IMG/VR virus record: IMGVR_UViG_3300042368_001013
Span: 1-64,000 of that record
Direction: 5' to 3' (one strand)
Length of the DNA: 64,000 bases
Source: a virus
Part shown: positions 1 to 64,000 of the stretch, piece after piece
Layout: the number at the start of each line of letters is the position of its first letter
How positions within the stretch are numbered: position 1 is the first letter of the stretch
Translations under genes and position numbers: made by a program
Notes under the pieces: model-generated
Databases searched by the model: none
Told to the model about the DNA's origin: nothing
What the model saw: the letters and a program-made list of their open reading frames with translations, nothing else

Positions 1-1
1 T

Positions 2-361
2 TTTGTAGCTCCACCTCCTCCACCGCCTCCACCACCGCCCCCTCCCCCTACACCGTATGACGGAAATGCAGATTTCCCAGAAATACTATTACCACCTCCG
101 CCTCCACCACCACCGCCTCCACCACCTCCCCGTGAACCTCCACCATCTAGACCTCAACCAAGAAGTCCAGTCATGGGAATGGATTGGATATTGGGAGTCT
201 GTGGACCAACAGACAGATTCAATAGACCTTGGATATCTCCTGATGTTCAATCTGAAATCAGAGATATACAGAAACCCATTGAAAAACCAATGGGAGGAAT
301 TAATGTTTCAGGTATAACAAGTTATGTAAGTATTCTCTTCAATAAGAGAAATTTTAAATAA
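2..361 (+). CDS. Partial (5'-truncated) polyproline-rich protein
   Basis: Frame 2 is open from the window edge (FVAPPPPPPPPPPPPPTPYDG...PPPPPPPREPPPSRPQPRSPVMGMDW...) to TAA at 359-361; the track ORF 173..361 is only its tail. Confidence 0.7.
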   Translation, partial: FVAPPPPPPPPPPPPPTPYDGNADFPEILLPPPPPPPPPPPPPREPPPSRPQPRSPVMGMDWILGVCGPTDRFNRPWISPDVQSEIRDIQKPIEKPMGGINVSGITSYVSILFNKRNFK

Positions 362-363
362 GA

Positions 364-582
364 TTAATTGAAGAACTTATCAATAATTTTGGTAAGTTCT
401 TCTTTTCTTTTTAATAGCTTGTTGTATTCTTTTTGGGATTCACGGCCATCGGTTTCCAGTCTACCGATTCTGTATTGTACATTTCCAAATTCATAAACCA
501 CTTCTTCCATATTTGAATTGGAAATGTTAGAAAGATCTTCAGTATCGATACCAAACAATGCTGCAGTTATCTTTTTATCCAT
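364..582 (-). CDS. Hypothetical protein (MDKKITAALF...), probably leaderless
   Basis: ATG at 582 lies 5 nt below TTGACT-16-TAGAAT (615..588). Confidence 0.65.
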   Translation of the reverse strand: MDKKITAALFGIDTEDLSNISNSNMEEVVYEFGNVQYRIGRLETDGRESQKEYNKLLKRKEELTKIIDKFFN

Positions 583-587
583 ACTAT

Positions 588-631
588 ATTCTACACTATA
601 TACTTGACAAGTCAATATTTTATGTTAGACT
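588..631. promoter_or_regulatory. Back-to-back divergent sigma70-type promoters with abutting -35 boxes (TTGACAAGTCAA)
   Basis: + strand TTGACA(604)-16-TAGACT(626) drives tRNA-Gly; - strand TTGACT(615)-16-TAGAAT(593) drives ORF 364..582. Confidence 0.7.
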
Positions 632-640
632 ATTATTGTT

Positions 641-712
641 GCGAATGTAACTCAGTGGTAGAGTCTCGGTTTTCCAAACCGATGGTCGTGGGTTCGAATC
701 CCATCGTTCGCT
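641..712 (+). tRNA. tRNA-Gly(TCC)
   Basis: Cloverleaf; acceptor GCGAATG/CGTTCGC, anticodon loop TTTCCAA, T-arm GGTTCGAATCC. Confidence 0.95.
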
Positions 713-735
713 TTTGACAATTAAAGACTATAAAA

Positions 736-868
736 CTGTATAGGGATAACTGATACCCTAGCAGTAATCAGAGGTGGGGCGCGGAATACCTTAGAAGAAC
801 GCGCAGGGCTAGTACTATACTTCCCAGACCTTGATCAGGGCTGGAAAAAGGATTCAATGCCCGACTTT
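736..868 (+). ncRNA. Candidate structured RNA between tRNA-Gly and tRNA-Tyr
   Basis: GC-rich non-coding spacer with stems TAGGG/CCCTA (loop CTGAT complementary to downstream ATCAG), GCGCG/CGCGC, CCAG-CCTTGATCAGGG-CTGG and closing AGGTGGGGC/GCCCGACTT. Confidence 0.5.
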
Positions 869-869
869 A

Positions 870-951
870 GCGAGTTTACTCAAGCGGTCAACGAGGGCAG
901 ACTGTAAATCTGCTGGCATTGCCTACGAAGGTTCGAATCCTTCAGCTCGCA
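870..951 (+). tRNA. tRNA-Tyr(GTA)
   Basis: Cloverleaf with long variable arm, anticodon loop CTGTAAA, GGTTCGAATCC. Confidence 0.95.
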
Positions 952-964
952 TTTGGAAAATTAG

Positions 965-1744
965 ATGAATTCAGAAAAAGAATATATTAGTAAATTAAAT
1001 TTACCAGAATATCCAGATATTTTAAAAATAGATTTACCATCTCGTAAAAGAGAATGGATGGATGTCAATAATGGTCACGCATATAAATGCCTTCCTTTAA
1101 ATGTTGCAAATGGATTTGGGTGGAATATATTATGCCCAATTACTTTTGATGCAACATGGAATGAAAACTTAAGACCAGAAAATTCAATAGAATTTAATTT
1201 TTTTCCAGAAGATAATACTTCGACTACAGAATATATTTTGAATCATAAATTAATATCATCCCACTTTGGGAATGGTATAATTACATTTTCTGGAATGAAT
1301 TACATTCTAAGAACTTCAAAAAATAACAATATTTTTGTAAAGGGACCAACAAATTATTTTAAGCATGGAGCGCAAGCTCTTGAAGCTGTAATTGAAACTG
1401 ATTGGATTCCATATAATTTTACTTTAAACTGGAAGATTACAAAACCAAATGAAAAAGTAGAATTTAAAAAAAATGAACCTATTGCAACTTTTTTCCCTAT
1501 TCCAAGAAATTACTTGGAAAATTTTGAGACTAAAGAAGAAAATCTAGAAATTACAGATGATCTTTATTTAGAGCACCGCAAATGGGTTGAGAAAAGAAAT
1601 GAAACACAAAAAGAAAATAAGACACATAATTTTTATACTCGTGGTATAGAAAATATTGATGAAAATAAGTTGTTTGACAATCATCAACGTGCTATAATAG
1701 GATGTCCATTTAAATTTTTTAAGAAAGACAAAACAGATGAGTGA
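965..1744 (+). CDS. DUF6065-like protein
   Basis: REWMD...HAYKCLPL..AN..GW and IETDW.PY.FT.NWK motifs typical of this family, which often neighbours 2OG oxygenases. Confidence 0.7.
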   Translation: MNSEKEYISKLNLPEYPDILKIDLPSRKREWMDVNNGHAYKCLPLNVANGFGWNILCPITFDATWNENLRPENSIEFNFFPEDNTSTTEYILNHKLISSHFGNGIITFSGMNYILRTSKNNNIFVKGPTNYFKHGAQALEAVIETDWIPYNFTLNWKITKPNEKVEFKKNEPIATFFPIPRNYLENFETKEENLEITDDLYLEHRKWVEKRNETQKENKTHNFYTRGIENIDENKLFDNHQRAIIGCPFKFFKKDKTDE

Positions 1745-2315
1745 AACAACTTTTCAAGCTAAAACATTTGATAATTTTATTTCTCCAGAAGAAGTTACAA
1801 AACTATTAAATTTTTGTAAAACAACAGATATATGGAGACCTGTTCCCGACAGTTTTTGGGATAAGCGAGTAATTAATTATTATGTTTCTACACCAGAAAT
1901 TAAAAATATTTTGGAATCTTTGGTTATTCGTATACAAGATATAATCATTAAAGAATATCAGTTAGACAAGCCAGTTTATCCTGACACTGTAGATGTTGTA
2001 AGATGGTTTGAAGGAATGAGCCAGGATCCACATTGTGATGATATGTCTAATGTTGTTGGTTGGAATGATAAAATGAAAAATCGTCATTTTGGTTGCGTTG
2101 TTTATTTAAATGATGATTATGAAGGCGGCAGAACTTATTATCCAAATCATAATTTTGAAATTGAACCAAAAAGTGGAAGAGTCGCTATTCATCTCGGTGA
2201 TTGCAACCATATGCATGGAGTTACACCTGTATCCAAAAATATTAGATATACTGTAGCAAGTTTCTGGTCTTTTAACAAGGAAGAAGCCGTTCAAGGTATT
2301 AATTATAAAGCTTAA
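1737..2315 (+). CDS. 2OG-Fe(II) oxygenase (prolyl-4-hydroxylase-like)
   Basis: HxD (HCD), YLNDDYEGG, distal H (HGVTPV) and RYT motifs. Confidence 0.9.
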   Translation: MSETTFQAKTFDNFISPEEVTKLLNFCKTTDIWRPVPDSFWDKRVINYYVSTPEIKNILESLVIRIQDIIIKEYQLDKPVYPDTVDVVRWFEGMSQDPHCDDMSNVVGWNDKMKNRHFGCVVYLNDDYEGGRTYYPNHNFEIEPKSGRVAIHLGDCNHMHGVTPVSKNIRYTVASFWSFNKEEAVQGINYKA

Positions 2316-2322
2316 ATACTTT

Positions 2323-2645
2323 TGGTATTGTTGATATTGGATTGAAATGCGTACAAGACGGGGGTTCGAATCCCCCCGACTCCATTAGCCTAAGTCAGAG
2401 AATCTGCAATCTTCTGAAAACGGCGAGCCAAGTCCTCGTAGCAGCGGGGCATTTCCCGAAGTCCTAGGCTTCGGGTCACCGGGGTCGAAAGGAATAGATT
2501 GGCGCAAAGTAATGAAGAAGGAGATACCCGACACGGGTAACAAGTGTCGTAAATAAACAGTTGCAAAAAATAATTGCTAACGAATTAGCAATGGCTGCTT
2601 AAAGCAGTGGGGTTCGCCCGGTTTCCCGCATCTGAAAACCGGGCT
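2323..2645 (+). ncRNA. ssrA: Circularly permuted (two-piece) tmRNA; tag (A)ANELAMAA*
   Basis: Acceptor piece 2323-2384 (T-arm GGGGGTTCGAATCCCCC, 3' strand CGACTCC-A) precedes coding piece starting GGGGTCG at 2481. G3-U70 pair, pk1 CCCGACACGGG...GTGTCG, resume context ATAATT-GCT at 2576, stop ending 2602. Confidence 0.92.
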
Positions 2646-2650
2646 TTTTT
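2616..2650 (+). terminator. Intrinsic terminator ending the tmRNA coding piece
   Basis: GCCCGGTTT...AAACCGGGC followed by T6. Confidence 0.8.
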
Positions 2651-2667
2651 ATTGTCTAAATATTTTT

Positions 2668-3285
2668 ATGAATTTGAAAGAAAATTTAGAAAAATTACAA
2701 TGTGCCAAACTACAAGCCGAAAAACAAAATCTTGTAGAGCAATTTGAATTACTTAAAAAAATAAATGTTAATAATTTTTTAAGTGAATCACCAATGAGCG
2801 CCCAAATGGGTTCTTTTTCTGGACAGCAAAGCCCAATGATGTCCCAGCAAGGAACTTCACCACAACAAATGAGAAGTAAACGCGGTGGCAAAAATGCCAT
2901 GCCAATGATGGGACCAGAAGAAACACCTTTAGCACCCGGACAAGATCCAAGAACAGGATTTACCGTACAGGCTCAATATGGTATTCCTGATCCTGAAATG
3001 GCAATGATCAAGAAAGATGGCGTTCAAGCACTCAAAAAAGCAGAACAAGGACAAAATCCATTAAATCAGCAATATAATTTGGCTATGGCTCAGCAAGGCT
3101 TTGCATTGACCCCAGATTGGGCACAAGCACAACAATATTATATGGATCAATACTATGATGATCCAAACGTCCCAGGAAGACAAACTGCAGATAAGCCATC
3201 TTGGCAAAACTTACAAACAGCTCTTTCTAACTATGTTGGCAGCGAAGTAAATGAATTAATACGCAAACAAAGAATGCTAGGATAA
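2668..3285 (+). CDS. Gln/Met/Pro-rich hypothetical, putative internal virion protein
   Basis: TAAATA late box 5 nt upstream; N-terminal coiled coil ending FLSE. Confidence 0.7.
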   Translation: MNLKENLEKLQCAKLQAEKQNLVEQFELLKKINVNNFLSESPMSAQMGSFSGQQSPMMSQQGTSPQQMRSKRGGKNAMPMMGPEETPLAPGQDPRTGFTVQAQYGIPDPEMAMIKKDGVQALKKAEQGQNPLNQQYNLAMAQQGFALTPDWAQAQQYYMDQYYDDPNVPGRQTADKPSWQNLQTALSNYVGSEVNELIRKQRMLG

Positions 3286-3289
3286 TAAA

Positions 3290-3961
3290 ATGAATAAAAA
3301 AGACTACACCGATCAATATTATAAGCATTTATATGAAAAGCTCAGTGAGAGAGCTTATCTTCTTGAAAAAATGTTAAAGAAAAAGAAAATTGAAGCCCAT
3401 TCAAAAAAATCTAAAAAGTTAGATCCAGTTGGCAAAGAAGATGAAGATGTTGATAATGATGGAAAGCCAAATACCAAAACTGATCAATATCTCAAAAATC
3501 GTCGCAAGAAAATTAAACAAGCGATGATGAAAAAGAAACAATCAGTTGAAGAAGGAACAATTATCACCAATGGTGAATTGTTTTATGGTGGGTTTCCAAA
3601 AGTACTCAATGAAGTAAAATATGAAATTCCAGCTAAAGCCAGTGATATAGCAGGTAATTTGGGTGCTATTGGTCCCGATGAGTTTGAAGAAATATTAAAA
3701 AGTGGTGGCCACCCGTTGATGTCCGGTCAAACAGAAACTGGCCGCAGAGGAGTTCCAAAGTTAGTTCGTGATTTGGCTATGATGCACTTGGGAAACTTAA
3801 AGAGACACCCAAAAGGAAAAGTTGAAGGATACGGGCCAGACCATGATATGTTCAAAGAAGCAGAAGCAGCTCATGAATTCTTTAAAGATAATTTTCCTGC
3901 TTTTGGTGTAGAAGATCAAATTGCACAAGAATACAATATTCATGAATTGAAAAAGAAATAA
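3290..3961 (+). CDS. Hypothetical, YYK-leader family putative internal virion protein
   Basis: DQYYKHLYEKLSER leader; LDPVGKEDEDVDNDG..D.YLKNRR motif. Confidence 0.75.
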   Translation: MNKKDYTDQYYKHLYEKLSERAYLLEKMLKKKKIEAHSKKSKKLDPVGKEDEDVDNDGKPNTKTDQYLKNRRKKIKQAMMKKKQSVEEGTIITNGELFYGGFPKVLNEVKYEIPAKASDIAGNLGAIGPDEFEEILKSGGHPLMSGQTETGRRGVPKLVRDLAMMHLGNLKRHPKGKVEGYGPDHDMFKEAEAAHEFFKDNFPAFGVEDQIAQEYNIHELKKK

Positions 3962-4042
3962 AAACCCCTGTAAAGATTTAACGATCTTTCGACCCCTTCT
4001 ATTCTCTGCGCGGAAGGGGTTTTTCTTTCCATAAATAATTCT

Positions 4043-4903
4043 ATGATCAAAGCTGTAGGTGATAAATTCTATGTTTTCAATTCAACAGGAAAAAAAGTTC
4101 TTGGAAAACATTCATCCAAGAAAAAAGCTGTTGCACAATTGCAAGCAATTGAGATATCAAAAAAGGAGAAAATGGAAGGGGTGTTCAAACCATTTTCCTT
4201 GTTTGTAAGCGAAGAAATAAAAAGCACTCTAGAATATCACAATACATTAAACCAAACCCTGTGGAATGGTTTTGATATCAAGCCCGAAGTAAGACACAAA
4301 CTATTGGAAATTGGAAGTGCTTGGGCTGAATGGGCTCAAATTCCAAAAGAAGCCATTGCGGATATGATATTGGTTGGTGGAAATGCAAATTACAATTACA
4401 CACCAAAGTCAGACATTGATTTGCACATCTTAATCGATCTTGATGCAATACCTGATTGCCCATCGTACATAGATCAATATCTCAAAGATAAAAAACAACT
4501 TTGGTCATTAACACACCAAATAAAAATTTATGATCAGCCTGTTGAAGTTTATGCTCAAGACATGAACGATGGTTTTGTGAAGAATCAAGGTGTCTTTAGT
4601 TTGAATCGGGATTCTTGGTTATCTGAACCAGTATATAAAGATATAAGTCTGAATGATCCATATACTTTACAAAAAGTCGAAGATTATATGGATCAAATTG
4701 ATAATCTTATCAATAGCAATGCAGATGTTTCTGTTTTTAAAGTATTAAAAAATAAATTTAAAGATATGAGATCAGAAAGCATCAAAGTTGGTGGAGAGTT
4801 TTCTCAGGGAAACTTAATATTTAAAGAACTCAGAAACCAAGGATATCTTGATAAAATGAGTAAATATATTCAAAATAGATCAGATGAGAAGTTGAGTCTT
4901 TAA
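4043..4903 (+). CDS. Pol-beta-superfamily nucleotidyltransferase-like protein
   Basis: GG-NANYNY-x-SDIDLH motif and a later acidic residue (VEVY); late promoter 5 nt upstream. Confidence 0.75.
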   Translation: MIKAVGDKFYVFNSTGKKVLGKHSSKKKAVAQLQAIEISKKEKMEGVFKPFSLFVSEEIKSTLEYHNTLNQTLWNGFDIKPEVRHKLLEIGSAWAEWAQIPKEAIADMILVGGNANYNYTPKSDIDLHILIDLDAIPDCPSYIDQYLKDKKQLWSLTHQIKIYDQPVEVYAQDMNDGFVKNQGVFSLNRDSWLSEPVYKDISLNDPYTLQKVEDYMDQIDNLINSNADVSVFKVLKNKFKDMRSESIKVGGEFSQGNLIFKELRNQGYLDKMSKYIQNRSDEKLSL

Positions 4904-4940
4904 CTCCTAACCGTTTAGCCTAATATGGATAAATAACTGT

Positions 4941-6980
4941 ATGGAAAATAAAAAAGAAAATTTTATTAAAAAATTTTTAAGTAAAGATAAAGATTTTCAA
5001 AAACAGCAAGAAGTTTTATTTAAAAAAAAGAGAATGGAAGAATATTATTCCAAACCTAAAAATAAAATAACAGATTTAAATGAGAATGCAAAAACACAAA
5101 TAATATCTTCAATTGATAAAATTTTTAAAAATACAAAAAATAAATCATTAAATAAAAAAACAAAATCTATTGAAGGATCGTGGACTACACACATGACTCC
5201 TTATGGAATATTTTTTTATAATAAAGAGCAAAAAATTTGGGTTAATAATTTTGGAAAAACGGCAGATGATTTGAGCCAACTTATTGATTTTTATGATCTT
5301 GATTTTATAAGCAATGATCCTTCAATAAATTCTACTGAAAATTATTTTATTTCTGGGTGGGGAGAAAATGTTTTTCGCAACTTACAAATTCCACAAACTA
5401 TAACAACTGCTGAAAAAATTTCTACAGGATATTATAGCATTGTTGCAACTCTTTTAGATGGGTCTATTGTAATTTGGGGCAGTACTCCAGATGCAAATTC
5501 ATATCCAACTACGCTACCAAACAACCCCTCGTTCATATCATCGGGTTCAGAATACTTCTTGGCTATAAATGAAGATCAAACCATAACTCCTCACGCTTAT
5601 GGTGATGGCAATGACTATTTACAAGCAACACCACCTGCTGGTCTTACTGGAGTAATTGATGTGTCTGCTAACTTTAAGAGCAGCTGCGCCTTAAAAGATA
5701 ATGGAGAAATATTTACTTTTGGTGATAATGAATATGGACAGTTAGACTTCCCCCCTGGAATAGGAACATGCATAGATGCCTCAATGGGGGGAGACCATGG
5801 TTCGGCAATTAAGAGCAATTTTGAAGTAGTATGTTGGGGAAACAATGATGAAGGACAGTGTAATGTTCCCGCCGGATTTACAGCAAATCAAGTTATCACC
5901 GGAGACAAATATACTTGTGCATTAAAAGGAGATGGCACAGTATCTTGCTGGGGATTAAATTCTTTAAATCAATGTGATGTTCCAGTTGGATTAAATAATG
6001 TGATCAAAATAAAAGGAAATGCTGCTCACACTGTAGCTTTAAAATCTAATGGTACAGCAGTAGCTTGGGGCTATAATGAATTTGGTCAGTGCAACATATT
6101 AGAGTATGATCTACCAATAGTCGATGTGGATGCTGGATTGTATAGTACGGGATTGGTTTTTTTGAATGGAGATATAAAAATAATATCAACTTCTACTGGA
6201 TTATTGGCACCAGTTACTCCTGAATCACCAATTGACATAAAAGCTAATTTAAGAGTAACAATGGTATTACAAAAAAATGGAAAGACTGTTGTATGGGGTG
6301 CTTTAAATAATCCATTTGGAAGTAATACATTTTCAAAAATAAGAAATGGAAAAGAAGATACGATATATGCAATTAAATCTGATAATTCTTTAGTAACTTT
6401 TGCTGATTATAGTGGCCAAAATGATCCAGACGGAATACCGAGACCCAGCCCATTACCAAATGCAATAGATGCGGATGGTGGTTACCAACATTCTGTTATA
6501 TTGAAACCAGATGGCACGGTTGTTTGTTGGGGTTGGAATTTGTATAATCAATGTGACACACCAGCTGGATTGAGTGATGTGGTGCAGGTTACAGCCACTG
6601 CATATGCAAGCTTTGCTTTAAAATCCGATGGAACTATTGTTTCTTGGGGTGGTAATAACTTTGGAGAAAGAAATATACCCGGTGGTCTTTCTAATGTTAT
6701 AAAAATAAGTGGTGGGTGGTATCATATGATGGCGTTAAAATCAGATGGTACTGTTGTTTGCTGGGGAAACAATGATTTTGGAAGATGCGACGTTCCTGTT
6801 AATTTAAATAATGTAATTGACATAAGTGGTGGAGAAAATCATAGTGCTGCATTAAAATCAGATAGAACTATGGTTGCCTGGGGAAGCAACGCCCAAGGTC
6901 AATTAAATATACCAGCAGGGTTATCAAAAATTCAAAAAATGGATGGCAGAGGAAAAAGTATATTTGTTCTTTATGCCTGA
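4941..6980 (+). CDS. RCC1/BLIP-II beta-propeller repeat protein
   Basis: Many (H)xxALKxDGTVVCWGxNxxGQxxxP repeats. Confidence 0.9.
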   Translation: MENKKENFIKKFLSKDKDFQKQQEVLFKKKRMEEYYSKPKNKITDLNENAKTQIISSIDKIFKNTKNKSLNKKTKSIEGSWTTHMTPYGIFFYNKEQKIWVNNFGKTADDLSQLIDFYDLDFISNDPSINSTENYFISGWGENVFRNLQIPQTITTAEKISTGYYSIVATLLDGSIVIWGSTPDANSYPTTLPNNPSFISSGSEYFLAINEDQTITPHAYGDGNDYLQATPPAGLTGVIDVSANFKSSCALKDNGEIFTFGDNEYGQLDFPPGIGTCIDASMGGDHGSAIKSNFEVVCWGNNDEGQCNVPAGFTANQVITGDKYTCALKGDGTVSCWGLNSLNQCDVPVGLNNVIKIKGNAAHTVALKSNGTAVAWGYNEFGQCNILEYDLPIVDVDAGLYSTGLVFLNGDIKIISTSTGLLAPVTPESPIDIKANLRVTMVLQKNGKTVVWGALNNPFGSNTFSKIRNGKEDTIYAIKSDNSLVTFADYSGQNDPDGIPRPSPLPNAIDADGGYQHSVILKPDGTVVCWGWNLYNQCDTPAGLSDVVQVTATAYASFALKSDGTIVSWGGNNFGERNIPGGLSNVIKISGGWYHMMALKSDGTVVCWGNNDFGRCDVPVNLNNVIDISGGENHSAALKSDRTMVAWGSNAQGQLNIPAGLSKIQKMDGRGKSIFVLYA

Positions 6981-7232
6981 TTAGTTTTCTACCATTTCAA
7001 CCCAATCTTGATGGATCACATGGTTTCCACCATAGCCATCTTTGATCTTGCTGACATCCCACCAGATGGTATCACCAACTTTAATGTCTTCGGTTAGTTT
7101 GTCCCCAATAGCCAAAACCTTAGCAGGAATAATCTTTGATTTAGATTTTTCCTGATAAATGATTCCTGCTTCAGACGTTTTTTCTCCACCAATCAGCGCT
7201 TTTGCAACAATCCATTTTCCTATTGGTTTCAT
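6981..7232 (-). CDS. GroES-like co-chaperonin
   Basis: MKPIGKWIVA...EKTSEAGII...AKVLAIG...IKVGD pattern. Confidence 0.75.
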   Translation of the reverse strand: MKPIGKWIVAKALIGGEKTSEAGIIYQEKSKSKIIPAKVLAIGDKLTEDIKVGDTIWWDVSKIKDGYGGNHVIHQDWVEMVEN

Positions 7233-7355
7233 ATTATTTCTTTCTTGAATCTTCAATCATGCATTGGATACCATAAACAATCATGGAAACTCCAAAAATA
7301 GCCAAAAGTAAAAGTACACTAAAATATATAAGATTTTGTATTAAATTACCCATAA

Positions 7356-7426
7356 TTCCTCAGATAGGATTCGAACCTATACAAAGAGATCCAAAGTCTC
7401 TGGTGCTACCGTTACACTACCGAGGA
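7356..7426 (-). tRNA. tRNA-Gln(TTG)
   Basis: Cloverleaf on minus strand, anticodon loop CTTTGGA. Confidence 0.93.
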
Positions 7427-7960
7427 ATGAATTTTAGCGCAATAATTATTCATAATAATTGAACTTGCGCAACCGACATTGATGCTTCTCACAGATCCAT
7501 ATTGAGGAATATACAAGACATCATCACACATACTTAGCACATCCGTAGGAACGCCAATTTGTTCCTGCCCAAAGATCATAATATAATGCACATTTGGATC
7601 AAAGTCAAATGCATTTACGTCTTTAGCTTCAGGAATGTTGTCTATTCCAATGAGTCTGACTGGTCCTGATTCTTGCTTGGATTCAAAATAAGATCCAAGG
7701 TCATCAATAGTTCGTACATGATTAAAATTGGTATAATGGTGAGTACCAACAGTACCACGACGATCATATTTTTTATGCCCATAGATTACTACTTCTTTTG
7801 CAAGAAACGCATTAGCATTTCGAATGACCGTGGCGATATTAAAGTCATTGCCAATATTGCAACACACAACACTGAAGTTATGTCGCTTAGTATCAAGATC
7901 AGCCCTGATTGCATCGTCGTTCCAGTAATGGTAATGATTAATAATATTACGAGTTTCCAT
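7412..7960 (-). CDS. TrmH/SpoU-family RNA 2'-O-methyltransferase (start revised to METRNII)
   Basis: SPOUT motifs NIATVIRNANAF, FGQEQIG, IPQYGSVRSINVGCA. Confidence 0.88.
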   Translation of the reverse strand: METRNIINHYHYWNDDAIRADLDTKRHNFSVVCCNIGNDFNIATVIRNANAFLAKEVVIYGHKKYDRRGTVGTHHYTNFNHVRTIDDLGSYFESKQESGPVRLIGIDNIPEAKDVNAFDFDPNVHYIMIFGQEQIGVPTDVLSMCDDVLYIPQYGSVRSINVGCASSIIMNNYCAKIHSSVV

Positions 7961-8423
7961 GATCCACAACCTCGTAGCCATTCTTGATGCGAACTTCTTC
8001 GCAGAAGGTGTGGTAATGTATTCCAGATTGGCAAAGATTTCCTGGTTTTCCAGTAATCTCGCAAATTTTATAAGATTCATCTTCTGCGGTGTCAATCAAC
8101 TTTCTAACATCATGATACAGTTTGTCATTGTCCGTGTTCATCATGTAGTAAAACCGAAGACCACCAAACTTCTCTTTGATTTGAAGAAGCATAAACAAAG
8201 GCTGTTCAGGGTCTTCCTTTGTATTCTTTCTCTCTTCATCAAGAAGAACAGAAAGATCTGAGCACAGTTTATCAACAAGCAGATACCAGCCACTAGGGAG
8301 ATTATATGCTGCACTATGAACCATACCCTTGAAAACAGAAGGATAATCTTCAATCAGTTTGTCAATTGGATCTGCGTATTCTTTTAGTTCAATGGGATTC
8401 ATTCGTCTTTTCCTTTTCCCCAA
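7947..8423 (-). CDS. Conserved phage hypothetical protein
   Basis: GW..L, QIKEKFGGLRFY and CEITG motifs. Confidence 0.75.
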   Translation of the reverse strand: MGKRKRRMNPIELKEYADPIDKLIEDYPSVFKGMVHSAAYNLPSGWYLLVDKLCSDLSVLLDEERKNTKEDPEQPLFMLLQIKEKFGGLRFYYMMNTDNDKLYHDVRKLIDTAEDESYKICEITGKPGNLCQSGIHYHTFCEEVRIKNGYEVVDHGNS

Positions 8424-8599
8424 CCAGTTCCATGGTTGTAGGCGGTGATTATAGATTCCTTCGTTTCTAATGCAGAGTTACGTTGTACACGGAGTACACG
8501 AATTTCCTCTGCCGCATCTCTGCAAACTTCAAAGACTTCTCGGTTTGCATCTTGCCACTTATTGGCCATGTTTCTCAAACGTAGTTCAATGTCTTTCAT
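8399..8599 (-). CDS. Hypothetical protein
   Basis: ORF directly downstream of tRNA-Glu in the same unit. Confidence 0.6.
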   Translation of the reverse strand: MKDIELRLRNMANKWQDANREVFEVCRDAAEEIRVLRVQRNSALETKESIITAYNHGTGWGKGKDE

Positions 8600-8607
8600 A
8601 AGTTTAG

Positions 8608-8682
8608 TGATCCTGACGGGATTCGAACCCGTGTTGTGGCCTTGAAAGGGCCGCGTCCTTGACCAGACTAGACGACAGGACC
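8608..8682 (-). tRNA. tRNA-Glu(TTC)
   Basis: Cloverleaf, anticodon loop CTTTCAA. Confidence 0.93.
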
Positions 8683-8688
8683 ATTTGA

Positions 8689-8853
8689 TTATTCAAATTT
8701 TGCGCGAATCTCGTTCGCAAGGAAAGCAATCAGCATACCAATTACGCTACCAACAATAGCACCTTCATAGTTATAGTGGTAAGACAAACCAATCAGATTG
8801 ATTACTATAAGAAGGGCCATCGGAACCGTGAGTTTGTTAATAATGTTTTTCAT
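8689..8853 (-). CDS. Small membrane protein, probably leaderless
   Basis: Two hydrophobic segments; ATG 6 nt below TTGCCT-16-TATAAT. Confidence 0.65.
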   Translation of the reverse strand: MKNIINKLTVPMALLIVINLIGLSYHYNYEGAIVGSVIGMLIAFLANEIRAKFE

Positions 8854-8860
8854 AATTGAA

Positions 8861-9202
8861 TTATACATCAAGAATCACTTTAGGCAAGTATTTATGGCTA
8901 ACATTCTTATAACCAACTGGTTTAGTGCTATTTTCTATATGAGTTATTCTTCTATGGCAATTTGCACACACACATTGACATTTTTTAATTTCATCAAGTA
9001 CTTTGACAATAGTGCTTGACTCCAGAAGTCTTGTGACCTTTGCAACTTTTGTAGAAGGATCTATATGATGCCATTCCAAACAAATGGGATCATTTAGACC
9101 ACAAAGTTCACACTTCTTATCTTTCATAAAATTTGCATACCAAAGTCTTCGTTCAGCTCTTTGCTTACGCTTGTGCAATACATTATTTTTTTTATTTGCC
9201 AT
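8861..9202 (-). CDS. HNH endonuclease (start revised to MANKK)
   Basis: CELCG...LEWHHIDP...CANCHR; free-standing between tRNA genes. Confidence 0.85.
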   Translation of the reverse strand: MANKKNNVLHKRKQRAERRLWYANFMKDKKCELCGLNDPICLEWHHIDPSTKVAKVTRLLESSTIVKVLDEIKKCQCVCANCHRRITHIENSTKPVGYKNVSHKYLPKVILDV

Positions 9203-9204
9203 AA

Positions 9205-9278
9205 TCGGGCATGCTGGATTTGAACCAACGGCATCTTGCTCCCAAAGCAAGCGCTCTACCAAGCTGAGCTAATGCCCG
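9205..9278 (-). tRNA. tRNA-Pro(TGG)
   Basis: Cloverleaf, anticodon loop TTTGGGA; promoter TTGACT-16-TATAAT at 9328..9301. Confidence 0.95.
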
Positions 9279-9610
9279 TGTTATTATTTATTACGCCAGT
9301 ATTATACAGTAAAGATAGGCACAGTCAAATATAAATATTGTAGTAGTAAATGAAATTGTTAATTTTTACTTTCTTTGAAGTAAATTATAATTTCTGCAAT
9401 TCCCAAAGCAATAACTGGCAGAAACGTAGCACCAGCAAACCACCAAAATGGTACGGTATGTTCTACCATTAGACTTCACATCCAGTCTTCTTTTTCTTTG
9501 TAAGAAGATACTTTATCATTCCTTCGATCATCCCAAAGATCATCAAAGGAAATATAATCATGAAACAAAGAGTAAGTACAGAAACTCTTTTAAATTCTTC
9601 AATGAAAAGA

Positions 9611-10369
9611 TCAATGGATCGCATAGGTGTCCAGTTTTAAAGATCCATCTGAATCTTCATAAAGAAATGTGCAGTTGTCTTTCTCTGTCCAACAGCCACA
9701 GTTGGCATATGTAATATTATTTACAGTATACAACTTTGGTTCGTGTAAATGCCCACAGACAATGCCATCATATTTCTTTTCCTTGGCGTATTTGATAACA
9801 ACGCTTTCAAAGCTTTCGATGAACTGGGCTGCTCTCTTTACTTTAATCTTTACATACTTTGAGATAGACCAGTATCTCATTCCCATCATTCTTCTGCACC
9901 AATTGAACCAATCATTGATTTCCAATATTAGTTCATATGCATAATCACCTAGTTTGTAAATATAAGAACTGACAGGAAACTTTGTGAGAAAATCAAACTG
10001 ATGACCATGAAGAATAAGAAACTTCTTTCCTGAAGAAGTAGTGTATTCTTCTCGTTCACTCAAACTGATATTACCAAAGATATGATGGCCTGAAAACTTT
10101 GCCATGAACTCATCATGGTTTCCATAGATGTAATGAATCTTTGTTCCCTTGCGAGAAAGTTTGAGCAATCTTTCGATGACTTCCATATGGTGATTTTGTT
10201 TCTCGGCATTCATGGAAAATGCCTGTTTGAATCTCCATATATCGATAATATCTCCCACAAGGAAGATATTATCAAATTCATTATTTTTTAGAAATGCAAT
10301 AAGAGGCTTTGTCTTTGCTTTCTTGGAAGCCAAATGAAAGTCTGAAAGAAAGACAGTCTTGTAATGCAT
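9611..10369 (-). CDS. Calcineurin-like metallophosphoesterase (LpxH/YbbF-like)
   Basis: SDFHL, GDIID, GNHD, HGH and GHLH motifs. Confidence 0.88.
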   Translation of the reverse strand: MHYKTVFLSDFHLASKKAKTKPLIAFLKNNEFDNIFLVGDIIDIWRFKQAFSMNAEKQNHHMEVIERLLKLSRKGTKIHYIYGNHDEFMAKFSGHHIFGNISLSEREEYTTSSGKKFLILHGHQFDFLTKFPVSSYIYKLGDYAYELILEINDWFNWCRRMMGMRYWSISKYVKIKVKRAAQFIESFESVVIKYAKEKKYDGIVCGHLHEPKLYTVNNITYANCGCWTEKDNCTFLYEDSDGSLKLDTYAIH

Positions 10370-10378
10370 TTCTAATAT

Positions 10379-10816
10379 TTATCGCCGTCTAGAGAAGGCA
10401 ACCAAAGTTGCCATCGCCACAAGCAATCCCATTCCTGGAGCAGGAACGGGAGGACGCACAGGCCCATCGTAAGGAATGCTTTCAGTCGGAAATTCCATAC
10501 ACACGCTCTCAATACGGTCATAGTGCATGGGAATGAACATATCCTGATCTACAGTCTGCACGGTCATCACAAGGTTTCCTTCACGATAGATCTTGTGAAC
10601 CCAAAAGCCATCAAAGGAACCCATGAAAAAATTATGAGGAATCTGTGGGTAGTTAGAAACAGTCGGATGATCAATCGCTTCCCCAATCGGTTCCGTGATC
10701 GTCAAGGTATTGTCAAAGGTCAGCGGCTTGGTATAAGAAACTTCAACATACATCGAACCTTCGTTGATGGAGGTTGAGAAAAGATTGCCCTGTCCGTAAA
10801 TCAAAGATACGCTCAT
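10379..10816 (-). CDS. Protein with PEP-CTERM-like C-terminal sorting signal
   Basis: Ends VPAPG-MGLLVAMATLVAF-SRRR. Confidence 0.75.
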   Translation of the reverse strand: MSVSLIYGQGNLFSTSINEGSMYVEVSYTKPLTFDNTLTITEPIGEAIDHPTVSNYPQIPHNFFMGSFDGFWVHKIYREGNLVMTVQTVDQDMFIPMHYDRIESVCMEFPTESIPYDGPVRPPVPAPGMGLLVAMATLVAFSRRR

Positions 10817-11130
10817 TAGATCCCGTCCATTTCATTGTTGTCATTGGGTCCAAAGAATCCCAATGCGTTGTCAACGTCTGCCTTATCGTCCAAAGCCTGT
10901 TGCTGCTTCATCTTTTTCATGCGCTCCGGTGTACGGAACTTCTTCATGAAGTCACACTTGCAATGGTCAAACTCACGGTCATCAGCGTGAATGAGAAGCC
11001 CGTCCCATTCATCGCACCAATGCCATCCATCGTCAAGTTCCTGTGCGGTCAGCATGACGCTCTCATCGCCATCAAAGGGCTGCATGAGGTAGTTCCAACG
11101 CTCTTGAGTCATTTTGTGTTTGTCGCTCAC
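10816..11130 (-). CDS. Hypothetical protein (GTG start coupled to upstream stop)
   Basis: GTGA overlap; GWHWCDEWDGLLI motif. Confidence 0.65.
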   Translation of the reverse strand: MSDKHKMTQERWNYLMQPFDGDESVMLTAQELDDGWHWCDEWDGLLIHADDREFDHCKCDFMKKFRTPERMKKMKQQQALDDKADVDNALGFFGPNDNNEMDGI

Positions 11131-11411
11131 TTGCCGTCCTCCTGTTTGAAGCAATCCCAACCCTTGGCTTTGGCGAAGTCGTGCTGCAATTCAGCACTAG
11201 TGAAATGCAAACGGCAGATCATCCGCCTCGCCTCGTCGCGCTCGGCGGTGATGGTTGCGTTCTCCTGCCGCAGTCGCTTGTTTTCCTGCCATGCCTTTTC
11301 GAGCATCGAAACTGCCTCGGTCGGAGTCATCTCTACGATCACTTCTCCTTCGCACCCCATCAACGTAACGGGGCAGGAAGCATCAATCGTCTTTGGTTTC
11401 TTCTTGCTCAC
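11127..11411 (-). CDS. Hypothetical, ERDEARR...GWDCFK family (GTG start)
   Basis: Shares C-terminal module with 11408..11689. Confidence 0.7.
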   Translation of the reverse strand: MSKKKPKTIDASCPVTLMGCEGEVIVEMTPTEAVSMLEKAWQENKRLRQENATITAERDEARRMICRLHFTSAELQHDFAKAKGWDCFKQEDGK

Positions 11412-11689
11412 TTGCCGTCCTCCTTGAAGCAATCCCAGCCGCGCTCTTGCGCCCATTGCTTTGCATTTACCGATGCGGAGATGGCGGCGACATTTTTACA
11501 TATCTCGCGCCTAGCCTCGTCACGCTCGCGTTCCAACTGACAGATCCTAGCGTAACCGTGGCAAATTATATTGATAATTTCTGGAGTGAGACTGGTATAC
11601 TTTGAAAGTTCACGCAGTTCGTATGCAACATCCTCGTCCTTGATGTTTTTTAATTTTGGTCTATTAGGATTGTGCCAATCTTCACTCAT
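11408..11689 (-). CDS. Hypothetical, ERDEARR...GWDCFK family
   Basis: Shares C-terminal module with 11127..11411. Confidence 0.7.
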   Translation of the reverse strand: MSEDWHNPNRPKLKNIKDEDVAYELRELSKYTSLTPEIINIICHGYARICQLERERDEARREICKNVAAISASVNAKQWAQERGWDCFKEDGK

Positions 11690-11694
11690 TGGTA

Positions 11695-11877
11695 TTACTT
11701 TCCAAAGGTAATGGTGATCTTCTCAGCCAACTGAACGCAGAGCAGGATCATCATGAATGCCGTCCCAAGGAACATGAGTGTGATGGCGACATCGATGAGG
11801 AGTCCCAGCGCACCATGATCGGGAAATAGGCTGAGGGTCTTGGTAACGGTCTTGGTGTTCTTTTTCTTGGTAGCCAT
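11695..11877 (-). CDS. Small membrane protein
   Basis: Basic N-terminus plus hydrophobic segment. Confidence 0.6.
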   Translation of the reverse strand: MATKKKNTKTVTKTLSLFPDHGALGLLIDVAITLMFLGTAFMMILLCVQLAEKITITFGK

Positions 11878-11879
11878 GT

Positions 11880-12110
11880 TTATTTCTTTTCTGAATGTTT
11901 GATATAGTCGATTTCGTGCTTTAGGAAGTCATCTTCAACCACATAGATGTTATGCGAGATCTTGTCCAACATATCTTCAATCTCAACCTGCGAGATGGTT
12001 CCATCTCTGACATCATTACGCAGAAGATCAATCTGTTCAATGACAATGGAAAGTTTGTCCATTGCTTTGAAGAAACGCTTCGGGCTCTTGGTCTTGGTCT
12101 TGGTAGCCAT
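11880..12110 (-). CDS. Hypothetical protein
   Basis: Tightly packed ORF in operon. Confidence 0.65.
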   Translation of the reverse strand: MATKTKTKSPKRFFKAMDKLSIVIEQIDLLRNDVRDGTISQVEIEDMLDKISHNIYVVEDDFLKHEIDYIKHSEKK

Positions 12111-12111
12111 G

Positions 12112-12378
12112 TTAGTCCTTGTTGTATTCCTGATTGGTCATACGAGTGATGCTACGAATATAGCCGTAACGACGACGAGCGCAAGCAACTATGCGCTTGT
12201 ATTCCTTGGCGGTGCAGTAGAAGTGAAGGTCAAATGACTTGCCTTCCAGCATCATACCGGACCCAACGAACATTCGGCTGTAACGCTTTTCCAGCCCACG
12301 GGAAATTTGGAAATAGTTTCCACGGTTGTACTGAAAGAAGTAGTGGTACTTGGTTTCTTTCTTGGTTTTGGTGTTCAT
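12112..12378 (-). CDS. Basic hypothetical protein, probably leaderless (MNTKTKK)
   Basis: ATG 6 nt below TTGACT-16-TATACT (12412..12385). Confidence 0.7.
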   Translation of the reverse strand: MNTKTKKETKYHYFFQYNRGNYFQISRGLEKRYSRMFVGSGMMLEGKSFDLHFYCTAKEYKRIVACARRRYGYIRSITRMTNQEYNKD

Positions 12379-12435
12379 GCCCATAGTATAGCACATACCC
12401 AATGCAAGTCAAGCAACAGGATGATAAATAACTTT

Positions 12436-12984
12436 ATGGACTATTTGACGAATTACTACAAAAATTTATCAGAGCAACTTCAGAATAAAGTCAATATGCT
12501 TTCTTCTCAAATAAAATTGTTGAATGAAGATGACTGGTGGAGAGATCCCCAATTTAATGCTCCTGTTCCACAAGAGCGTGGAGTAGATCCAGCACGAGGA
12601 ATTATTCCTTCAATAGATGATGTCAACCCACCAGAGTCAAACCCAAAAAGAGTAACAGCTCCGCCACCAACTAGAAATCCTAAACCAAAAAAACCTGAAT
12701 CAGCTGAAGAACCTTCAGAACCTGGAGACCCAAATGAAGAATGGGACTTCCATTTTATCAGAGATAATTGGTATAGAATATGGAAAGATCAATGGGAAAG
12801 ACTATATGGCAAAGACAAATTTGTAGATGATATGAATAAAGAATTTGAAAGAATGATTCAAGAAATGGAGCGAATATATAAAAAGACACGCGGACAATAT
12901 GGTTCAAGAGCACCAATTTCTAAATCATGGCAAAAAGCCGTAGAACATTTCTTTAAGTATTTCGTTCAACCAACTCTTGCGTAA
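12436..12984 (+). CDS. YYKNL-leader family putative internal virion protein
   Basis: MDYLTNYYKNLSEQLQNKV...LLNE; TAAATA 5 nt upstream. Confidence 0.8.
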   Translation: MDYLTNYYKNLSEQLQNKVNMLSSQIKLLNEDDWWRDPQFNAPVPQERGVDPARGIIPSIDDVNPPESNPKRVTAPPPTRNPKPKKPESAEEPSEPGDPNEEWDFHFIRDNWYRIWKDQWERLYGKDKFVDDMNKEFERMIQEMERIYKKTRGQYGSRAPISKSWQKAVEHFFKYFVQPTLA

Positions 12985-12994
12985 TATAAAACAA

Positions 12995-13150
12995 ATGAAA
13001 AAATTTAAACAATTTTTAGAAGATTATGATTATGATGTTTATCTTGATACTGTATATACCCAAAAAGGATTAACTGGCGGAAAACCAAACGCAGATGAGT
13101 TAGACGACATCTCAATGATTAAGGCTCCAGAAGGACAAACAACAGAATGA
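12995..13150 (+). CDS. 51-aa protein with T4 capsid-targeting-like leader (MKKFKQFLED)
   Basis: Below the ORF-track cutoff; ATGA overlap with the next gene. Confidence 0.6.
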   Translation: MKKFKQFLEDYDYDVYLDTVYTQKGLTGGKPNADELDDISMIKAPEGQTTE

Positions 13151-14037
13151 ACCAGTCAAAGAACTTTTACAAAAATCAAATAGCAATTCTTTCAGAACAA
13201 ATTAAATTTCTTGAATTGGAATTAGAGGCCATCAATGAAGCAGTAAAGGGCCCAAGTTCAATACTTGGTAATCCAATTCCACAAGATTTAAAAGATCGCT
13301 GGGCAAATAGAAAAAGAATTGAAGATGAGGAAAACGCTAAGTTCCAAGCAAGACGCCAAGAAATGATGGCTAAAGGCAAAGAAATAAATCCTGCAACTGG
13401 TAGAACTAATGACGAAGATCGTGAAGCAGCAAGAATTGCCCGTGCCCAAGATTATTACGGAGATGTTTTAGCAAATACCGCAAGCAAAACACCAGATCGA
13501 CTTTCTGCAAAAGATAGTGCAGATCTTTTAATGTATAATATTATGTCTGGTAAAAGCAAACGCGATCCAAAAATTTATGGACAAGATAGAGAAAGTATGA
13601 GATCAGCAGAAACTGCTGATGATATTAGGATTGGAAGTTATAGTGATGCTGTCACGAAAATAACTAATCCAAAAGCAGGTAGAAGTGAAGCTGAAATAGG
13701 AAAATTAATACCTCAAATGTTGTCAAATATTCAACTTCCTACTTCTGAAATAGCAAATATCTCCAGAGAAGCCAGCAAAAGAGAAAATCCAACAAGAATT
13801 TCTGGAATGTCACCCATTACCAGAGGACAATTCTATAGCCAGACGGGGCAAGATTACAATGCATTGAATCCCCAAAATGTCGCTACCTTCAGACAAATGA
13901 ACACAGGTACCCCTGACTATACTGATCTCAACAAGCCTTTACCCCCAGAGATGAGTTTCAGTAGTGTTCTGAATCAAGTTGGCGGTCGTAAAAAGCCATC
14001 TACGAGCCTTACTTTGAATCCAAAGCCTCGTTTATGA
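13147..14037 (+). CDS. Hypothetical, YYK-like leader, putative internal virion protein
   Basis: FYKNQIAILSEQIKFLELELEAINE leader. Confidence 0.7.
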   Translation: MNQSKNFYKNQIAILSEQIKFLELELEAINEAVKGPSSILGNPIPQDLKDRWANRKRIEDEENAKFQARRQEMMAKGKEINPATGRTNDEDREAARIARAQDYYGDVLANTASKTPDRLSAKDSADLLMYNIMSGKSKRDPKIYGQDRESMRSAETADDIRIGSYSDAVTKITNPKAGRSEAEIGKLIPQMLSNIQLPTSEIANISREASKRENPTRISGMSPITRGQFYSQTGQDYNALNPQNVATFRQMNTGTPDYTDLNKPLPPEMSFSSVLNQVGGRKKPSTSLTLNPKPRL

Positions 14038-14044
14038 AAAATTA

Positions 14045-14584
14045 TCATTTCTCCCAATAAACAGTCTCGCCTCTTTCATAAAATTTTAAATTATTCTTGG
14101 AATCTTCTTTCACGAAGTGCTTATCCGTCACCGTGAAGTGATTATTGGGAACAAGGGCAAAGTACCCACAGTCAAGCGTTATCAGACTCAAGGGCTTGTG
14201 TTCGGCTGGGTAGCGGGAATATCCGTCCCCCCAATCAAGTATAATGCCTGTATGCCTACCATTCAACCCCGTATGAAAAACATTCACAGGTAGCCCCTCC
14301 AAATAGGTTGACATAAAAGTTTCAATATTATTGCCCATTCCACCCCAAGGTTGAATATTATTATTCTCACCTGAATCAAACACAGCAGTAGTGGACAAAG
14401 CACAAAGAGGAAGGCCAGACCAATGCGCACCCGATTGAAGAACAACATGGCAAGATATTAATTGACCGGGACGGGAATACACACCATGCCATATAGCAGG
14501 AGTATACCCATCAGGCATATCCGGTCCAAGAAATGAATTTTTAACATTTACATAAAAATGGTATGGTAAAGAAACATTTCTCAT
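14045..14584 (-). CDS. Conserved phage hypothetical protein
   Basis: Clean ORF below TTGTCT-16-TATAAT. Confidence 0.7.
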   Translation of the reverse strand: MRNVSLPYHFYVNVKNSFLGPDMPDGYTPAIWHGVYSRPGQLISCHVVLQSGAHWSGLPLCALSTTAVFDSGENNNIQPWGGMGNNIETFMSTYLEGLPVNVFHTGLNGRHTGIILDWGDGYSRYPAEHKPLSLITLDCGYFALVPNNHFTVTDKHFVKEDSKNNLKFYERGETVYWEK

Positions 14585-14641
14585 TGTAGGTAATTATATA
14601 CCATAATACCAATAAGACAAGAAATTAATAAATATTATACC

Positions 14642-15115
14642 ATGAAGAAATTTAGAAAATTTTTAGCAGAAGCAGAGCAAAACAATACAATGTTGTCTGC
14701 TGGCAATCAAGATTGGAATTCCCAAAAAGATTCCACACAAATGGCTAAGATTGTACCAGAACGGGGAAACCCCGGAATGACAGCGGAAGAAGATCCCGAA
14801 CAACTTCATAAGAAATATATTGAAAAAATTCTTCCAATGTATGAACAATGGAGAGAATGGTATCGAAGAACATATCCCGAAAGAAGCGCGGAAAGTTTAA
14901 AGAATGCATGGGAGGCATTGTACAGACATCTTAAACAAATGATGGAACGTGGATATACTTGGCATGATATAAGAAAAGAAATTTATCGTAATAGTGAAGG
15001 AACAACTCATCAAAATTATGAAGATTGGCCTGATTGGTATCATAAAGAAAATTGGGAAATTTATGGCATGGATAAGAAAAAATGGGACATTGCAATTTTT
15101 AGATCAGGGAATTGA
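14642..15115 (+). CDS. Putative internal protein with capsid-targeting-like leader (MKKFRKFLAE)
   Basis: Leader resembles T4 IP leader MKTYQEFIAE; TAAATA upstream. Confidence 0.7.
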   Translation: MKKFRKFLAEAEQNNTMLSAGNQDWNSQKDSTQMAKIVPERGNPGMTAEEDPEQLHKKYIEKILPMYEQWREWYRRTYPERSAESLKNAWEALYRHLKQMMERGYTWHDIRKEIYRNSEGTTHQNYEDWPDWYHKENWEIYGMDKKKWDIAIFRSGN

Positions 15116-15489
15116 TAGAGGGTAAGTAGGGGCTGTTTGTAGTGGTGTATGGGGTAAAAGGTTTTTAAAAAATTTAGAGAAAGTGAGAGTTAGACCCCAC
15201 CCCTCAAACACTCTCCAAGGCCCTTTAAATGCCTTTACAGCCCCTTTAAGCCATCCAAAGGACAGCACTCGCCTCTAAATCCCGTCCCTCTATAGGGCAT
15301 TCTAGCGAGTCAAGCAATTTTCTTTAAGATTTTAACAAATTTTTGAGAATTTTGAGCAATTTTTAAAACCCGTCCAGGCAAACCCCACAATCTGGGCCCT
15401 TAGAGAGCAATTGCCGTACAATATTAATTTTTATATCCTGTCCGCATCCTGTCCAGGGTTTTGGGGGAGCTGCGAGCCATCCGTAGCAT

Positions 15490-15810
15490 GTCCAGTAATC
15501 CCCCCTGATAGTTGTCTGATAGTTGTCCCGTTTCAGAAATTTTTGAAATTTCTTTGTGTGAATCGGGTCCGGTAATATTTTCAAATTTATTTGAAACCTT
15601 GGTGGGGCCGATAACCATAGAACCTGCCAGTCCGATAACCAGCAGTCCGGTAAGCATAGCCCCGATAACCATGAGCGTCCGATAACCCCCTGCCCACCCT
15701 CTCACAATTATTGGACACTTGGGCTGGGGGGTTATCGGTCGCATGAACAGTCCTATAAGTATACACCAGATCTGGGGGGAGTCAAGTACTAGACCACAAG
15801 TCCGATAAGC
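15490..15810. repeat. Cluster of GTCCGATAAC-like repeats and tandem CTGATAGTTGT(C) half-sites
   Basis: Copies at 15608, 15630, 15645, 15661, 15677, 15731 (inverted), 15750 and 15800; CTGATAGTTGT twice at 15505-15527. Confidence 0.8.
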
Positions 15811-15928
15811 TGGCCAGAGCTGAGCTCCTGGATCCAGGAACCCGGTCCAGTGAATTAATTAAATTATTATTATTGTCCCAGAAGCGCTCGACGGCCTCTC
15901 GACAGCTCCAGGTAACGTCCCGTCCAAT

Positions 15929-15983
15929 CTACTATCAGGCCGTCCGAATAAATCAAATTTCCTCTGAGGAAATTTGATAGTAG
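15929..15983. repeat. CTACTATCAG palindrome element, copy 1
   Basis: CTACTATCAG...ATCAAATTTCC-TCTGA-GGAAATTTGAT-AGTAG. Confidence 0.8.
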
Positions 15984-16058
15984 TCCAGGTACACAGCCAC
16001 CCAGGACTGGCTCTCTCCTTCCAGTCCTGGGCGACCATGTATGTCAATAGACTAGATC

Positions 16059-18236
16059 TTACCTGTCCCGGCGATCCCGGAACTTCATGCCCTCCGGGAA
16101 GCAGGGCAGTCCGTAGATCCCGGAGTCCATCTTGCGGATGGGCTGACCCGCCACGATGTCCACATACCGGGTGAGGAACACACGGCTACCTGCCCGCTTG
16201 CCCATCGTCTTGATGAACTGGTTCTTCACCTTGGTGAAGTTACCTCCGGTGGCAATCGCCTCCTCGTCCTTGACGGGCTTCGGGGTCTGAATGAGGAAGT
16301 ACGAATCGTAGCCGGGGAAGGTATCTTCGTGCAGGACAAGGCATCCCTCCTTGAACGCTTCCGCCGCAGCCTTGTACCGCTCCGAATCTCCAACGGTCAG
16401 ACCACCCTTGTAGTGATGGGAGATGGAATCGGCATTCTTCTGCTTCTCCTGTTCGCTCAAGCAGAACTGCTCAAAGCAGCGTTCCGTCAGGATACGAGTG
16501 GGCATCACATACATTCCAACGCATCGGGCGTTCAACTTGGTGCGGAGGGAATTGAGCATGGCGTAGATGACACCATCGGGCAGATTCGTCCTGCCGTTCT
16601 TGTTGTCGATGACGGTGACCGTATCAAGGATCTCGTTCGTCACGGTGAGGGAAGTACCCTCGCCGTACCAGTAGACTCCATCCTCCTTGGAGGTGTTGAT
16701 GTGGTTGGGGCAACCGTCCGTCACGACCATGATGGTCGGAATCTGAATGTTGTTCTCCTGCACCCATCCCGCCATGAACTGGGAAGTGAGGGCAATGCAC
16801 TCCACCGTGGGCGTACCGTTCAGGGTGAGGTAACGGGAAGTGGGGCGGGTCTGCTGCACATAGGTTTCGTAGATGTACGCGCACAGACGCTCACGCTTGG
16901 CCGCATCGTCCTTGGAGGAGGCAATGTTCAGCAGCCTAGCCGTACCGATGTGCATACCCGTGGGGCAGTCACGATTCAAAGCCCGTGCGCCCCATTCACG
17001 GTCGAACTCGTAGGAGAACGCATCGGGATTCTGCTTCCTCCATGCATCACACGCAGCCTGATACTCGGGATCAAGGTTGCCGTAGACATCGGTGTAGCCG
17101 AACACCTCAAATGGGATCTTCGCCTTCTCGCAGAACCACACCAACTGGAGAACCTGAAGGTAGGCGTGGCCGATGGTCGCACCCATGCTGCCGCTGAAGT
17201 CAAGCATGAACACGATGCCGTGGTTCTTGCCGTCCTGCTTGACGATCTTCGACAGGAAGATATCGTCATGGGTGCGGTACTGGTGGAGGCGGTCAAGGTT
17301 CAGCATCCCGGTCTGCTTCGGACGCTCACGGCGGATCTCGTCCGCAGCCTTCTTGCGCTCAAACTGGGCGACCATCTGACGGACGAACGCATCGGACTCG
17401 CGCACGAACTGGCGGTACTCCTCAAGGAGCAGCGGCCTGTTGCTGTTGCCCTCGTAGTCGTTGAGGATGGTTTCCGTGCTGACGATGTGCTTGGACAGAT
17501 CCTTGACTCCGGTGAGAGTGACCACCGCGTCCTGATACTGCGAACCGTCCTTGCGGCGGAAGTCACCGGGGACATTCGTCTTGTCGCCCATGATCTTGTC
17601 CTGCTCCTTCTCACCCTGCTTGCCACCCTTGGCAGCAGCAGCCTCCATGTCCTCGCGCATCTCCTTCATGGAAGGGTGCTTATACAGGAACTTGGCGACC
17701 TCAAACACCTGATCGTAATTGACCACGGCATCCACCATGTCCACGACCTCCTGCTCCGTCCCCTCAAAGGTCATGGGGATGAAGCCGGGAACGCCCCACT
17801 TGAAGTGGATGTTCAGGCGGTTGAGGAACCCGGCCTTCGTGAAGTCCATCTTCTTGAAGCCGAACATATCAATGTCTGCGATCTCCTTGTAGCCAAGGAA
17901 GAAGTCACGGCGAGTGCCGGGGAACTTCTGCTTCATCAACTTCTCAATGCGGACATCTTCGATGATGTTGGCAATGCGAGAGAGCAGCATGGGGTTGTAG
18001 CCGTCTGCCTCCGCAGCCTTCAGCAACTCATAGCCGCGCTCGTAGGGAGTCCACAGAGCGTGGCTGATCTCGTGGGCCACGAGCATGGTCTTGACGGTTT
18101 CGGACACATCCCACATGGGCATGACGAGGTGACGCGACTTCACATCGAACGATGCGGTTTCAGCGTCCTTGGAGAAGGAGAACGAAATGTTCTCGGATGC
18201 GAGAGCCTTGGCGAAGATGGAGAGAGAGGTGTTCAT
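16059..18236 (-). CDS. vWA-domain protein with N-terminal HExxH region (CobT-like partner of the AAA+ ATPase); probably leaderless, start MNTSLS
   Basis: HEISH, EDVRIE, MIDAS DFSGS, GTP and VVTDG motifs; ATG 6 nt below TTGACT-17-TACAAT. Confidence 0.85.
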   Translation of the reverse strand: MNTSLSIFAKALASENISFSFSKDAETASFDVKSRHLVMPMWDVSETVKTMLVAHEISHALWTPYERGYELLKAAEADGYNPMLLSRIANIIEDVRIEKLMKQKFPGTRRDFFLGYKEIADIDMFGFKKMDFTKAGFLNRLNIHFKWGVPGFIPMTFEGTEQEVVDMVDAVVNYDQVFEVAKFLYKHPSMKEMREDMEAAAAKGGKQGEKEQDKIMGDKTNVPGDFRRKDGSQYQDAVVTLTGVKDLSKHIVSTETILNDYEGNSNRPLLLEEYRQFVRESDAFVRQMVAQFERKKAADEIRRERPKQTGMLNLDRLHQYRTHDDIFLSKIVKQDGKNHGIVFMLDFSGSMGATIGHAYLQVLQLVWFCEKAKIPFEVFGYTDVYGNLDPEYQAACDAWRKQNPDAFSYEFDREWGARALNRDCPTGMHIGTARLLNIASSKDDAAKRERLCAYIYETYVQQTRPTSRYLTLNGTPTVECIALTSQFMAGWVQENNIQIPTIMVVTDGCPNHINTSKEDGVYWYGEGTSLTVTNEILDTVTVIDNKNGRTNLPDGVIYAMLNSLRTKLNARCVGMYVMPTRILTERCFEQFCLSEQEKQKNADSISHHYKGGLTVGDSERYKAAAEAFKEGCLVLHEDTFPGYDSYFLIQTPKPVKDEEAIATGGNFTKVKNQFIKTMGKRAGSRVFLTRYVDIVAGQPIRKMDSGIYGLPCFPEGMKFRDRRDR

Positions 18237-18294
18237 GCGTATATTGTAACCGATGTGGGGGGAGAAGTCAACCCACAAACAAAGATTTTTTTGC

Positions 18295-18368
18295 GTCCCA
18301 TAACGTCCGGCTACTATCAGGCTGTCCAATAAAAATCAGAAAGTCCAGACGGACTTTCTGATAGTAGC
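18295..18368. repeat. GTCCCATAAC box plus CTACTATCAG palindrome, copy 2
   Basis: GCTACTATCAG...ATCAGAAAGTCC-AGAC-GGACTTTCTGAT-AGTAGC. Confidence 0.85.
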
Positions 18369-18377
18369 TCACAGATG

Positions 18378-18409
18378 CTGCCTCTCCCCCCTTGCGGGGG
18401 GAGAGGCAT
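18378..18409 (-). terminator. Strong GC hairpin downstream of ORF 18418..18636
   Basis: TGCCTCTCCCCCC/GGGGGGAGAGGCA inverted repeat. Confidence 0.6.
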
Positions 18410-18417
18410 GAACAGCA

Positions 18418-18636
18418 TCAGACTGTGACGGGAGCAATCAGCGAGGTCAGGTTGTAGACCCCCTTGATGTCCGTCTTGCAGTCCTTCAGCACCCAAGTCG
18501 GGATGCCCTTCATGTTGATGGACTGCGCGATGTCAAGCAGGTTGAACTTGTTGAACGCAGCGATGTCAAGGCTGTTGGCCTCTGCGTAGTGCTTGGCTGC
18601 GGCGACGAAACGATTGCGCTTGTTGAGGTATGGCAT
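18418..18636 (-). CDS. Small protein resembling the N-terminal domain of the adjacent AAA+ ATPase
   Basis: KRNRF...IPTWVL...KGVYNL versus KRNF...LPAWLV...RGKYII. Confidence 0.7.
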   Translation of the reverse strand: MPYLNKRNRFVAAAKHYAEANSLDIAAFNKFNLLDIAQSINMKGIPTWVLKDCKTDIKGVYNLTSLIAPVTV

Positions 18637-18658
18637 TTTCTTTTTCTTTCTTTCTTGG

Positions 18659-20005
18659 TTAGGCGTTCATAGCGTACTGGGTGTCGGTGTCGGGGTTGGA
18701 CAACTTATCCAACTGTGCTTTCAATTCTGCAATCTTCTTCTGCTCTGCGGTCAGAGCGTTGACGGGGTTGCTCACCGGGGCATCCTTCATTCCCTCCGGG
18801 ACAGGGAGGATCGTGGGGTCGATCTTCGTGTAGAGGTTGAAGAACGCCTCCTTCGTGGACGCATCGAACCGCGTCAGCGTCAACTTGATGGCCTTCTCCT
18901 TGTCGCCAAAGATGGCGAACGCCTTGCACACTTCCTCCAAGCGGCGGGTGGTGATGATGTCATCCAGTCCGCCCTCCTTGAAGCCCATGCGGATCGTTTC
19001 CGCCCACTTCGTGAGGTACTGGGCGAACTCCTTGTCCTCCTTGCCGTATGCCTTCATCTTGCGGATGATGATACGCGCTTCGATGGTGCGATCCGCGTAG
19101 TCCTGCTCAAACCAGTAGGAGAAGCGGTCAAGGAACGCCTCGTTCATGCAGCGCGTACCCACAAACCGATCAGACTCACCCTTGCCCTTGGTGTTGGCAG
19201 TCGCCACCACATTGAAGCCCACGGCAGGCTTGATGAACATACCGATCTTCTTGATGTAGATGCCCTTGCCCTCAAGCACGGGCTGAAGGCACATCATGCG
19301 CTCCGTCCCAAGGTCGATCTCGTCAAGGAGGAGGATGGAGCCACGCTGCATGGCCTGAACCACGCCACCGAACACGAACTTCGTTTCGCCGTTGACGAGG
19401 CGGAAGCCACCGATGAGGTCATCCTCGTCCGTTTCGGCGGTGATGTTGACGCGAATGCACTCGCGGCCCGTGGAGGCGCAAATCTGCTCCACCATCGTGG
19501 TCTTGCCGTTGCCGGACATACCCGTGATGTAGACGGGAGCGAACTGCTTGGATGCGAGGATGGTGGAGATGTCATCGTGGTGACCCCACGGAACGAAAGT
19601 CTCGTTCTTGGCGGGGACGAGCGAAACATCGGAGGACGGCATGACGAGGTTGTAGGTGTTGCTGTTCATGTTGCTGATTGTATCACAAGTTTCGGAGGAA
19701 GTCAAGGTTTCGGAAGAAGATTCGGAAATATTTTCTTCCACGTTATCGGACTCTGCGGGAGTGTAGTCAAGGACAACCATTTCCGGGATGATGTACTTGC
19801 CACGACCCGCACGGCGGTTCTTGGGCTGCACCAGCCAAGCCGGGAGGACGCTGTAGCACTGCTCGCCAAGGGCATGGGACTGGGTGAGTGCGGCAAGGCA
19901 CTGCTCACGGGTGTAGACGGCTTCCCCGATGGTCTGCGGATTGCCGTACAAGAATTGAAGGTGGTTGAGGAAGTTACGCTTGCGAATGTCGATGTTGCTG
20001 TTCAT
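18659..20005 (-). CDS. cobS: MoxR/CobS-like AAA+ ATPase with extra N-terminal domain; internal shorter isoform predicted from 19669
   Basis: Walker A GMSGNGKT, Walker B LLLDEID, ATANTKG, EAFLDRF and TTRRL motifs. Confidence 0.88.
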   Translation of the reverse strand: MNSNIDIRKRNFLNHLQFLYGNPQTIGEAVYTREQCLAALTQSHALGEQCYSVLPAWLVQPKNRRAGRGKYIIPEMVVLDYTPAESDNVEENISESSSETLTSSETCDTISNMNSNTYNLVMPSSDVSLVPAKNETFVPWGHHDDISTILASKQFAPVYITGMSGNGKTTMVEQICASTGRECIRVNITAETDEDDLIGGFRLVNGETKFVFGGVVQAMQRGSILLLDEIDLGTERMMCLQPVLEGKGIYIKKIGMFIKPAVGFNVVATANTKGKGESDRFVGTRCMNEAFLDRFSYWFEQDYADRTIEARIIIRKMKAYGKEDKEFAQYLTKWAETIRMGFKEGGLDDIITTRRLEEVCKAFAIFGDKEKAIKLTLTRFDASTKEAFFNLYTKIDPTILPVPEGMKDAPVSNPVNALTAEQKKIAELKAQLDKLSNPDTDTQYAMNA

Positions 20006-20065
20006 GTCACAATCTTACCACACAATCTTCCAAAAGTCAATAGGCTAGAATATATTTTTTTCCAG

Positions 20066-20150
20066 GTCCTATAACTTCCCGTCCACTACTATCATAATAA
20101 TATAAACCATCCTCAGAAATTCGCTTAAAGGGCGAATTTCTGATAGTAGC
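20066..20150. repeat. GTCCTATAAC box plus CTACTATCA palindrome, copy 3
   Basis: CTACTATCA...TCAGAAATTCGC-TTAAAGG-GCGAATTTCTGA-TAGTAG. Confidence 0.85.
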
Positions 20151-20202
20151 TCAAAGAACAACCCCCGCTTGCGCGGGGGTTGTGAGGGACTGACCTAGCA
20201 TA

Positions 20203-20448
20203 TTAGCCGGTCGTGTTGTAGTAGTTCTTCTCCGACTTGCACTCGTTCGCCTTGCAGCACTTCTCAAGGGTCACGATGCGCTGCCACATCTTCTCGTTCT
20301 CGCTGTAGAGATCCTTGACCATTTCGTCTTGATGACGAATGATGTTGTTCAACTTCTCGTTCAGTCGAACGCGGAAGTAGGCGATGGCGAAGTAGGCGGC
20401 ACCTGCGAGGGTGATGACGGTAACGAGCGTGTTGAGATCAATATTCAT
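20203..20448 (-). CDS. Small membrane-anchored coiled-coil protein, probably leaderless
   Basis: N-terminal TM segment; ATG 6 nt below TTGACA-16-TATACT. Confidence 0.7.
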   Translation of the reverse strand: MNIDLNTLVTVITLAGAAYFAIAYFRVRLNEKLNNIIRHQDEMVKDLYSENEKMWQRIVTLEKCCKANECKSEKNYYNTTG

Positions 20449-20498
20449 GTCTTTAGTATACCTCGGGGTTTGGGGTTGTCAAGCAACGAAACAGAAAA

Positions 20499-20574
20499 TA
20501 GAAGGGGCGGGAGTTGCACCCACATATTCACGCTTATAAGGCATGCGCTCTAACTACGATTCAGCCACCCTTCT
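20499..20574 (-). tRNA. tRNA-Ile(TAT) with atypical T-loop
   Basis: Acceptor AGAAGGG/CCCTTCT, anticodon loop CTTATAA, T-arm GGGTGCAACTCC. Confidence 0.8.
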
Positions 20575-20575
20575 G

Positions 20576-20658
20576 TGGTGGAGCCTTCATACGGATGCTC
20601 CGGTGTCCGTGCAACCGTAGGTTGCCTCTATACGGTTATTTTAGTTACCGCCAAACTC
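20576..20658 (-). ncRNA. Candidate tRNA-mimic RNA ending in ACCA
   Basis: GAGTTT/AGGCTC closing stem, three internal hairpins, 3' CCACCA immediately before tRNA-Ile. Confidence 0.5.
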
Positions 20659-20708
20659 ATTAATAATATAACTCATTGAGGTACATTGTACCACCTCTTT
20701 CTTGTTTG

Positions 20709-20855
20709 TCAAGTCTGGGGGAAAGGAATCACGACCTGAAGCATGCAGTCGTTGCACAGTTCGAATGCTTCCCAATCTTCACCATCGGGATAGTCAATGC
20801 GAACCTTGGTCAGTTCTTCCTCAAACTCTTCGTTGCATCCGCAGCAAGTGTTCAT
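20709..20855 (-). CDS. 48-aa CxxC...CxxC zinc-finger-like protein
   Basis: MNTCCGCNEEF...LCNDCM; GAGGA ribosome-binding site upstream. Confidence 0.6.
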   Translation of the reverse strand: MNTCCGCNEEFEEELTKVRIDYPDGEDWEAFELCNDCMLQVVIPFPQT

Positions 20856-20875
20856 GGGTTCCTCTCGTGGTTAGG

Positions 20876-20949
20876 CGTTCCCGGTTGGATTCGAACCAAC
20901 GACCTGCCGCTTAGAAGGCGGCTGCTCTATCCTGCTGGGCTACGGGAAC
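20876..20949 (-). tRNA. tRNA-Arg(TCT)
   Basis: Cloverleaf, anticodon loop CTTCTAA. Confidence 0.95.
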
Positions 20950-20952
20950 AAA

Positions 20953-21042
20953 TGGAAGGGGTACTTACGGCCTTTGCGGAAAGAATATGTTTTTCTTCTA
21001 ACATATTCCGTGACCCGACTATATCCGACTATTCGCCCTTCC
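20953..21042 (-). ncRNA. Candidate structured RNA with tRNA-like acceptor stem
   Basis: GGAAGGG/CCCTTCC-A closing stem and internal GAATATGTT/AACATATTC helix, between tRNA-Leu and tRNA-Arg. Confidence 0.55.
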
Positions 21043-21075
21043 GTGTTGGGTGCCTTGAAGAAGGACACCCGGTAA

Positions 21076-21148
21076 TAGCGCGAGTGGGAGTCGAACCCAC
21101 ACTTTGTTGATTTTGAGTCAACTGTCTCTGCCTTTGGACTACCGCGCC
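21076..21148 (-). tRNA. tRNA-Leu(CAA) lacking the long variable arm
   Basis: Anticodon loop CTCAAAA, 5-nt variable region. Confidence 0.85.
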
Positions 21149-21160
21149 ATGATCCCCATT

Positions 21161-21433
21161 CTAGAACAGATCGGGGGTGTTGTCAAGTTTGAAATCTGAA
21201 TTTATTTTTTCATAAAATTCAGAGTTGTGTGGGACGATCTTCTCATGAAGCCTGCCCACGTTGATGTGTTCGCCTACGTCATCCTTCGCATCGTAGTAGG
21301 CATCTATGAGTTCTTTTGGAGGATTGGAGTTTCCTTCCAACCAGTACTCCATCACCTGCTCCATCACGATTGCGAGTCGGTCGTATGCACGGCATGCGCC
21401 AGTAAGAAGTTCGATTGTTTCTTCGTTTGTCAT
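21161..21433 (-). CDS. Hypothetical protein (start MTNEET)
   Basis: ORF between tRNA-Lys and tRNA-Leu. Confidence 0.65.
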   Translation of the reverse strand: MTNEETIELLTGACRAYDRLAIVMEQVMEYWLEGNSNPPKELIDAYYDAKDDVGEHINVGRLHEKIVPHNSEFYEKINSDFKLDNTPDLF

Positions 21434-21435
21434 AA

Positions 21436-21508
21436 TGGGTCCGGTGGGACTTGAACCCACAACCAATAGATTAAAAGTCTACTGCGCTACCGATTGCGCT
21501 ACGAACCC
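21436..21508 (-). tRNA. tRNA-Lys(TTT)
   Basis: Cloverleaf, anticodon loop CTTTTAA; promoter TTGACA-17-TATAAT at 21545..21517. Confidence 0.95.
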
Positions 21509-21546
21509 GAATGCCCATTATAACCGATGGGCTGCGGCTTGTCAAG

Positions 21547-21903
21547 TCAGGAGTCGAAGTCCTCGTCCGCATCCGGGTCAAACGGGTAGTGTTCCCGCTC
21601 CGTCTGACCTGCGTACTCCTCGTAGGTCATCTCCATGATCTGCGCGAGCATCATCATGAAGGCGGCGAACCCCAAGTGAATCTCGGGCATCCGTCCATCC
21701 GCCTTCTCACCCACCATCCAGTCGGTGACGTACTGGATCCCCTTGGCGACGATCATGCGCTGACCCTCGTGCTTGTAGAAGTTCGGGTGTTCACCTGCGA
21801 ACTGCATCAGGGTCTTGACGACATCCAACGGGTCGGGCTTGAAAGCCCCCATGTCGATGTCCTTGCGGCTGAAGAAACCATCGTACTTGTTCTGCGGTGA
21901 CAT
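21547..21903 (-). CDS. Hypothetical early protein
   Basis: GC3-rich ORF; shares F..EHPN motif with the upstream gene. Confidence 0.7.
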   Translation of the reverse strand: MSPQNKYDGFFSRKDIDMGAFKPDPLDVVKTLMQFAGEHPNFYKHEGQRMIVAKGIQYVTDWMVGEKADGRMPEIHLGFAAFMMMLAQIMEMTYEEYAGQTEREHYPFDPDADEDFDS

Positions 21904-22118
21904 TAGCGAATCTCCTTGAGGGTGGTGTGCAGGGACATGACGAACTCGTACTCCTCATCGGTGACCATATCAGGACCGCTGATCTGCGTCAGGATGAAGT
22001 AGCCTTGAGCGAGGCGGGCAATGTCCTCATCGTGATCTGCCCAGTTGGGGTGTTCGGTGACGAAGTTTGCGATCTCGTTGATGAGGTCGGAGATGTCGGT
22101 GGTGGTGGGCTTTCTCAT
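21903..22118 (-). CDS. Hypothetical early protein, probably leaderless
   Basis: ATG 6 nt below TTGACA-17-TACAAT. Confidence 0.75.
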   Translation of the reverse strand: MRKPTTTDISDLINEIANFVTEHPNWADHDEDIARLAQGYFILTQISGPDMVTDEEYEFVMSLHTTLKEIR

Positions 22119-22432
22119 GTCGGTATTGTAACAGGTTCGGGGTACGGTGTCAAGGTCACGCTGCGAAAATGTTTTACTTGTTTTGCGAGGCGGATGAAGG
22201 TCTGGAACTTCTCATCCGGCATCTCAACCAACAGGTCTAGATTGTAGGTTCCGATGCCGAAAACAAAACTCTGATCTAACGATGTGACGACATGAACATC
22301 GAACATTCCGGTCGGGTCTGACAAGGCCAGGCATTGAAACACGCTCTTGACCATCTTCTGCAATCTGCGCCGATGCCATCCCATGGAATTGGTCAACGGG
22401 GAGTGCATCTCAATGTGGACGGTGGCTTTCAT
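22115..22432 (-). CDS. Hypothetical early protein
   Basis: ATGA overlaps at both ends; the 3' end contains the next promoter. Confidence 0.6.
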   Translation of the reverse strand: MKATVHIEMHSPLTNSMGWHRRRLQKMVKSVFQCLALSDPTGMFDVHVVTSLDQSFVFGIGTYNLDLLVEMPDEKFQTFIRLAKQVKHFRSVTLTPYPEPVTIPT

Positions 22433-22668
22433 TCGAAGTCCCCGTCATCGATGAAGTCGGGAACATCCCGGTCAAGGTCATCGTCACCGTAGCAGTAGTC
22501 ATCGGCCTCGTAGTCGCCCATCATGCGGTCGATCTCATCGGGCGTGTAGCCTTCCTGCTCCAGCATGTCGCGGATCTCGCTGTCGCTCATGCCATCGAGG
22601 TCGCAGTCATCGTAGGGCAGCACAAGTTCGGTGTCGTTGGACGGGTAGTCGTTGGTGTGATCGTTCAT
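22429..22668 (-). CDS. Highly acidic small protein, probably leaderless
   Basis: Asp/Glu-rich; ATG 6 nt below TTGACA-17-TATCAT. Confidence 0.75.
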   Translation of the reverse strand: MNDHTNDYPSNDTELVLPYDDCDLDGMSDSEIRDMLEQEGYTPDEIDRMMGDYEADDYCYGDDDLDRDVPDFIDDGDFE

Positions 22669-22726
22669 GTCCGCATGATACCATATCCAAAGAAGGCTGT
22701 CAAGTCCAAAACAAAATATATTTTCT

Positions 22727-22785
22727 GTCCGATAACGTCCTGTCCGGGCTACTATCAGCGTGGCCCTCCCACGCTGATAGTTGTC
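22727..22785. repeat. GTCCGATAAC box plus CTACTATCAG palindrome, copy 4
   Basis: GCTACTATCAGCGTGG-CCCTC-CCACGCTGATAGTTGTC. Confidence 0.85.
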
Positions 22786-22787
22786 AA

Positions 22788-23084
22788 TTAGTTCATGTTC
22801 AGCATTTTCTCCGTCTTGCGAGAGAATGCTGCGATCCCGTCAATCTTATCCTCACCAATCAGGATCCAGTCCTTCTTGATGATGTCGAAGGCGCAGATGT
22901 ATCCCTCGGCGGTGTGGCGAGTGCCATTAGGGAGATCGCCCCCCAGTTGCTTGATGAACACGGGGTCAGTCGTGATCTCACGCGAGGTTGAGGTGCCGTC
23001 CTTCTTCCTGAACGACACAAAGAGCGTATCGTTGTTGGAGAGGGCGACGCGAAGAATCGTGGACATCGGAAGTTCGGTGGTCAT
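22788..23084 (-). CDS. SH3/WYL-like beta-barrel protein (DUF2693-like)
   Basis: V.F.KKDG..R..T...FD..K.DW pattern. Confidence 0.6.
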   Translation of the reverse strand: MTTELPMSTILRVALSNNDTLFVSFRKKDGTSTSREITTDPVFIKQLGGDLPNGTRHTAEGYICAFDIIKKDWILIGEDKIDGIAAFSRKTEKMLNMN

Positions 23085-23191
23085 GTTCGTATTGTGCCTT
23101 GTGTTCGGGTGAAAGCAAATGGGTGTGCAGATTTATTTCAAACTTCCTCCCGGCCCCACAGTGGGGCCGGGAGGCTACATGCACCACCATG

Positions 23192-23581
23192 TTAGATCGG
23201 AAAGTTGACCTTGCCAAACTCGGCCAAGTGTCGGCGCAGGCACTCCTTCACGATGTCCTGCAGCGGCAGGACGGGGATGCCCGTATCACGGAGGGAGGTC
23301 TCCGATGCCTTGGCGTAGTAGGACACAGATCCGTCACGGACGCTTTCCACGAATTCTTCCCAGTTCAGACCCAGTTCCGTGACGATCATGAGGACGAGGG
23401 TCTTCTCGGCATCCGTGAACCATCCGAACGGCAGGGACACGGTGATCTCGCACAGGGCAAGGGCCGCGTTGACCTCGGCGGGGTTGTCCTTGAACTCCGG
23501 CGTGTTGTTGGCGGTCAGGACGAGGGAAACAACGAGGTCATCAATCTTGGCGAGGCGGACGGGCTTGGTGGTGTTCTTCAT
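23192..23581 (-). CDS. Hypothetical early protein
   Basis: AAGGA ribosome-binding site, GC3-rich; hairpin downstream at 23146-23175. Confidence 0.7.
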   Translation of the reverse strand: MKNTTKPVRLAKIDDLVVSLVLTANNTPEFKDNPAEVNAALALCEITVSLPFGWFTDAEKTLVLMIVTELGLNWEEFVESVRDGSVSYYAKASETSLRDTGIPVLPLQDIVKECLRRHLAEFGKVNFPI

Positions 23582-23599
23582 GGTGGTGTTCCTTGTGGG

Positions 23600-23848
23600 T
23601 TAGGCGTTGAGGCACTTCTTCATGCGTTCGTCTGCTCGGCGGGACATATCCGCATCCAACTCACTCGCCAACTTTGCTTCTTCCTTCATGCGGCGGAGGA
23701 GGTACTGGAGCGCCCGCAGGTCGTGTTCGTTCGTGTTTTCTGCGAGGTTGCCCAAGTACCAAAGCGAGGAGGTGACATAACCGTAGGCGTAGGCGTGGTC
23801 GTGGGTGACGGAGGCGGGGATCTTGACGGTGGTGGTGCTGTTCTTCAT
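23600..23848 (-). CDS. Hypothetical early protein, probably leaderless (MKNSTTT)
   Basis: ATG 6 nt below TTTACT-17-TACAAT. Confidence 0.75.
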   Translation of the reverse strand: MKNSTTTVKIPASVTHDHAYAYGYVTSSLWYLGNLAENTNEHDLRALQYLLRRMKEEAKLASELDADMSRRADERMKKCLNA

Positions 23849-23927
23849 GTCGGTATTGTAACAGGTCGGGGTGCGAAAGTAAAGGGGGACAGAAAGAATA
23901 TTTCGCTTTCTGTCCCCCCACAGGGGT

Positions 23928-24176
23928 TCAGGTGAGCGGGATCCCGTACTTTGCCTCAAGGGCTTCCTTCAGTCCGGCGAGAACCTTCTCGCGGTTGCCC
24001 TTCAGACCGTATTCCTTCTTGGCGAGGGCGTAGCAGGAGACGCCACGGGTGAGGCGCATCGGGGTGCCACGGGCAGCGGTCTTGATTTCGAACTTCAGAC
24101 CGTTGTAGATCATCAGTTCACGGTAGGCGCAGATCTGTGCGGGAGTGTTCAGGACGATGTCGTTGGTGGTGGTCAT
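23928..24176 (-). CDS. Hypothetical early protein, probably leaderless (MTTTND)
   Basis: ATG 6 nt below TTGCAT-17-TACAAT. Confidence 0.75.
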   Translation of the reverse strand: MTTTNDIVLNTPAQICAYRELMIYNGLKFEIKTAARGTPMRLTRGVSCYALAKKEYGLKGNREKVLAGLKEALEAKYGIPLT

Positions 24177-24234
24177 GCGTAGATTGTATCACACCTTGCC
24201 GGAAAATGCAACCACAAAGAAAGAAATATTTGGA

Positions 24235-24300
24235 GTCCCATAACGTCCAGGTCGTCCAGACAACTATCAGCCAGCCCTCGGAGGGCTGGCTGATAGTAGC
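24235..24300. repeat. GTCCCATAAC box plus ACTATCAG palindrome, copy 5
   Basis: GACAACTATCAGCCAGCCCTC-G-GAGGGCTGGCTGATAGTAGC. Confidence 0.85.
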
Positions 24301-24437
24301 TCAGCCCCCTCTAGCCATTTCCCTTTTCCCCTCCCTCCTTGCCTTCCGGGGGTCCCGGCTCTTCTTTCCCCAGGTCTTGGGGCGAAGCCGGATTCCCTCC
24401 CGGAAGGCATCGTGGACGAATTTACCGGGACGGTGGT

Positions 24438-24983
24438 TCATTCGGCCTTCCCCCGAATGATGATCCACAACAGGGCTTGCATCGTGGCCGCGTCCATGTT
24501 GTAGGCCGATGCCACTTCGCGGACGGCGTTAGCAATGATCCGATATTCCGTCTTATTCGGAGCATCCTTGCCAAGTCCTGCGGCACGGCACATCCACACA
24601 TCCACAACCACCGCGTCACGGTCTCCGGCGATGGCACGGGCGAACGCATTCGTCTTGGGGCCACGCAGTCCGTCGAATCCTTCGCGGACGCATCGGTCTG
24701 CAGCCTCCACGTGGGAACGCAGTCCCTTCGGCGTGATACCCTGCGCGTACTCGTGCGCCTTACGCTTATTGTGCGCCCACGTGACGCGGGGCGAGAACGC
24801 GGAGACAACGCTGCACGAAATTTCCATGCTCCAATCGGGGCGAATGAAGCACAGACGACGGGCGAAGTCTCCGGCTTCAACGTACCACGCATCGGCGGAC
24901 GCATGATCGAAGAGGGTAGCGGTGGAGAGGAGGGAACGGAAACGGTTCGAAACGGTGGTGGTGGTGGTGGTGGTGCTGTTCAT
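24438..24983 (-). CDS. Helix-hairpin-helix glycosylase-like phage protein, probably leaderless (MNSTTTTTTT)
   Basis: SAFSP, GPKT.AF, VVVDVWM and QALLW motifs. Confidence 0.65.
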   Translation of the reverse strand: MNSTTTTTTTVSNRFRSLLSTATLFDHASADAWYVEAGDFARRLCFIRPDWSMEISCSVVSAFSPRVTWAHNKRKAHEYAQGITPKGLRSHVEAADRCVREGFDGLRGPKTNAFARAIAGDRDAVVVDVWMCRAAGLGKDAPNKTEYRIIANAVREVASAYNMDAATMQALLWIIIRGKAE

Positions 24984-25051
24984 GCGTACATTGTACCATG
25001 TCATGCCGTCCATGTCAATAGGTGGCGCCGAAATATTATAATATTCATTCC

Positions 25052-25115
25052 GTCCCATAACCATACCGTCCTCGACAACTATCAGCCAGCCCTCCGAGGG
25101 CTGGCTGATAGTAGC
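25052..25115. repeat. GTCCCATAAC box plus ACTATCAG palindrome, copy 6
   Basis: Palindrome identical to copy 5 except for the central base. Confidence 0.85.
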
Positions 25116-25189
25116 CCATATAAACAACCTAGCCCCGAACGAATCGGGGCAGGGACGAATCCTCTTCGGTTTGTACGAGCACCACCTCG

Positions 25190-25387
25190 TTATTTCGGTT
25201 CGGCTCGCTTGAGGATTACGGGCGTGATGTAGGCCATTGCCCACATGAGGCACACGCTCGGGATCATTGCCCAGTCGAAGCGATGGGCCGTCGCCTCCGT
25301 GATAGCGACCGAGGAGATGAGAGTGGCGAGAGCCACGAAGAGGAAGGTGATGACGTGTCGGACGGTGGTGGTGATGGTGGTGTTCAT
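25190..25387 (-). CDS. Small two-TM membrane protein, probably leaderless (MNTTITTT)
   Basis: ATG 6 nt below TTGACT-17-TACAAT. Confidence 0.7.
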   Translation of the reverse strand: MNTTITTTVRHVITFLFVALATLISSVAITEATAHRFDWAMIPSVCLMWAMAYITPVILKRAEPK

Positions 25388-25418
25388 GGGTGTATTGTAC
25401 CAGTTAGTGGTGCGGAAG

Positions 25419-25829
25419 TCAAGCCCCCGGAAACGAAAGAACCTGATACTTTGCGCCGGGCTTACGCTTGGACTGCGCGGCCCCGCTGTCGCGGCTGTCG
25501 ATGTGGTTCGCCGCAGCAAGGAAGCCGTAGGCAATGGCGCGCATCTCTGCGGCGTTGAGGGCCATGCTAACCTTCTCGTCACCGATGCCCAAGATGTTCG
25601 CGGTGGAGGAGCAGACAGCCGATGCGTAGACACGCACGGAGTACGGGCCCACCGGGATGACGAACGCAGCACCACGGTCACCTTCAAAGGTGACGCGGGT
25701 GTAGTTGCTGCGGTTGGCGATCTTGCATTCGCCAATGGTGACATTGCGTTCCGCGGTGCGGAGGAAGTCAGGGGTGCGAGAGGAGGAGTGGACGATAGAA
25801 ACGGCGTTGGAGAAAGTGGTGCAGGTCAT
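25419..25829 (-). CDS. Hypothetical early protein, probably leaderless (MTCTT)
   Basis: ATG 6 nt below TTGACA-17-TACAAT. Confidence 0.7.
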   Translation of the reverse strand: MTCTTFSNAVSIVHSSSRTPDFLRTAERNVTIGECKIANRSNYTRVTFEGDRGAAFVIPVGPYSVRVYASAVCSSTANILGIGDEKVSMALNAAEMRAIAYGFLAAANHIDSRDSGAAQSKRKPGAKYQVLSFPGA

Positions 25830-25935
25830 GCGTAGATTGTACCATGAGCAGGTGCGAATGTCAAGGGGTGGAAGAAAGAAATTTATTTCTTTGATTGGGC
25901 TTGACATGGAAGGCGGAGTATGGTATCATGCGGGC

Positions 25936-26205
25936 ATGTGCAACACCACCACCGACCCGAACGAATTCGAACACTTCCCCTGCGACTGCCACCGCCCGGA
26001 GTTCGCCTACACGGACTCACTGTGCCCGATGTGCGAGGAGCAGCGGGAGCGCGAGCAGGAGGCCAAGCGCGAGGCGCGCAAGCAGCACGATGATGAGTAC
26101 GCAGCAGATAACTCTGCGTTCATCGACGCGGCTAGCCGGATGAGCCCCGAAGACTGGGACGCGGACAACGACTGGCTAGCATCAGCCGGTTGGGGTGAGA
26201 TGTAA
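25936..26205 (+). CDS. Acidic Cys-containing early protein, probably leaderless (MCNTTT)
   Basis: ATG 6 nt below TTGACA-17-TATCAT; C-terminus LASAGWGEM. Confidence 0.75.
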   Translation: MCNTTTDPNEFEHFPCDCHRPEFAYTDSLCPMCEEQREREQEAKREARKQHDDEYAADNSAFIDAASRMSPEDWDADNDWLASAGWGEM

Positions 26206-26276
26206 GCCCCGAAGAAATATTCAAACTTCCAACGCCCACCCTTGACATGGGGTGGGCGTTGTGTTACAATATACGC

Positions 26277-26498
26277 ATGAGCACCACTCACAACAACCCG
26301 GCTGAAACCTCCCGCCCCTGCTGCTGCGTTTGCGGCGCTGATCACGTGGACGATAACGTTCGCGCTACCGAGCACGGTACGCTGTGCGTCATGTGCGTGG
26401 ACGATGTGCGCGCAGACATGGCATGGGACGCGCACGAGCGCGCCATGGGCTACGAAGGCGACGACGACCCCTACTGGGAGCAGCATGCGGAGGGCTAA
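26277..26498 (+). CDS. Zinc-finger-like acidic early protein, probably leaderless (MSTTHNN)
   Basis: CxxC...CxxC; ATG 6 nt below TTGACA-17-TACAAT. Confidence 0.75.
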   Translation: MSTTHNNPAETSRPCCCVCGADHVDDNVRATEHGTLCVMCVDDVRADMAWDAHERAMGYEGDDDPYWEQHAEG

Positions 26499-26511
26499 CC
26501 TCCCAGCCCCC

Positions 26512-26547
26512 AGATGCCCACCCCGAAGGGGTGGGCATCTTTGTTTT
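26512..26547 (+). terminator. Intrinsic terminator
   Basis: AGATGCCCACCCC-GAA-GGGGTGGGCATCT then TTGTTTT. Confidence 0.8.
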
Positions 26548-26819
26548 CAGAAATAATATTATTCTATTTGACTGATGGGTCACCCGCTATCGAGTTTGGC
26601 CTGTCCGAGTAGTGATTTGGGTCCCTTCTGGCGGGGTGTTATCGGACGGGCTAGCCCCTCCCTCTCAAATTTTCTTAAATTTTCTCAAATATTCTTGATG
26701 GTATAAAAATTTTTTGGCCACCCCCCACGACCCCAAACCTTAAAATACGTGGGATGCCATAAAAAAATTTGGGCCCCCGAAAGGACCCAAAAGTTTATCT
26801 AATCTAATGAGAGTGGAAG

Positions 26820-27176
26820 TCAAACCCAAACAGGTTTACGAGGCCAAGAGTCAGGTTTTTTCTTTCTAGGATCACCATCTGGTGCGTCAGGCCACCATCC
26901 ATCCCAACCTTTAGGGGGTGGACCATCTTTAAACCAAACAGGGAAGTCATACAAAGGGTAAGTAGGAAAATAAGGCCACTTTGGTAAGTTATCGGGATTT
27001 GGTGGATCTATACGAGTAGGATTATTCTTATAAAATGGTGCATAACCGTCAACTTGAACTGGCCATTCTGAGGGTGTGTCAGTTTCATTCAATAATTTTA
27101 ATTCAGATGAAAGCCTATCAACTTTATTCTGAAGTTGCTCTGATAGGTTCTTGTAATAGTTTGTTAGGTAATCCAT
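26820..27176 (-). CDS. YYKNL-leader family, Pro/Trp-rich cargo
   Basis: Leader nearly identical to 12436..12984; TAAATA 5 nt upstream. Confidence 0.8.
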   Translation of the reverse strand: MDYLTNYYKNLSEQLQNKVDRLSSELKLLNETDTPSEWPVQVDGYAPFYKNNPTRIDPPNPDNLPKWPYFPTYPLYDFPVWFKDGPPPKGWDGWWPDAPDGDPRKKKPDSWPRKPVWV

Positions 27177-27229
27177 AAAGTTATTTAGAAATTAAAAAAA
27201 AATTTGGGCTACTTACGGAGCCCAAAAGT

Positions 27230-27913
27230 TTAATAATTTTCTCTATCCCATCTTTCAAATCCTCGTTCTCTATCTCGTTGCGATGGACCTCGTGGAGCAC
27301 TGTCTGGTTCTAATGTAGATGGTGTAGTTGGTGGAGGACGGCGTCTTCTTAATGCGTCATCCCAAATATCTGTTAATCTAGGCCATAGTTTATAATATTG
27401 ATATTGTAAATTTTTCCATTGTTCTTTAGATATATTTGGATATTGTTGCATCCATTTGAACATTAACTCTCTCCACAATGTATACATAGCTGTACCCAGT
27501 TCAATAGGCCATGGTAATCTTATTCCATAAGTTCTAAATAGCCACGCTCTAAGATCTTCAATACCAGTTGATTCTTGGTTTCGAACTAGACTACGTATAC
27601 GTTCTTCAAGGTCACGAATCTGTCTTTGTATATCTTCATAATCTATTTCTTGCGGTAAGAGTCCTGGTCCAATTGGTCTGTCGTGGCCTGGTGGAAGATC
27701 AAGAATCTCAAATGGAGACAATCTTGTTGGAGGTGGTAATTTTGGTGGAGGAATAGATCCAGGAGGAACCCGGTTTCTTCCCCGCATATCATTAGGGCCA
27801 CCTAATCCGTCACCACCATCGTCAATAATGCTTTCGATTAAATGTTCTAATTTAGTTGCTTTATACTGAAGCTGTTCGCAAAGATTTTTGTAATAGTTGG
27901 TTAAGTAATTCAT
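27230..27913 (-). CDS. YYKNL-leader family, tandem paralog A
   Basis: MNYLTNYYKNLCEQLQYKATKLEHL. Confidence 0.8.
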   Translation of the reverse strand: MNYLTNYYKNLCEQLQYKATKLEHLIESIIDDGGDGLGGPNDMRGRNRVPPGSIPPPKLPPPTRLSPFEILDLPPGHDRPIGPGLLPQEIDYEDIQRQIRDLEERIRSLVRNQESTGIEDLRAWLFRTYGIRLPWPIELGTAMYTLWRELMFKWMQQYPNISKEQWKNLQYQYYKLWPRLTDIWDDALRRRRPPPTTPSTLEPDSAPRGPSQRDRERGFERWDRENY

Positions 27914-27922
27914 AAAATTTAA

Positions 27923-28609
27923 TTAATAATTTTGTCTATTCCATCTCTCAAATGATCGTTCTCTGGCTCTAGGATTTGGTTTTTCCCTTGGTGGTGTATC
28001 CCAATTTTCAACGTCTAAATATGACGGCGTAGGATGCCGTAGTATCTCTTTTTTCCAAACTTCCAACAGACGCTTCCAATTATTTTCCAAAATTTGTTCT
28101 AAAGTTTTTCTTTGCTCTTTAGTAATTGAACCAGGTGGATATTTTGCATTTAGAGCTCTACGGATTTTGTCTTGTATCGTCAAAAGAGGATCTCCGGGGT
28201 CATCTCTAAGTCTTATTCCAAATTGTAACCAAAGCCATCGGCTGAATATATGAATTCCATTACCATATCTCATTCTCATTAATAATTGAAATAATGCTTC
28301 AATATCAAGCATCTGTCTTTGTATATCTTCATAATCTATTTCGGGAAGCTGAAAACGAGTCGGAGGTTTTGGAAAATTTCCAGGAATAGTTGGTCCGTCG
28401 CTTGTGGGTACGATGTACATGGGAGTTGGACGTGGTCCTTTTGGTGCAGGAATAGATCCAGGAGGAACTCGATTTCTTCCTGACATGTCATTAGGACCAC
28501 CCATTCCATCACCATCGTCAATAATGCTTTCAACCAAATGTTCTAATTTAGTTGCTTTATACTGAAGCTTTTCGCAAAGATTCTTGTAATAGTTGGTTAA
28601 ATAATTCAT
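27923..28609 (-). CDS. YYKNL-leader family, tandem paralog B (start revised)
   Basis: MNYLTNYYKNLCEKLQYKATKLEHL; TAAATA 5 nt upstream. Confidence 0.8.
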   Translation of the reverse strand: MNYLTNYYKNLCEKLQYKATKLEHLVESIIDDGDGMGGPNDMSGRNRVPPGSIPAPKGPRPTPMYIVPTSDGPTIPGNFPKPPTRFQLPEIDYEDIQRQMLDIEALFQLLMRMRYGNGIHIFSRWLWLQFGIRLRDDPGDPLLTIQDKIRRALNAKYPPGSITKEQRKTLEQILENNWKRLLEVWKKEILRHPTPSYLDVENWDTPPREKPNPRARERSFERWNRQNY

Positions 28610-28721
28610 AAAGATATTTATAAAACCGAAAAATAGAATAATGAAAATTAGATAAGTCAATATAGGAATGAAAAAGGATCCAATATCTGGATCCTTTTCT
28701 TTTTAAAATTTTTATTTAATT

Positions 28722-29234
28722 TTAATACTGGTTAAATGGTCTACCAGTTCTCATTTTAAATGAAGCCATATCAGATGGTGAAGGGAATGGTCGTTGTAGA
28801 TTTCCGGTGTATGCATTTTTTGTTTGTGCAGCTACAACTTCTTCGCTGGAACCTTTTTCACCGGGATCGGAAGTATCAAATGCATCTGCACCCAAATCCC
28901 ATGGCTTTTCTGATGGAAGATCACTTTGTTTTACACCAGTTTTGATGCCCATTGATGAAAGTGGCATATCAAGATCTAAAATTCCTGGTTTCAATGCTTC
29001 GGCTTGAGCAAATTTTGCATTTGCTTCTGAAGCACCTATATGATTAGGCATTTCATTAAATCTTGTTTGTTCGTCACGATAATATTGCAATCTTGCTTTT
29101 CTTTTTGCAAGTTCTTGTTGCATCAATGCAGGATTACCTGTGCTGAGTGCTTTTTTCAAACCTGCTTCAAGAAGATTTATTCTTCCTTGAAGTTGTTCAC
29201 ATAAATTTTTATAATATTGTGCTTGATAATCCAT
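28722..29234 (-). CDS. YYKNL-leader family protein
   Basis: MDYQAQYYKNLCEQLQGRINLLE; TAAATA 5 nt upstream. Confidence 0.8.
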   Translation of the reverse strand: MDYQAQYYKNLCEQLQGRINLLEAGLKKALSTGNPALMQQELAKRKARLQYYRDEQTRFNEMPNHIGASEANAKFAQAEALKPGILDLDMPLSSMGIKTGVKQSDLPSEKPWDLGADAFDTSDPGEKGSSEEVVAAQTKNAYTGNLQRPFPSPSDMASFKMRTGRPFNQY

Positions 29235-29311
29235 AAAATTATTTATTAAAAATGTGGTGGTTCAAAATTATCTTTAGTCGCGCTTACACAAACTTGACGA
29301 TATCCTGGTTG

Positions 29312-29917
29312 TCAGTAACGTCTTGCACTATAAGAAATTCCAGCTGAATTAATAACTGGGAATCTAATGGGGATTCCATTATTTGCTGCGGCTGTGTTTT
29401 TATTCCAGCTACTTACAGTATCCAAATAAAAATCTGGGCTGTTATCTTGGCCAGCTCTTTGGATAGCACCAGCTACATGTGAGCAAAAATTATACCAACA
29501 ATCTTGAATATCAGGAGCATGCGAGGGCCAAAATTCAGCTCTAAACCATGATGGTGCGGCATTATACATGTAAGTTATCCATAGATTGTATAAACCTTGC
29601 CAATTTGTTGCATCGATATAAGGTGTTTGTGGTGGATTGTCTCTTTGGTATATTTCCCATGCTTTAGTTTTGGAAAAAGCATCTGAGTCACCAACTTCTT
29701 CTGGGCGGCAAAGACCAAGCGGGCAATCTGGGCGGTCATCATTTTCCAGTATAACCAAAGCAGACTTCAATGTATTTGCTTTTTGAATTAATCTTTCACA
29801 TTTATTTTTAAAATATGCTTCATGTTCATCTATTTGTTGCTTTTGAAATTTTTTAATGACATTATCATATGTATTTGCAAAAGTGTTAAATTGATCATTG
29901 AATGGATTTAGTATCAT
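29312..29917 (-). CDS. Hypothetical with internal YFKN coiled-coil motif
   Basis: AYFKNKCERLIQKANTLKSALVILE. Confidence 0.7.
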   Translation of the reverse strand: MILNPFNDQFNTFANTYDNVIKKFQKQQIDEHEAYFKNKCERLIQKANTLKSALVILENDDRPDCPLGLCRPEEVGDSDAFSKTKAWEIYQRDNPPQTPYIDATNWQGLYNLWITYMYNAAPSWFRAEFWPSHAPDIQDCWYNFCSHVAGAIQRAGQDNSPDFYLDTVSSWNKNTAAANNGIPIRFPVINSAGISYSARRY

Positions 29918-29937
29918 AAAAGCCTCTTTTTTATTAT

Positions 29938-30462
29938 TTATAGTCTTGAAGTTTTAGATGTTTTGCCCAAAGATCCAGTTTCCGTATTTAATTTTGGTAT
30001 TGTCATACTACCTGGAATTTTTTGTGATGATTGGTATCCCGAATAAATTGAAGAACTATTATTATCTAATCCGGGTGAAAGTGTCAGCGCATCAACTGTG
30101 CTGGTTGCTTGGCCTCTTATAAGTTTATTAAAAGCACTTTCTTTGGATGAAGGTGTAGATAATGTTGGTACTACTGGTGGTTCAGACGACAATGTATTTA
30201 CAGAAGCAGGTTCTGATGGAGTTGTAGTAAGAGGATTGGTCAAAAGTTTAGTTTGAGCTATTTCTTGTTGTTTTTGATTCAACAAATCATTTAAACGATC
30301 TTTTTCTTCTGGTCTACCAGTTGTAATTTTCTTTTGTTGTAAGATATCTTTCTTATCTTTTTTCAAAGAATCCATATAATTTGTAATTGATGGATTATTT
30401 GAAGTTCCTTCTGGACCAATACCCAGATCTTCTTTAAGTAAAAAATCTTTAAATTTTAGCAT
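29938..30462 (-). CDS. Putative internal protein with capsid-targeting-like leader (MLKFKDFLLKE)
   Basis: Leader motif; TAAATA 5 nt upstream. Confidence 0.7.
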   Translation of the reverse strand: MLKFKDFLLKEDLGIGPEGTSNNPSITNYMDSLKKDKKDILQQKKITTGRPEEKDRLNDLLNQKQQEIAQTKLLTNPLTTTPSEPASVNTLSSEPPVVPTLSTPSSKESAFNKLIRGQATSTVDALTLSPGLDNNSSSIYSGYQSSQKIPGSMTIPKLNTETGSLGKTSKTSRL

Positions 30463-30478
30463 ATAATTATTTATTAAC

Positions 30479-31183
30479 TTATTCTTTTGTAAATAAACTT
30501 TTAACAGACTTAATGATTCCTTTGGCGGAATCTAAAGTATCTGAAACTTTAAACCCTTCACCTTTTTCTTCCTCAAATTTTCCTTTGGGGCATCTTAATG
30601 TTGGCATGTAAAGTTTTTCTGATAAAGCTGCACGTGGATTACCAACAGAACAACCACATCCACCTTTACACCAGCCAATAGAATCATGGTTTGGTTGTTT
30701 ATTTGATAGTGGAATATTGTTTACTCTGAATTCGCAATTCATGCAGATTTCTTTTCTTTTCTCAAAATTTTCCTTGGATATTTTTCCTTGAGTTGCTTGA
30801 GAAGATTCTGCCTTTAGATAACTAGAAGCTTTTTCTATAAATGATTTTTCAGATTTCATTTGTTTCTTTAATTCTTCAAATTTTTTAATACCTTCTTGTG
30901 TTTTATCGTGCAATTTTTTTATTTTTAGATCAATATCTTCTTTTGTTTCTGAAAGAATAATATTTCCTTCAACTATTCTTGATGATTCTACATAAGAACT
31001 TTCAATAGATTTTCTTTTATCGCATCTTATGCAGAAATTAAAATCTGGATTTTTTGTAACATTTATTGCACATGAAGTGTCACATTCTTGATTAGTGCTC
31101 CAGTGTATACAATTAATTACAGGTAAATTAATTGTATGATTTTTGCATGGAATTACTTTTGGTAATATTGGATTGTTATTCAT
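30479..31183 (-). CDS. Cys-rich hypothetical protein
   Basis: R..IC..C...CKGGCGC...CP.GK module, also in 53811..54254. Confidence 0.7.
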   Translation of the reverse strand: MNNNPILPKVIPCKNHTINLPVINCIHWSTNQECDTSCAINVTKNPDFNFCIRCDKRKSIESSYVESSRIVEGNIILSETKEDIDLKIKKLHDKTQEGIKKFEELKKQMKSEKSFIEKASSYLKAESSQATQGKISKENFEKRKEICMNCEFRVNNIPLSNKQPNHDSIGWCKGGCGCSVGNPRAALSEKLYMPTLRCPKGKFEEEKGEGFKVSDTLDSAKGIIKSVKSLFTKE

Positions 31184-31200
31184 ATAAATTATCTCTTAAT

Positions 31201-34200
31201 TTAAAATACTGATATCGTTCCATAATCAGTGATACATGGTGTGTCTTGATTTTGTCCTATTTTGTTGATTTGACATTTGCATCCACTACAAGGAGTTGGG
31301 CCACCATCTGCTTGTGACAGACATGTACCCGAACAACCACTACTGTTTCCACCAAACCCTTGTATTACGCAATCGGTATAATCAACCCCCGGATTACAAC
31401 ATGTATAAGGTTGGCATAGGTCACAAAATTGAGTAATATCTTGTACATCACTACAACTTTTCGCATTATCTCCACAGCCTGTTCGTTCGGAACAACAACC
31501 TTTAGTATCGGCATTGCAGTTATTTGGATCGTCTGAAAATACATATTGTGAACATTTTATAACTGAACACGATTGCCCACCCCTTGGACCTCCAGCTTCT
31601 TGAAAACAGAAGTTATCGGGAGTTTCTACTACAAAATTCCATCTTGTACCATTTTTCCATTCGGGGTAACTAACACCAGAAGCACTTATAAATACTCCTT
31701 CTATGTATGCGGGTGTGAAGCTCCCATCAAAAGTGTAACAATCAGTTTCTTCACTTCCATCTTGAGTATCGCAAATAGGATCTGCCCTAAATGTTACACA
31801 ACATTTATATTTTGGAGATTTAAAATTAAAAGTTCCTTTGACAGTTCCACCAACTATAGAATATGTTAGTGTAAGATTGTCACCATCTTTTATTTTAGGT
31901 GATTGATCTTCACAGCCACAGCAATCTGAACCGCAAGTCATTATTCGGTCACCATACCATCCACTATCATCTATAGGATAAGCAGTTGCAAATGGTGCTG
32001 TGCAAAGATTTATAATATTTGCAGCAGAAGAAATAGGAGCACCAACTAAATCTACACATTGTTTGCAAACTTTAATTCTATAACCATTTAAAGTACAATT
32101 TTCTCCGCATATCTTTTTTATATAAGATGTTTTTTCTAATTTTAATAACTGTTCTGCTTTTAATAGCATGTCATTATTGGTCATACCAGCAAATAAACAT
32201 GGATTTAGTACAACTTCCATTGCAGTAGCTTCATATTCTTCTGTTTGCTTCGATATATAAATGCACATTTGTGTTTCGTATGATTTATGTTCAACTATGA
32301 CATTATCATAAGTTACATATTGTGCCATCTCACATTGTTCTTTTTGGCAACCACATTGATCACAACATATGGCTTTTACTGCATCAGTAGAAAGGCATGG
32401 AGTTCTTTCTATATGTGCTTTAAACCCAGTAAAAGTAGCGTCAAAACACCCAGTAGTTGGAATACCACTATCACATGGATTTGTTAATATATTTTGTGGC
32501 GTATAAGTTACATTTTTTGTTTTGCTGTCCATTAATAGTGGGCCAGCTCTATACAAATTTGTAAAAATATAATTTGGTAAGTTAGATAACGATTTTTTAA
32601 TTCCAGCAAAAAGTCCAGTCAAATTAAAAGGAAATGGAGTATTACATACTAATGGAGTAATATTACATTTTTGATAACATGATTGATCACCATCCCAACA
32701 CCCTTCAACATCACATATTCTTCTTTGAGTGCATGCATTAAAAGAAAATGTTGTAATTAGTTCTAAAGGCACTGCCTCTTCTTCTGGGCAAAATCCACAA
32801 GAACTATTTCCACCGACTCCATACAGATTTCTTACACATAATTTTGCATTACTGTGAATAAATGTTAAAAATCCATTTATTCCTTCTGGGTCCGGGAATG
32901 AATAATCATTATTAAAAACAACACGACAAATACAATCGCCATCAGATGGACCTGTATTGCAAATTATTGTGACATTTGAATTTGATCCACTGTCATCACA
33001 CAATTGTTGTTTTAGCTGATCAATATCAAGAGTATCTGCATCAGCATAATATGATAACGAGTTTCCAAGATTTATTTGATTTTCGGAATTAAATCCATCA
33101 TAAAAATCATAAAGAGTATTTACACTATCATTACCAAAACGTCTCCAACCAAATGCTGGAATACACAGATAATAAAATCCAGATGGTTCATCTATAGCTA
33201 TAAATGGAGAATCTGTATCTACTCCACTACGACATATGGATTTATATTTTGGAGCAGTATCAGGATCTGAACAATAACATCCCTGCAAATTTCCTTGGGG
33301 ATCTATAGTACTTGTACAATTAAAATTAGGTGGTCTACAGATTCTTTCACCAATAAAAATATCACAGCATCCTGTTACAGTAGAAAGATCTATGCCGTAA
33401 TCTTCATATAAGTTTTTAAAAAAGTTTCTAGAATCAGAATAATTTGCAAAAACATTTGTTGTGGGTACAAACCATTTTACATTTGATGGTATTCCATCAG
33501 CAATATATTCTGGCTCACATCCTAAAGTGCAATAATAAAGATCATAAGGATCAGTAAAATCATCGTCAAGCCATGTAACTAAAATATATCTTTCGCCATT
33601 TAATTCAAATGATAATTTAACATCAGTGGCTCCAGCAGAAAAAATGGAATTATAATCTGGTAAGTTTGCAAAAGCTTCACCTGTAATAAGTGAAACTTGT
33701 CCTTCACTCAAACAAATATAATTTGGTCCATTTGGAAATACTCCACGAACATCATTTGTTGATTGGCTTTCATTGCACGGACACCAACGGGTTCTATGAT
33801 ATTCAGCACCTTGTCCAGGTTGCCCATTAAAAAAAGAAACATATTCTGTATTAATTGCCTGTAAATATCTTCCAAGATTATTTGCACCAATACCCGAATC
33901 TTTATTTAATTTTTCAAAAAATGGGCTGCATCGGCTTCCGGGACCAATACTAGTTCCATCAAATCCTTGATCTATTGGATTTTGTGAAAATATATCAAAT
34001 TTTGTAGATGATCCACCACCACCAGAACTGTTAGGTCCACCACCACCACCTCCAAAATAACCTGCACCACCACCACCACCTACATTTTGAATTGGTATAT
34101 TTCCCGATGGAGTAGGTCTATAACCATACCCACCTACTCTAGCATATCCGGCGCCCGCATTAGCCCCACCAGCACCACCCTGTGTTTGTGTTGCTGCATT

Positions 34201-34860
34201 TCCCGGAGAAGGGCCGTCACCTGGCTCGCCATTATCTACACCACCATGTCCACCAAATCTACTATCAAGATTAAAATCAGCTCCCGCTCCTGCACCAGAC
34301 CCAACCACATATTCTCCACCTATTTGAAGCGCTTGTGTATTATTTCCCTCTTCTATTAAACCCTCTACTATACTACCAGTTCCATATGCTACCGCACCAC
34401 CACCCCAACCAGCAAGAGGAAATCCACCACCACCTCCATATGGATCTTGAGTAGATGTGGAAAAGTTGGTATGGATACCACCTGTGCCACCTCCTCCAAC
34501 AAAAACGGACATCGTAATTGTTGTTGTGATATTAAATGGTACAAGATTAAAATCAATGTAAGCACCATTTCCACCATAGCCTTCTCTTGGTGCTCCACCA
34601 CCAGAACCACGCAACATCATTTTTATTCTTCTAGAACTATCTTTTGCAATTGATAATCCCGTTTCACCAATACCTGTAACGGTAAATGGAAAATGAGGTT
34701 CATCTAATCCTGTTGTAGATGCTGTTGGTGGAAAATCATTAAAAATAATATTACTTCCAACACGCTTATAGTATTTTGTTGTATATTCATAACATTTGAT
34801 AGCAATGTAATGTTTTACAAGCGGATTTTCTTCTTTACAGCAGCAACCTTTTTTAGTCAT
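31201..34860 (-). CDS. Large Gly-rich and Cys-rich protein, possible fibre/adhesin
   Basis: N-terminal GCCC, glycine-rich GGGG domain, dozens of Cys in the C-terminal two-thirds. Confidence 0.75.
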   Translation of the reverse strand: MTKKGCCCKEENPLVKHYIAIKCYEYTTKYYKRVGSNIIFNDFPPTASTTGLDEPHFPFTVTGIGETGLSIAKDSSRRIKMMLRGSGGGAPREGYGGNGAYIDFNLVPFNITTTITMSVFVGGGGTGGIHTNFSTSTQDPYGGGGGFPLAGWGGGAVAYGTGSIVEGLIEEGNNTQALQIGGEYVVGSGAGAGADFNLDSRFGGHGGVDNGEPGDGPSPGNAATQTQGGAGGANAGAGYARVGGYGYRPTPSGNIPIQNVGGGGGAGYFGGGGGGPNSSGGGGSSTKFDIFSQNPIDQGFDGTSIGPGSRCSPFFEKLNKDSGIGANNLGRYLQAINTEYVSFFNGQPGQGAEYHRTRWCPCNESQSTNDVRGVFPNGPNYICLSEGQVSLITGEAFANLPDYNSIFSAGATDVKLSFELNGERYILVTWLDDDFTDPYDLYYCTLGCEPEYIADGIPSNVKWFVPTTNVFANYSDSRNFFKNLYEDYGIDLSTVTGCCDIFIGERICRPPNFNCTSTIDPQGNLQGCYCSDPDTAPKYKSICRSGVDTDSPFIAIDEPSGFYYLCIPAFGWRRFGNDSVNTLYDFYDGFNSENQINLGNSLSYYADADTLDIDQLKQQLCDDSGSNSNVTIICNTGPSDGDCICRVVFNNDYSFPDPEGINGFLTFIHSNAKLCVRNLYGVGGNSSCGFCPEEEAVPLELITTFSFNACTQRRICDVEGCWDGDQSCYQKCNITPLVCNTPFPFNLTGLFAGIKKSLSNLPNYIFTNLYRAGPLLMDSKTKNVTYTPQNILTNPCDSGIPTTGCFDATFTGFKAHIERTPCLSTDAVKAICCDQCGCQKEQCEMAQYVTYDNVIVEHKSYETQMCIYISKQTEEYEATAMEVVLNPCLFAGMTNNDMLLKAEQLLKLEKTSYIKKICGENCTLNGYRIKVCKQCVDLVGAPISSAANIINLCTAPFATAYPIDDSGWYGDRIMTCGSDCCGCEDQSPKIKDGDNLTLTYSIVGGTVKGTFNFKSPKYKCCVTFRADPICDTQDGSEETDCYTFDGSFTPAYIEGVFISASGVSYPEWKNGTRWNFVVETPDNFCFQEAGGPRGGQSCSVIKCSQYVFSDDPNNCNADTKGCCSERTGCGDNAKSCSDVQDITQFCDLCQPYTCCNPGVDYTDCVIQGFGGNSSGCSGTCLSQADGGPTPCSGCKCQINKIGQNQDTPCITDYGTISVF

Positions 34861-34881
34861 ACGAACCTCTACACTGATTAT

Positions 34882-35256
34882 TTATAGTATTGTTAGACCA
34901 TTATCAGTAGTGTAATATATTTGATGAAAACTTTCCTTACACCATTTTTCACAAACAGGGCAGGGTTTAGAGTTTCTGAAATTGCCAAACCTGTTGAATC
35001 TAAAGTTCAACAAGATAAGTTTTTTATCCAACAAATTTTTTGAAATTTTTCTAAAAGCATCAAGCTCGGAATGCATTTCTGCAAATTTATATCCGAGCCT
35101 GAAACTTTCAGGATGTGTTTTAAAAATATTTTGACCTACTGAAATAATTTTACGCTTGTAAATAACCAAAGATATGTGCTTTTTCTGTCTTTCCATTGCC
35201 ATAGAAAGAGGCTTAGCAATAGGCATATAATTTTGCAGTACGGTCTCAATATTCAT
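34882..35256 (-). CDS. Cytidine/dCMP deaminase-fold zinc protein
   Basis: HSE and PCPVC motifs. Confidence 0.75.
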   Translation of the reverse strand: MNIETVLQNYMPIAKPLSMAMERQKKHISLVIYKRKIISVGQNIFKTHPESFRLGYKFAEMHSELDAFRKISKNLLDKKLILLNFRFNRFGNFRNSKPCPVCEKWCKESFHQIYYTTDNGLTIL

Positions 35257-35573
35257 TACGTAACCAACTTAAGTTTCGGATTGCCAGCCGGCGGATCTAT
35301 TTTGTTTCTAGGAGTTACTATACCACGATTCAGACTAGAATCATATTGGTTTTTTAGTTCATCAAGAGGTTCAACTGTAAAAGCAATAAAGCTTTTTGGA
35401 ATAGAAACACCTTTAGATGCTTTAGTATAAATCATCCAAGGCATCAAACCAATTTGGCCTTCACCAACTGGGATGAGGATTGCTGGATCCTTGATAAGCC
35501 AAGAATCACCTTGATCTTCAAATCTTGCGAGAACTTCTTCACCTGAATTTAGTCTAAATAATTTTACGTTCAT
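35256..35573 (-). CDS. Sm-like fold protein common in T4-like phages
   Basis: KLFRLNSGEEVLA...IGLMPW...Y. Confidence 0.7.
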   Translation of the reverse strand: MNVKLFRLNSGEEVLARFEDQGDSWLIKDPAILIPVGEGQIGLMPWMIYTKASKGVSIPKSFIAFTVEPLDELKNQYDSSLNRGIVTPRNKIDPPAGNPKLKLVT

Positions 35574-35633
35574 ATGTTTCCTTTACAGGTTTTTATTATA
35601 ACAGGTATTTTAGCACTAGCAAGTAACAATATT

Positions 35634-36266
35634 ATGAAATCATTTCAACAATTTTTAACTGAAGCCAATCAAAAAATTCAATGCGATATTAATGGTATTT
35701 GCAAAGTAATAAAACAATATGAATCTGCTGGTAACGAACAAAAAATTCTTTCTGTCTATAAAGACAGCAAAGGATTGTCTACAATAGGACACGGACATTT
35801 AGTAACTCCACAGTCTCCAAAAATCTTTGCTGAATTAAATATTAGTCCTGATGTCTTGACTGGCAAAGCAAAATTAACACCAGAACAAGCAGATAAATTG
35901 CTTGAAAGAGATGTCAAAACTCGATTACCTCAAGTTGAAAAATTAGTTCCAAATTTTAATACTTATTCTTCGGAACTTCAAGGTCAACTTGCATCAGAAC
36001 AATTTAGAGGTATGTTAGGAAAATCTCCTAGCGCTCTTAAAAAATTAAACGCAGGAGACTTTTCTGGTGCATCTACAGAATATTTAAATGCTAAAGATTA
36101 TAGAGAATCTGTAAGAGATAAAACTGGTATTGCACCAAGAATGCAAAGTTTAGCGGATGCAATTAAAACGGAACCAGAACGTCAGAAGAAACGTCAGCAA
36201 TCTTCTCTGCAAACCACTCAGGCGTCTCAGTCGCCTTCCACTTTGCAAACGCCGCTTTCTCGTTGA
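35634..36266 (+). CDS. GH24 (T4-type) lysozyme with capsid-targeting-like leader (MKSFQQFLTE)
   Basis: Catalytic E, Y.D..G..TIGHGHL, and R.. near the C-terminus. Confidence 0.82.
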   Translation: MKSFQQFLTEANQKIQCDINGICKVIKQYESAGNEQKILSVYKDSKGLSTIGHGHLVTPQSPKIFAELNISPDVLTGKAKLTPEQADKLLERDVKTRLPQVEKLVPNFNTYSSELQGQLASEQFRGMLGKSPSALKKLNAGDFSGASTEYLNAKDYRESVRDKTGIAPRMQSLADAIKTEPERQKKRQQSSLQTTQASQSPSTLQTPLSR

Positions 36267-36726
36267 TATAATAACTACGATATGCAACTACTGCATTTTC
36301 ATTCTTATATTGTTCTGGCATTGCCTGAACAAAGGTAGTCAACTTACCTTTTGGCAAATTAATAGGACAGTCATACAATTCATTCAACAACATAGATTCC
36401 ATTGAATGAATTTTGCCATAGCGGCGAGTGTATTCTTTACACAATGCATATGCATGTTTCCAAAGCCAAAGATAATTTTCTGACGTTGTACGTGTCCAAA
36501 TATTGCATGGATGATTAATCATTGCAGCCTTGCAGATATTCTTCTTTGTACATACATGCGTAACATATCTACGCTTACCAGTATTGACTTCCAATGGATC
36601 GCCATCCAAAACATGATGGGCAGTTGAAAGCAACTGGCAAGACTCAAGAATCATTTTTACAACGTGCTTGTCGCACATCATACGAGCGGAAGTAGCAGCA
36701 TCATTGTCCAAAACAAAAATATTCAT
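36163..36726 (-). CDS. Pyrimidine-dimer DNA glycosylase / DenV-related protein
   Basis: MNIFVLD...CDKHVVKMILE..QLL, HPC..W, EY..RYGK.H and AYR.YY motifs. Confidence 0.8.
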   Translation of the reverse strand: MNIFVLDNDAATSARMMCDKHVVKMILESCQLLSTAHHVLDGDPLEVNTGKRRYVTHVCTKKNICKAAMINHPCNIWTRTTSENYLWLWKHAYALCKEYTRRYGKIHSMESMLLNELYDCPINLPKGKLTTFVQAMPEQYKNENAVVAYRSYYINEKAAFAKWKATETPEWFAEKIADVSSDVLVPF

Positions 36727-37760
36727 ATTTCGTGATTCTCAAAAATGTTGTTTATAGTACGATTGACCTTAACCATTGTACCACGCGAATACAGTTCAGG
36801 CAAATTAAAAGCACCCACATACGAACAAGCAGAACGCAATCCACCAAGAATTTCTTTAACGGTATGATGTACAGATCCACGATAAGGTACTTCCACAGTG
36901 CGGCCCTCGGAAGCACGGTAATCCTTAAGCCCTCCGTTGTATTTTTCATTTGCAGTTTTGCTGGACATACCATAATGAAGCATCGTGAGTGATGCGTTAT
37001 TATTGGAGTGACGAATTTCTCCACCACACTCGTCATGGCCTGCAAATGCACCTCCAGCCATAACAAATGCAGCTCCAGCCACAAAAGACTTAGCAAAATC
37101 ACCGGGATGTACAATTCCTCCATCAGATACGATCCCAATACCTAACGCTGCTGCGGTTTCCACACACTCTATGACCGCCGAGAGTTGGGGATACCCCACT
37201 CCGGCTACTCGGCGCGTCAGGCACATCGACCCCGATCCTATTCCCACTTTTACGAGGTCGGCTCCAGCATCTGACAATACCACGACCCCCTCTGGGGTTA
37301 CTACATTCCCTGCAATCAATATTGACTTCGGCCATTTCTGTCTCACTTTCTTTATAAAGTTATGAAATTCTGTCATGTAACCATTTGCAACATCAACACA
37401 AACAAAAGTTGGATCATTGATCGTTGCAGTATCAACAAACAACTTACTCTCGGCATCCAGACCAAGAGTCAACGAAACATATTTTTCTTTATCGGGATAA
37501 CTGGTGGCAAAGGTAACATAATATTCACCACCCTTTTTCAAACAAGTAATCATCTTGTACTCTGACAATACAAGAGCCATCTGGTGGGTTCCAACAGTAG
37601 ACATATTTGCTGCCATAATAGGCACACCAGTCCACGTAGATCCACAATTAAAGGTAGTACCGACTTCAAGATTTACATCTTTACGAGACTTAACACTTGA
37701 AAGCCTTGGTACAATGAGTGCGTCTGAATAATCTAGTTTTGATTCGTAGTTTAAAATCAT
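36723..37760 (-). CDS. guaC: GMP reductase
   Basis: KLDY.D.LI.P, PIMAANM, DVANGY, GIGSGSMC.TR, YGMSS, YRASEG and GGLRSAC motifs. Confidence 0.92.
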   Translation of the reverse strand: MILNYESKLDYSDALIVPRLSSVKSRKDVNLEVGTTFNCGSTWTGVPIMAANMSTVGTHQMALVLSEYKMITCLKKGGEYYVTFATSYPDKEKYVSLTLGLDAESKLFVDTATINDPTFVCVDVANGYMTEFHNFIKKVRQKWPKSILIAGNVVTPEGVVVLSDAGADLVKVGIGSGSMCLTRRVAGVGYPQLSAVIECVETAAALGIGIVSDGGIVHPGDFAKSFVAGAAFVMAGGAFAGHDECGGEIRHSNNNASLTMLHYGMSSKTANEKYNGGLKDYRASEGRTVEVPYRGSVHHTVKEILGGLRSACSYVGAFNLPELYSRGTMVKVNRTINNIFENHEI

Positions 37761-37799
37761 GACCCACAATAATGACACATATTGGGAACAGGTCAATAA

Positions 37800-37973
37800 T
37801 TATTTTGATTCTTCTATTCTTTGTATTGCATCACGAAGACTTAACATTTTGTTTGCTAATTCTTTTGATGTAATCTTATCCCGAAGATACTCTTCATATT
37901 TTGAAAGAATAATCTTCGCTTCTCGGAAAAGTATTGCATGTAAATGATCAGAATTTTTGGAATCATTGGACAT
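37800..37973 (-). CDS. 57-aa hypothetical protein
   Basis: MSNDSKNSDHLHAILF...; TAAATA 6 nt upstream. Confidence 0.55.
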   Translation of the reverse strand: MSNDSKNSDHLHAILFREAKIILSKYEEYLRDKITSKELANKMLSLRDAIQRIEESK

Positions 37974-37982
37974 CAATAATAT

Positions 37983-38672
37983 TTATTGAATTCCACTCGT
38001 GTCATCTCTGACAAATCTTATTAGATTTTTCATATAAAAAGAAGACCATCCTCTTTTAATTAAATTCCAAACCAAAACTCTGTCTCCCTCTAGCCCTGCA
38101 AATGAATTTAATCTAGTTTGAAATTCATTACCCGGTACACTATTTTGAGACAATGAACAAACTAATCTATCAACATTTCCGTCTACTTGAAAATATTCAA
38201 TTGTACAAACTCCACCTAACAATTCTAAAAGTGTTTCTTGCTGTGATATAAAACGAGATTTATAAAAAGTATCATTTGTAATTATTTCAACTTCAGCTTG
38301 ATAATCTGATGCTGGGTCATAAATTTTATTTTGAAATGTAAAATTATTCATTTCCAAATAATTTTCTGCAGATCCATATATTCCTTTTATATATTTGTTA
38401 AACTCTAAATCATTTTTACTAATATTTTTATATTTTTCAATTCTATATTGTGAGGAAAGATAATCTTCTTCTTTTTTTCCTTCACGTTTGCTTATATCGG
38501 ATAGATTGGAATCTAAAAAAGAACTTTCTAGATCATCTAACACTTCTATAGATAAACTTTTATTTATAGGTTGATTTATTCTAACATCAATCGGTGGATA
38601 TTTTTCATTAATATCTAATGATGGTAATAAACCATCTAAATCATCACCGGGAGTTTTTGAAAACTGACTCAT
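37983..38672 (-). CDS. Hypothetical with C-terminal SH3/WYL-like (DUF2693-like) domain
   Basis: I.Y..VDG...VWNL.K.GWSSF. Confidence 0.65.
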   Translation of the reverse strand: MSQFSKTPGDDLDGLLPSLDINEKYPPIDVRINQPINKSLSIEVLDDLESSFLDSNLSDISKREGKKEEDYLSSQYRIEKYKNISKNDLEFNKYIKGIYGSAENYLEMNNFTFQNKIYDPASDYQAEVEIITNDTFYKSRFISQQETLLELLGGVCTIEYFQVDGNVDRLVCSLSQNSVPGNEFQTRLNSFAGLEGDRVLVWNLIKRGWSSFYMKNLIRFVRDDTSGIQ

Positions 38673-38914
38673 TAAATTTTAATTATTATTTGTTTTTCTT
38701 TTATTAAAACATTTTTATAATTTAAATCTTTAACTAATTTAAAAAAATAATCTTTTGGGAATTCTTTTTCTACCATCACAAATATATCTTGAAATGGTTG
38801 TTTTTTAATTTTATCAATATCTTCTAAAACTTTTTTAATGTCAGTATCTACTGTTTTAGCATCAAAAGATAAAAAAATTTCTGTTTCTTTTAAGTTTTCT
38901 TTTTTTGTCACCAT
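38672..38914 (-). CDS. Hypothetical protein
   Basis: Coupled ORF in operon. Confidence 0.55.
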   Translation of the reverse strand: MVTKKENLKETEIFLSFDAKTVDTDIKKVLEDIDKIKKQPFQDIFVMVEKEFPKDYFFKLVKDLNYKNVLIKEKQIIIKI

Positions 38915-39099
38915 GTCTTTGGAGTTGGTCTAAAATCACCTAACAAAGATTGCCTATTATCGCCACCAATTTTTTGAGGTGGTACTATATTTGGTTGAAA
39001 GTGCCTATTGCTCTCACTTAGAGGAGATGGGGCATTTTTATATTTTTTATGTAAATCTTTTATTACATCTTCCAATGATTTTTGTTGATTGTGTTTCAT
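38908..39099 (-). CDS. Hypothetical protein
   Basis: Coupled ORF in operon. Confidence 0.55.
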   Translation of the reverse strand: MKHNQQKSLEDVIKDLHKKYKNAPSPLSESNRHFQPNIVPPQKIGGDNRQSLLGDFRPTPKTW

Positions 39100-39473
39100 C
39101 TTCCACTATATCCTTTAAAGATAGATTCTCTTGCATCGCTTTGTAATTTTCTTGAAAGTAATCCAACTACATCCCCTTGTAAATGAGAGGGAATATCTTT
39201 CTTAATAATCTTTCCTAGTTCCATTGCAAATTCTTTTGAATCTGGAGAAAATTTAATTTTAGATACTGCATTTATAATATTTTCAAGAGCAGTTACAATT
39301 TCACTTTTAATAGGGATTGATTGATCAGATAATGTTTGACCTATAATATTTTTTACTGATGATTTTGAACTTATGGCCTTAACATCCGTATCTTCAAATC
39401 CGTGACCAAAATTACCTTCAGTGAGCATAATAGATTGTATTACGTTTTTAAATTGTTTATTGTTTAATCTCAT
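39096..39473 (-). CDS. Hypothetical late protein
   Basis: TAAATA 5 nt upstream; MLTE cleavage-like motif. Confidence 0.65.
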   Translation of the reverse strand: MRLNNKQFKNVIQSIMLTEGNFGHGFEDTDVKAISSKSSVKNIIGQTLSDQSIPIKSEIVTALENIINAVSKIKFSPDSKEFAMELGKIIKKDIPSHLQGDVVGLLSRKLQSDARESIFKGYSGR

Positions 39474-39501
39474 AAAAATATTTATGATAAATAGTTATAT
39501 C

Positions 39502-39864
39502 ATGTCCTGCATTAAAGTAATATTAAATTTTCAAAACGAATTAAGACTCCATCACTGGGGAACTCAATCATATTCAACTCACAAAGCTCTAGGTAATGCA
39601 TATGAGGCTATTGATGGCCTTTTAGATACCTTTACCGAGACATATATGGGCGTGTATGGTAGAGACGAAATCTACCAAATCAAAGAAATGAAATTTAATG
39701 GCCCAAATGAAATCAATGTAAATAGCATATTAGATTCATTTGAAGATTTTTTAATGAATGATATAAACAAAGAGATTAATTCCGATCAAACTGCTTTGTT
39801 AAACATAAGAGATGAAATTTTAGGAACTGTACAAAAAACAAAATATCTATTGACTCTTAAATGA
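39502..39864 (+). CDS. Ferritin/Dps-like four-helix protein (DUF5856-like)
   Basis: HHW.T.SY..HKAL...Y...D.F.E.Y.G and NIRDE...YLLTL motifs. Confidence 0.75.
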   Translation: MSCIKVILNFQNELRLHHWGTQSYSTHKALGNAYEAIDGLLDTFTETYMGVYGRDEIYQIKEMKFNGPNEINVNSILDSFEDFLMNDINKEINSDQTALLNIRDEILGTVQKTKYLLTLK

Positions 39865-40070
39865 GAAATAAGAAAAAAATATTAAATACAAAACGAAAAC
39901 AAAATGAGAATCATAGTTACTATTTTGTAGCACATGTTGATTCATCTGGAGAAGTAACTCCATTATTGCTAACAGACAAAGAATTTTTAACAGCAAAAAA
40001 AAGAGCAAATAGAAATAAAGAAGACGTTCCCTTAGATTTTATTGTGTTTTCTCAGTTTCATAAAAATTAA
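39861..40070 (+). CDS. Hypothetical protein
   Basis: ATGA overlap with the upstream gene. Confidence 0.6.
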   Translation: MRNKKKILNTKRKQNENHSYYFVAHVDSSGEVTPLLLTDKEFLTAKKRANRNKEDVPLDFIVFSQFHKN

Positions 40071-40080
40071 AGGAGTAGTT

Positions 40081-40446
40081 ATGAAAATTTCAGAGCTTGT
40101 TTATGAAATACGAAATTTAGCCCGTAAAGAAGAAGATCCTGTCAAAAAGGATCTTTTTTATCAATGTTCCAAATCAATGGAAATTCTTGGAAATATAGCC
40201 AAGATTGCCGATCTTGCGGTTGCAGAACATAACGCCACAGAAGTACCAGCAGTAAATGAAGAGGATATCATCAAATGGAATATTGATGATGTAACTTTAA
40301 AAATGCTTGAAGAGTATGTGGATTCTTTAGTCCAGTATGGATTTATGGACAAAGATGATAGATGGCCTTATGGCGATCAACCATTTACAAAATTTGTATC
40401 AAAATATCTAAAATCTCAGATCGTAAACGATTCCAACATAGAATAA
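40081..40446 (+). CDS. Hypothetical protein (start MKISEL)
   Basis: AAGGAG ribosome-binding site upstream. Confidence 0.7.
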   Translation: MKISELVYEIRNLARKEEDPVKKDLFYQCSKSMEILGNIAKIADLAVAEHNATEVPAVNEEDIIKWNIDDVTLKMLEEYVDSLVQYGFMDKDDRWPYGDQPFTKFVSKYLKSQIVNDSNIE

Positions 40447-41015
40447 ACTTTTGCTGGAATTGTTTTATGGCTAAGAACAGCCATATTTGATGGCATAATT
40501 TTTAAAACATACTTGCTATAGTATGGATTTCTTTTAAAAGAATCAAATTTACGAGTTCTTTCCATCAAAAAATGGCTATAGATGTATACGTGGGCACGTT
40601 TTGCGTACATTTTGCTATTAATAGCCAAATTAAAGTTCTTAATTATCTTAATTGCTCGTTTTTCACAGTCTCTTTCCATTGCTCGTACTATAAAAAATGC
40701 ACGTTTTATCTTTTTAAGGGGATAATTTTTGCCTTTTAACCAAGCATCAACTATAAAAGATGCTTCGTATGATTTTTTATAAATTTTAGAACTGTTTATA
40801 TATTGTAAAAAATGGCAATATTCGTGTACTAGAACATGCATGAATTCATTTGACTTGCCAGCCACGGCTATAGCCTTGCCAGACTCATCAAAATAGCCTG
40901 AACAACGGAAACCATCAACATTTACATGTTTTCCACGACCAATAATAAGTTTCATACCGTATTGTGCGAGATGTTGCCTCACAAATTTTACGAACTGACG
41001 ATTGCTCTGTCCCAT
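40416..41015 (-). CDS. Zincin-like HExxH protein
   Basis: VLVHEYCHFLQ...E; AAGGAGG ribosome-binding site. Confidence 0.7.
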   Translation of the reverse strand: MGQSNRQFVKFVRQHLAQYGMKLIIGRGKHVNVDGFRCSGYFDESGKAIAVAGKSNEFMHVLVHEYCHFLQYINSSKIYKKSYEASFIVDAWLKGKNYPLKKIKRAFFIVRAMERDCEKRAIKIIKNFNLAINSKMYAKRAHVYIYSHFLMERTRKFDSFKRNPYYSKYVLKIMPSNMAVLSHKTIPAKVYSMLESFTI

Positions 41016-41106
41016 AGGGCCTCCTTCAGTCAGAATTATTTAGGGAATTACTTGACAGTGAAATTGTATGTAGTATAGTATGGCAACTTCTTAAGAAAGG
41101 AAATTT

Positions 41107-41343
41107 ATGGAAATTACTAATGTTGACCGTCCGACCAAGATTCAAAGAGTTTTTGATTACATGCGTAAGGGTACTCCCCTAACCGCAGGCGAGGCTCGCA
41201 AACGTTTCCGTGTTGGAAACATGCGTGCAACTATGCACGATCTTCGTGAGGCATTTGATCGTTTTGAAATGAACTACACTGTGGTCCGTGAGCTTCGTAA
41301 TGGTCGTTCTTATTACCGCGTATCTCGTAATCGAGTACGCTAA
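41107..41343 (+). CDS. Small winged-helix-like DNA-binding protein
   Basis: LT..EA..RF.V.N.RA...DLR...YYR pattern; TTGACA-16-TATAGT promoter and AAAGGA site. Confidence 0.65.
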   Translation: MEITNVDRPTKIQRVFDYMRKGTPLTAGEARKRFRVGNMRATMHDLREAFDRFEMNYTVVRELRNGRSYYRVSRNRVR

Positions 41344-41364
41344 GTTAATAAGAAGGTCTGTGTG

Positions 41365-41394
41365 AAAAACCCCGCCGTTTTGGCGGGGTTTTTT
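41365..41394. terminator. Bidirectional intrinsic terminator
   Basis: AAAAACCCCGCC-GTTTT-GGCGGGGTTTTTT between convergent genes. Confidence 0.85.
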
Positions 41395-42697
41395 AATTTA
41401 CGTTTATTTGTAGATTTATTGTAGTTGGACCTACAAATTCAATATAAATTTTTCTTGAACTTGTCTGAGTTTTAGTATAAATTAACCCAGATTGGTCAAA
41501 TCCAGGGACTCCCATTAAATAAATTCCCGAAGTTAATGGTACTGTCTTAGCAGAATCAACATAATAATTTACATTGAATCCTTTTAATGAGGGGTGACTG
41601 AAGTCTAATTTGAATCCCGTAGTGATATTAAAATTCAATTCACTTGTTACTTGAAGAGTATCTGCACCTTCTGCATTTGTTTTTAACGCATAGACATATG
41701 ATGGTGTATATGTTCCTTCAAAATCATAACTTCCAGCCAAAATTTCTTCAATAAAGACAAAAACTGATCCATCATATGGTAGAGCTTTATCTGATGTTGC
41801 TGCATTGAATCCATTGTCAGTTAATCTTGAACAATATAAACAAGGTATCCATTGAGCGCTATAAGTACGACTTTCATATTGTGCTCTTAAAAATGCTTGT
41901 AACTGATTTTGATTTTCAAAACATTCAATTTGATTACCATCTGCATCAAAAACAACATAGCACCCAAGTTGTTTTCTTGTTTTGGATAAAATTTCTGGAT
42001 TTGCATTTCCACGTAAAAAATGTGTAAAAGTAATGCCGGATGTGGAAAGATTTTGATTTGTTAATGCTATGTCAGTATATACTAATTCTCTATTATCTTT
42101 TAATTTTACAACAGAATTGATTTTAATTTTTCCAGCATTTGTTGTTGAACCAGATATCTCAATATATTCTTCTTTTCCAAATTGAGAGCCAACAATACCA
42201 AAATTTACAAAAGACTTACTTTGGTTTATAGTTAAATTATTTTCAATATAATTCTGAGCAGTAGCTCCACCACTATAACCACTAGTATATTGTGGGTAGT
42301 CAATAAAATTACTAGAATTGTAAAATTTATAATTTGCTAAACTTGTAAACCCAGATTGTATTCCACCAATTATAATTTTATCATTACCAGTTAAACTTTC
42401 TAAAGAAAAAACTCCACTTACATCCACAGAATAATCATAATTGGGATCATAATAATTTGCATTATTGAGTGCAAATGTAGTTCCAACTGGCGTATTTTTA
42501 AAAACTTTTTGTAAATAAGTAAGATCGGAAATATTATAAGATGCTGTATAGTCTATAAAACAACTGGTTCCTATAACAGAAACATTTGGTTTAGAATTTA
42601 CATATCCTTGTAAAAATACTGGATCAAAAGTTGAACCATAAATTTTTACGCCATAATTGATTAAATTCTTACAAGCATTAAGAGCATATAATGACAT
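41393..42697 (-). CDS. Putative virion structural protein
   Basis: Beta-rich Ser/Thr/Tyr/Gly composition, in a late operon. Confidence 0.6.
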   Translation of the reverse strand: MSLYALNACKNLINYGVKIYGSTFDPVFLQGYVNSKPNVSVIGTSCFIDYTASYNISDLTYLQKVFKNTPVGTTFALNNANYYDPNYDYSVDVSGVFSLESLTGNDKIIIGGIQSGFTSLANYKFYNSSNFIDYPQYTSGYSGGATAQNYIENNLTINQSKSFVNFGIVGSQFGKEEYIEISGSTTNAGKIKINSVVKLKDNRELVYTDIALTNQNLSTSGITFTHFLRGNANPEILSKTRKQLGCYVVFDADGNQIECFENQNQLQAFLRAQYESRTYSAQWIPCLYCSRLTDNGFNAATSDKALPYDGSVFVFIEEILAGSYDFEGTYTPSYVYALKTNAEGADTLQVTSELNFNITTGFKLDFSHPSLKGFNVNYYVDSAKTVPLTSGIYLMGVPGFDQSGLIYTKTQTSSRKIYIEFVGPTTINLQINVN

Positions 42698-42698
42698 A

Positions 42699-43646
42699 TT
42701 ACGAAGCCATGTAGGTTATAATTTGTGTTCCTGTATTTGATACTGCATACAACTTATTTGTATTTTGTATATCAAGGAAAACATTTTCTCCTGGATCTAG
42801 GGCATATCCATATGAGGAACCAACTAGTCCAGATGTGTTACCAACATAGATAAAATCAGTATTTGTAGAAAGTGCTTTTATGTTTATACCAGTCAAACAT
42901 GTAAAGCCACCTGAATCCATTTGTTGTACTGCAGCAGATGTTGGGGACACTCTACCAGTTTTGAATGTTGTTGGTCTACCTACTCCAAGAGCGGTAAAAT
43001 CTGTACGCAATCCTACTATTTGTCCATAAATTGCGGTTATACCATTTGTTATATCATTATTGGCAATACCTACAGTGTTACCAACAGTTACTGCTACGGC
43101 AGTTGCACCAGAAATTCCGGCAACCAAAACAGTCGAAGGAATTGTGGCTGTAAATGTTGCTCCAGTTATGGCAACCTTCAGAGCATCACCACTGGTTCCA
43201 ATTGACCAGCCAGTTGCACCGACCAATTTAACAAAGATTGAAGTTGCGCCAGATGGGCCATAAGTAGAAATTGAATCAACGGTTGTATATAATCTACCAC
43301 CAGTAATTTCAATTTGACTTCCTGTAAAAGTTTTTACGTATACAGGTGATCCAGTAGAACCTGTTGCAATAATAGTTCCGCTTATGGGAAGAGGATAACC
43401 ACCACCAGTACCCTGTACGGTAACAAGCCCGTTGAATCCTGTAATAGAAGCGGTGAGACCACCTGCAACTGTTACTGGGAATGGATTTGCAGAGGAAGTT
43501 GTAGTTGCTACCCCCGTAATACCATGTGCCAATTTAAAGATTTGGAAGTGGGCAGTTGTTCCAGAATATTGAGCTACATCTGTAGCTACAGCAGCAGTTA
43601 ATCCAGCTGTTTCAATAATAATGTTTGGGTCTGTATCTGAGGCCAT
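42699..43646 (-). CDS. Putative virion structural / fibre-like protein
   Basis: Gly/Thr/Ala-rich with G.T repeats; IKA...NT..IYVG...GY.L.PGE C-terminal domain. Confidence 0.65.
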   Translation of the reverse strand: MASDTDPNIIIETAGLTAAVATDVAQYSGTTAHFQIFKLAHGITGVATTTSSANPFPVTVAGGLTASITGFNGLVTVQGTGGGYPLPISGTIIATGSTGSPVYVKTFTGSQIEITGGRLYTTVDSISTYGPSGATSIFVKLVGATGWSIGTSGDALKVAITGATFTATIPSTVLVAGISGATAVAVTVGNTVGIANNDITNGITAIYGQIVGLRTDFTALGVGRPTTFKTGRVSPTSAAVQQMDSGGFTCLTGINIKALSTNTDFIYVGNTSGLVGSSYGYALDPGENVFLDIQNTNKLYAVSNTGTQIITYMAS

Positions 43647-43734
43647 TTGATATCCTATAAATAGTTCTAGAATATTTAGAAGAGTAAAATGATTGCTTTT
43701 ATTTGATTATAGTATATTATAGTGTGGAGAAAAT

Positions 43735-43968
43735 ATGTATATAGACGATTCAGCTAAAGAAAAATTTTCTGTTAAAGTTTTACAGAGAGTATCTAAAACA
43801 AAGTTATCTTTTATGGAATGTGTTTTGGAACTCAGTGGAGAAATGGGATTAGATCCATCTGCCGCAGGAAAACTTTTAACTAAACCTCTTATTGAAAAAA
43901 TTGAACAAGAGGGTAGAAAGTTAAATATCCTAAAAAGTAAAAAAAGTCCAAGATTGCCAGTTGACTGA
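43735..43968 (+). CDS. g33: Late transcription coactivator gp33
   Basis: F...V...SFMECVL...KLL.KPL.EKI..E...LN.L; directly upstream of gp32. Confidence 0.8.
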   Translation: MYIDDSAKEKFSVKVLQRVSKTKLSFMECVLELSGEMGLDPSAAGKLLTKPLIEKIEQEGRKLNILKSKKSPRLPVD

Positions 43969-44027
43969 CTCAATTGGAACGTTATAATTAAAATAGAAAG
44001 GCCGAGGTAGATCCTCGGGTAATTAAT

Positions 44028-44882
44028 ATGGCAAGTTTTTCAGATTTTAAGAAAAAGAGTAAGAATTCTGTATCCGCACTTAGTGAACGTCTTGATAAGT
44101 TGACTTCAAAGGAAAGTTACAAAGATGACAGGCTTTGGAAGCCAGGAATTGATAAGGCAGGCAATGGTTATGCCGTTATTAGATTCCTACCAGAGGTAGC
44201 TGGCGAAGATAGTCCATTTGTTTCGGTCTATAGCCACACCTTTAAGGGTAAGGGGGGTTGGTTGTTTGAAAATTGTCCAACTACCACTGGCGACAAGTGT
44301 CCTGTTTGTGCAGCAAATACCGAACTATGGAATAGTGGCATCGAAGACGACAAGAACATTGCTCGTCAGCGTAAGCGCAAGCTAACCTACTTTTCCAATA
44401 TTTTGGTAATTGAAGATCCTGCTAATCCAGAAAATAAGGGAAATGTTTTTCTTTATCAGTACGGAACAAAGATCTTTCAAAAGATTCAAAGCTTAGCACA
44501 TCCAGAATTTCAAGATGAAGTTGCCGTTGATCCATTCAACTTCTGGACTGGAGCAGATTTTAAGATTAAAATTCGTAATGTCGGTGGTTATGTAAACTAT
44601 GACCGTAGCGAATTTTCTTCCCCGGCTCCACTCTTTGCTGGAGATGATAAGAAGTTGGAAGAACTTTGGAAGAAGCAATATCCTCTGAAGCCATTTGTTG
44701 ATAAGAGCCAATTTAAGAGCTTCGATGAACTTAATGAAAGGTTCAAGAAGGCTGTTGGTGATGATATCCGTGCTCAGTTTATTGAAACTAAGAGCATTGA
44801 AGATGATATTGAAGAACCCACTATTACAGAAGCAGAGGAAAAAAATCCTCTGCAATACTTCTCCGAAATGGAGAATGATTGA
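44028..44882 (+). CDS. g32: Single-stranded DNA-binding protein gp32
   Basis: D.RLWK...DKAGNGYAVIRFLP, ENCPTT..CPVC, NYD.SEF and an acidic tail. Confidence 0.97.
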   Translation: MASFSDFKKKSKNSVSALSERLDKLTSKESYKDDRLWKPGIDKAGNGYAVIRFLPEVAGEDSPFVSVYSHTFKGKGGWLFENCPTTTGDKCPVCAANTELWNSGIEDDKNIARQRKRKLTYFSNILVIEDPANPENKGNVFLYQYGTKIFQKIQSLAHPEFQDEVAVDPFNFWTGADFKIKIRNVGGYVNYDRSEFSSPAPLFAGDDKKLEELWKKQYPLKPFVDKSQFKSFDELNERFKKAVGDDIRAQFIETKSIEDDIEEPTITEAEEKNPLQYFSEMEND

Positions 44883-44908
44883 AAAAAGCCCCGCAAGGGG
44901 CTTTTTTT
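44882..44908. terminator. Bidirectional intrinsic terminator
   Basis: AAAAAAGCCCC-GCAA-GGGGCTTTTTTT. Confidence 0.85.
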
Positions 44909-45476
44909 ATGACCATGTAAATTTTTGTGAAGTTCTAGTCAACTCATCACCAAAATAATGCAGATCACCATTATATGTTGGTCTTGTTTCGGTAAATCCT
45001 TTTGGATCTTTTCCCTTATCCATTAGAGCCGAAACTGATTTATATAAGTTTTGTAAAGCAGGGTTTACCGTTCCATTTATTTCACTAATTACACCTGTGA
45101 ATTCTTTTTTGGTTACAAAATTAGGTTCATTTGGTTTTTCTAAAATATTTGCCGGAGTTACCGTTTTGGGTACATATGTTTCAAAAAATGGTATTTGTTG
45201 GAGTAATCTATTAGTTGTATCTGTATCAACTGTTGTTGATGTGGTTGATCTTGGTCTTTCAAACAATTTTAAATCATTACCAAAATCAAATGGTGTATTC
45301 AAAGATTGATTTAATAATTCATTTTCGGGTAGATTTGATTCTCCCAATGATGCAACAGCACGTTCCGAATTAGAAGTAAAAACGTCAGGCTCAATTAAAT
45401 AATTCTGAACAACTTGTTCAACTTTTACATCGTCTGAATTCGAATTTATTAAATCTAGTTTTTCTTTTTCTTCCAT
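44907..45476 (-). CDS. Hypothetical, in the position following the gp26/gp51 chaperones
   Basis: Clean ORF, low-complexity sequence. Confidence 0.65.
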   Translation of the reverse strand: MEEKEKLDLINSNSDDVKVEQVVQNYLIEPDVFTSNSERAVASLGESNLPENELLNQSLNTPFDFGNDLKLFERPRSTTSTTVDTDTTNRLLQQIPFFETYVPKTVTPANILEKPNEPNFVTKKEFTGVISEINGTVNPALQNLYKSVSALMDKGKDPKGFTETRPTYNGDLHYFGDELTRTSQKFTWS

Positions 45477-45478
45477 TT

Positions 45479-45670
45479 TTATCTACTGTATTGTCTGTTT
45501 AAAGCCATTTCTTGTTGCATTCTTTTTTCTTCTGCCAAAAGATTAATATAAATTTCTCTTTCCCAGAATAACATATTTTCAATATCTTCTAAAGACCATT
45601 TGTAATTATTTACCAAAGAAAAGTTTGTTTTATAGTAATCAAATAGATCTAAGAAGTTTGAAGCAATGTA
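45479..45670 (-). CDS. g51: gp51-like baseplate hub assembly segment without own start codon (probable -1 frameshift extension of gp26)
   Basis: YYKTNFSLVNNYKWSLEDIENMLFWEREIYINLL in the -1 frame after T-TTT-TTT. Confidence 0.7.
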   Translation of the reverse strand, partial: YIASNFLDLFDYYKTNFSLVNNYKWSLEDIENMLFWEREIYINLLAEEKRMQQEMALNRQYSR

Positions 45671-46323
45671 AAAAAATTTAGGGTACCAGACACCTCTCTT
45701 TCTCCATCTTTTGCTGGGAGAATTGCATATAGTTCTGGTTGATTTTTTGAAATTTTCTCAATTTCTTTTAAGAAAGAATATGGTAAATTATCAATCAATT
45801 GTTTAAATTCATCGCTGATAAAAGTATCTAAATTATACACTTCATTTTTTACAATTATTGATGTAATGTACTTTTTAAATAAAGATAATTCATCATTTAA
45901 ATCACATTCCAATATTTTCATAATTTTTGGAGTTTTAATTTTTGCATATACACCCTCTTTAATTTGTATATTAACGTCAGTAAGTGTATTTTTTACTTGA
46001 ATGTTATCTATATTAATTTTAAAAGATTCTTCACCAATTTTAAGATTTAGTTCTTCACCAACACTCTTAGATCTAATCTTTAAATACAAGTACTCAGCAT
46101 CAGCAAGACATAGATCATCTATATCAACTCCAGAACTGTTTGTTTTTAAAATGTTTACCATTGCCATCAAGCATAGTTTTTTATTTTGTTCTTTTAAAAT
46201 AATTGATATATTTTTAGAATCTTTTACTTTAAATGGTACAAATTTTACAGTTTTTTGGCTAACTGGTAATACGGTTTCGTAGGTTGGGTTCAACTCTTGA
46301 ATAATATTTTTCAATTCGTTCAT
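45649..46323 (-). CDS. g26: Baseplate hub assembly protein gp26
   Basis: PTYE..LP.S...KF.PF.VK, D.EYLYLKIRSKSVGE, terminal G..NFF. Confidence 0.85.
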   Translation of the reverse strand: MNELKNIIQELNPTYETVLPVSQKTVKFVPFKVKDSKNISIILKEQNKKLCLMAMVNILKTNSSGVDIDDLCLADAEYLYLKIRSKSVGEELNLKIGEESFKINIDNIQVKNTLTDVNIQIKEGVYAKIKTPKIMKILECDLNDELSLFKKYITSIIVKNEVYNLDTFISDEFKQLIDNLPYSFLKEIEKISKNQPELYAILPAKDGEREVSGTLNFFTLLQTS

Positions 46324-46327
46324 AATT

Positions 46328-46942
46328 TTAAGGGGTACTTGGGGTTGGTGTTACTTCTTGTTTGAATTCTCTAAAACCAAATGTAACAGCATATTTTAGA
46401 TATTTATCGACAAATGCCATACTCATTTCAATTGGTTGTGTTTCTACAGGAAAAACTTCAAAAAAAGTTAATGTATTGTTAGTTCCACCATTAGGATTTA
46501 AAATTTCAATATTCATTGTACAGTTCTTAACAACTCTATCATAATATGGAGTTACATATGCTCCAAAATATAATGGGCTTGCGGAATTTGCTCTCGGGGA
46601 TCTATAAAATACATTGAACCAATTATTAAAAAAAGTCAATAAATGTTGATCATTAGTTATTGGAAAAATTAATTGAACACCAAATCCTCCGCTTAAGATA
46701 TCTTGACTGCGGGGAACAAATCTTCCTTGACCAAATCCCGATAAATTATCTTGAACCGTATTTATTGCTCTTGGACCCAATGCCATGTATTCGGCCTGCA
46801 CATAACCACCGCTATCGTCCCCTAAAACTACGCCAGATGGCAAACCGCTAAAGGACACTTTAAATCTATTGGCTAATTGTAATCCATTATGGTCAGTAAA
46901 ATATTGTTTTATTGATGTTATTGGATTAGTTGGTGTTGGCAT
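46328..46942 (-). CDS. Tail-tube-fold baseplate protein (gp54-like)
   Basis: G...NRF.V, FF..W, EVFP and V.F.F motifs. Confidence 0.65.
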   Translation of the reverse strand: MPTPTNPITSIKQYFTDHNGLQLANRFKVSFSGLPSGVVLGDDSGGYVQAEYMALGPRAINTVQDNLSGFGQGRFVPRSQDILSGGFGVQLIFPITNDQHLLTFFNNWFNVFYRSPRANSASPLYFGAYVTPYYDRVVKNCTMNIEILNPNGGTNNTLTFFEVFPVETQPIEMSMAFVDKYLKYAVTFGFREFKQEVTPTPSTP

Positions 46943-47354
46943 TTGAGAATATTTCTTTTTCTGTTAGTAACTTAAATTGCATATTGTTCTTTTGGCAAAA
47001 CGTTTTGGCTGCATTCCATTTTGCATTATTGATAACCCAGATAATTTTTTCTTTTTTAGATGCATTTTCTTTTAAAAAAGTTTGTTTAGCTGGCTTTACT
47101 TCTATTAACCAAGTTTGTAAATTATTTCCATTATTGAATTGAACTAAAAAGTCTGGAAAATAATTATGCATTTTCTTGTCAAGAGGATTTAGATATGGAA
47201 TAACTATTTCCTCGGATGACCATTTTGTTATATTAATATTTTCATCTAAAAATTTACACACTCTTCTTTCCCATAAGGAACGACATACAATATTGGTAGC
47301 ATCTCCAATATATTTTTTTATATTTTTGGGTTTAAATATTGTTTTGTATGCCAT
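46926..47354 (-). CDS. g4: Head completion nuclease gp4
   Basis: F.PKN..KY.GD...I..RSLWE, WSSEE, YFPDF, IEVKP and N.AKW.AA motifs. Confidence 0.92.
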   Translation of the reverse strand: MAYKTIFKPKNIKKYIGDATNIVCRSLWERRVCKFLDENINITKWSSEEIVIPYLNPLDKKMHNYFPDFLVQFNNGNNLQTWLIEVKPAKQTFLKENASKKEKIIWVINNAKWNAAKTFCQKNNMQFKLLTEKEIFSNANTN

Positions 47355-47391
47355 AAAAATATTTAGTTAATTTAAACTAAATAATAATATA

Positions 47392-48198
47392 ATGGTTTAC
47401 TTACGTCAATACCCCATAGCAAGTTCAAGTTTAACTAGCGAAGTTCCATATTGGTTAGTTTTTTATGCTGCTGATTATTCATTAAGAGCAGAAAACAGAA
47501 CTCGTATAGGTATAGCCTCCAGAGCTCATTCTAAATTAGTCTTACCATTTCCAAAAGAACCTGGATATTCTTTACGCCATGAATTTGGAGAAGGAACTAA
47601 TCCAGTTGGTCCAGTTCTTTCTATGGCCGCATTAAATAATTCTGGTGGAGATTTTGAACTTTTGTGGAATAGAATAATTGATCCGGCAAAATTTCAAAAT
47701 GAATATATGTATGCCACTACTACATATAGAAGATTTTCTAACGTAACAGAAGCCACAATGGTTTCTGAAGCAAGAAGAGAATACAATTTTGAATATATTT
47801 TTGTTCCAAAATCTGCAAACGAAAGCATAGAAGTTAGAGATATTGTTGGAACATTTAGAAAATCATCATATCCTGTAGTGGTTGCAGGTTTGCCAGAAAG
47901 ATCGTATCCACAATCACTTTGGACGTTAAGAGTAGCAAAAGGCACTCCAATTGGAGGTGGAGATTTAGATTTAAACTTGACTGCTGATTGGCTTGGTGAA
48001 CCAATGCCATTGGTTTTAACTTCCATGGTAGTTAAATATAGTGATGCATCAGATCCCATTGTAAGGACTTTGGCAAATGGTTATTCTTCTGTAACTCTTT
48101 TAGGTTTAACGTTTAGAGAGTTTGAAACTGGAACTTTCAAACCTGGTACAGATCAAGGTGCAATGCTACTATCAAAGTCAGAAATTATAGGTATGTAA
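47392..48198 (+). CDS. g48: Baseplate tail-tube cap gp48-like
   Basis: R.Y.F...F.PKS..E...I...F, VLT...V.Y and L.L.F.E motifs; synteny. Confidence 0.7.
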   Translation: MVYLRQYPIASSSLTSEVPYWLVFYAADYSLRAENRTRIGIASRAHSKLVLPFPKEPGYSLRHEFGEGTNPVGPVLSMAALNNSGGDFELLWNRIIDPAKFQNEYMYATTTYRRFSNVTEATMVSEARREYNFEYIFVPKSANESIEVRDIVGTFRKSSYPVVVAGLPERSYPQSLWTLRVAKGTPIGGGDLDLNLTADWLGEPMPLVLTSMVVKYSDASDPIVRTLANGYSSVTLLGLTFREFETGTFKPGTDQGAMLLSKSEIIGM

Positions 48199-48200
48199 TA

Positions 48201-49028
48201 ATGCATTATTCTCAAAGTTTAGGAAAAATTTTATATACGACCGAACTTGGAACTTTTAATGTTAGTGATTTAACTTCGTATTTTATTTTAGAAAATACAA
48301 AATTAAGTGCTGCAAATGTTGACGTATCTTCAAATACTACTTTATTGGAATTATCTAATACAGTTTATTCTGATGTAAATCTTTTTTGGTATTTTTTATA
48401 TGCCAATAACTCAATAAATCCATTTAATTTATTTGACACCGATACGGCAGATTTACTAAGTGAATATAGTACAAATACACAAATAAATTCAACAACACTT
48501 AGTGACGGGTATGATGTAATAGTTCCAGAAGGATCATTAATTTTACCTTGGGTAGCCAATTCTGGTGATACTTATAGTTATGGCTCTACTGGAAATTTTA
48601 GTCTAACTGGTGGATTTGGATTCATAAAGGAATTTAATCCATTTACAAAGGTAGCTACAATTATTCAACCAATTGGTGGTGTCACATTTGCCGTAAATCA
48701 AAAAGTAAATTATCTTGTAAATGGTGATACTTATAGTTCTATTGGATCTTATGGTGGTGAAACCAGATCAATTCAATATGTGCAAACTCAATTAGAAGCA
48801 ACAAAAGAAATTAAATATGAAATTTATGGAAATTTACAAGTATTTGGTATGATGGAAGATGATTTGCCCATAACCGAAAAAACTGATAATTTTGGATTTA
48901 CTGGTGCAACCAGTGCCATAAGTTATCAGCAATATGCACAAAACAAAAATACAAATATTCAATATTATTTACCATATACTTCAAAGTCGTTTCCATTTAC
49001 AAAAATTACACAAAATTATATTGTCTAA
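48201..49028 (+). CDS. g53: Baseplate wedge gp53-like
   Basis: LS..VY.D..LFW..L..N...NPF motif; synteny. Confidence 0.65.
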   Translation: MHYSQSLGKILYTTELGTFNVSDLTSYFILENTKLSAANVDVSSNTTLLELSNTVYSDVNLFWYFLYANNSINPFNLFDTDTADLLSEYSTNTQINSTTLSDGYDVIVPEGSLILPWVANSGDTYSYGSTGNFSLTGGFGFIKEFNPFTKVATIIQPIGGVTFAVNQKVNYLVNGDTYSSIGSYGGETRSIQYVQTQLEATKEIKYEIYGNLQVFGMMEDDLPITEKTDNFGFTGATSAISYQQYAQNKNTNIQYYLPYTSKSFPFTKITQNYIV

Positions 49029-49031
49029 TAT

Positions 49032-50996
49032 ATGCCATACTATACACCTCTAGATTCTCCAATAAAATCAATTTTTCTTGGTGGTATTAATATAATACCA
49101 CAAAATGATCTTTGTCGTTTTGAAAAAATTGAATTTACTGAAAGCGTATTTGATTTATTTCCAAATGGTTGTTTAGTTGTAAGAGATCTGAATGATGTTA
49201 TAAGTTACGTTAACAATTTATCTAATAAAAATTTTACAATTACATATGATAATGGAAACAGCGAAACATTTTATATAAATGGAACTGTGCATTTAAATAA
49301 CGCCGCATCAGAGACAGAAGAAAACTTTATTGGAATAAATTTTACAAATAAATTATTTCTTTTAAATCAAAATCTTTCTGTTACTAATTTATTAAAATCT
49401 TCTGGATTTCCACAAGTTTATAATATTGAAACTTTTTATTCTGAAATGGTAGCAAAAATAAAACAAAATTCTAATACTTCAGGCATTGATGCGCCCAAAT
49501 TAACTAATTTGGGTTCAAGAAAATTTTCTAATGTAATAGCGTATCGACCAATAAATCCACTAGAAGGTAAAACTGATGAAGCCAGTGAAAATCCTATTCA
49601 GTACATGAATTATATTTCAAGCTTGGCTTGTGATTCAAATACTTCTCAACCAAGATTTTTATTTTGGACAGGATTTAATAATGATATTAATTTAAAATAT
49701 TTTAGTGAAACTTTTGCCAATGAAACTGTATATGGTTATTATGGAGTATATCAACAAGATATTCCAAGTTTGATATCAGCGGGTGCGTTAAGAAAGAAAA
49801 TTTACGTATTAACAACATCCCCTGCATATCAATATTTAAATAGACAGTATTATTATACAAGAAAAACACCAAAACTTTTAAATAAATCATCATCATCTAC
49901 AACATCTGATGAGACTATTCTAATGAATCATCAGTTTTTGGATGATGGTACAAAGTATGATATTGAATTTGTAGTCGAATCAGGGGTCGTAAATAACTTA
50001 TCGGGCACTATTGGATTAAGCTCTTTAGAATATACAAATCATTATGGATACTATAACAAAAATGATACATTTACTCCATATGGCAATTCTACTTTATTGG
50101 GAATGGAATATGGCGTAAGTGATGTTTACGCAAATAAAGATATTATGGGTGTGGTTGCTCCATATCCATTTATTGATAATCCAGAGATGTGGAAAAATAT
50201 GTGGGATATGACTCCCGTACATCCTAATATAGGCACATCAATAACTGGATCTATTACAGCTACAAATACTAATTTACAAAAAGTTTTTCAAGTTAGAGAA
50301 TCATCAAAAACTTCAACTTCTAAATTAGAAAAAATAAAAGAAATAGAATTACAAAATTTTGTTTATTATGTTCTTTGTTGTTTAAAGGAACCTGTAGATC
50401 AAATAGAACAAGAAGAGACTTTTTTTGCTTGTCTTACAGGATGGCAACTTGATACAACCAATCCAAAACTTGGTTTGAATGGTGAGCCTTTGACATATAG
50501 ATATACTTGGAAACGAATTGGTGTAAATTTACTGTTTAATGACATTAATTTTTTTAATTTTACAAATCCAGAATTATCTCCTTGGGAACAAATGGATGAA
50601 GGTTCTGACCCACAAGATATTGAAACATGGGCTATAAATATAAATGAAAGAAAAAATTCTCTGTTAGGTGGCGATGTTTTAGGGGCATATTATGGTCCTG
50701 GTTGGTATACACAAAATTTAACAGAACCTGTTTTTAAAGATTCGGTTACTTATAGACCAATTGGCAATAGGGGTGGAAATTTAGAAGAATTCGTAGATGG
50801 TACTACCTGCCGTCATATTGTTATGATGAAAAAAATACCATTTATTCAAATTGTTTTAAACGCTAAAAATTATGAAGATGTAATTGGTATTGATCAGCAA
50901 AAGTTATTAGAATATATTGAAGCTTCAAAAGGAAAGTATCTATATTGCTTTGAACTATCTAACGTTACAGATGGTAAGTGCAATCCTATACAATAA
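49032..50996 (+). CDS. Baseplate hub protein (gp27-like), N-terminal part
   Basis: I...ES.F.....G.L...D at the N-terminus and FLFW motif; synteny. Confidence 0.55.
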   Translation: MPYYTPLDSPIKSIFLGGINIIPQNDLCRFEKIEFTESVFDLFPNGCLVVRDLNDVISYVNNLSNKNFTITYDNGNSETFYINGTVHLNNAASETEENFIGINFTNKLFLLNQNLSVTNLLKSSGFPQVYNIETFYSEMVAKIKQNSNTSGIDAPKLTNLGSRKFSNVIAYRPINPLEGKTDEASENPIQYMNYISSLACDSNTSQPRFLFWTGFNNDINLKYFSETFANETVYGYYGVYQQDIPSLISAGALRKKIYVLTTSPAYQYLNRQYYYTRKTPKLLNKSSSSTTSDETILMNHQFLDDGTKYDIEFVVESGVVNNLSGTIGLSSLEYTNHYGYYNKNDTFTPYGNSTLLGMEYGVSDVYANKDIMGVVAPYPFIDNPEMWKNMWDMTPVHPNIGTSITGSITATNTNLQKVFQVRESSKTSTSKLEKIKEIELQNFVYYVLCCLKEPVDQIEQEETFFACLTGWQLDTTNPKLGLNGEPLTYRYTWKRIGVNLLFNDINFFNFTNPELSPWEQMDEGSDPQDIETWAININERKNSLLGGDVLGAYYGPGWYTQNLTEPVFKDSVTYRPIGNRGGNLEEFVDGTTCRHIVMMKKIPFIQIVLNAKNYEDVIGIDQQKLLEYIEASKGKYLYCFELSNVTDGKCNPIQ

Positions 50997-51004
50997 GGAA
51001 ATTT

Positions 51005-51730
51005 ATGGCTGATTATATACCACAAGCTAAACAGATTAAAACAGTAAGTGCTGGTGAGGTAAGATATCTATTATATTCTCCCGGTTCACGGGATACTTAT
51101 GAATGCGCAAATCCTTTTATTACTCGTGGACTAACTCAATCAGCCAGCACCTATGATGATTGTAAAAATAATTCATTATATGGAGCAAAGGTAAAAGCAG
51201 TTGCAGATGCTGTTGCTGGTGGAGAATTTATTCCTAATTGGTTTGGACCTCCATCTTTGACTGACGATACGCCTTCTTCAATTGATAGCGTTCTTATTGG
51301 AGATCTTTCTCCCGAGTGCGGTAGTATTGAAACCAAACTTGGTGCAGATTGGAAGGGTTGTTTTTGGGCTGCGCCTGATGCTTTGTTCAGCTGCGAATGC
51401 CCAGAAGTTGGTTCTAAGTACTTAGAGTACCTAAAACTAAGATTAAATGTGGCAACATTCTGGAATACTCCAGTAGAAACACCTATTAAAAGAAAAAGAT
51501 TTTTAGATGCCATTACATATGGTCCAAAAATTACAATAGTAGTTGCTCCTGATCTCAGACTAAGACCTGGTGTTGTTATTGATGTTGCTGCAAATGCAAT
51601 AAGCGGTTATAATACAAGTACATCAAATTCAGTAATAAGCAAAAAATATTATGTAATTTCTGTAAAAAGCACTCTTACAAATTCTGGTGTTGGAGAAACT
51701 GCAGTTACTGCTGTAGAACTTCTATACTAA
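51005..51730 (+). CDS. Baseplate hub-like protein, C-terminal part (start MADYIP)
   Basis: I.V..D..L.PG..I...KYYV.SVK resembles the gp27/GpD C-terminus; AAGGA site. Confidence 0.55.
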   Translation: MADYIPQAKQIKTVSAGEVRYLLYSPGSRDTYECANPFITRGLTQSASTYDDCKNNSLYGAKVKAVADAVAGGEFIPNWFGPPSLTDDTPSSIDSVLIGDLSPECGSIETKLGADWKGCFWAAPDALFSCECPEVGSKYLEYLKLRLNVATFWNTPVETPIKRKRFLDAITYGPKITIVVAPDLRLRPGVVIDVAANAISGYNTSTSNSVISKKYYVISVKSTLTNSGVGETAVTAVELLY

Positions 51731-51738
51731 ATATTACG

Positions 51739-52122
51739 ATGATAAATTTAAAAGATTTTAATATCTTAGGATTAAAAATTAGCTCCAGCGCAGAAAAAAA
51801 AGATATTGCGATGGTTACGGGTTTTAACGAATATATTCAAAAAATAGAAAATATTTGTAAAACACAAAAAGGTGAATTGCCATCGGACCCTTATGTGGGT
51901 TCTGATTACTATAATCTAATTTTTAATCCTTCTGGTATTCAAAATTTAATTGAAACAGATCTTGAAAATTATATACAATATGCTATCAAAGACATTAACA
52001 ATATAAATGTTAGAATTAAATATTTTAATGATCAAAAAGTGATATTTGCTATAAAATTTTCTGCAGACACTTATTTAAAAAATCAACTGATGGAATGCAC
52101 AATTGAGGTCCCACTGCAATGA
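51739..52122 (+). CDS. g25: Baseplate wedge gp25
   Basis: I.Q.I.NI..T.KGE.P..P..GS.....F. Confidence 0.8.
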   Translation: MINLKDFNILGLKISSSAEKKDIAMVTGFNEYIQKIENICKTQKGELPSDPYVGSDYYNLIFNPSGIQNLIETDLENYIQYAIKDINNINVRIKYFNDQKVIFAIKFSADTYLKNQLMECTIEVPLQ

Positions 52123-53189
52123 GCTTAAACTTTAAAAATTTAGATGTTGCTTCTCTTGATTATAATGAAATTATAACATCATTAAAAAACTTTTTAAAGA
52201 GCGAACCTACTTTAAAAGATTTGGATTATGATAGTTCAGCCAGTGCAGTTAATATGTTATTGAACATATTGGCAACAGCAACGGCTTATAATGGTGTATA
52301 TGCTCAGTTAGGTTATAAAGAATCTTTTGTTAGTACTGCTACTCTTTTACCTTCACTTGTTGGCTTGGCTTCTAATTCTTCTATACTTTTGGAAGTTAAA
52401 AAATCAGCATCTACAACCAGAAATATTATTACTTATGGCGCTCTGAGCGCATATACTCCGTTTTATGCAACTAGCACCAGAGGAACAAATTTATTGTTTT
52501 TTAACATAGAAGATGTTCCGGCAGCAACAACAAGCACAATAACTTTATATTGCGGATCCGAAGTTGTTCAATATGGTAGCTGGGATTTTAATAGTCAATC
52601 AATGACCTTGCCATTAACAGTAGATCCAAATACCATTACTATGGCATCAACTGATGTAGATGGAAATACTATTTCTTGGGAAAGAGTAGATAAATCAAAT
52701 CCAGCCTCAACAACAACTGGTTATTATTTTACAGTTTTAAATACAGTTAATGGTTACTTGGTAACTTCTAATTTACCAGAATCGTTTGTTTTAACAAATG
52801 ATTATACTGTTTACTGCAAAGCCGTTATTTCAAATGGCGCAGAGGGAAACGAAGCTACTTTAGCCACAAATAGCAGCTATGCTGGATTCTTAACAATTTC
52901 TACACCAACAGGCGGTTATGATTCTCTTTCCACAACAAATGCAAAATCAAAAATTAATTTTTCAGCAAGAGCACAACATCGTTGTGTTACTTTGACAGAT
53001 TTTAAAAATGCAATATTGGCTTCTAGTATTGTAACTACATCAGAAGATCAAATAACTGTTGTCAATGCAGACCAACCAAGTACTATAAAAATTTATGTAA
53101 ATGGTATCAGTGAATCTGAAAGCAATGATCTTATTACATACTTGAGTGACATATCAGTAGCTGGTATCAACTTAATATATTCACAATAA
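52119..53189 (+). CDS. g6: Baseplate wedge gp6 (short form)
   Basis: LDY..I...LK.FL.....D.DY..S....LL.ILA....YN...ESF..TA and AQ.R.VT..D. Confidence 0.8.
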   Translation: MSLNFKNLDVASLDYNEIITSLKNFLKSEPTLKDLDYDSSASAVNMLLNILATATAYNGVYAQLGYKESFVSTATLLPSLVGLASNSSILLEVKKSASTTRNIITYGALSAYTPFYATSTRGTNLLFFNIEDVPAATTSTITLYCGSEVVQYGSWDFNSQSMTLPLTVDPNTITMASTDVDGNTISWERVDKSNPASTTTGYYFTVLNTVNGYLVTSNLPESFVLTNDYTVYCKAVISNGAEGNEATLATNSSYAGFLTISTPTGGYDSLSTTNAKSKINFSARAQHRCVTLTDFKNAILASSIVTTSEDQITVVNADQPSTIKIYVNGISESESNDLITYLSDISVAGINLIYSQ

Positions 53190-53190
53190 A

Positions 53191-53814
53191 ATGCTTTTAC
53201 TATTTAATAAAATTCCAGTAACGCTTGAGGTAAAACTCAAAAAAATGGTAGAAAATGCCAAAAGCACTTTAGGATCAGATTTTTATAATTTGGCCGGAAG
53301 TCCTTGGTTTGGCGATAAATTGACTGTAAAATCTTTATTTCCAAACTGGATTTATAAAGAATCTATAAAAGATCCTTCTAATGTATTAATTGTTAAAATT
53401 ATTCAATCATATTTAAGATGGCTTTTTAGTGAAAAATATGGATACGGTGGTAAAATTGATTGGGAAAATATTCAATGCCCATGGACAATAAATGATAAAT
53501 TTTTAGAAGGTTTATCTGATAAATATTTTCCATATGAAGATTTTTCTGAAGGTTCAGTTTTAAGAGATTTACTTCCAAACATTAAAAAATTTGCTATTAA
53601 TTGTGATGAAAATTATTATAATATGAAAGGAAGTTGTATGGCTGTAAAATATCTTTTAACAACTTTAATAAATCTTCCGATAGATCAATGTGATGTACAA
53701 ACTGGAAGCCCAGGTTTTATGATAGTCCGGGCAAATGTTCCAGAAAAATATAAACCATTTTTAAATAGATCAGTATATCCAGCAGGAACTTATATCTTAT
53801 ACGAAACTCCATGA
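53191..53814 (+). CDS. Baseplate wedge gp7-like (short form)
   Basis: P.W...Y..WL, Y..KG..., YPAG motifs; follows gp6. Confidence 0.55.
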   Translation: MLLLFNKIPVTLEVKLKKMVENAKSTLGSDFYNLAGSPWFGDKLTVKSLFPNWIYKESIKDPSNVLIVKIIQSYLRWLFSEKYGYGGKIDWENIQCPWTINDKFLEGLSDKYFPYEDFSEGSVLRDLLPNIKKFAINCDENYYNMKGSCMAVKYLLTTLINLPIDQCDVQTGSPGFMIVRANVPEKYKPFLNRSVYPAGTYILYETP

Positions 53815-54254
53815 TAAGTAAAATAATGATGTTTGCGATGTCTATCGCATCACGTGGAAAAGATAATAATAAAATAAATGATGATGTAAAGAAACTGAGA
53901 TATGTTTCTTGTTTTGGAATAGGTAATCCAAAACCATGCTCTAATCTTAAAAAAAGCGACAAATCAAATTTTTATTACTGTGGTGGATGTGGTTGTGGTG
54001 ACCATAGCCACACATGGCTTTTAAGAGAACATGGAACATATTCTAAGCTAGATTATCCATATTTAAACTGCCCTTTAAAAATGCCAGGGTTTTCAAACTA
54101 TGATCCAAACTCTCCAGAACAAGATTTGCATAGAAAAAAACAAATTGAAAATTTGCCACCTGAGATTGTTCAAAGAGTAAATCTTACAGTATCTGTAAAT
54201 AAACAAAAACAAGATATGTTTGATGCTATAAATAAAATTATTGAAAATTCATAA
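53811..54254 (+). CDS. Cys-rich hypothetical protein
   Basis: CGGCGC...CPL module shared with 30479..31183. Confidence 0.65.
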   Translation: MISKIMMFAMSIASRGKDNNKINDDVKKLRYVSCFGIGNPKPCSNLKKSDKSNFYYCGGCGCGDHSHTWLLREHGTYSKLDYPYLNCPLKMPGFSNYDPNSPEQDLHRKKQIENLPPEIVQRVNLTVSVNKQKQDMFDAINKIIENS

Positions 54255-54262
54255 ATAATTTT

Positions 54263-55093
54263 ATGGCGGCAACAACTAGACAACAATTTATCGACTATTG
54301 TTTTAGAAACTTGGGTGCTCCTGTAATACAGGTAAATATAGATCCACAACAAGCACAGGATCGTTTAGATGAAGCATTAGAGTATATGTTTGAAAGACAC
54401 TTTGATTTTAATCAAAGGGCTTTGTTTTTATACACTATGACTTCTGATGATATTAACAGAAGATATTTTGATACCACTACATTTGGTAGTGCTGTTGGTG
54501 CCCAACCAAGATATGACCCATCTACTGGTATTACTGGTGATTGGCCACAAGCAACTGACATTAGAACTATTACAAAAGTTTATACACCATCAGATGTTTC
54601 TGGGTCTTATATGTTTGATTTGAGATATCAATTAACTTTATTTGATTTCTTTGGTTTGTATTTCAATCAAGGAGCTTTGAATAGTGGACCAATGGCATCC
54701 TATATGGAATCCATGAGTTATTTAAAAATGGTTAATGATGTATTTAATTATCCACCTGCCTATACATACACCAGAACAACTGATCGTCTTACATTAGATC
54801 TAGATTGGACTCGATTGGTTCCTGGATCATATCTTTTGGTTGAATCCTATGTTCAAATTGATCCAAATCAATATCAAAAAGTTTGGCAAGATAGAGTATT
54901 TAAAAAGTATTACACAGCATTATTAAAGAAACAATGGGCACAAAATTTAATGAAGTTTGCTGGGGTGCCATTGCCTGGTGGCGCCCAATTAAATTCTGCA
55001 GCCATAATGGCTGAAGCATTGAATGAACTAAATCAAATCGAAATAACGCTAACAAAAACACAAGAATTGCCACCAGATCCAATGATAGGATAA
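54263..55093 (+). CDS. g13: Neck protein gp13
   Basis: R...IDYC.R.LGAPVI.VN, K.QW..NL.KF.G..LPGG..LN. Confidence 0.92.
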   Translation: MAATTRQQFIDYCFRNLGAPVIQVNIDPQQAQDRLDEALEYMFERHFDFNQRALFLYTMTSDDINRRYFDTTTFGSAVGAQPRYDPSTGITGDWPQATDIRTITKVYTPSDVSGSYMFDLRYQLTLFDFFGLYFNQGALNSGPMASYMESMSYLKMVNDVFNYPPAYTYTRTTDRLTLDLDWTRLVPGSYLLVESYVQIDPNQYQKVWQDRVFKKYYTALLKKQWAQNLMKFAGVPLPGGAQLNSAAIMAEALNELNQIEITLTKTQELPPDPMIG

Positions 55094-55096
55094 CAT

Positions 55097-55747
55097 TTGA
55101 AAAATCCGTATTTTCAAAATTATGAGCCAGAACAAGATTTAGTAGAAGGAATAACAATTGAAATTATTCAAGCTACTGGAGTTGACTGCTATTATATTCC
55201 TAGAGACTATCTTTCAATAGATAAAATATTTGGAGAAGATCCTGGTTCCTACTTTGACAATGCATATGTTTTAGAAATGTATTTACAATCATTTAAAGGG
55301 TTTGAAGGAAACGATGTTATCACTCAGTTTGGTTTGGAAATCAAAGATAAAGTAAATTTAGTTTTTGCTAGAAAAAGATTTAAACAAGAAGTTACAAATA
55401 AAAATTCAGCACTAACGAGACCTCGTGAAGGAGATTTGATTTATTTTCCACCATCAAAGTCATTGTTTGAAATAAACTTTGTAGAACATGAAAATCCATT
55501 TTATCCACTGGGAAGATTGTATTCATATTTTATAACAGCTGAACTCTTTACTTACAGTTACGAAAAACTTTCTACTTCTATAAATGCCGTTGATCAGCTT
55601 GTAAATAATACTAGAGGATTCTCTGGAAGTACAATAATTCCATTGAATAACGGACTTGGGACTACTGCTGGCGTAAATGATGTTCTTCAAACTGAAGCTG
55701 CGGGGTACACATTTGATCCGAATAATCCATTTATTGATTGCGAGTAA
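55097..55747 (+). CDS. g14: Neck protein gp14
   Basis: EQ.L.E....E.I...G...YYIPR, RP.EGDLIYFP, FEI.FVEHE.PFY.LG. Confidence 0.92.
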   Translation: MKNPYFQNYEPEQDLVEGITIEIIQATGVDCYYIPRDYLSIDKIFGEDPGSYFDNAYVLEMYLQSFKGFEGNDVITQFGLEIKDKVNLVFARKRFKQEVTNKNSALTRPREGDLIYFPPSKSLFEINFVEHENPFYPLGRLYSYFITAELFTYSYEKLSTSINAVDQLVNNTRGFSGSTIIPLNNGLGTTAGVNDVLQTEAAGYTFDPNNPFIDCE

Positions 55748-55753
55748 TAAACT

Positions 55754-56425
55754 ATGTTTGATCAATTTTATAACAAAAGCTTAAGAAAACTTGTAGTCGG
55801 ATTTGGAACATTATTTAATAATATTAATGTTAGTCACCAAAACCCAGATAATCCAAATGATCCTTTGGAAATACGAGTTCCAATAACTTATGCACCCCAA
55901 GAAAAATTTATTAGAAGGTTGTTGGAACCATCATCTATTACTGACACCACTAGAATTGAAAATCAACTTCCAAGATTAAGTTATATAATGACAACTGTGG
56001 TTCCTGATTCTACACGAAGAAGATCAAAATTTATGCCTTTATTTTCTTCAAACCAATCAGGAGGTCAATGTTCCTCTACAGGAAATGTTATTAATGAACA
56101 AGTTCCTGTAAATGTTGGTTTTAGTTTATATGTTTATACACGACATATTGATGATACCTTGCAGATTATAGAACAAATAATTCCATATTTCAATCCAGAT
56201 CATATCGTTGAATTGGATTTAAATGATGCTCAGACAAATGTAAGAATACCAATAATAATGACCAGCAGTAATATATCTGAGAGATTTGATGGAGATTTTG
56301 GTTCTAGAAGAGTAAATATTTCTTCTATATCTTTTATAGCTAAGAGTTACATATATGGAAAGGTTACGCCATCAGTTAGTACAATTACTTCTACTGATTT
56401 GGATTTTGATTTTAATAATGCTTAA
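55754..56425 (+). CDS. g15: Tail sheath stabiliser/terminator gp15
   Basis: FY....RK.V..FGTLFN, VPI.YAP.EKF, LPR and QI.EQI.PYF.P. Confidence 0.92.
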   Translation: MFDQFYNKSLRKLVVGFGTLFNNINVSHQNPDNPNDPLEIRVPITYAPQEKFIRRLLEPSSITDTTRIENQLPRLSYIMTTVVPDSTRRRSKFMPLFSSNQSGGQCSSTGNVINEQVPVNVGFSLYVYTRHIDDTLQIIEQIIPYFNPDHIVELDLNDAQTNVRIPIIMTSSNISERFDGDFGSRRVNISSISFIAKSYIYGKVTPSVSTITSTDLDFDFNNA

Positions 56426-56864
56426 TAAAAATTTAACAAACTTTTTTAATTTGCCGGATGAAAAAGAATCTAAAGTTTCTAAAGATGTTGCGGGGGGGAC
56501 ATTTGATTTAGGAAATTTTCAAAAAGATTATGAATCTGTTCAATTAAATTTAAAAGATTTAATACAAAATGGAAATGTTGCTTTAGAAAGTGCCCTTAAA
56601 GTTGCAACAGAATCAGATTCCCCAAGAGCTTTTGAGGTAGTTGCAATACTCTTAAAAACAATGGCAGATTTGAATAATAATGTTTTGGATGTTCATAAAA
56701 AAGCAAAAGCAACAACAGCAGATATAAAAACGTCAATTAAACAAACCAACAATGCAGTTTTTGTTGGATCAACCAAAGATCTTCAAAATCTGTTAAATAA
56801 AGAAAGAAGCACTGAAAAAGAAGTGATTGAAGCTGAGGTTGTAAAAGATGGCTCAAAGCAATAA
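56418..56864 (+). CDS. g16: Terminase small subunit gp16 (start revised)
   Basis: DYE....L..LI..G..AL...A.ES..PRAFEV and NNA.FVGST..LQ.LL. Confidence 0.9.
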   Translation: MLNKNLTNFFNLPDEKESKVSKDVAGGTFDLGNFQKDYESVQLNLKDLIQNGNVALESALKVATESDSPRAFEVVAILLKTMADLNNNVLDVHKKAKATTADIKTSIKQTNNAVFVGSTKDLQNLLNKERSTEKEVIEAEVVKDGSKQ

Positions 56865-58491
56865 CCAAGGTTATAGAAATAATCCAAAACTAAAGCATCC
56901 CGGTATTCAGTTAAATTATACTGAAGAAGAATTAAAAGAATACGTAAAATGTTCAAAAGATCCGGTTTATTTTTGTAGTAAATATGTAAAAGTTAAAACT
57001 CTAGACAGAGGAGTTATGCCCTTTGAACTATACGATTATCAGCAACGATTTGTAAAGACAATTCATGAAAATAGATTTACTATTTCAAAATGGCCTCGCC
57101 AATCAGGTAAATCTACATCAGTTATTGGTTACATTACACATTATGTGACCTTTAATCAGTCAGTAAGCTGTGCAATTCTGGCTAACAAGTTAAAAACTGC
57201 AAAAGATGAATTATTTGCTAAACTTCAATTAGCATATGAGAACTTACCACATTTTCTTCAACAGGGCGTGGTAGAATGGAACAAGACAAGCTTTAAACTG
57301 GAAAATGGGTCTAGAGTGGTCTGCGACGCAACATCGTCCTCGGCCATTCGTGGTGGCTCCTATAACCTTCTACTTTTGGACGAATACGCCTTCTTGCCTT
57401 CCCATATAGCAGAAGAATTTTATTCATCAACATACCCAACAATTTCAGCGGGTTTGACCACAAAACTTATTATTGTATCCACTCCAAATGGAATGAATCA
57501 TTTTCATAAACTTTGGATTGATGCAAATAGAGCAGAAGGGCATAAATTAAAAAATAAATTTGTGCCTATTGAGGTATCTTGGAGAGATGTCCCTATAACT
57601 CCCGGTGGCCCACGCAGAGATGACGTATGGGCAGCTGAACAGATAGCAAATACAAGCGAAGAACAATTTCAACAAGAATATGGTTGTAGCTTTCTTGGTT
57701 CATCTAATACTTTAATTTCTTCAACAAAATTAAATGTATTGGCTCCAGAAGAATTTTTGTCTGAAGATAAAGAAGGCATAAGAACATTTAGAGAACCAAA
57801 TAAAGATGATGTGTATTTTTTAATGGCTGACGTTTCTCGTGGCCAAGGGTCCGATTATTCAGCAATAACAGTAATAAATGGTAGCAAAACACCATATGAA
57901 GTTGTGGCTACATATAGAAACAATACAGTTAGTCCATTTCATTTCCCAACAATTATAAAAAATATTGCCGAAAAATATAATGGTGCTTATGTATTGGTTG
58001 AAACTAATGACATTGGTGGTCAAGTAGCAAATATTTTATATAATGATCTTGAATATGAAAATCTTTTAATGACCATCATTAAAGGAAGAAAGGGGCAAAT
58101 TTTATCTCAAGGATTTGCAAGCAACCGTAGTGAATTTGGACTTAGAACCACTGCCCAAACAAAAAAACTAGGTTGTTCTATTTTAAAAAGGTTAATCGAA
58201 GAAGATAAAATTTTAATAAATGACGATAGGGTCATACAAGAATTAATGACTTTTGTGTCCAAATCTAATACTTTTAAAGCTGATGACGGGCACAATGATG
58301 ATCTAGTAATGACTTTGGTGTTCTTTGCTTGGCTTTGTAGACAAGAATATTTTCCAGATTTAATTGAATCAGGAAAATTAAATTTTGAAGAAGCAAAAAA
58401 TGCAGAAGAAGATAATACTTTGTTTATGTTAAACCCACTTGACGACGAAGATAAATACTCCGATGGAGAGGTTGTATGGTATCCTGCATAA
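56848..58491 (+). CDS. g17: Terminase large subunit gp17
   Basis: Walker A RQSGKS, LLLDEYAF, STPNG, nuclease DVSRG and HNDDLVM. Confidence 0.97.
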   Translation: MAQSNNQGYRNNPKLKHPGIQLNYTEEELKEYVKCSKDPVYFCSKYVKVKTLDRGVMPFELYDYQQRFVKTIHENRFTISKWPRQSGKSTSVIGYITHYVTFNQSVSCAILANKLKTAKDELFAKLQLAYENLPHFLQQGVVEWNKTSFKLENGSRVVCDATSSSAIRGGSYNLLLLDEYAFLPSHIAEEFYSSTYPTISAGLTTKLIIVSTPNGMNHFHKLWIDANRAEGHKLKNKFVPIEVSWRDVPITPGGPRRDDVWAAEQIANTSEEQFQQEYGCSFLGSSNTLISSTKLNVLAPEEFLSEDKEGIRTFREPNKDDVYFLMADVSRGQGSDYSAITVINGSKTPYEVVATYRNNTVSPFHFPTIIKNIAEKYNGAYVLVETNDIGGQVANILYNDLEYENLLMTIIKGRKGQILSQGFASNRSEFGLRTTAQTKKLGCSILKRLIEEDKILINDDRVIQELMTFVSKSNTFKADDGHNDDLVMTLVFFAWLCRQEYFPDLIESGKLNFEEAKNAEEDNTLFMLNPLDDEDKYSDGEVVWYPA

Positions 58492-58523
58492 AATTCTAAA
58501 TATTTTTATTACAAGGTAAACGA

Positions 58524-59825
58524 ATGCCAACATTAAATTCTTTTATTTCCCCTTCAATCTTTAGCACCGAAAGTACTACAAATCCTTTATATGCAGGTAT
58601 GATCGCAGGAGCAACTTATGCGATCCCAACATTTACTGGTGCCAGCGGTGCCGCCTCAAACGATCCTGGTGGCCTTTATGGCTGGTTGATGTATAGCAGA
58701 ACCCAATTGGCAAACCCAGTTCGTGGTACCACTAGCGAAACATATATTGAATATTCAGACTATAATAGCTTTATAAACGATTTAAATCTTTTAAGTGGTA
58801 TAACTTATTGCTTAGTCTCAAGGACAACCGAAGGCGGTACACAAGGTTTCTTTTCATATGCTGGAACAAAAGTTACTCCAAGAACCAATGGATATGACTT
58901 TTTACATGCTTTAAATTATCTTTCTTACGGTGGTAGCCTTGTTATTGCTGGTACAACCACTGGACTTAAAAATTATTTAAATGCCAACTCCTACAAGTTA
59001 GATATTTTAATGGGACAAACAGGCAATACTGCTACTGTTCCATTTGTAAGAGATAATGATTATATCTTTGGAGTATTTGCATCAAGCAGTGATGGTGCGG
59101 GATTTACAGCAATTAACTATGATTCGTTAATGGGGCCTGCATTTGTTCCATTTAGCCAAGGTGCTACCGCATCCGATAGAATCTTTAATGTAGGGGCACA
59201 AAGTTTTAAAGCTCCGTTTGCAACAGATAGTTTAATTTCTAATACAACTCTTGAATACACAATTTCATCGGTATCAGATGTTGCTGGTGCATTTACCAGA
59301 TCTAAGAATACAAATAGTTTGCCATTAACTGTAGCTGGATCTAATTTTTCTACACCACTAAACACAAAAATTAATAACATTGTTGATTGGAGTGATGAAG
59401 CTACCAAAAATATTTACAAGAAAAACAGAGTTAATTTTTATACAAAAATTGATACTAATACTTTTACCAATTATTTCTTAGGATCTGATTTGGTTGGTGC
59501 TACTGCAGGTGCAGGTGCCACCTATACTTCATCTGAAAGAGTTGGTCCTGCATATCTACAAAATTATATTCAAAATAATGTAAATGACATTTTGCTCAAA
59601 TATATTTTTGCTATAAACAACTCTACAACCAGATCATCGGTAAGCACAGAAATAGGATCATTTATTCTAAGTATTTCGCAATACATTGATCCTACATTTA
59701 CTCAAATTATATGTGATACCACAAATAATACTGATAATTCTGCTACATTGAGTGCAGATGTAACAGTAAAACCAATTCTTTCGACAACCACTTATACAGT
59801 GACTGCATCAGTATCTAATACCTAA
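58524..59825 (+). CDS. g18: Tail sheath gp18 (short, divergent)
   Basis: A.NYL.YG..L, LY...VN, F..N...TR and ICD.TNNT...V.VKP motifs; synteny. Confidence 0.75.
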   Translation: MPTLNSFISPSIFSTESTTNPLYAGMIAGATYAIPTFTGASGAASNDPGGLYGWLMYSRTQLANPVRGTTSETYIEYSDYNSFINDLNLLSGITYCLVSRTTEGGTQGFFSYAGTKVTPRTNGYDFLHALNYLSYGGSLVIAGTTTGLKNYLNANSYKLDILMGQTGNTATVPFVRDNDYIFGVFASSSDGAGFTAINYDSLMGPAFVPFSQGATASDRIFNVGAQSFKAPFATDSLISNTTLEYTISSVSDVAGAFTRSKNTNSLPLTVAGSNFSTPLNTKINNIVDWSDEATKNIYKKNRVNFYTKIDTNTFTNYFLGSDLVGATAGAGATYTSSERVGPAYLQNYIQNNVNDILLKYIFAINNSTTRSSVSTEIGSFILSISQYIDPTFTQIICDTTNNTDNSATLSADVTVKPILSTTTYTVTASVSNT

Positions 59826-59828
59826 TAA

Positions 59829-60401
59829 ATGTCATCTAACAATTCAATATCCAATTTTAAAAATGCATTTGGCGGTGGTACTAGAGCCAATAGGTTTGAA
59901 GTGACCGGAATTTTTCCAACTGTTGATGATTTTGGTGTTGGGCCTGTATCAGTTGGGGCTAATGAAACAAAATTTAAAATTTTTGCTACAAGTATGCCTA
60001 AAGCAGAAGTCGGAACAATTCAAGTTCCATATAGAGGTAGACTTTTAAATTTTGCTGGAGACAGATCATATGGCAACTGGGCAGTTTCAATATATGATGA
60101 CAATAATACTAATAATCTATGGAAAGCTTTTAATACTTGGAAAGAATTATTAGACGGCCATTTAACACATCAAGTTGCAAATAGTGATTTTGATTATAGT
60201 ACTTTACAAAGAGATTGGACTGTAAAACAACTTCCTTTAAATGGACAACCAAGCGGAACTACTCCATTAAGACAAATAACTTTAAAAAATTGTTGGCCAA
60301 GCCAGATCAGTAGCATGGATTTTGATATGGCAAAAGCAGATCAAACAATATTTAATGTCGTATTGACATTTGATTGGTATTCAATAGATATAGGTATCTG
60401 A
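59829..60401 (+). CDS. g19: Tail tube gp19
   Basis: GG.R.N.FEV, VPYRGR....AGDR...W, L..CWP. Confidence 0.88.
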   Translation: MSSNNSISNFKNAFGGGTRANRFEVTGIFPTVDDFGVGPVSVGANETKFKIFATSMPKAEVGTIQVPYRGRLLNFAGDRSYGNWAVSIYDDNNTNNLWKAFNTWKELLDGHLTHQVANSDFDYSTLQRDWTVKQLPLNGQPSGTTPLRQITLKNCWPSQISSMDFDMAKADQTIFNVVLTFDWYSIDIGI

Positions 60402-60403
60402 AC

Positions 60404-60958
60404 ATGACAATACACATTTCTGATTTTAAAAATGCATTTTCGGGGGGAGCAAGACAAAATAGATTTGTTGTAACTGGAAATTTTCCAGGAGATGAACAAA
60501 GTGGTGGATCTGTATCATCATTTCATATAAGAGCCACACAAATTCCATCATTGTCAACTTTAACTTTAGAATACAATTATTTTGGTAGAAAAGGTTATTA
60601 TCCAGGAGAAAAACAATATTCTGCTTGGAGTGTTGCGATTATAGATGATACACCAGAATTATATAATAGCTGGAAAAAATTTCATAATTGGCAAAATCAA
60701 ATAAACGCACATACTACTAATATTTCTGATTTTCCCATAAATTATAAACAAGATGGCTGGACTGTTCAGCAACTAAACTTAAATGGTGAGGCAGATCCTT
60801 CATTAAAACAATTTAAGATGTATGGAGTTTGGCCGAGAAGTATCATGGATATGCCTCTTAATATGGCCAACCCAAACACAATAAATCAATTTACTGTTGT
60901 TTTTATTTACGATTATATAGAACTATATGCAGGAACTAATAAGATAACTGGCACTTAA
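60404..60958 (+). CDS. g19: Second tail tube gp19 paralog
   Basis: GGAR.NRF.V, Y.GR....PG...Y..W, VQQL, G.WP, F.V.F.YDY. Confidence 0.82.
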   Translation: MTIHISDFKNAFSGGARQNRFVVTGNFPGDEQSGGSVSSFHIRATQIPSLSTLTLEYNYFGRKGYYPGEKQYSAWSVAIIDDTPELYNSWKKFHNWQNQINAHTTNISDFPINYKQDGWTVQQLNLNGEADPSLKQFKMYGVWPRSIMDMPLNMANPNTINQFTVVFIYDYIELYAGTNKITGT

Positions 60959-60979
60959 TAAAAGGTGATAAATAATCAT

Positions 60980-62536
60980 ATGGAAATTGAACTATTTGGA
61001 TTTGAATTTGGAAAGAAAAAGACTGCAGAAAAAACTCAAGAAGATATTTTGCAAAAATTTTCAGTACCCGAGACTTACGATGGTACTGTAACTGTTGAGG
61101 CTGGTGGGTTTTTTAGTAGTGCTATTGATTATACTGGTGCGCTAAGAGACGAATCAAGTAACATTATTCAATATAGAAATATGGCCGTTTATCCTGAAGT
61201 AGATAATGCCATAGAAGAAATTGTTAATGCAGCCGTAGTAAAAGGAACTGACGGAAAGCCTGTTAAGATTGATTTGCGTGATGTTCCCATTTCCGATGGA
61301 ATCAAAACTAAAATATACAAAGAATTTGATAGACTTACTCATCTATTAGATTTTCAAAACCGTGGATATGAAATTTTTAGAAGATGGTATATTGATTCAA
61401 AACTTTTTTATAATGTTATAATTGATAAAGATAATCCACAAGAGGGAATACAAGAGATTATTCCAATTGATCCTTTAAAGATTAAAAAGATTCGTAAAGT
61501 AAAAAAAGAACCACAAAAGGGTTTTCAACAACCCATAAGCATGATAACAGAAATTGAAGAATATTATCTTTATACAGATTCTGATAAAGATTCTTATCTG
61601 TTAACTGGCCCCGGTGGTCTTCATCTTTCCACAGATAGTATTGTTTATGTTCAATCTGGTTTAATTGACATGAATACCAAGAGAGTTCTTGGTTATCTGC
61701 ATAAAGCCATAAGACCATTAAACATGCTTAGACAACTAGAAGATGCTCTTCTAGTTTACCGCGTAGCTCGTGCCCCAGAACGCAGAGTGTTCTATGTTGA
61801 CGTTGGTCAATTACCAAAACAAAAAGCAGAACAATATATGCGTGATATGATGAGCCGATTTAGAAATCGGGTAATTTATAACCAAAGTACTGGTGAAATT
61901 AGAGACGAAAAAAACCATGTCTCAGTTTTGGAAGATTATTGGTTGCCACGGCGTGAAGGTTCACAAGGAACACAAATTATAACTCTTCCCGGTGGTAATG
62001 CAATGTCACAAATTGAAGACGTTGATTACTTTAAAAAGAAGCTTTATAATTCTTTGAATGTCCCCCTTAGCCGTTTGGTTGCTGATCAAACTGGATTTAA
62101 CATGGGTAGGTCTGTTGAAATTACCAGAGAAGAAGTAAAGTTTTATAAATTTATTGATAGACTCAGAGCGCATTTCTCAAAACTATTTTATGATATGTTG
62201 CGCGTACAATTGTTGCTACGTGGAATAGTCACAGAAGACGATTGGGCTGCATTAAAGCAAGAAATTAAATTTGTTTATAATACTGACAATTATTTCTGGG
62301 ATCTAAAAGAAGCTGAAATTCTTGCGGAACGCATCAAGATGCTTTCTATAGTTGAGCCATACGTTGGAAAGTATTTCTCGTCAGAATTTATTCGTAGAAA
62401 AATATTGAAGCAAACTGATGAAGAGATGCAAGTAATAGATCAACAAATGAAAATAGACATAGAAAAAATGCGTCAACAACAGATGCAACAGGCTATGTTG
62501 CAGCAAATGCAAGCACAAACAGGACAAGAACAATGA
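60980..62536 (+). CDS. g20: Portal protein gp20
   Basis: YR.MA..PEVD.AI, YLHKAI..LN.LR..ED, RAPERRVFYVDVG and EDYWLPRREG. Confidence 0.97.
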   Translation: MEIELFGFEFGKKKTAEKTQEDILQKFSVPETYDGTVTVEAGGFFSSAIDYTGALRDESSNIIQYRNMAVYPEVDNAIEEIVNAAVVKGTDGKPVKIDLRDVPISDGIKTKIYKEFDRLTHLLDFQNRGYEIFRRWYIDSKLFYNVIIDKDNPQEGIQEIIPIDPLKIKKIRKVKKEPQKGFQQPISMITEIEEYYLYTDSDKDSYLLTGPGGLHLSTDSIVYVQSGLIDMNTKRVLGYLHKAIRPLNMLRQLEDALLVYRVARAPERRVFYVDVGQLPKQKAEQYMRDMMSRFRNRVIYNQSTGEIRDEKNHVSVLEDYWLPRREGSQGTQIITLPGGNAMSQIEDVDYFKKKLYNSLNVPLSRLVADQTGFNMGRSVEITREEVKFYKFIDRLRAHFSKLFYDMLRVQLLLRGIVTEDDWAALKQEIKFVYNTDNYFWDLKEAEILAERIKMLSIVEPYVGKYFSSEFIRRKILKQTDEEMQVIDQQMKIDIEKMRQQQMQQAMLQQMQAQTGQEQ

Positions 62537-62952
62537 TGGATTTATCTACTAAAATTTTAAAAAATGGAATTCAAAACCTTTTAGAGGATGAAGATCAAGC
62601 TTTTAAAAAGTCTCTTTCTGATTGTTTATCATTTAAAATTAATGAAGCAATAAATGAAGTAAAAGAAAATTTAAATGAAAAGTTTTTTGTCAATGAATCC
62701 ATTACTGAGGAATCAGACGAATTAAAATATTTTATTGAGTTTGTTGAAAAATATGATTCAAAACTCAATAATAAAATTAAATTAAAAAACCAATCTTACT
62801 TATCTTTAACTGAAGGAGAATTTAAAGATTTAGTAAATTTGTTTGATAGTTTGTCTTCTAAAAATAGACAAATTATGCTTGAAGATATTTTAAGCACTCC
62901 ACATCAACTTAAATCAAATATTAATTTTTATAAAAATTATAAAAATAAATAA
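62533..62952 (+). CDS. Putative prohead core protein
   Basis: Position between gp20 and gp21; several L/I-x-E sites. Confidence 0.55.
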   Translation: MMDLSTKILKNGIQNLLEDEDQAFKKSLSDCLSFKINEAINEVKENLNEKFFVNESITEESDELKYFIEFVEKYDSKLNNKIKLKNQSYLSLTEGEFKDLVNLFDSLSSKNRQIMLEDILSTPHQLKSNINFYKNYKNK

Positions 62953-62986
62953 TCACAGTCTTTAACAATAATAAATAATAATAACC

Positions 62987-63478
62987 ATGGAAAATAAAGT
63001 TTCAAATTTAATTAAAAATGTTTTAGAAGAAAATGCTGTTAAGTTTAAAGAACATACTTCTGAAATTTTGTATTCAAAAGTTTCAAATAGATTGAAACAA
63101 CAATATGTTGAAGTTTCTAAAAACTTATTCAAGAATATAAATGAAAGGGTAGGATATCCGGAGTATATTGTTGAACCGGAAATGTCTGCACCTCCTCCTG
63201 CAAAAGGTGATGATAAACCTTCAAAAGAAAAAGGTTGGCCTGATCCAGGACCACCTCCAAGAAATCCATATCCAGATGGTCCTGGACCAAAGCCAGAACG
63301 TAAAAATTTTCCAAAAGGCCCTGAAGGCAATGAATTATATTTGGAAGCTCTGAGTGCTTGGGAGGCAAGAATAAAAGCAATACAAGAATATAAAAAGAAA
63401 TATGCAGAATGGTATACTGCATATCAAAGGTGGAGAGGTAAGTATCCAACAACAGGTCCTGATGCTCCACAATCATAA
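62987..63478 (+). CDS. Putative prohead core protein with Pro-rich C-terminal extension
   Basis: gp67-like N-terminus ending INE, followed by a Pro-rich region. Confidence 0.6.
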   Translation: MENKVSNLIKNVLEENAVKFKEHTSEILYSKVSNRLKQQYVEVSKNLFKNINERVGYPEYIVEPEMSAPPPAKGDDKPSKEKGWPDPGPPPRNPYPDGPGPKPERKNFPKGPEGNELYLEALSAWEARIKAIQEYKKKYAEWYTAYQRWRGKYPTTGPDAPQS

Positions 63479-63496
63479 AGATAAGAAAGATAATAA

Positions 63497-64000
63497 ATGA
63501 AACTTATAACAGAATTAACAGAAGACATCAAATACATCAAAGAGAATGTAGGCAATGGAGATAAACATTACTTCATTGAAGGTGTTTTCATGCAGTCTGA
63601 TGTTAAGAACAGAAACGGTCGGATATACCCCACCAACACTCTTTTAAAAGAGTGCAAAAGATATATCAACGAATACGTTCAAAAAGGCCGCGCTCTTGGT
63701 GAATTAAACCACCCAACTGGCCCAACTGTTAATCTTGATAGGGTTTCACATATCGTAAAAGAACTTTACCAAGATGGTAAAAATGTTTATGGTAAAGCCA
63801 AAGTTCTTGATACCCCAATGGGTAAGATTGTAAAAAATCTTATTGATGAAGGAGCTCAACTCGGAGTTTCTACACGTGGTATGGGTTCCCTAAAATCAAA
63901 AGGCGGATATCAAGAAGTCCAAGAAGATTTTATGTTAGCCGCTATCGACATTGTTGCTGATCCATCAGCCCCAAATGCTTTCGTTAATGGAATCATGGAA
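63497..64000 (+). CDS. g21: Prohead protease gp21 (3'-truncated by window)
   Basis: MKLITE, IEGVFMQ...NRNGRIYP, GELNHP, GVSTRGMGSL and DIVADPSAP.AFV. Confidence 0.95.
   Translation, partial: MKLITELTEDIKYIKENVGNGDKHYFIEGVFMQSDVKNRNGRIYPTNTLLKECKRYINEYVQKGRALGELNHPTGPTVNLDRVSHIVKELYQDGKNVYGKAKVLDTPMGKIVKNLIDEGAQLGVSTRGMGSLKSKGGYQEVQEDFMLAAIDIVADPSAPNAFVNGIME

Follow-up and report, generated by a model that had tools for sequence, protein, structure and literature searches.

Promoter spacer length differs between a GC-rich island and the AT-rich backbone in a clade of uncultured T4-like phages

The middle promoters of phage T4 work through a MotA box together with appropriation of sigma by AsiA. 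The early "uber" promoters of T4 combine UP, -35, TGn, and -10 elements (Hinton 2010, PMC2988021), and T4-type phages carry promoter-early stem-loop (PeSL) cassettes (Arbiol 2010, PMC2839356; Comeau 2014, PMC4122927), for which no difference in spacer length from the remaining genome has been described. In Escherichia coli, promoters with 16-nt and 17-nt spacers are kinetically different classes; the 16-nt class includes rRNA P1/P2 and most tRNA promoters, and spacer length has been used to model supercoiling sensitivity (Forquet 2022, PMC9303308).

The DNA analyzed here is a window of 64,000 nt from a 91.8-kb contig of an uncultured, aquatic, T4-like phage. It contains a GC-rich island (15800..26900; 55 to 59% GC, against ~33% in the surrounding backbone) that recurs in 20/20 related loci and 10/10 related contigs. 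A preliminary description of the window, counted by hand, had distinguished sigma70-like promoters with 17-bp spacers inside the island from promoters with 16-bp spacers elsewhere. On remeasurement, all 14 island promoters that it listed had 17-bp spacers, its two exceptions within the island, upstream of 20448 and of the tRNA-Ile unit, had 16 bp, and so did 12/12 sites outside (Table 1). The outside sites included the weak ones before guaC and g33 and three that match the -35 consensus at only 4/6 positions (8853, 14584, and 35573); the g33 candidate has weak hexamers and, taken alone, does not exceed what chance would produce in AT-rich DNA. The listed sites gave a P value of 6e-6 in Fisher's exact test.

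Table 1. Promoters and promoter candidates in the window, by coordinate.
Position	Strand	Spacer (bp)	Compartment	Downstream gene	Remarks
588..615	-	16	Backbone	Predicted leaderless 72-aa gene (ATG 582)	Overlaps divergent promoter at 604
604..631	+	16	Backbone	tRNA-Gly and tRNA-Tyr	
8860..8887	-	16	Backbone	Predicted leaderless 54-aa gene (ATG 8853)	-35 TTGCCT; 16 bp in 10/11 relatives
9301..9328	-	16	Backbone	tRNA-Pro	
12385..12412	-	16	Backbone	Predicted leaderless 88-aa gene (ATG 12378)	
14593..14620	-	16	Backbone	179-aa ferredoxin-like gene (ATG 14584)	-35 TTGTCT
15758..15785	-	16	Island edge	106-aa gene (ATG 15744, 13 nt past -10)	16 bp in 8/11 relatives
18243..18271	-	17	Island	CobT-like gene (ATG 18236)	TTGACT/TACAAT, 6 nt to ATG
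19677..19705	-	17	Island	Internal CobS start (ATG 19669)	Within longer CobS frame
20012..20040	-	17	Island	Long CobS start (ATG 20005)	TTGACT/TAAGAT with TGn
20455..20482	-	16	Island (exception)	Predicted leaderless 81-aa gene (ATG 20448)	
20685..20712	-	16	Island (exception)	tRNA-Ile unit	Also 16 bp in G001
21158..21186	-	17	Island	tRNA-Leu	TTGACA/TAGAAT
21517..21545	-	17	Island	tRNA-Lys	Consensus match 12/12
22125..22153	-	17	Island	Predicted leaderless 71-aa gene (ATG 22118)	
22675..22703	-	17	Island	Predicted leaderless 79-aa gene (ATG 22668)	Upstream hairpin cassette, fold z = -5.6
23855..23883	-	17	Island	Predicted leaderless 82-aa gene (ATG 23848)	Weaker -35 TTTACT
24183..24211	-	17	Island	Predicted leaderless 82-aa gene (ATG 24176)	-35 TTGCAT; upstream hairpin cassette, z = -5.0
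24990..25018	-	17	Island	Predicted leaderless 181-aa gene (ATG 24983)	Upstream hairpin cassette, fold z = -6.8
25394..25422	-	17	Island	Predicted leaderless 65-aa gene (ATG 25387)	
25836..25864	-	17	Island	Predicted leaderless 136-aa gene (ATG 25829)	Divergent from promoter at 25901
25901..25929	+	17	Island	Predicted leaderless 89-aa gene (ATG 25936)	
26242..26270	+	17	Island	Predicted leaderless 73-aa gene (ATG 26277)	
35595..35622	-	16	Backbone	105-aa gene starting 35573	Weak -35 TTGCTA, TGn
37769..37796	-	16	Backbone	guaC-like gene	Weak candidate, poor -10
41052..41079	+	16	Backbone	78-aa winged-helix gene	Ribosome-binding site in leader; 16 bp here and in five other contigs
43693..43720	+	16	Backbone	Putative g33 (ATG 43735)	Weak candidate, TTGCTT/TATTAT
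43961..43988	+	16	Backbone	g32 (ATG 44028)	

An unbiased scan covered all 91.8 kb of the contig and required exact TTGACW plus TAnnnT with at least 4/6 matches; spacers of 13 to 21 bp served as internal controls. In the island, 12 promoters had 17-bp and 2 had 16-bp spacers, and every other spacing was empty. The backbone peaked only at 16 bp (9 sites, versus 2 at 17 bp and a control mean of 3.9), a peak that, taken singly, reached a P value of only 0.017 because AT-rich DNA is noisy. Three promoters beyond the window, 71241(-), 71252(+), and 77323(+), also had the predicted 16-bp spacing. We repeated the scan in 10 more contigs from the clade, where the pooled backbone without a gene-start filter gave 116 sites at 16 bp versus 28 at 17 bp (control mean, 27). 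With the gene-start filter, the eleven related contigs together yielded 68 backbone promoters at 16 bp versus 6 at 17 bp, with 1 to 5 at control spacings, and 57 island promoters at 17 bp versus 18 at 16 bp; two contigs, G005 and G007, supplied 13 of these 18. Single backbone promoters behaved alike: the g32 promoter was 16 bp in 63/77 relatives and 17 bp in 11, with many different spacer sequences, the promoter of the ferredoxin-like gene was 16 bp here and in 3/3 relatives having the gene, and the guaC orthologue in G003 and G004 had a clear 16-bp promoter. Spacer sequences have diverged while their length was kept (mean pairwise identity of 0.35 to 0.40, versus 0.25 to 0.29 for shuffles). 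These data support the presence of two promoter populations, split by genome compartment and conserved across a large uncultured clade. They also demonstrate that the 17-bp island/16-bp backbone split is real and that the spacer length of each tier is held by selection.

The same scan, run as a method control on T4, HTVC008M, Melnitz, and S-PM2, returned a single peak at 17 bp. Melnitz, HTVC008M, and S-PM2 resemble the present phage in their hexamers and TTGACT-type g32 promoter but lack a 16-bp class, and in S-PM2 and Melnitz the g32 promoter has a 17-bp spacer. The 16-bp class of the backbone is thus a derived trait specific to this clade.

The island promoters share more than a spacer length. 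They have G at -14 in 89% of cases and T at -15 in 63%, lie below an A/T-rich tract, and in the hairpin cassettes follow structures with fold z-scores of -4 to -6.8. Like T4 uber promoters, they join the upstream tract to a -35 close to consensus, a TGn, and a good -10, occur once per small early-type gene, and use a 17-bp spacer (for T4, as found by our scan). Unlike T4 uber promoters, they lie in a GC-rich island alongside a 16-bp backbone class and have the ATG 6 nt past the -10, so the mRNA should be leaderless. As in PeSLs, early promoters are directly preceded by a strong hairpin, repeats of this unit separate the small genes of a plastic region, and the promoter modules vary between close relatives with common flanking genes. 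Unlike PeSLs, the island spacer sequences are not homogenized within the genome. The backbone class has no conserved motif beyond the hexamers common to both tiers. It recalls T4 middle promoters as a second class for replication and recombination genes, but it has a normal -35 and no box. It also recalls the E. coli 16-nt class in serving stable RNAs, the tRNA-Gly/Tyr, tRNA-Pro, and tRNA-Ile units all being at 16 bp, but backbone promoters lack the GC-rich discriminator by which the E. coli class is defined, and the island tRNA-Leu and tRNA-Lys promoters are at 17 bp.

Island spacing varies among lineages. Orthologous promoters of the CobT-like gene, both CobS starts, p71, p79, and p181 have 16-bp spacers in G005/L005, L004, L013, L017, and L007/L018. 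Before the CobT-like gene, relatives have 16, 17, or 18 bp; the long CobS start has 16 bp in L004, L005, L007, L017, and L018; and orthologues of the 81-aa gene (20448) divide into those with 16 bp (L003, L010, L016) and those with 17 bp (L009, L011, L012). Almost the entire G005 island is at 16 bp (12 versus 3), so the tiers can share one spacing, and G007 is mixed. In a permutation test, island spacing clustered by genome (P = 1.5e-4, uncorrected for phylogeny). The reading of spacer length as a class label, made in the preliminary description, is therefore not supported: spacing is a tier-typical, tunable parameter rather than a binary code or fixed class label.

We tentatively favor an explanation, which we hold at somewhat less than even confidence, in which the host primary sigma uses two tiers of promoters that differ in selected geometry and probably also in kinetics, without a dedicated switch factor. 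The island tier consists of the A/T-rich tract, near-consensus -35, 17-bp spacer, extended -10 (TGn), TAcAAT, and exactly 6 nt to the ATG, at about one cassette per small gene and often downstream of a strong hairpin, and equates to T4 early uber promoters and PeSL cassettes. The backbone tier is plain TTGACW/TATAMT with a 16-bp spacer, heading tRNA genes and some small leaderless genes as well as operons that serve replication, recombination, and nucleotide metabolism. Several observations sit uneasily with this two-tier reading, among them the 16-bp island of G005 and the clustering of island spacing by genome. Two sharp, non-overlapping optima for one holoenzyme in one genome are unexpected. 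In addition, the -35 of the internal CobS promoter lies 1 nt nearer in L005 through coding-compatible substitutions without an indel, which looks like lineage-specific selection from something in trans that kinetics alone leave unaccounted for.

A purely historical origin is possible, although we think it somewhat unlikely. The island would be a separately evolving, horizontally exchanged module derived from ancestral T4-like 17-bp cassettes, the backbone would have settled at 16 bp, and stabilizing selection would keep the length of each promoter without the 1-bp difference having regulatory meaning. Sequence comparison supports exchange: the island proteins of this contig and G001 are 92 to 98% identical, against only 71 to 84% for portal, terminase, g32, and uvsY, so the island has moved between backbones. 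The PeSL-like hairpin-promoter cassettes fit such a module, as do the interleaving of 16-bp and 17-bp lineages on the CobT tree and a promoter flavor that is genome specific (a differing -35 variant, a common spacer, or a box); judged by sequence, orthologous island promoters appear to work at either 16 or 17 bp. However, the backbone promoters are non-paralogous yet uniformly 16 bp in 11 contigs, whereas cultured relatives have 17 bp, and directional selection for 16 bp is therefore needed. The island spacers are also too diverged for recent copies, and the split follows functional lines.

We regard as unlikely a switch of the kind proposed in the preliminary description, in which a factor that the phage encodes or injects, or altered DNA topology in the course of infection, moves RNA polymerase from 17-bp to 16-bp geometry, so that spacing times replication ("middle") genes in a phage without MotA and AsiA. 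The starting observations stood: two sharp optima coexist in one genome, split by compartment, and the MotA box is absent. Backbone spacing stays constant throughout the clade and island spacing shifts by lineage, as would fit different machinery states, and in G001 a conserved box of ~19 nt replaces the island -35, in the position of the T4 middle box, suggesting box-reading factors in the clade. The proposed link to middle genes held in part: 16-bp promoters head g32, uvsY-helicase, DNA polymerase, dUTPase, and guaC, but they also drive tRNAs, small leaderless early-type genes, and two island units, and the G005 island is itself at 16 bp. No homologue of sigma region 4, AsiA, or MotA (including the MotA C-terminal domain), and no other remodeling factor or extra sigma, was found in the 10 contigs, which are 28 to 76% complete, so that a factor gene could have escaped detection. 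Since the -35 hexamer does not differ between the two classes, a remodeled region 4 is not indicated, and the published supercoiling model does not simply fit 16-nt spacers (PMC9303308).

Still more doubtful is a preference of the host RNA polymerase for 16 bp, to which the backbone would have adapted while an island re-imported from phages of other hosts lags at 17 bp, G005-type lineages being those whose island has caught up. The move of the backbone from the 17 bp of cultured relatives to 16 bp, the strong 16-bp island promoters of G005, and the exchange of islands between backbones all agree with this. Early promoters should adapt fastest, yet most islands hold 17 bp despite saturated spacer divergence, and our search of bacterial assemblies, which matched nothing but a binned contig of 1.8 kb and a distant phage contig, identified no host. 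Physical compensation, by which AT-rich spacers are wound tighter so that 16 AT-rich bp equal 17 GC-rich bp in hexamer angle, is highly improbable: spacing tracks local GC content in most contigs, but the G005 island has GC-rich 16-bp spacers and the AT-rich genomes of T4, HTVC008M, Melnitz, and S-PM2 (33 to 38% GC) use 17 bp only.

Under the two-tier reading, the hexamers, which we have shown to be shared by both tiers, would be read by one holoenzyme, and the 1-bp difference would alter intrinsic kinetics, whether strength, open-complex stability, or the response to supercoiling or NTP/ppGpp. The island would then deliver an immediate burst of expression, and the backbone genes would show weaker or delayed-early expression.

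The window, which takes up the first 64 kb of a 91.8-kb viral contig (~50% complete by CheckV), encodes a T4-type portal, large terminase, gp32, UvsY, and a gp55-like late sigma factor. Its portal is 48% identical to the portals of Melnitz and marine cyanophages, and megablast against GenBank phages gave no nucleotide-level match to either the AT-rich backbone (~33% GC) or the GC-rich island at 15.8 to 26.9 kb (55 to 59% GC). Within the island are a CobS/CobT-like gene pair and four tRNA genes, together with ~15 small genes whose GC3 ranges from 0.62 to 0.83. Searching with the CobT-like protein gave 20 viral contigs (52 to 99% identity), and a GC-rich island adjoined AT-rich DNA in 20 of 20 retrieved contigs and in all 10 that were fetched in full. 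Because these 20 independent contigs share the island beside the CobT-like gene, an assembly chimera or a recent foreign insert was ruled out. No description of the GC island or of promoter spacing for this clade was found in the literature, and a host search in bacterial assemblies returned two uninformative matches. The CobS-like gene has two promoters, one for each of two in-frame starts, and since this arrangement is kept in relatives, it likely produces two isoforms. Other features of the contig include a weaker GC-elevated patch, an RCC1-repeat protein, and a two-piece tmRNA gene of a kind known in phages for Melnitz and pelagimyophages (PMC9004378).

Coordinates of features discussed in the text (window positions unless another contig is named)
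Feature	Position	Strand	Remarks
Circularly permuted (two-piece) tmRNA gene	2324-2602	+	Rfam RF04321, 78.6 bits; ARAGORN tag ANELAMAA
RCC1-repeat protein, 679 aa	4941-6980	+	tRNA-rich left arm; Pfam E = 7.5e-65
Second, weaker GC-elevated patch	10300-12300		45-55% GC; outside main island
CobS-like gene	18659-20005	-	In-frame leaderless starts at 20005 and 19669
T4 late-promoter-like motif TATAAATA	43656-43663	+	~70 nt upstream of putative g33 start
g32 leader hairpin	44000-44019	+	Between promoter and start codon
Promoter beyond window	71241	-	16-bp spacer
Promoter beyond window	71252	+	16-bp spacer
Promoter beyond window	77323	+	16-bp spacer
Locus L016 of contig G001	G001:C1:1-10982		Box promoters
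Tandem promoter pairs, G006 (L129)	400-9300 (contig coordinates)		17-bp spacers
Tandem promoter pairs, G002 (L110)	81300-89400 (contig coordinates)		17-bp spacers

The preliminary description listed 28 promoters, of which 14 in the island had 17 bp between the -35 and -10 hexamers, and two in the island and 12 outside had 16 bp. Each of these promoters was found with the spacing reported (Fisher's test for the split, 6e-6), the weak sites among those outside being guaC, g33, and three with a 4/6 match to the -35. We also carried out an unbiased scan of the whole contig for an exact TTGACW followed by TAnnnT (at least 4/6 matches), with spacers of 13 to 21 bp serving as internal controls. In the island, this histogram bore out the proposed class, with 12 sites at 17 bp, 2 at 16 bp, and 0 at all other spacings. 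The backbone of this contig gave 9 sites at 16 bp and 2 at 17 bp against a control mean of 3.9; the expected 16-bp peak was present but only modest when taken alone (P = 0.017), because AT-rich DNA yields many chance -10 matches. Three further promoters beyond the window belong to the 16-bp class. Both classes have hexamers near TTGACA/TATAAT at a preferred spacing that is enriched over the control spacings, and they lie on the coding strand ahead of genes or tRNAs. These properties are consistent with primary-sigma (sigma-70 type) -35/-10 promoters, at which initiation by the host holoenzyme is predicted.

To extend the comparison, ten contigs retrieved with the CobT-like protein were fetched whole, and counts were pooled over the 11 contigs. 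The pooled backbone contained 116 sites at 16 bp and 28 at 17 bp without filtering (control mean, 27); with a gene-start filter, these numbers were 68 and 6, with 1 to 5 sites at the control spacings of 14, 15, and 19 to 21 bp. The filtered counts at 18 bp (21 sites) and 13 bp (11 sites) partly represent alternative -10 readings of 16-bp sites. For the pooled islands, there were 33 sites at 16 bp and 121 at 17 bp unfiltered, and 18 and 57, respectively, after filtering. The split between island and backbone was seen in most of the 11 contigs and was clear-cut in G000, G002, G003, G006, G008, and G009. The islands of G001, G004, and G010 have too few TTGACW-type promoters for the split to be judged, that of G007 is mixed (6 at 16 bp versus 7 at 17 bp), and that of G005 is reversed (12 at 16 bp, 3 at 17 bp). 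The g32 promoter has a 16-bp spacer in 63 of 77 relatives and a 17-bp spacer in 11, with many unrelated spacer sequences. Under the identical scan, the cultured phages T4, HTVC008M, Melnitz, and S-PM2 showed one peak, at 17 bp, and no 16-bp excess; the g32 promoters of S-PM2 and Melnitz likewise have 17 bp. This control validates the scan and rules out an effect of AT-richness, and it marks the 16-bp backbone class as an unusual, clade-specific feature.

The gap from the -10 to the ATG is exactly 6 nt in nearly all island promoters, which puts the predicted start site on the A of the ATG; leaderless mRNAs are therefore expected. Beyond the island, this layout recurs at several promoters of the 16-bp class, namely those before 582, 8853, and 12378. 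T4 early "uber" promoters combine an UP-like A/T tract, a -35, an extended -10 (TGn), and a -10 (PMC2988021), and the island class has all of these elements together, with G at -14 in 89%, T at -15 in 63%, and an upstream A/T tract of 56 to 65% within a 57% GC region. The elements match those of the T4 promoters, although early activity here is a prediction from sequence. Paired inverted stop-codon boxes are present at six sites, and five island promoters lie behind a strong hairpin (-24 to -36 kcal/mol; z-scores of -4 to -6.8) with stop codons for either direction in its arms. The order in these cassettes is hairpin, A/T-rich tract, and promoter, and this arrangement, with a stem-loop immediately ahead of an early promoter, is that of PeSL cassettes. 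Some island genes have no orthologue in the relatives. Recent duplication was rejected as the source of the uniform 17-bp spacing, the spacers being too diverged. Many island cassettes of contigs G006 and G002 contain tandem 17-bp promoter pairs ~75 nt apart, in which a conserved non-ATG sequence (CTCGGTGG-like) comes after the upstream promoter and the leaderless ATG after the downstream one; the upstream promoter may give rise to a short RNA or a leadered isoform.

Orthologous island promoters all keep the leaderless layout but differ in spacer length. The spacer is 17 bp in this contig and in the related loci L001, L003, L009, L010, L011, L012, and L015, and mostly 16 bp in L004, L005, L013, L017, and L007/L018. 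Spacing clusters by genome (permutation P = 1.5e-4, calculated without phylogenetic correction), and 16-bp and 17-bp lineages are interleaved in the CobT tree. The internal CobS promoter lies within the longer CobS frame, and its -35 sits one base apart in this phage and L005, a shift produced by substitutions that leave the protein alignment intact, without an indel. Compared with this contig, G001 has island proteins (and guaC) that are 92 to 98% identical, versus 71 to 84% for portal, terminase, g32, and uvsY, which indicates that the island is exchanged between diverged backbones. The promoter cores flanked by these 92 to 98% identical genes differ: 11 promoters of the same genes in the G001 island have a conserved ~19-nt box instead of a -35. 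The box has a 9-nt core, ACACACTCC, with 8 of 8 exact copies inside the island, and the box promoters also carry TGTGn and a good -10. The backbone promoters of G001 are still TTGACW with 16 bp. Together, these comparisons show the island to be a mobile module whose promoters are re-tuned in each lineage, with the backbone class fixed; spacing, on this evidence, is not a fixed code.

The proposal that the 16-bp class drives middle-type genes held for part of the class. Backbone 16-bp promoters kept in several contigs head g32, uvsY plus helicase, DNA polymerase, and dUTPase, and further conserved examples head a guaC-like dehydrogenase, an HNH endonuclease, a small winged-helix protein, and a glycosyltransferase cluster. 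However, the class also occurs upstream of tRNA-Gly/Tyr, tRNA-Pro, the tRNA-Ile unit, and small leaderless genes. The g32 leader contains a hairpin that is kept in 77 relatives, with arms that covary (GGCCGAGG/CCTCGG and GGCCAAGG/CCTTGG); because both arms change together, this suggests a translational operator, as in T4 gene 32. The late-promoter-like motif found upstream of the putative g33 is also present upstream of g32 in Melnitz and HTVC008M.

As a tentative leading explanation, we propose two tiers of host-sigma promoters whose spacing is selected and which probably differ in kinetics. A precedent exists in E. coli, where rRNA and tRNA promoters with unusual open-complex behavior are distinguished by 16-nt spacers (PMC9303308). 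The precedent is imperfect: the backbone promoters share the 16-nt spacer with that stable-RNA class but have AT-rich discriminators in place of its GC-rich ones, and GC-rich discriminators are found here in the 17-bp island class. It is possible, if somewhat less probable, that the split reflects history only. Such a model accounts for the lability of the island, yet it does not explain the uniform 16-bp spacing of unrelated backbone promoters in a clade whose cultured relatives have 17 bp.

The preliminary description proposed that promoter geometry switches middle transcription, through a phage factor or DNA topology. This we consider doubtful, even though it fits the two sharp spacing optima and the lineage-wide re-tuning. 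As had been noted, there is no MotA box: TTGACW is retained in both classes, and a logo of the 16-bp promoters reveals no further motif apart from the -35 and -10 hexamers and a weak TG. PF09158 and PF09010 (MotA/AsiA) had no match at E <= 1 in the searched contigs, which are 28 to 76% complete (PF09010 in G000 to G009; PF09158 in G000, G001, G002, G004, and G008). Sigma-70 region 4, AsiA, and the MotA C-terminal domain were likewise not detected in this contig and the searched relatives, all incomplete contigs, and the gp55-like late sigma was the only such factor present. The switch has no candidate factor, and both G005 and the early-type genes with 16-bp promoters count against it. Compensation of twist through base composition does not hold up against G005 or the AT-rich cultured phages. 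That 16 bp is the host optimum we regard as unlikely.

This clade is very abundant in metagenomes, with 380 g32 loci in one viral-contig scan. The promoters of its early island and of its replication genes differ by a clean, conserved 1 bp, a difference absent from cultured relatives. Two natural variants are available for comparison: G005 has nearly everything at 16 bp, and in G001 a box takes the place of the -35. Conceivably, though improbably, spacer length could be a cis code in a clade without MotA/AsiA: 17-bp "uber" promoters would be read at once by naive host RNA polymerase, and the strictly 16-bp backbone promoters would be read efficiently only once the preferred -35/-10 angle had been altered by a phage function conserved in the clade or by a change in topology. 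If so, the island shifts from 17 bp to 16 bp, or to the box as in G001, would record coevolution with the host or the factor. The difference bears on the question of how replication genes are timed in T4-like phages without MotA/AsiA (cyanophages, pelagiphages, and freshwater relatives). Were it neutral, it would still be a clear case of compartment-specific promoter evolution inside one phage genome.

Follow-up and report, generated by a model that had tools for sequence, protein, structure and literature searches.

Six modules recur between early transcription units of an uncultured T4-like phage, and each is probably a boundary cassette that joins a terminator-promoter junction of the promoter-early stem-loop (PeSL) type to a pair of programmed DNA nick sites. 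The window, a 64,000-nt stretch, belongs to IMG/VR record IMGVR_UViG_3300042368_001013, which is 91.8 kb long and has 33% GC overall; all six modules sit in an early-gene island of 57% GC. On this reading, nick sites of the kind known from T5 would also exist in a T4-like phage, where they would occupy both strands, in pairs around a palindrome, exactly where early units meet, and nicking would thereby be tied to gene-cassette architecture.

Architecture of the modules

Read along the minus (coding) strand, the end of a gene, often with a G+C-rich terminator, is followed by a word, a hairpin, an inverted copy of the word, a GGAC array, an A/T tract, and a promoter. The word, CTACTATC(A/c)(G/a), i.e., C(T/a)ACTATC(A/c)(G/a), comprises 8 to 10 bases, and its two inverted copies flank the hairpin, the ATCAG of the left (L) word forming the foot of a perfect stem. 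The predicted nick sites in the two copies are 25 to 92 nt from each other. In a scan of the whole record, exact copies of CTGATAGTWG fell within 15505-25114 in 12 of 12 cases; with at most one mismatch, CTACTATCAG matched 16 times in the window, where 2.2 matches were expected (0 of 100 shuffles reached 16).

Modules 1 to 3, all on the minus strand, as are the other three, have a long form. Module 1 (15929-15983) lies downstream of a CobT-like gene and a G+C-rich hairpin; its L word, CTACTATCAA (15983-15974), is followed by an inner hairpin, TTATT, and the right (R) word (15938-15929). In module 2 (18311-18367; L word, 18367-18358; R word, 18320-18311), the scan tool called the inner hairpin with its T-run (minus strand, 18362-18335) a terminator. 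Module 3 occupies 20086-20149, with its L word at 20149-20140 and its R word, ATGATAGTAG, at 20095-20086. Modules 4 to 6 have a short form. Module 4 (22749-22783) is a simple 35-nt hairpin with L word CAACTATCAG (22783-22774) and R word at 22758-22749, and it begins right behind a stop codon; module 5 (24261-24299; L word, 24299-24290; R word CTGATAGTTG, 24270-24261) begins right behind the stop of a 46-codon basic ORF. Module 6 (25076-25114; L word, 25114-25105; R word, 25085-25076) is a near-copy of module 5, with a terminator upstream (25150-25132, minus strand). The initial annotation had described six arm-bounded modules with variable but perfectly pairing interiors, and these were confirmed, the starts it gave being off by at most 8 nt. 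Its two pairing partners for the right arm of modules 1 to 3, a near CTGAT or TTGAT and the far full arm, are also present, modules 4 to 6 being simple hairpins; only four modules (1, 2, 3, and 6) follow a terminator-like hairpin, however, and not five, since modules 4 and 5 come directly after a stop codon.

The inner sequence differs in every copy in the window, with the exception of modules 5 and 6, which are one loop base apart. All six interiors form perfect stems of 10 to 14 bp; in shuffled interiors, the best stem averages 4.7 bp and never exceeds 9 bp. Related uncultured phages contain about 100 distinct copies of the module. Across 103 modules the word is the same on both strands, with 8 invariant positions per strand and flanks that are not conserved, giving at every site a short asymmetric consensus of the sort seen at localized phage nicks, and the interior, whose sequence covaries, keeps its pairing in every case without being conserved. 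Because the arms are invariant in some 100 modules while the interior covaries, comparative sequence evidence supports their being sequence-recognized sites that act in DNA.

The same words are reused in a conserved noncoding region that follows module 1 beside the island (15230-15928, minus strand; promoter, 15785-15758). This region has a covarying hairpin with the box of the module promoters in both orientations on its arms, GGTTATCGGAC repeats at 15630-15810, GGACRGGAT repeats, and two tandem copies of CAACTATCAG at 15525-15505, where relatives have one conserved CTACTATC; the word thus occurs here as a lone invariant site without a hairpin.

Hairpin stems of the modules contain 1,176 Watson-Crick pairs, 3 G·T pairs, and no A·C pairs, compared with 673, 13, and 6, respectively, in the upstream terminators; such pure Watson-Crick stems fit a need for both DNA strands to fold. 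It is very improbable that the hairpin with its fixed feet instead serves read-through transcripts as a signal for processing, stability, or antitermination (RNase III-type or nut/put-like). The long, perfect stems (15 to 19 bp in the short form) and the transcription of the left arm as a terminator foot would suit such an RNA element, but G·U pairs are nearly absent (3 of 1,179), the right arm is placed after the T-run, the word exists as the invariant hairpin-free site described above, an Rfam search of the modules' region returned no match, and the contig ends described below derive from DNA. The view that the modules act as DNA rather than RNA stands in part: the hairpin-free word, the Watson-Crick stems, and the contig ends favor it, whereas the long-form hairpin is followed by a T-run in 31 of 42 cases and so has the layout of an ordinary intrinsic terminator, and the two roles are not exclusive. 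In short-form modules, including modules 4 to 6 of the window, no T-run follows the hairpin.

Contig ends at one bond of the word

Inspection of about 100 true contig ends in related assemblies placed nine on a single bond, CTACT^ATCAG, read on either strand. Contigs L152, G008, and G011 start at ^ATCAG or ^ATCAT, and contigs L158, L159, L162, L169, G017, and L255 end at CTGAT^, CGGAT^, or ATGAT^; they were recovered from eight metagenomes, and the modules concerned occupy at least three positions. By our own arithmetic, uniform breakage would give fewer than 0.1 such ends. The palindrome interior is retained in all nine, as expected after fill-in of 5′ overhangs; the opposite cut geometry would instead produce ends at CTACT^ and starts at ^AGTAG. 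The long form has no repeat of 21 nt or more that could break de Bruijn assembly. The orthologue of module 1 is the contig end in L158, L159, L162, and L169, and the R-word bond in the orthologue of module 3 is where G011 begins. L152, which is 100% identical to the window across the query (the first 200 residues of the CobT-like protein), starts exactly at 20144.

Judged from contig ends only, the most likely role of the arms is that of nick sites, paired on opposite strands, for a sequence-specific nuclease. The predicted nicks lie, on the minus and plus strands, respectively, between 15979 and 15978 and between 15933 and 15934 (module 1), 18363 and 18362 and 18315 and 18316 (module 2), 20145 and 20144 and 20090 and 20091 (module 3), 22779 and 22778 and 22753 and 22754 (module 4), 24295 and 24294 and 24265 and 24266 (module 5), and 25110 and 25109 and 25080 and 25081 (module 6). 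That the arms are protein-recognized sites had been proposed at the outset and agrees with their invariance and the covarying interior in about 100 modules; the evidence points beyond mere binding, however, to cleavage by paired nicks, which the initial annotation did not consider. The break at a fixed bond is represented by these nine ends, known from assembled contigs alone, and several observations speak against nicking: many contigs, including the window's own, run across all modules; G027 ends at CTACTA^, one base off and with the other geometry; the localized nicks known from other phages are confined to one strand; and the word is not linked to any nuclease gene found. Four further contig ends lie inside hairpin interiors, and hence hairpins as such also disturb assembly.

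These points bear on a purely regulatory cassette of the PeSL type, in which the hairpin terminates the upstream unit, a transcription or termination factor other than a nuclease binds the fixed feet and the GGAC/GTTATNGGAC array, and hairpin DNA produces the contig ends as an artifact of assembly or library. We regard this as unlikely, although it accounts for the PeSL layout (stem-loop, A/T-rich stretch, sigma-70-like early promoter, and start codon), for the T-run behind most long-form stems, for the strict orientation of the box at 23 or 33 nt from the −35 hexamer, and for the four ends within hairpins and not at the word. Nine ends on one bond with one geometry, some of them 15 to 25 nt from the long-form inner hairpin, are not expected of a hairpin artifact; the short form has no T-run, and modules 4 and 5 have no other terminator; and the right arm, which lies past the T-run and would rarely be transcribed, is nevertheless as invariant as the left. 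A noncutting protein on sequence-specific terminator feet would explain all but the contig ends.

For paired nicking, the predicted course is as follows. A sequence-specific nuclease would nick CTACT^ATCAG on both strands; with the sites facing each other across a palindrome, the duplex would part into two ends with long 5′ overhangs, which could fold back on themselves. Fold-back of both cut strands would account for an interior that has to pair perfectly but is otherwise free in sequence, and this gives a testable reason for a design of fixed feet and a free stem: both strands must fold once cut. The breaks may make cassette borders recombinogenic and could also feed recombination-dependent replication. 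More tentatively, the phage may break its own chromosome by paired nicks at every early-unit border, the palindromes folding the ends into protected, hairpin-like termini of unit-specific sequence, and the breaks priming recombination-dependent replication or driving exchange or gene conversion of promoter-gene cassettes; if true, this would be a site-specific cut-and-refold system, described for no phage so far. The word and the cut position define a candidate nicking enzyme with 10-nt specificity. A conserved HNH_5 protein of fuller relatives is a candidate only; its neighborhood is absent from the window's half-genome, and homologues occur in the cultured cyanophages S-CBWM1 and S-CRM01, both of which are without the arms.

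Known nick sites and uptake words

Programmed nicks in phage DNA have been known from T5 for sixty years, and later from phiKMV-like phages and tf; we know of no accepted function for them. Localized single-strand interruptions occur in T5/BF23, in phiKMV-like phages, and in Pseudomonas phage tf, with nick sites such as TACT/RTGMC (TACT^RTGMC) in tf and TACTATGAC in the LUZ24 type; they are found on one strand only, unpaired across palindromes, in siphoviruses and podoviruses (PMC3517423). The sites described here resemble them in having a short asymmetric consensus and one fixed bond in noncoding or early DNA, and the core and cut position of the tf and LUZ24-type sites resemble CTACT^ATCAG. 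They differ in occurring as inverted pairs on opposite strands around a hairpin, and in a T4-like myovirus. A second comparison is with the uptake sequences of Neisseria and Haemophilus (DUS/USS), inverted pairs of which are placed in terminators, where the stem consists of the word itself, a binding site that is not cut. In both systems a protein-recognized 10-nt word is kept in intergenic DNA via inverted pairs in terminator hairpins; the word here, in contrast, makes up the foot and flank of a stem whose sequence is free, and it apparently undergoes cleavage.

Module promoters and possible exchange between cassettes

Promoter-like sites number 26 against 7.7 expected, and the GTCCNATAAS box has 11 matches against 0.7 expected. 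About 15 strong promoters lie in the island, 6 of them headed by modules. The GGAC array is one-stranded, has a spacing of 5, 9, or 10 nt, and terminates in GTTATNGGAC; it was found at module promoters only. The activator role suggested initially for the box is putative, and the nine other strong predicted promoters of the island have no GGAC array. The linker of module 2 (18236-18310, minus strand) represents all six: GGAC repeats begin 2 nt beyond the R word and are followed by the box GTTATGGGAC (18304-18295), the A/T tract, −35 TTGACT (18271-18266), −10 TACAAT (18248-18243), and ATG 18236 of the CobT-like gene, which is leaderless. The remaining linkers, also on the minus strand, are those of module 3 (20005-20085; box, 20075-20066; −35, 20040-20035; −10, 20017-20012), ending at ATG 20005 of a CobS-like AAA+ gene; module 4 (22668-22748; three GGAC repeats and box, 22736-22727; −35, 22703-22698; −10, 22680-22675; ATG, 22668); module 5 (24176-24260; GGAC spacing, 9 to 10 nt; box, 24244-24235; −35 TTGCAT, 24211-24206; −10, 24188-24183; ATG, 24176); and module 6 (24983-25075; box, 25061-25052; −35, 25018-25013; −10, 24995-24990), ending at ATG 24983 of a DUF7178 protein. 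By our count, spacers between box and −35 are 14, 23, 25, 23, 23, and 33 nt for modules 1 to 6, values lower by one than those of the series first noted; the steps of about 10 nt and the strict orientation of the box hold. The promoters are of the sigma-70 type. In 47 of 51 modules, 6 nt separate the −10 box from the ATG, and therefore the mRNA should be leaderless.

PeSLs are known from the T4-type phages RB49/phi1, PST/T4, and nt-1/KVP40, in which exchange has been explained by homologous recombination or mini-circles and not by programmed cuts (Arbiol 2010, PMC2839356; Comeau 2014, PMC4122927). As in PeSLs, a stem-loop directly precedes an A/T-rich stretch and a sigma-70-like early promoter, the composite is repeated among small early or accessory genes in a T4-like phage, the stem feet share a lineage-specific consensus, and the copies show signs of recombination with one another; the comparison with PeSLs drawn initially holds for both layout and within-genome promoter homogenization. 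Unlike in PeSLs, the fixed part is an 8- to 10-nt word with inverted copies up to ∼90 nt apart, there is a second motif (GGAC array and box), a Shine-Dalgarno sequence is absent and the −10 spacing leaves no room for a leader, and DNA ends coincide with a single bond in the word.

Within a genome, promoter cores share 47% identity, compared with 37% for cores at orthologous loci, and for 26 of 51 promoters the nearest neighbor is a paralogue from the same genome; judged from sequence, this homogenization implies recombination among modules. Recombinogenic borders would fit it, and breaks there would offer a physical mechanism for PeSL-type shuffling and promoter homogenization, hitherto put down to plain homologous recombination.

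Alternatively, the modules might be attC-like or REP/IS200-like recombination sites, at which a recombinase or HUH transposase recognizes the folded hairpin, cuts its foot, and moves promoter-gene cassettes. Fixed outer arms around a free but paired interior of variable length at gene or cassette borders recall integron attC sites and REP/REPIN elements, as does the cut at the foot of the inner hairpin; homogenized promoters, alignments with relatives that break at modules, and a loop flipped between orthologous modules (GTCT versus AGAC) point the same way. Yet we consider such a site improbable. Profile searches of six records, the window's own and five larger relatives, all incomplete (44 to 76% by CheckV estimate), gave 0 matches to tyrosine recombinase (PF00589), 0 to Y1 transposase (PF01797; the RAYT/Y1 type), and none to GIY-YIG, and the recombination-site reading of the initial annotation was not upheld. 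The GTTRRRY core of attC is absent, the arms being CTACTATC; stems are perfect, without extrahelical bases; and a promoter of its own accompanies each cassette. Relatives at 70 to 96% CobS identity have largely the same gene order in the island. The shuffling of cassettes suggested initially may occur: several alignment breaks fall at modules, but others lie among tRNA genes. Overall, the pattern first reported is real, and its interpretation is partly supported.

The island is unusual in two further respects: GC3 is ∼0.8 in a genome of 33% GC, and its genes are uniformly leaderless.

The early-gene island and its six modules

The IMG/VR record is 91.8 kb long, an estimated half or so of the genome, and the window comprises its first 64 kb. 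T4-type large terminase, portal, tail sheath and baseplate wedge proteins are encoded in the window, and the portal shares no more than 48% identity with its counterparts in Methylophilales phage Melnitz and in cyanomyoviruses. The genome has a G+C content of ∼33%, against 50 to 58% in the stretch from 16 to 26 kb. Nearly all genes of this island lie on the minus strand, with a G+C content of ∼0.8 at third codon positions versus ∼0.45 at positions 1 and 2; the jump (window 15900-26700) is therefore mostly a matter of codon usage. The island encodes a CobT-like protein, a CobS-like AAA+ ATPase, four tRNAs and small proteins without known domains, in which Pfam and PHROGs identified no DNA-binding or nuclease domain. 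More than 12 independent contigs (CobS identity, 70 to 96%) show the same order of genes, which rules out a chimeric assembly as the origin of the jump. Megablast identified no match to the island among 50,697 phage records, and Rfam at gathering thresholds returned only tRNAs and a permuted tmRNA. The four island tRNAs (Ile-UAU, Arg-UCU, Leu-CAA and Lys-UUU) decode A/U-rich codons. The permuted, two-piece tmRNA gene lies on the plus strand at window 2324-2602, beside tRNA-Gly and tRNA-Tyr genes (RF04321, 78.6 bits).

The initial annotation described six modules in the island, each combining a palindrome, a box and a promoter, and these proved to be real: the window holds 16 matches to the arms where 2.2 were expected, and 11 matches to the box GTCCNATAAS where 0.7 were expected. 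All exact arm copies of the whole record lie within 15.5-25.1 kb. Read along the coding (minus) strand, each module starts with a left word, CTACTATCAG, whose ATCAG forms the foot of a perfect hairpin; there follow the inverted word CTGATAGTAG, GGAC repeats ending in GTTATNGGAC, an A/T tract, and a promoter made up of a −35 box, 17 nt, a −10 box, 6 nt and ATG. Modules 1 (15929-15983), 2 (18311-18367) and 3 (20086-20149) adopt a long form, in which the hairpin closes on a near CTGAT and is followed by a T-run, a spacer and then the full right word. Modules 4 (22749-22783), 5 (24261-24299) and 6 (25076-25114), also on the minus strand, adopt a short form, one single hairpin of 35 to 39 nt. The initial annotation placed a terminator-like hairpin before five of the six; a separate G+C-rich hairpin was found upstream of modules 1, 2, 3 and 6 but not of modules 4 and 5. 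Ending at the left word of module 5 is a 46-codon, very basic (K/R-rich) ORF (24301-24441, minus strand) with ∼90% nucleotide identity in relatives, which may encode a small nucleic-acid-binding protein.

Conservation of the module in related phages

We collected 65 distinct modules from 16 genomes, or ∼100 with the JGI metagenome contigs included. The arms are kept in related phages, as is the pairing of the interiors. Throughout the ∼100 modules the eight bases CTACTATC of the left word are invariant, and the right word read on the other strand is CTACTATC too, except that position 2 may be A. Word positions 9 and 10 covary with their partners (CAG/CTG, CCG/CGG and CAA/TTG), and the sequence flanking the word carries no information. 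The interior differs in almost every module and still forms a perfect stem of 10 to 15 bp with a loop of 2 to 9 nt; shuffled interiors gave a best stem averaging 4.7 bp, with a maximum of 9. In one orthologous pair the stems are identical and the loop is inverted, GTCT versus AGAC, the sole clear case in a search for loop flips. T occupies at least 4 of the 6 bases after the stem in 31 of 42 long-form modules, and the inner hairpin of module 2 was scored as a terminator by a scan tool. Base pairs were tallied on stems only, a tally based on minimum free energy structures being too noisy. The module stems contain 1176 Watson-Crick pairs, 3 G·T and 0 A·C, versus 673, 13 and 6 in the ordinary terminators just upstream; stems of such near-pure Watson-Crick pairing fit a requirement that each strand be able to fold.

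The word also occurs past module 1, in a conserved noncoding region of ∼0.7 kb (15230-15928, minus strand). Here a promoter is followed by a covarying hairpin with the box on its arms in either orientation, and the region also holds GGTTATCGGAC repeats, GGACRGGAT repeats, A/T tracts, a second promoter near 15310-15280, and a lone, invariant CTACTATC site that is free of any hairpin and is present in the window as a tandem duplicate 11 nt apart. Its role might be that of an origin or of a regulatory hub. If the module acted as an RNA element, it would be the transcript that folds; the count of 1176 Watson-Crick pairs to 3 G·T argues against this, as does the hairpin-free word, and we regard this explanation as highly improbable.

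Several other origins were rejected. A scan for paired arms in 185,579 bacterial and archaeal genomes gave 16 scattered matches in unrelated taxa, where ∼17 were expected by chance, and none of the 16 has the box or homology to the window; a host-borne repeat is thereby ruled out. The unrelated interiors likewise rule out a MITE or transposon. IMG/VR gave 66 matches to the pattern, of which ∼40 lack homology and are attributable to chance, and paired arms are absent from the cultured cyanophages S-CBWM1 and S-CRM01.

Contig ends at a single bond

As data on DNA breaks we used the positions at which independently assembled contigs stop. One set comprised 28 JGI metagenome contigs encoding the CobT N terminus, with 39 true ends, and the other 30 IMG/VR records with 60 ends; further IMG/VR queries with the CobT C terminus and N terminus added few contig ends. 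The JGI contig L152 begins with the ATCAG of the module 3 left word, at window 20144; across the query, the 200 N-terminal residues of the CobT-like protein, it matches the window at 100%. Three contigs (L158, L159 and L162) terminate in CTGAT or CGGAT, belonging to the right word of the module that follows CobT, and L169 terminates in the ATGAT of a short-form module. Among the IMG/VR records, G008 begins at ATCAG, G011 at ATCAT, the complement of a terminal ATGAT, and G017 (IMGVR_UViG_3300007735_000800, 126 kb) terminates at CTGAT. G017 has the same module near both ends (1-170 and 126128-126277), so this record, which IMG/VR gives as linear and 70% complete, probably represents a closed circle that was opened at a cut site. 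One more contig, L255, likewise terminates at CTGAT.

In total, nine ends fall on one phosphodiester bond, in nine contigs from eight metagenomes and at no fewer than three module positions. With breaks spread uniformly, fewer than 0.1 such ends would be expected, by our own arithmetic (12 qualifying bonds in 11.4 kb, ∼100 ends). Four other JGI contig ends lie inside hairpin interiors. In 9 of 9 cases the fragment retains the whole interior, which is the geometry expected from a cut at 5′-CTACT^ATCAG-3′ on each strand, leaving 5′ overhangs that are filled in by library end repair. The opposite geometry would yield ends in CTACT and starts in AGTAG, and the nearest case is a single contig, G027, ending in CTACTA. 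Left and right fragments overlap by 25 to 92 nt, and this overlap accounts for the many assemblies that nevertheless run through the modules.

The nine ends are unlikely to be an artifact of computation alone or of the hairpin, since long-form modules contain neither direct nor inverted repeats reaching the k-mer length of an assembler and the cut in the right word is 15 to 25 nt away from the inner hairpin. The same evidence bears on a purely regulatory cassette, which would require the contig ends to be artifacts: nine ends on one bond, without a k-mer-length repeat in the long form, make it an unlikely explanation. We consider it probable that the module combines a cassette like the promoter-early stem-loop (PeSL) elements of T4-type phages with paired nick sites. 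A nuclease would nick both strands at the word, and the palindrome would let the ends separate and fold. Such breaks would make the unit borders recombinogenic, and they may feed recombination-dependent replication.

Both halves of this combination are variants of known elements, PeSLs in the case of the cassette and localized phage nicks in that of the cuts. In Pseudomonas phage tf the consensus at nicks is TACT^RTGMC, and the LUZ24-type site is TACTATGAC (PMC3517423); both share with CTACT^ATCAG the TACT^RT core and the position of the cut, a likeness rather than a test of homology. New here are the pairing of sites on both strands across a free palindrome, their position at every border of an early unit in a T4-like phage, and an association with leaderless promoters, together with the evidence from contig termini, the cut geometry, a GGAC array at module promoters only, and the homogenization test. 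Outside the island, two lone CTACTATCAA words lie inside genes on the plus strand (34259-34268 and 48166-48175), a number equal to chance; if the word is a nick site, they would be single-strand nicks.

A site for a recombinase, which would exchange DNA at the word, appears quite improbable, as neither a tyrosine recombinase nor a Y1 transposase was found in six records (that of the window and five larger relatives). Searches of five records (that of the window and four larger relatives) identified no GIY-YIG protein, and HNH_3 was likewise missing from five records. An HNH_5 protein of ∼180 residues is common to three relatives that are 70 to 76% complete, with 72 to 74% identity. It stands in a trio with a zinc-ribbon protein of ∼100 residues and a 182-residue protein weakly matching RuvC (loci L224, L225 and L226 of G007, G017 and G019; in L225 the HNH_5 gene spans 1393-1971, minus strand), a neighborhood absent from the present half-genome. 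The nearest homologues of HNH_5 occur in S-CBWM1 and S-CRM01, which lack the paired arms, so HNH_5 is a candidate only for the nuclease acting at the word.

Apparently leaderless promoters, the GGAC array and signs of copying between modules

Promoter-like sites number 26 in 12 kb, where 7.7 were expected. In 47 of 51 module promoters from 12 genomes, exactly 6 nt separate the −10 hexamer from the ATG that opens a long reading frame. This puts the expected transcription start on the A of that ATG or right beside it, and the module mRNAs should, judging from this spacing, be leaderless. The same spacing was seen at window 18236, 20005, 22668, 24176, 24983 and other starts, in relatives (L026 to L039), and at other island promoters; the island is apparently a whole battery of early genes without leaders.

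The 51 linkers contain GGAC 103 times and its complement GTCC 3 times. The first GGAC lies 1 to 4 nt past the right word, successive copies are mostly spaced by 10, 9 or 5 nt, and the final copy, forming the end of the box, begins at position −62 or −72 to −74 relative to the ATG. In window modules 1 to 6, box and −35 are separated by 14, 23, 25, 23, 23 and 33 nt. All six module promoters have the array and nine other strong leaderless promoters in the island lack it, so it is part of the module and not a general promoter feature.

Between −45 and −13, promoters at different loci within a genome are 47% identical, compared with 37% for orthologous loci across genomes and 32% otherwise. For 26 of the 51 promoters the nearest neighbor was a paralogue from the same genome; for 7 it was an orthologue. 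In L034 (IMGVR_UViG_3300042937_000802), four of the five module promoters have the −35 region replaced by a common 19-nt stretch, AATTCTACACACACTCCCC, ahead of an extended −10 box, and the fifth has a variant of AATTCTACACACACTCCCC; a second relative, L039, has a common promoter core of its own, TGCAGTCACGACA. These cores point to a promoter type swapped genome-wide, and, taken with the homogenization, they suggest that the likeness within genomes would need copying between modules. Copying between cassettes has also been ascribed to PeSLs (PMC2839356, PMC4122927). Exchange between cassettes, as in the shuffling considered in the initial annotation, may have occurred among promoters (47% versus 37%); gene order is largely the same in the more than 12 contigs, and no tyrosine recombinase or Y1 transposase was found in the six records.

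Two further promoters of the island were observed. Within the CobS-like gene, at 19677-19751, a full promoter whose box is inverted is aimed at an in-frame ATG, and two isoforms of this gene product are possible. At the right edge of the island, an opposite-facing promoter of the leaderless type precedes a 73-codon gene (26242-26498, plus strand), which is followed by a two-way terminator at 26512-26540.

Follow-up and report, generated by a model that had tools for sequence, protein, structure and literature searches.

Introduction

Why does an AT-rich phage genome hold a GC-rich block of about 11 kb, and what keeps the block in that state? We studied this question in a stretch of viral DNA of 64,000 nucleotides (the window). 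The full record is a single 91,794-bp contig with 36.5% GC, and this island is the only strongly GC-rich block in it. The features of the window are listed in Table 1.

Composition of the island

The GC profile in 1-kb steps showed 48-59% GC from 16001 to 27000 and 26-42% in most of the rest of the window. Between 16.0 and 26.6 kb, GC was 55-59%, versus about 33% elsewhere. At 200-bp resolution, the left border was placed at about 15.9-16.05 kb and the right border at about 26.55-26.7 kb. These profiles bear out the original prediction of a GC-rich island in an AT-rich genome. Its second claim, that island genes use G/C-ending and structural genes A/T-ending codons, was also recovered: GC3 per ORF was 0.63-0.84 in the island versus 0.09-0.36 in flanking and structural genes, and the two distributions did not overlap. 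The third positions were C 44%, G 33%, T 15%, and A 8% in the island (about 77% G/C) and T 41%, A 37%, G 10%, and C 11% in the backbone (about 21% G/C). In 16 relatives pooled, AAA, AGA, ATA, CCA, and TTA had shares of 0.03, 0.02, 0.02, 0.04, and 0.00 for their amino acids in the island versus 0.69, 0.61, 0.26, 0.55, and 0.29 in the backbone. Moreover, island Lys is encoded by AAG at 93-97% and island Gln by CAG at 86-91%. A GC4 of about 0.8 against a background equilibrium of about 0.25 requires a scaled selection of S = ln(12), about 2.5 per site, which is our own rough estimate from standard mutation-selection balance. This value is strong selection for small genes that lack an assigned function, a point against the mechanism proposed below.

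Selection at the level of DNA or RNA offers another explanation, which we regard as unlikely. A GC-rich early region would evade processes that hit AT-rich DNA or AU-rich RNA (xenogeneic silencers of the H-NS/Lsr2/MvaT type, RNase E, spurious promoters, and termination by Rho where transcripts are poorly translated), and the tRNAs would be located there merely because the region is early. Silencing of AT-rich DNA is established. In addition, intergenic GC is about 0.42-0.54 in the island versus 0.34 in the backbone, GC1 is 0.55 versus about 0.43 with amino-acid usage moved from Lys to Arg, and consensus promoters are most distinct on a GC-rich background. T4 MotB is also reported to interact with H-NS (PMC7827196). 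However, the bias at island third codon positions (0.79) is far above that of island non-coding DNA, and the AT-rich rest of the genome would still be a target of silencers. Furthermore, C3 exceeded G3 for island genes on either strand, and GGT equalled or exceeded GGG in frequency and CGT exceeded CGG, though overall T3 is far below G3. These patterns fit decoding by specific tRNAs better than a plain need for GC. Since the intergenic GC of the island is also raised, a component acting on DNA and not on codons may add to its GC.

Conservation in related phages

We found that 20 independent IMG/VR contigs have a GC-rich block at the identical position with a CobT-like protein of 51-99% identity, and they also keep the internal tRNA order Lys-Leu-Arg-Ile and the flanking genes. 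Adjacent genes in the relatives switch GC3 from 0.16-0.24 to 0.78-0.84. The carriers are uncultured lake phages related to T4. The portal (phrog_213, E = 2e-187), the large terminase, and the sheath place the phage among T4-type myoviruses, and one relative encodes a T4-type DNA polymerase, a gp41-like helicase, and UvsX.

An assembly chimera, with a fragment from some GC-rich genome fused into an AT-rich contig, is highly improbable. The original prediction had allowed for it, and the abrupt change of composition is the only point in its favor. However, the architecture, synteny, and tRNA order are common to the 20 contigs, which come from different IMG/VR samples, and 14 lake-water runs each contained 97-100% of the 31-mers that were sampled across the left border, although 13 of these runs were flagged as possible sources of this DNA. 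On these grounds, a chimera was excluded.

The CobT-like and CobS-like proteins match 464 phage records, nearly all from T4-like cyano- and pelagimyophages, and the two large island genes are core genes of aquatic T4-like phages. In cyanophage S-PM2, the CobS/CobT pair adjoins replication genes, and the homologues are not GC-rich (GC3 0.38, like the remainder of the S-PM2 genome). At four-fold sites, CobS/CobT are 41-65% identical among distant members versus 28-41% expected at saturation, and GC4 stays at 0.72-0.86 in most members although these sites are near saturation. The island is thus native and old, neither a chimera nor a recent import. A foreign origin of its genes was also considered and was rejected on the 464 records. 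Likewise, a mobile or acquired element would be expected to vary in presence, and the block is in place at all 20 related loci. The Pfam and PHROG scans of the island ORFs gave no integrase or transposase family, and the sole flanking repeat is a 31-nt direct repeat of 74% identity (D4).

A further explanation is that promoter-hairpin cassettes allow early genes to shuffle among phages. GC-rich phages infecting the same host would then constantly restock the island, and its composition would mirror the donors and not selection in place. The small ORFs are shared patchily across relatives, and CobS, CobT, and a backbone gene correlate weakly in their pairwise identities (Spearman -0.13 to 0.47), which points to recombination within the group. 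Nevertheless, the two large genes show synteny in all relatives and match the small ORFs in GC-richness, their synonymous sites have been replaced many times and mostly are still GC-rich, and the island borders and flanking genes are fixed. We consider import improbable.

Promoters and gene content

The sigma-70 consensus TTGAC(A/T)-N16/17-TAnnnT occurs 13 times in the 10.6-kb island, versus 15 weaker matches over the remaining 81 kb, and most of the island promoters stand immediately before an ATG. In contrast, TATAAATA late promoters number 0 in the island and 14 in the backbone. The relatives have 103 promoter modules within GC-rich DNA versus 7 outside, and 1 TATAAATA box within versus 18 outside. 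The repeat analysis gave families D1-D7 and D10, and the stretches 24263-24297 and 25078-25112 are perfect palindromes. Repeated strong sigma-70-like promoters are paired with predicted stem-loop terminators between small ORFs, the arrangement of promoter-early stem-loop (PeSL) cassettes known from hyperplastic regions of T4-type phages (Arbiol et al. 2010, PMC2839356). These features support the view that the island is a T4-type early region served by the host polymerase. The expression timing of island and backbone is suggested by promoter type, which is what "expression class" means here, and the two classes so set differ in synonymous usage (GC3 0.63-0.84 versus 0.09-0.36).

The original prediction had tied early genes in general to the GC-rich regime, and the term "early" is too broad for this. 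In a 137-kb relative, the genes for DNA polymerase, helicase, UvsX, and ribonucleotide reductase are found outside the island and have a GC3 of only 0.34-0.47, and GC3 in one relative falls from about 0.8 in the island through these values in replication genes to 0.12-0.30 in structural genes. This gradient speaks for the mechanism proposed below. The AT-richness of the replication genes, which in T4 too are expressed ahead of late genes, speaks against it. Thus, the GC-rich regime is limited to the promoter-dense block of immediate-early type.

The CobT-like protein is a partner of a MoxR-type ATPase and has about 30% identity to the S-PM2 "peptidase" adjoining CobS; its gene likely starts at the ATG at 18236, immediately 3' of a TTGACT-N17-TACAAT promoter. 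The CobS-like gene has a predicted leaderless promoter at 20003-20040. An aerobic cobaltochelatase CobS/CobT was rejected, with 75 bits for TIGR01650 against an equivalog cut-off of 558.55, and from their family matches the pair is best described as a putative MoxR-type AAA+ ATPase (PF07728) and its partner protein (phrog_459). In the run of nine small ORFs, several starts come directly after sigma-70 promoters, hairpin terminators are predicted between ORFs, and most ORFs have homologues in relatives (27-97% identity), while a Pfam scan of the run gave no family. The DUF7178 protein falls in atlas clusters that are 98-100% viral, and its leaderless start at 24983 is behind a predicted promoter. 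Both ORFs of the right-end unit are small and leaderless. The zone of intermediate GC outside the island holds one leaderless sigma-70 module (12376-12412), and its equivalent in the relatives comes after the CobT-like gene.

Table 1. Features of the window, with positions counted from its first nucleotide
Position	Strand	Feature	Evidence
641..951	+	tRNA-Gly (UCC) and tRNA-Tyr (GUA), outside island	ARAGORN, Rfam
2294..2693	+	Two-piece (permuted) tmRNA, tag ANELAMAA	ARAGORN; Rfam RF04321, 78.6 bits
7355..9294	-	tRNA-Pro (UGG), tRNA-Glu (UUC), tRNA-Gln (UUG), outside island	ARAGORN, Rfam
10372..12412	.	Intermediate-GC zone outside island, GC3 0.41-0.69	
15200..16058	.	Left border, non-coding, intermediate GC (41-53%), rich in GTCC / GTCCGATAAC boxes; separates backbone gene ending at 15115 (+) from the island's last gene	Direct reading, GC profile, repeat family D15
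16059..18236	-	CobT-like "peptidase", GC3 0.79	phrog_459, E = 1.8e-115
18418..18636	-	Conserved ORF of 72 aa, located between the CobT-like and CobS-like genes; GC3 0.82	55-97% identity, 18/20 relatives
18659..20005	-	CobS-like MoxR-type AAA+ ATPase, GC3 0.80	PF07728 AAA_5, E = 4e-18; phrog_249, E = 4e-94
20203..20448	-	81-aa early-type ORF after TTGACA-N16-TATACT promoter, GC3 0.80	
20499..20574	-	tRNA-Ile (UAU), reads AUA	ARAGORN; Rfam, 50.6 bits
20874..20949	-	tRNA-Arg (UCU), reads AGA	ARAGORN, Rfam
21075..21186	-	tRNA-Leu (CAA) with own promoter	ARAGORN, Rfam
21436..21546	-	tRNA-Lys (UUU) with own promoter	ARAGORN, Rfam
21547..24176	-	Nine small early-type ORFs, 71-129 aa, GC3 0.63-0.84	
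24438..24983	-	DUF7178 protein, virus-only family	PF23802, E = 1.8e-27
25190..25829	-	Two small leaderless ORFs, starts at 25387 and 25829	Promoter modules
25936..26560	+	Divergent unit, right end of island	ORFs 25936-26205 and 26277-26498, terminator hairpin

tRNA genes and codon usage

ARAGORN found nine tRNAs and one permuted tmRNA, all ten confirmed by Rfam, and no further tRNAs in the rest of the 91,794-bp genome. As the original prediction had it, seven of the nine tRNAs read A-ending codons: the anticodons TCC, TTG, TTC, TGG, TAT, TCT, and TTT correspond to GGA, CAA, GAA, CCA, ATA, AGA, and AAA. The remaining two are Tyr-GTA and Leu-CAA. The tmRNA, which is also present in two relatives (L004 and L011), belongs to the translation kit of the phage.

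Four tRNAs (Ile, Arg, Leu, and Lys) are located in the island at 20499-21508 on the minus strand, amid sigma-70 consensus promoters. The claim that island promoters serve them agrees with the predicted promoters, and those of Leu and Lys are their own and conserved. The tRNA-Leu promoter (TTGACA-N17-TAGAAT) ends 7 nt from the tRNA 5' end and is kept in 12 of 15 relatives; that of tRNA-Lys (TTGACA-N17-TATAAT) ends 8 nt away and is kept in 11 of 14. Outside the island, a TTGACT-N16-TATAAT promoter was found 16 nt upstream of tRNA-Pro, and the order Pro-Glu-Gln is repeated in relatives.

The seven served A-ending codons make up 242 per 1000 codons in the backbone versus 49 per 1000 in the island, the latter being the sole stand-in for codon rarity in the host. 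We enumerated all 3432 ways to pick 7 of the 14 NNA sense codons. Only 2.4% of the choices reached the observed backbone coverage (P = 0.024), and 3.5% reached the backbone-minus-island difference (P = 0.035). The predicted fit of the tRNA set to the AT-rich backbone therefore holds, with P about 0.02-0.03 for its tuning to backbone codons. The codons ranked next, TTA and ACA, are served in relatives by Leu-UAA and Thr-UGU. As in phage-tRNA compensation, codons common in the phage have cognate tRNAs of its own.

The island itself and the tRNA set suggest a GC-rich host. Four large relatives yielded neither psbA nor whiB, and NCBIfam gave no match for a suspected PEP-CTERM clue. If the host were AT-rich or of intermediate GC, the tRNAs would add capacity or replace host tRNAs destroyed at takeover or cut by anticodon nucleases, and the GC of the island would have nothing to do with decoding. 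Anticodon nucleases classically attack Lys-UUU, Tyr-GUA, Glu-UUC, Gln-UUG, and Arg tRNAs. The portal is equally similar to those of phages of AT-rich hosts (Melnitz) and of cyanomyophages (47-50% identity), and the related pelagimyophages of AT-rich SAR11 likewise carry tRNAs (PMC7029224). However, the island stays unexplained, a block with such AAG and CAG usage would be ill-suited to a host using U34 tRNAs and yet has long been kept, and the anticodon loop of tRNA-Lys (CUUUUAA) is canonical, without evasive changes. We give this explanation little credence.

A GC-rich host alone does not compel the solution seen here. Caulobacter phage Cr30, whose host Caulobacter crescentus has about 67% GC, is T4-like with 38% GC, and the 50 kb examined hold many small early-type ORFs and no comparable GC-rich island.

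Proposed mechanism

With a confidence slightly above even, we favor a host-like immediate-early island that is maintained by selection and bootstraps an AT-rich regime dependent on phage tRNAs. The block would be the phage's own immediate-early region, not foreign DNA, and a T4-type "hyperplastic" region whose small genes sit in cassettes of a promoter and a hairpin. It would be read from its consensus sigma-70 promoters by host RNA polymerase in unmodified form, and most of the mRNAs would be leaderless. Selection would hold its codons G/C-ending, nearly without A-ending codons, for immediate translation by the tRNA pool of a host more GC-rich than the phage, with translation as the selected trait. 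The island also carries tRNA genes that have strong promoters of their own; these genes, along with the tmRNA and five further tRNAs nearby, would supply decoders for AAA, GAA, CAA, CCA, ATA, AGA, and GGA, those required by the AT-rich remainder. The island would then be a bootstrap that is independent of rare tRNAs and installs a second codon regime.

Two codon regimes inside one genome are a rare natural case, and the literature searched gave no description of such a conserved GC-rich early island. More tentatively, and at somewhat less than even confidence, we suggest a whole freshwater T4-like lineage with a two-compartment genome, in which selection alone holds the 11-kb immediate-early block, with host-like codons and none that end in A, as a bootstrap against the phage's own AT-biased mutation. 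If this is true, the block would be expressed regardless of the host's supply of rare tRNAs, and dedicated promoters would deliver the tRNAs that unlock the AT-rich remainder. It would be a counter-move against host resistance by withholding rare tRNAs, and island GC would track host GC from sublineage to sublineage. The principle of the favored mechanism is backed by experiments in another system: in a Synechococcus with 66% GC, the AT-rich T4-like phage Syn9 carries tRNAs for host-rare codons, and low Leu-UAA tRNA blocks its translation (PMC11726456).

Comparison with known systems

The phage resembles Syn9 and T4 in having an AT-rich T4-like genome with U34 tRNAs for phage-common A-ending codons, and it shares with such sets Arg-UCU, Ile, Gly-UCC, Pro-UGG, Gln-UUG, Leu, and others (PMC11726456). 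However, those genomes are of one composition, whereas here an 11-kb compartment nearly avoids such codons and holds some of the tRNA genes under promoters dedicated to them. An early/late partition of codon usage in T4 was reportedly described by Cowe and Sharp in 1991. Synonymous codon choice differs between the early and late genes of phages (Mioduser, Goz and Tuller 2017, PMC5683454), and the present split is similar, with timing taken from promoter type. Unlike those statistical shifts, the GC3 gap here is about 0.6, non-overlapping, in one contiguous block, and conserved across a lineage with near-saturated synonymous sites.

For RB49 and phi1, no distinct composition of the PeSL regions is reported (PMC2839356), whereas the present island is GC-distinct, its promoters abut the ATG, and it includes conserved core genes and tRNAs. 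Finally, a horizontally acquired island would likewise deviate in GC and codon usage and be sharply bordered. Nevertheless, the present island is syntenic in all relatives examined and lacks an integrase or real att repeats; its large genes are those of the phage lineage, and its composition is undecayed despite long divergence.

Composition and codon usage

Composition analysis revealed a block at ~16.0-26.6 kb (the island) with 55-59% GC, against about 33% elsewhere, and it is the only strongly GC-rich block of the whole contig. The G+C share at third codon positions (GC3) was 0.63-0.84 in island ORFs and 0.09-0.36 in those of the AT-rich remainder (the backbone); overall, G or C filled 77% of island third positions and 21% of those in backbone ORFs. 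For instance, per 1000 codons, AAA occurred 61 times in the backbone and 4 times in the island, AGA 20 and 2, CCA 27 and 2, and TTA 32 and 0.7. The original prediction of a GC-rich island with its own codon usage is thus borne out by the GC profile and by the disjoint GC3 ranges. In addition, two pockets of intermediate GC3 lie outside the island (see table).

In a 137-kb relative (G002), GC3 was about 0.8 in the island, 0.34-0.47 in replication genes, and 0.12-0.30 in structural genes. These values suggest a gradient of three GC3 levels rather than a plain division into two states. The label "early", also proposed before, suits the island but is too broad, because the replication genes are AT-rich and lie outside it.

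Conservation and age of the island

An IMG/VR search with the 756-aa CobT-like protein of the island found 20 loci from different samples (51-99% identity), and in all 20 a GC-rich block (50-64% GC) lay directly against AT-rich DNA. GC3 was 0.75-0.95 in most islands of these relatives and 0.15-0.35 in their backbones. Furthermore, the same order recurs in the relatives: tRNA-Lys, tRNA-Leu, tRNA-Arg, tRNA-Ile, the CobS-like gene, a 72-aa ORF, and the CobT-like gene, and next, beyond the island, tRNA-Pro, tRNA-Glu, tRNA-Gln, then tmRNA and tRNA-Tyr. The flanking backbone genes on both sides are also shared, and the 137-kb relative, fetched in full, has exactly one such island. At the left border, 97-100% of the sampled 31-mers were present in 14 lake-water runs, although 13 of these carry a flag as potential origins of the sequence. 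A chimeric assembly, the danger named with the original prediction, is not borne out, as 20 loci carry a GC-rich block beside AT-rich DNA. The conserved layout, tRNA order, and flanks led us to reject both a chimera and a recent import.

The two large genes of the island are homologues of the "peptidase"-CobS pair found among the replication genes of cyanomyophages. The S-PM2 copies have a GC3 of 0.38, matching the rest of that genome; thus, the GC-richness arose within this lineage. Four-fold sites of the CobS-like and CobT-like genes are 41-65% identical between distant members, where full saturation would give 28-41%. Despite this near-saturated synonymous divergence, the G+C share at four-fold sites (GC4) of the two genes is 0.72-0.86 in most members; the least GC-rich islands (loci L001, L002, and L020) have a GC4 of 0.48-0.59. 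Judged from these sites, the island composition is a maintained state and not a fading trace. Correlations of pairwise identity between island and backbone, and even between CobS and CobT, were weak within the group. The small ORFs could be renewed by a shuffling of cassettes; however, such shuffling cannot account for the GC-rich core genes.

tRNA and tmRNA genes

ARAGORN and Rfam concordantly found nine tRNAs and a two-piece tmRNA in the window, and no further tRNA or tmRNA was found in the rest of the genome. As had been predicted, seven anticodons begin with U and serve A-ending codons. The seven codons account for 242 per 1000 backbone codons, a value reached by only 2.4% of all seven-codon NNA sets. 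TTA and ACA are the next-ranked backbone codons, and they are read by Leu-UAA and Thr-UGU tRNAs in some relatives.

The promoter of tRNA-Lys is kept in 11 of 14 relatives and that of tRNA-Leu in 12 of 15, with their placement conserved in most. The tRNA-Arg and tRNA-Ile genes come next in the same direction, behind further promoters. The conserved sequence therefore gives good support to the earlier claim that four tRNAs would be transcribed from island promoters. By their spacing, transcription of tRNA-Lys and tRNA-Leu should begin 0-2 nt from the mature 5' end, so that RNase P cleavage of these two tRNAs may be largely or wholly unnecessary.

The anticodon of tRNA-Leu is UAA in L001, L002, and L020 and CAA in all other loci at the same position. 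In the window backbone, the shares of Leu codons are 0.40 for TTA and 0.21 for TTG. Since TTA is commoner, CAA is the puzzling anticodon. Meanwhile, the two-piece tmRNA is kept in relatives, and its tags are not the same between genomes (ANELAMAA and ANIKAAPMRMAA).

Promoters, hairpins, and genes of the island

The pattern TTGAC(A/T)-N16/17-TAnnnT had 13 matches in the 10.6-kb island, and the spacer was almost always 17 bp long. Most of them end 5-7 nt ahead of an ATG, so the mRNAs should be leaderless. The remaining 81 kb had 15 looser sigma-70 matches, though chance favors AT-rich DNA. The T4-type late box TATAAATA occurred 14 times in the backbone and 0 times in the island. In the relatives, the leaderless module (a sigma-70 promoter abutting an ATG) was found 103 times in GC-rich DNA versus 7 times outside, and the late box 1 versus 18 times. 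Hairpins, among them two identical 35-nt palindromes, alternate with the promoters along the island.

Three island genes could be assigned to families: a MoxR-type AAA+ ATPase (PF07728; CobS-like), its partner (phrog_459; CobT-like), and a DUF7178 protein. The other island ORFs, all small, matched no family. DUF7178 gives no host clue because the family is virus-only. The ATPase falls far short of the CobS equivalog cut-off; thus, "cobalt chelatase" is only a label and not a function. The promoter module inside the ATPase gene could yield a shorter isoform without the N-terminal domain. In addition, the GTCC boxes look like a candidate binding-site array of a DNA-binding protein.

Locations of features in the window and in related genomes
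Feature	Location	Strand	Observation
Two-piece tmRNA	2294-2693
Two-piece tmRNA, relative L004	16000-16398
Two-piece tmRNA, relative L011	20269-20668
Intermediate-GC3 pocket	10372-12412		GC3 0.41-0.69
Leaderless sigma-70 module of this pocket	12376-12412
145-aa protein	10379-10816	-	C-terminus: VPAPG, hydrophobic helix, SRRR
Left border	15200-16050		850 bp non-coding, dense in GTCC and GTCCGATAAC-like boxes
"CTGATAGT" feet, similar to the 35-nt palindrome	15501-15527, 18352-18375, 20134-20157
Box GTCC[C/G]ATAACGTCC	18267-18308, 22699-22740, 24207-24248		Upstream of island promoters
Same box, right border	26630-26648		Once, inverted
Module inside ATPase gene	19667-19705		Full TTGACT-N17-TACAAT-N7-ATG, in frame
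tRNA-Leu promoter	21150-21186	-	TTGACA-N17-TAGAAT ends 7 nt before tRNA
tRNA-Lys promoter	21509-21546	-	TTGACA-N17-TATAAT ends 8 nt before first base of tRNA
Perfect 35-nt palindrome, two copies	24263-24297, 25078-25112		ACTATCAGCCAGCCCTC-G/C-GAGGGCTGGCTGATAGT; 815 bp apart, DUF7178 gene between
Second intermediate-GC3 pocket	genome 66059-67378 (past window end)		GC3 0.53-0.55
Replication genes, 137-kb relative G002 (L021-L027)	110-134 kb		GC3: DNA polymerase 0.47, ribonucleotide reductase 0.45, helicase 0.35, UvsX 0.34
Spike in Caulobacter phage Cr30 (L030)	8-9 kb		Short, 54-55% GC in uniform 38% GC region
Second Cr30 spike	34-36 kb	+	As above; two genes, one annotated xylanase

Source genome and host

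The window covers the opening 64 kb of a single 91,794-bp contig (36.5% GC) and carries genes for a T4-type portal, large terminase, and sheath. The portal shares 47-50% identity with its counterparts in cyanomyophages and in the Methylophilales phage Melnitz. Contigs of relatives are up to 137 kb long, with completeness rated 58-76%; thus, the record represents only part of the genome of its phage, an uncultured T4-like one. The sequencing runs containing the window sequence are lake-water metagenomes. RNA runs matched with small shares (0.06-0.11), from which we draw nothing. Megablast searches with the island and with 20 kb of backbone gave no match among 50,697 phage records, and a genome-collection search gave a single match, a contig of 9 kb from a lake MAG that is unclassified. 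psbA (PF00124) and whiB (PF02467) were not found in four relatives, each 58-76% complete. The C-terminus of the 145-aa protein resembles a PEP-CTERM sorting signal, and the NCBIfam PEP-CTERM models gave no match to this protein; as a host clue, this terminus would be weak.

Probable selection on decoding

At third positions of the coding strand, C exceeds G in island genes of either orientation. Among the pooled island codons of 16 non-redundant relatives (n = 27,617), GGT (0.20) and CGT (0.21) equaled or surpassed GGG (0.18) and CGG (0.17), with T3 overall far rarer than G3. Such strength of GGT and CGT is a typical signature of tRNA-Gly(GCC) and tRNA-Arg(ICG) as decoders. In the same pool, A-ending codons needing U34 tRNAs had all but vanished (AAA 0.03, AGA 0.02, ATA 0.02, GTA 0.01, and TTA 0.00), and codons nearly absent from the island, including AAA, AGA, and ATA, are the targets of the phage's own tRNAs. 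This codon usage, together with the GC3 gradient of the 137-kb relative, points to selection on decoding rather than a plain need for GC. To keep GC4 near 0.8 where the equilibrium lies near 0.25, we estimate that scaled selection must be about ln(12), or some 2.5 per site, which is high yet inside the range of strongly biased bacterial genes.

Part of the selection may also act at the DNA or RNA level, for example by letting the island evade Rho, RNases, or silencers of AT-rich DNA, as the non-coding DNA and the first codon positions of the island are GC-shifted too; this non-coding DNA has a GC of about 0.47, the value expected of an ordinary 57% GC genome.

In a Synechococcus of 66% GC, the scarcity of Leu-UAA tRNA prevents translation of phage genes and makes the bacterium resistant to the AT-rich T4-like phage Syn9, and the tRNAs of Syn9 itself fit codons rare in the host (PMC11726456). 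In our phage, the early block would need none of the A-codon tRNAs, and the same block would supply them, a direct answer to tRNA-limited translation. An early block that both is independent of these tRNAs and delivers them is, in our opinion, the best explanation, which we hold with slightly better than even confidence.

Comparison with known systems

Caulobacter phage Cr30 (38% GC) has no such island within its first 50 kb, and its host, Caulobacter crescentus, has about 67% GC. Thus, the solution is lineage-specific and no general rule. The second GC spike of Cr30 probably represents inserted DNA from a host.

Island and backbone are copied by the same replication machinery and so presumably receive the same mutations, yet a GC3 of about 0.8 is stable beside one of about 0.2. 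This therefore makes a natural experiment that separates synonymous-site selection from mutation bias, an old problem in the study of how genomes of bacteria and viruses evolve. Furthermore, island codon usage could reveal the host GC and tRNA pool of uncultured phages, and host prediction could gain where whole-genome composition misleads. If the proposed tRNA supply is true, it would give AT-rich phages a route past tRNA-limited translation, the type of resistance shown in Synechococcus. For annotation, it should be noted that such islands resemble contaminating or chimeric sequence, and that gene finders with only one training model fail on them.

In the literature searched, no paper turned up that describes an early island of high GC conserved in an AT-rich phage, and a pelagimyophage survey (PMC7029224) does not mention one. 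What we could not find there, and is apparently new, is a contiguous, sharp-edged codon compartment that differs from its surroundings by about 0.6 in GC3, is conserved lineage-wide, and contains tRNAs. Early/late differences in codon usage are already known in phages (PMC5683454), as are compensation by phage tRNAs and regions of promoter-early stem-loop (PeSL) cassettes. The island shows the same promoter/hairpin architecture as the PeSL cassettes of T4-type hyperplastic regions (PMC2839356).
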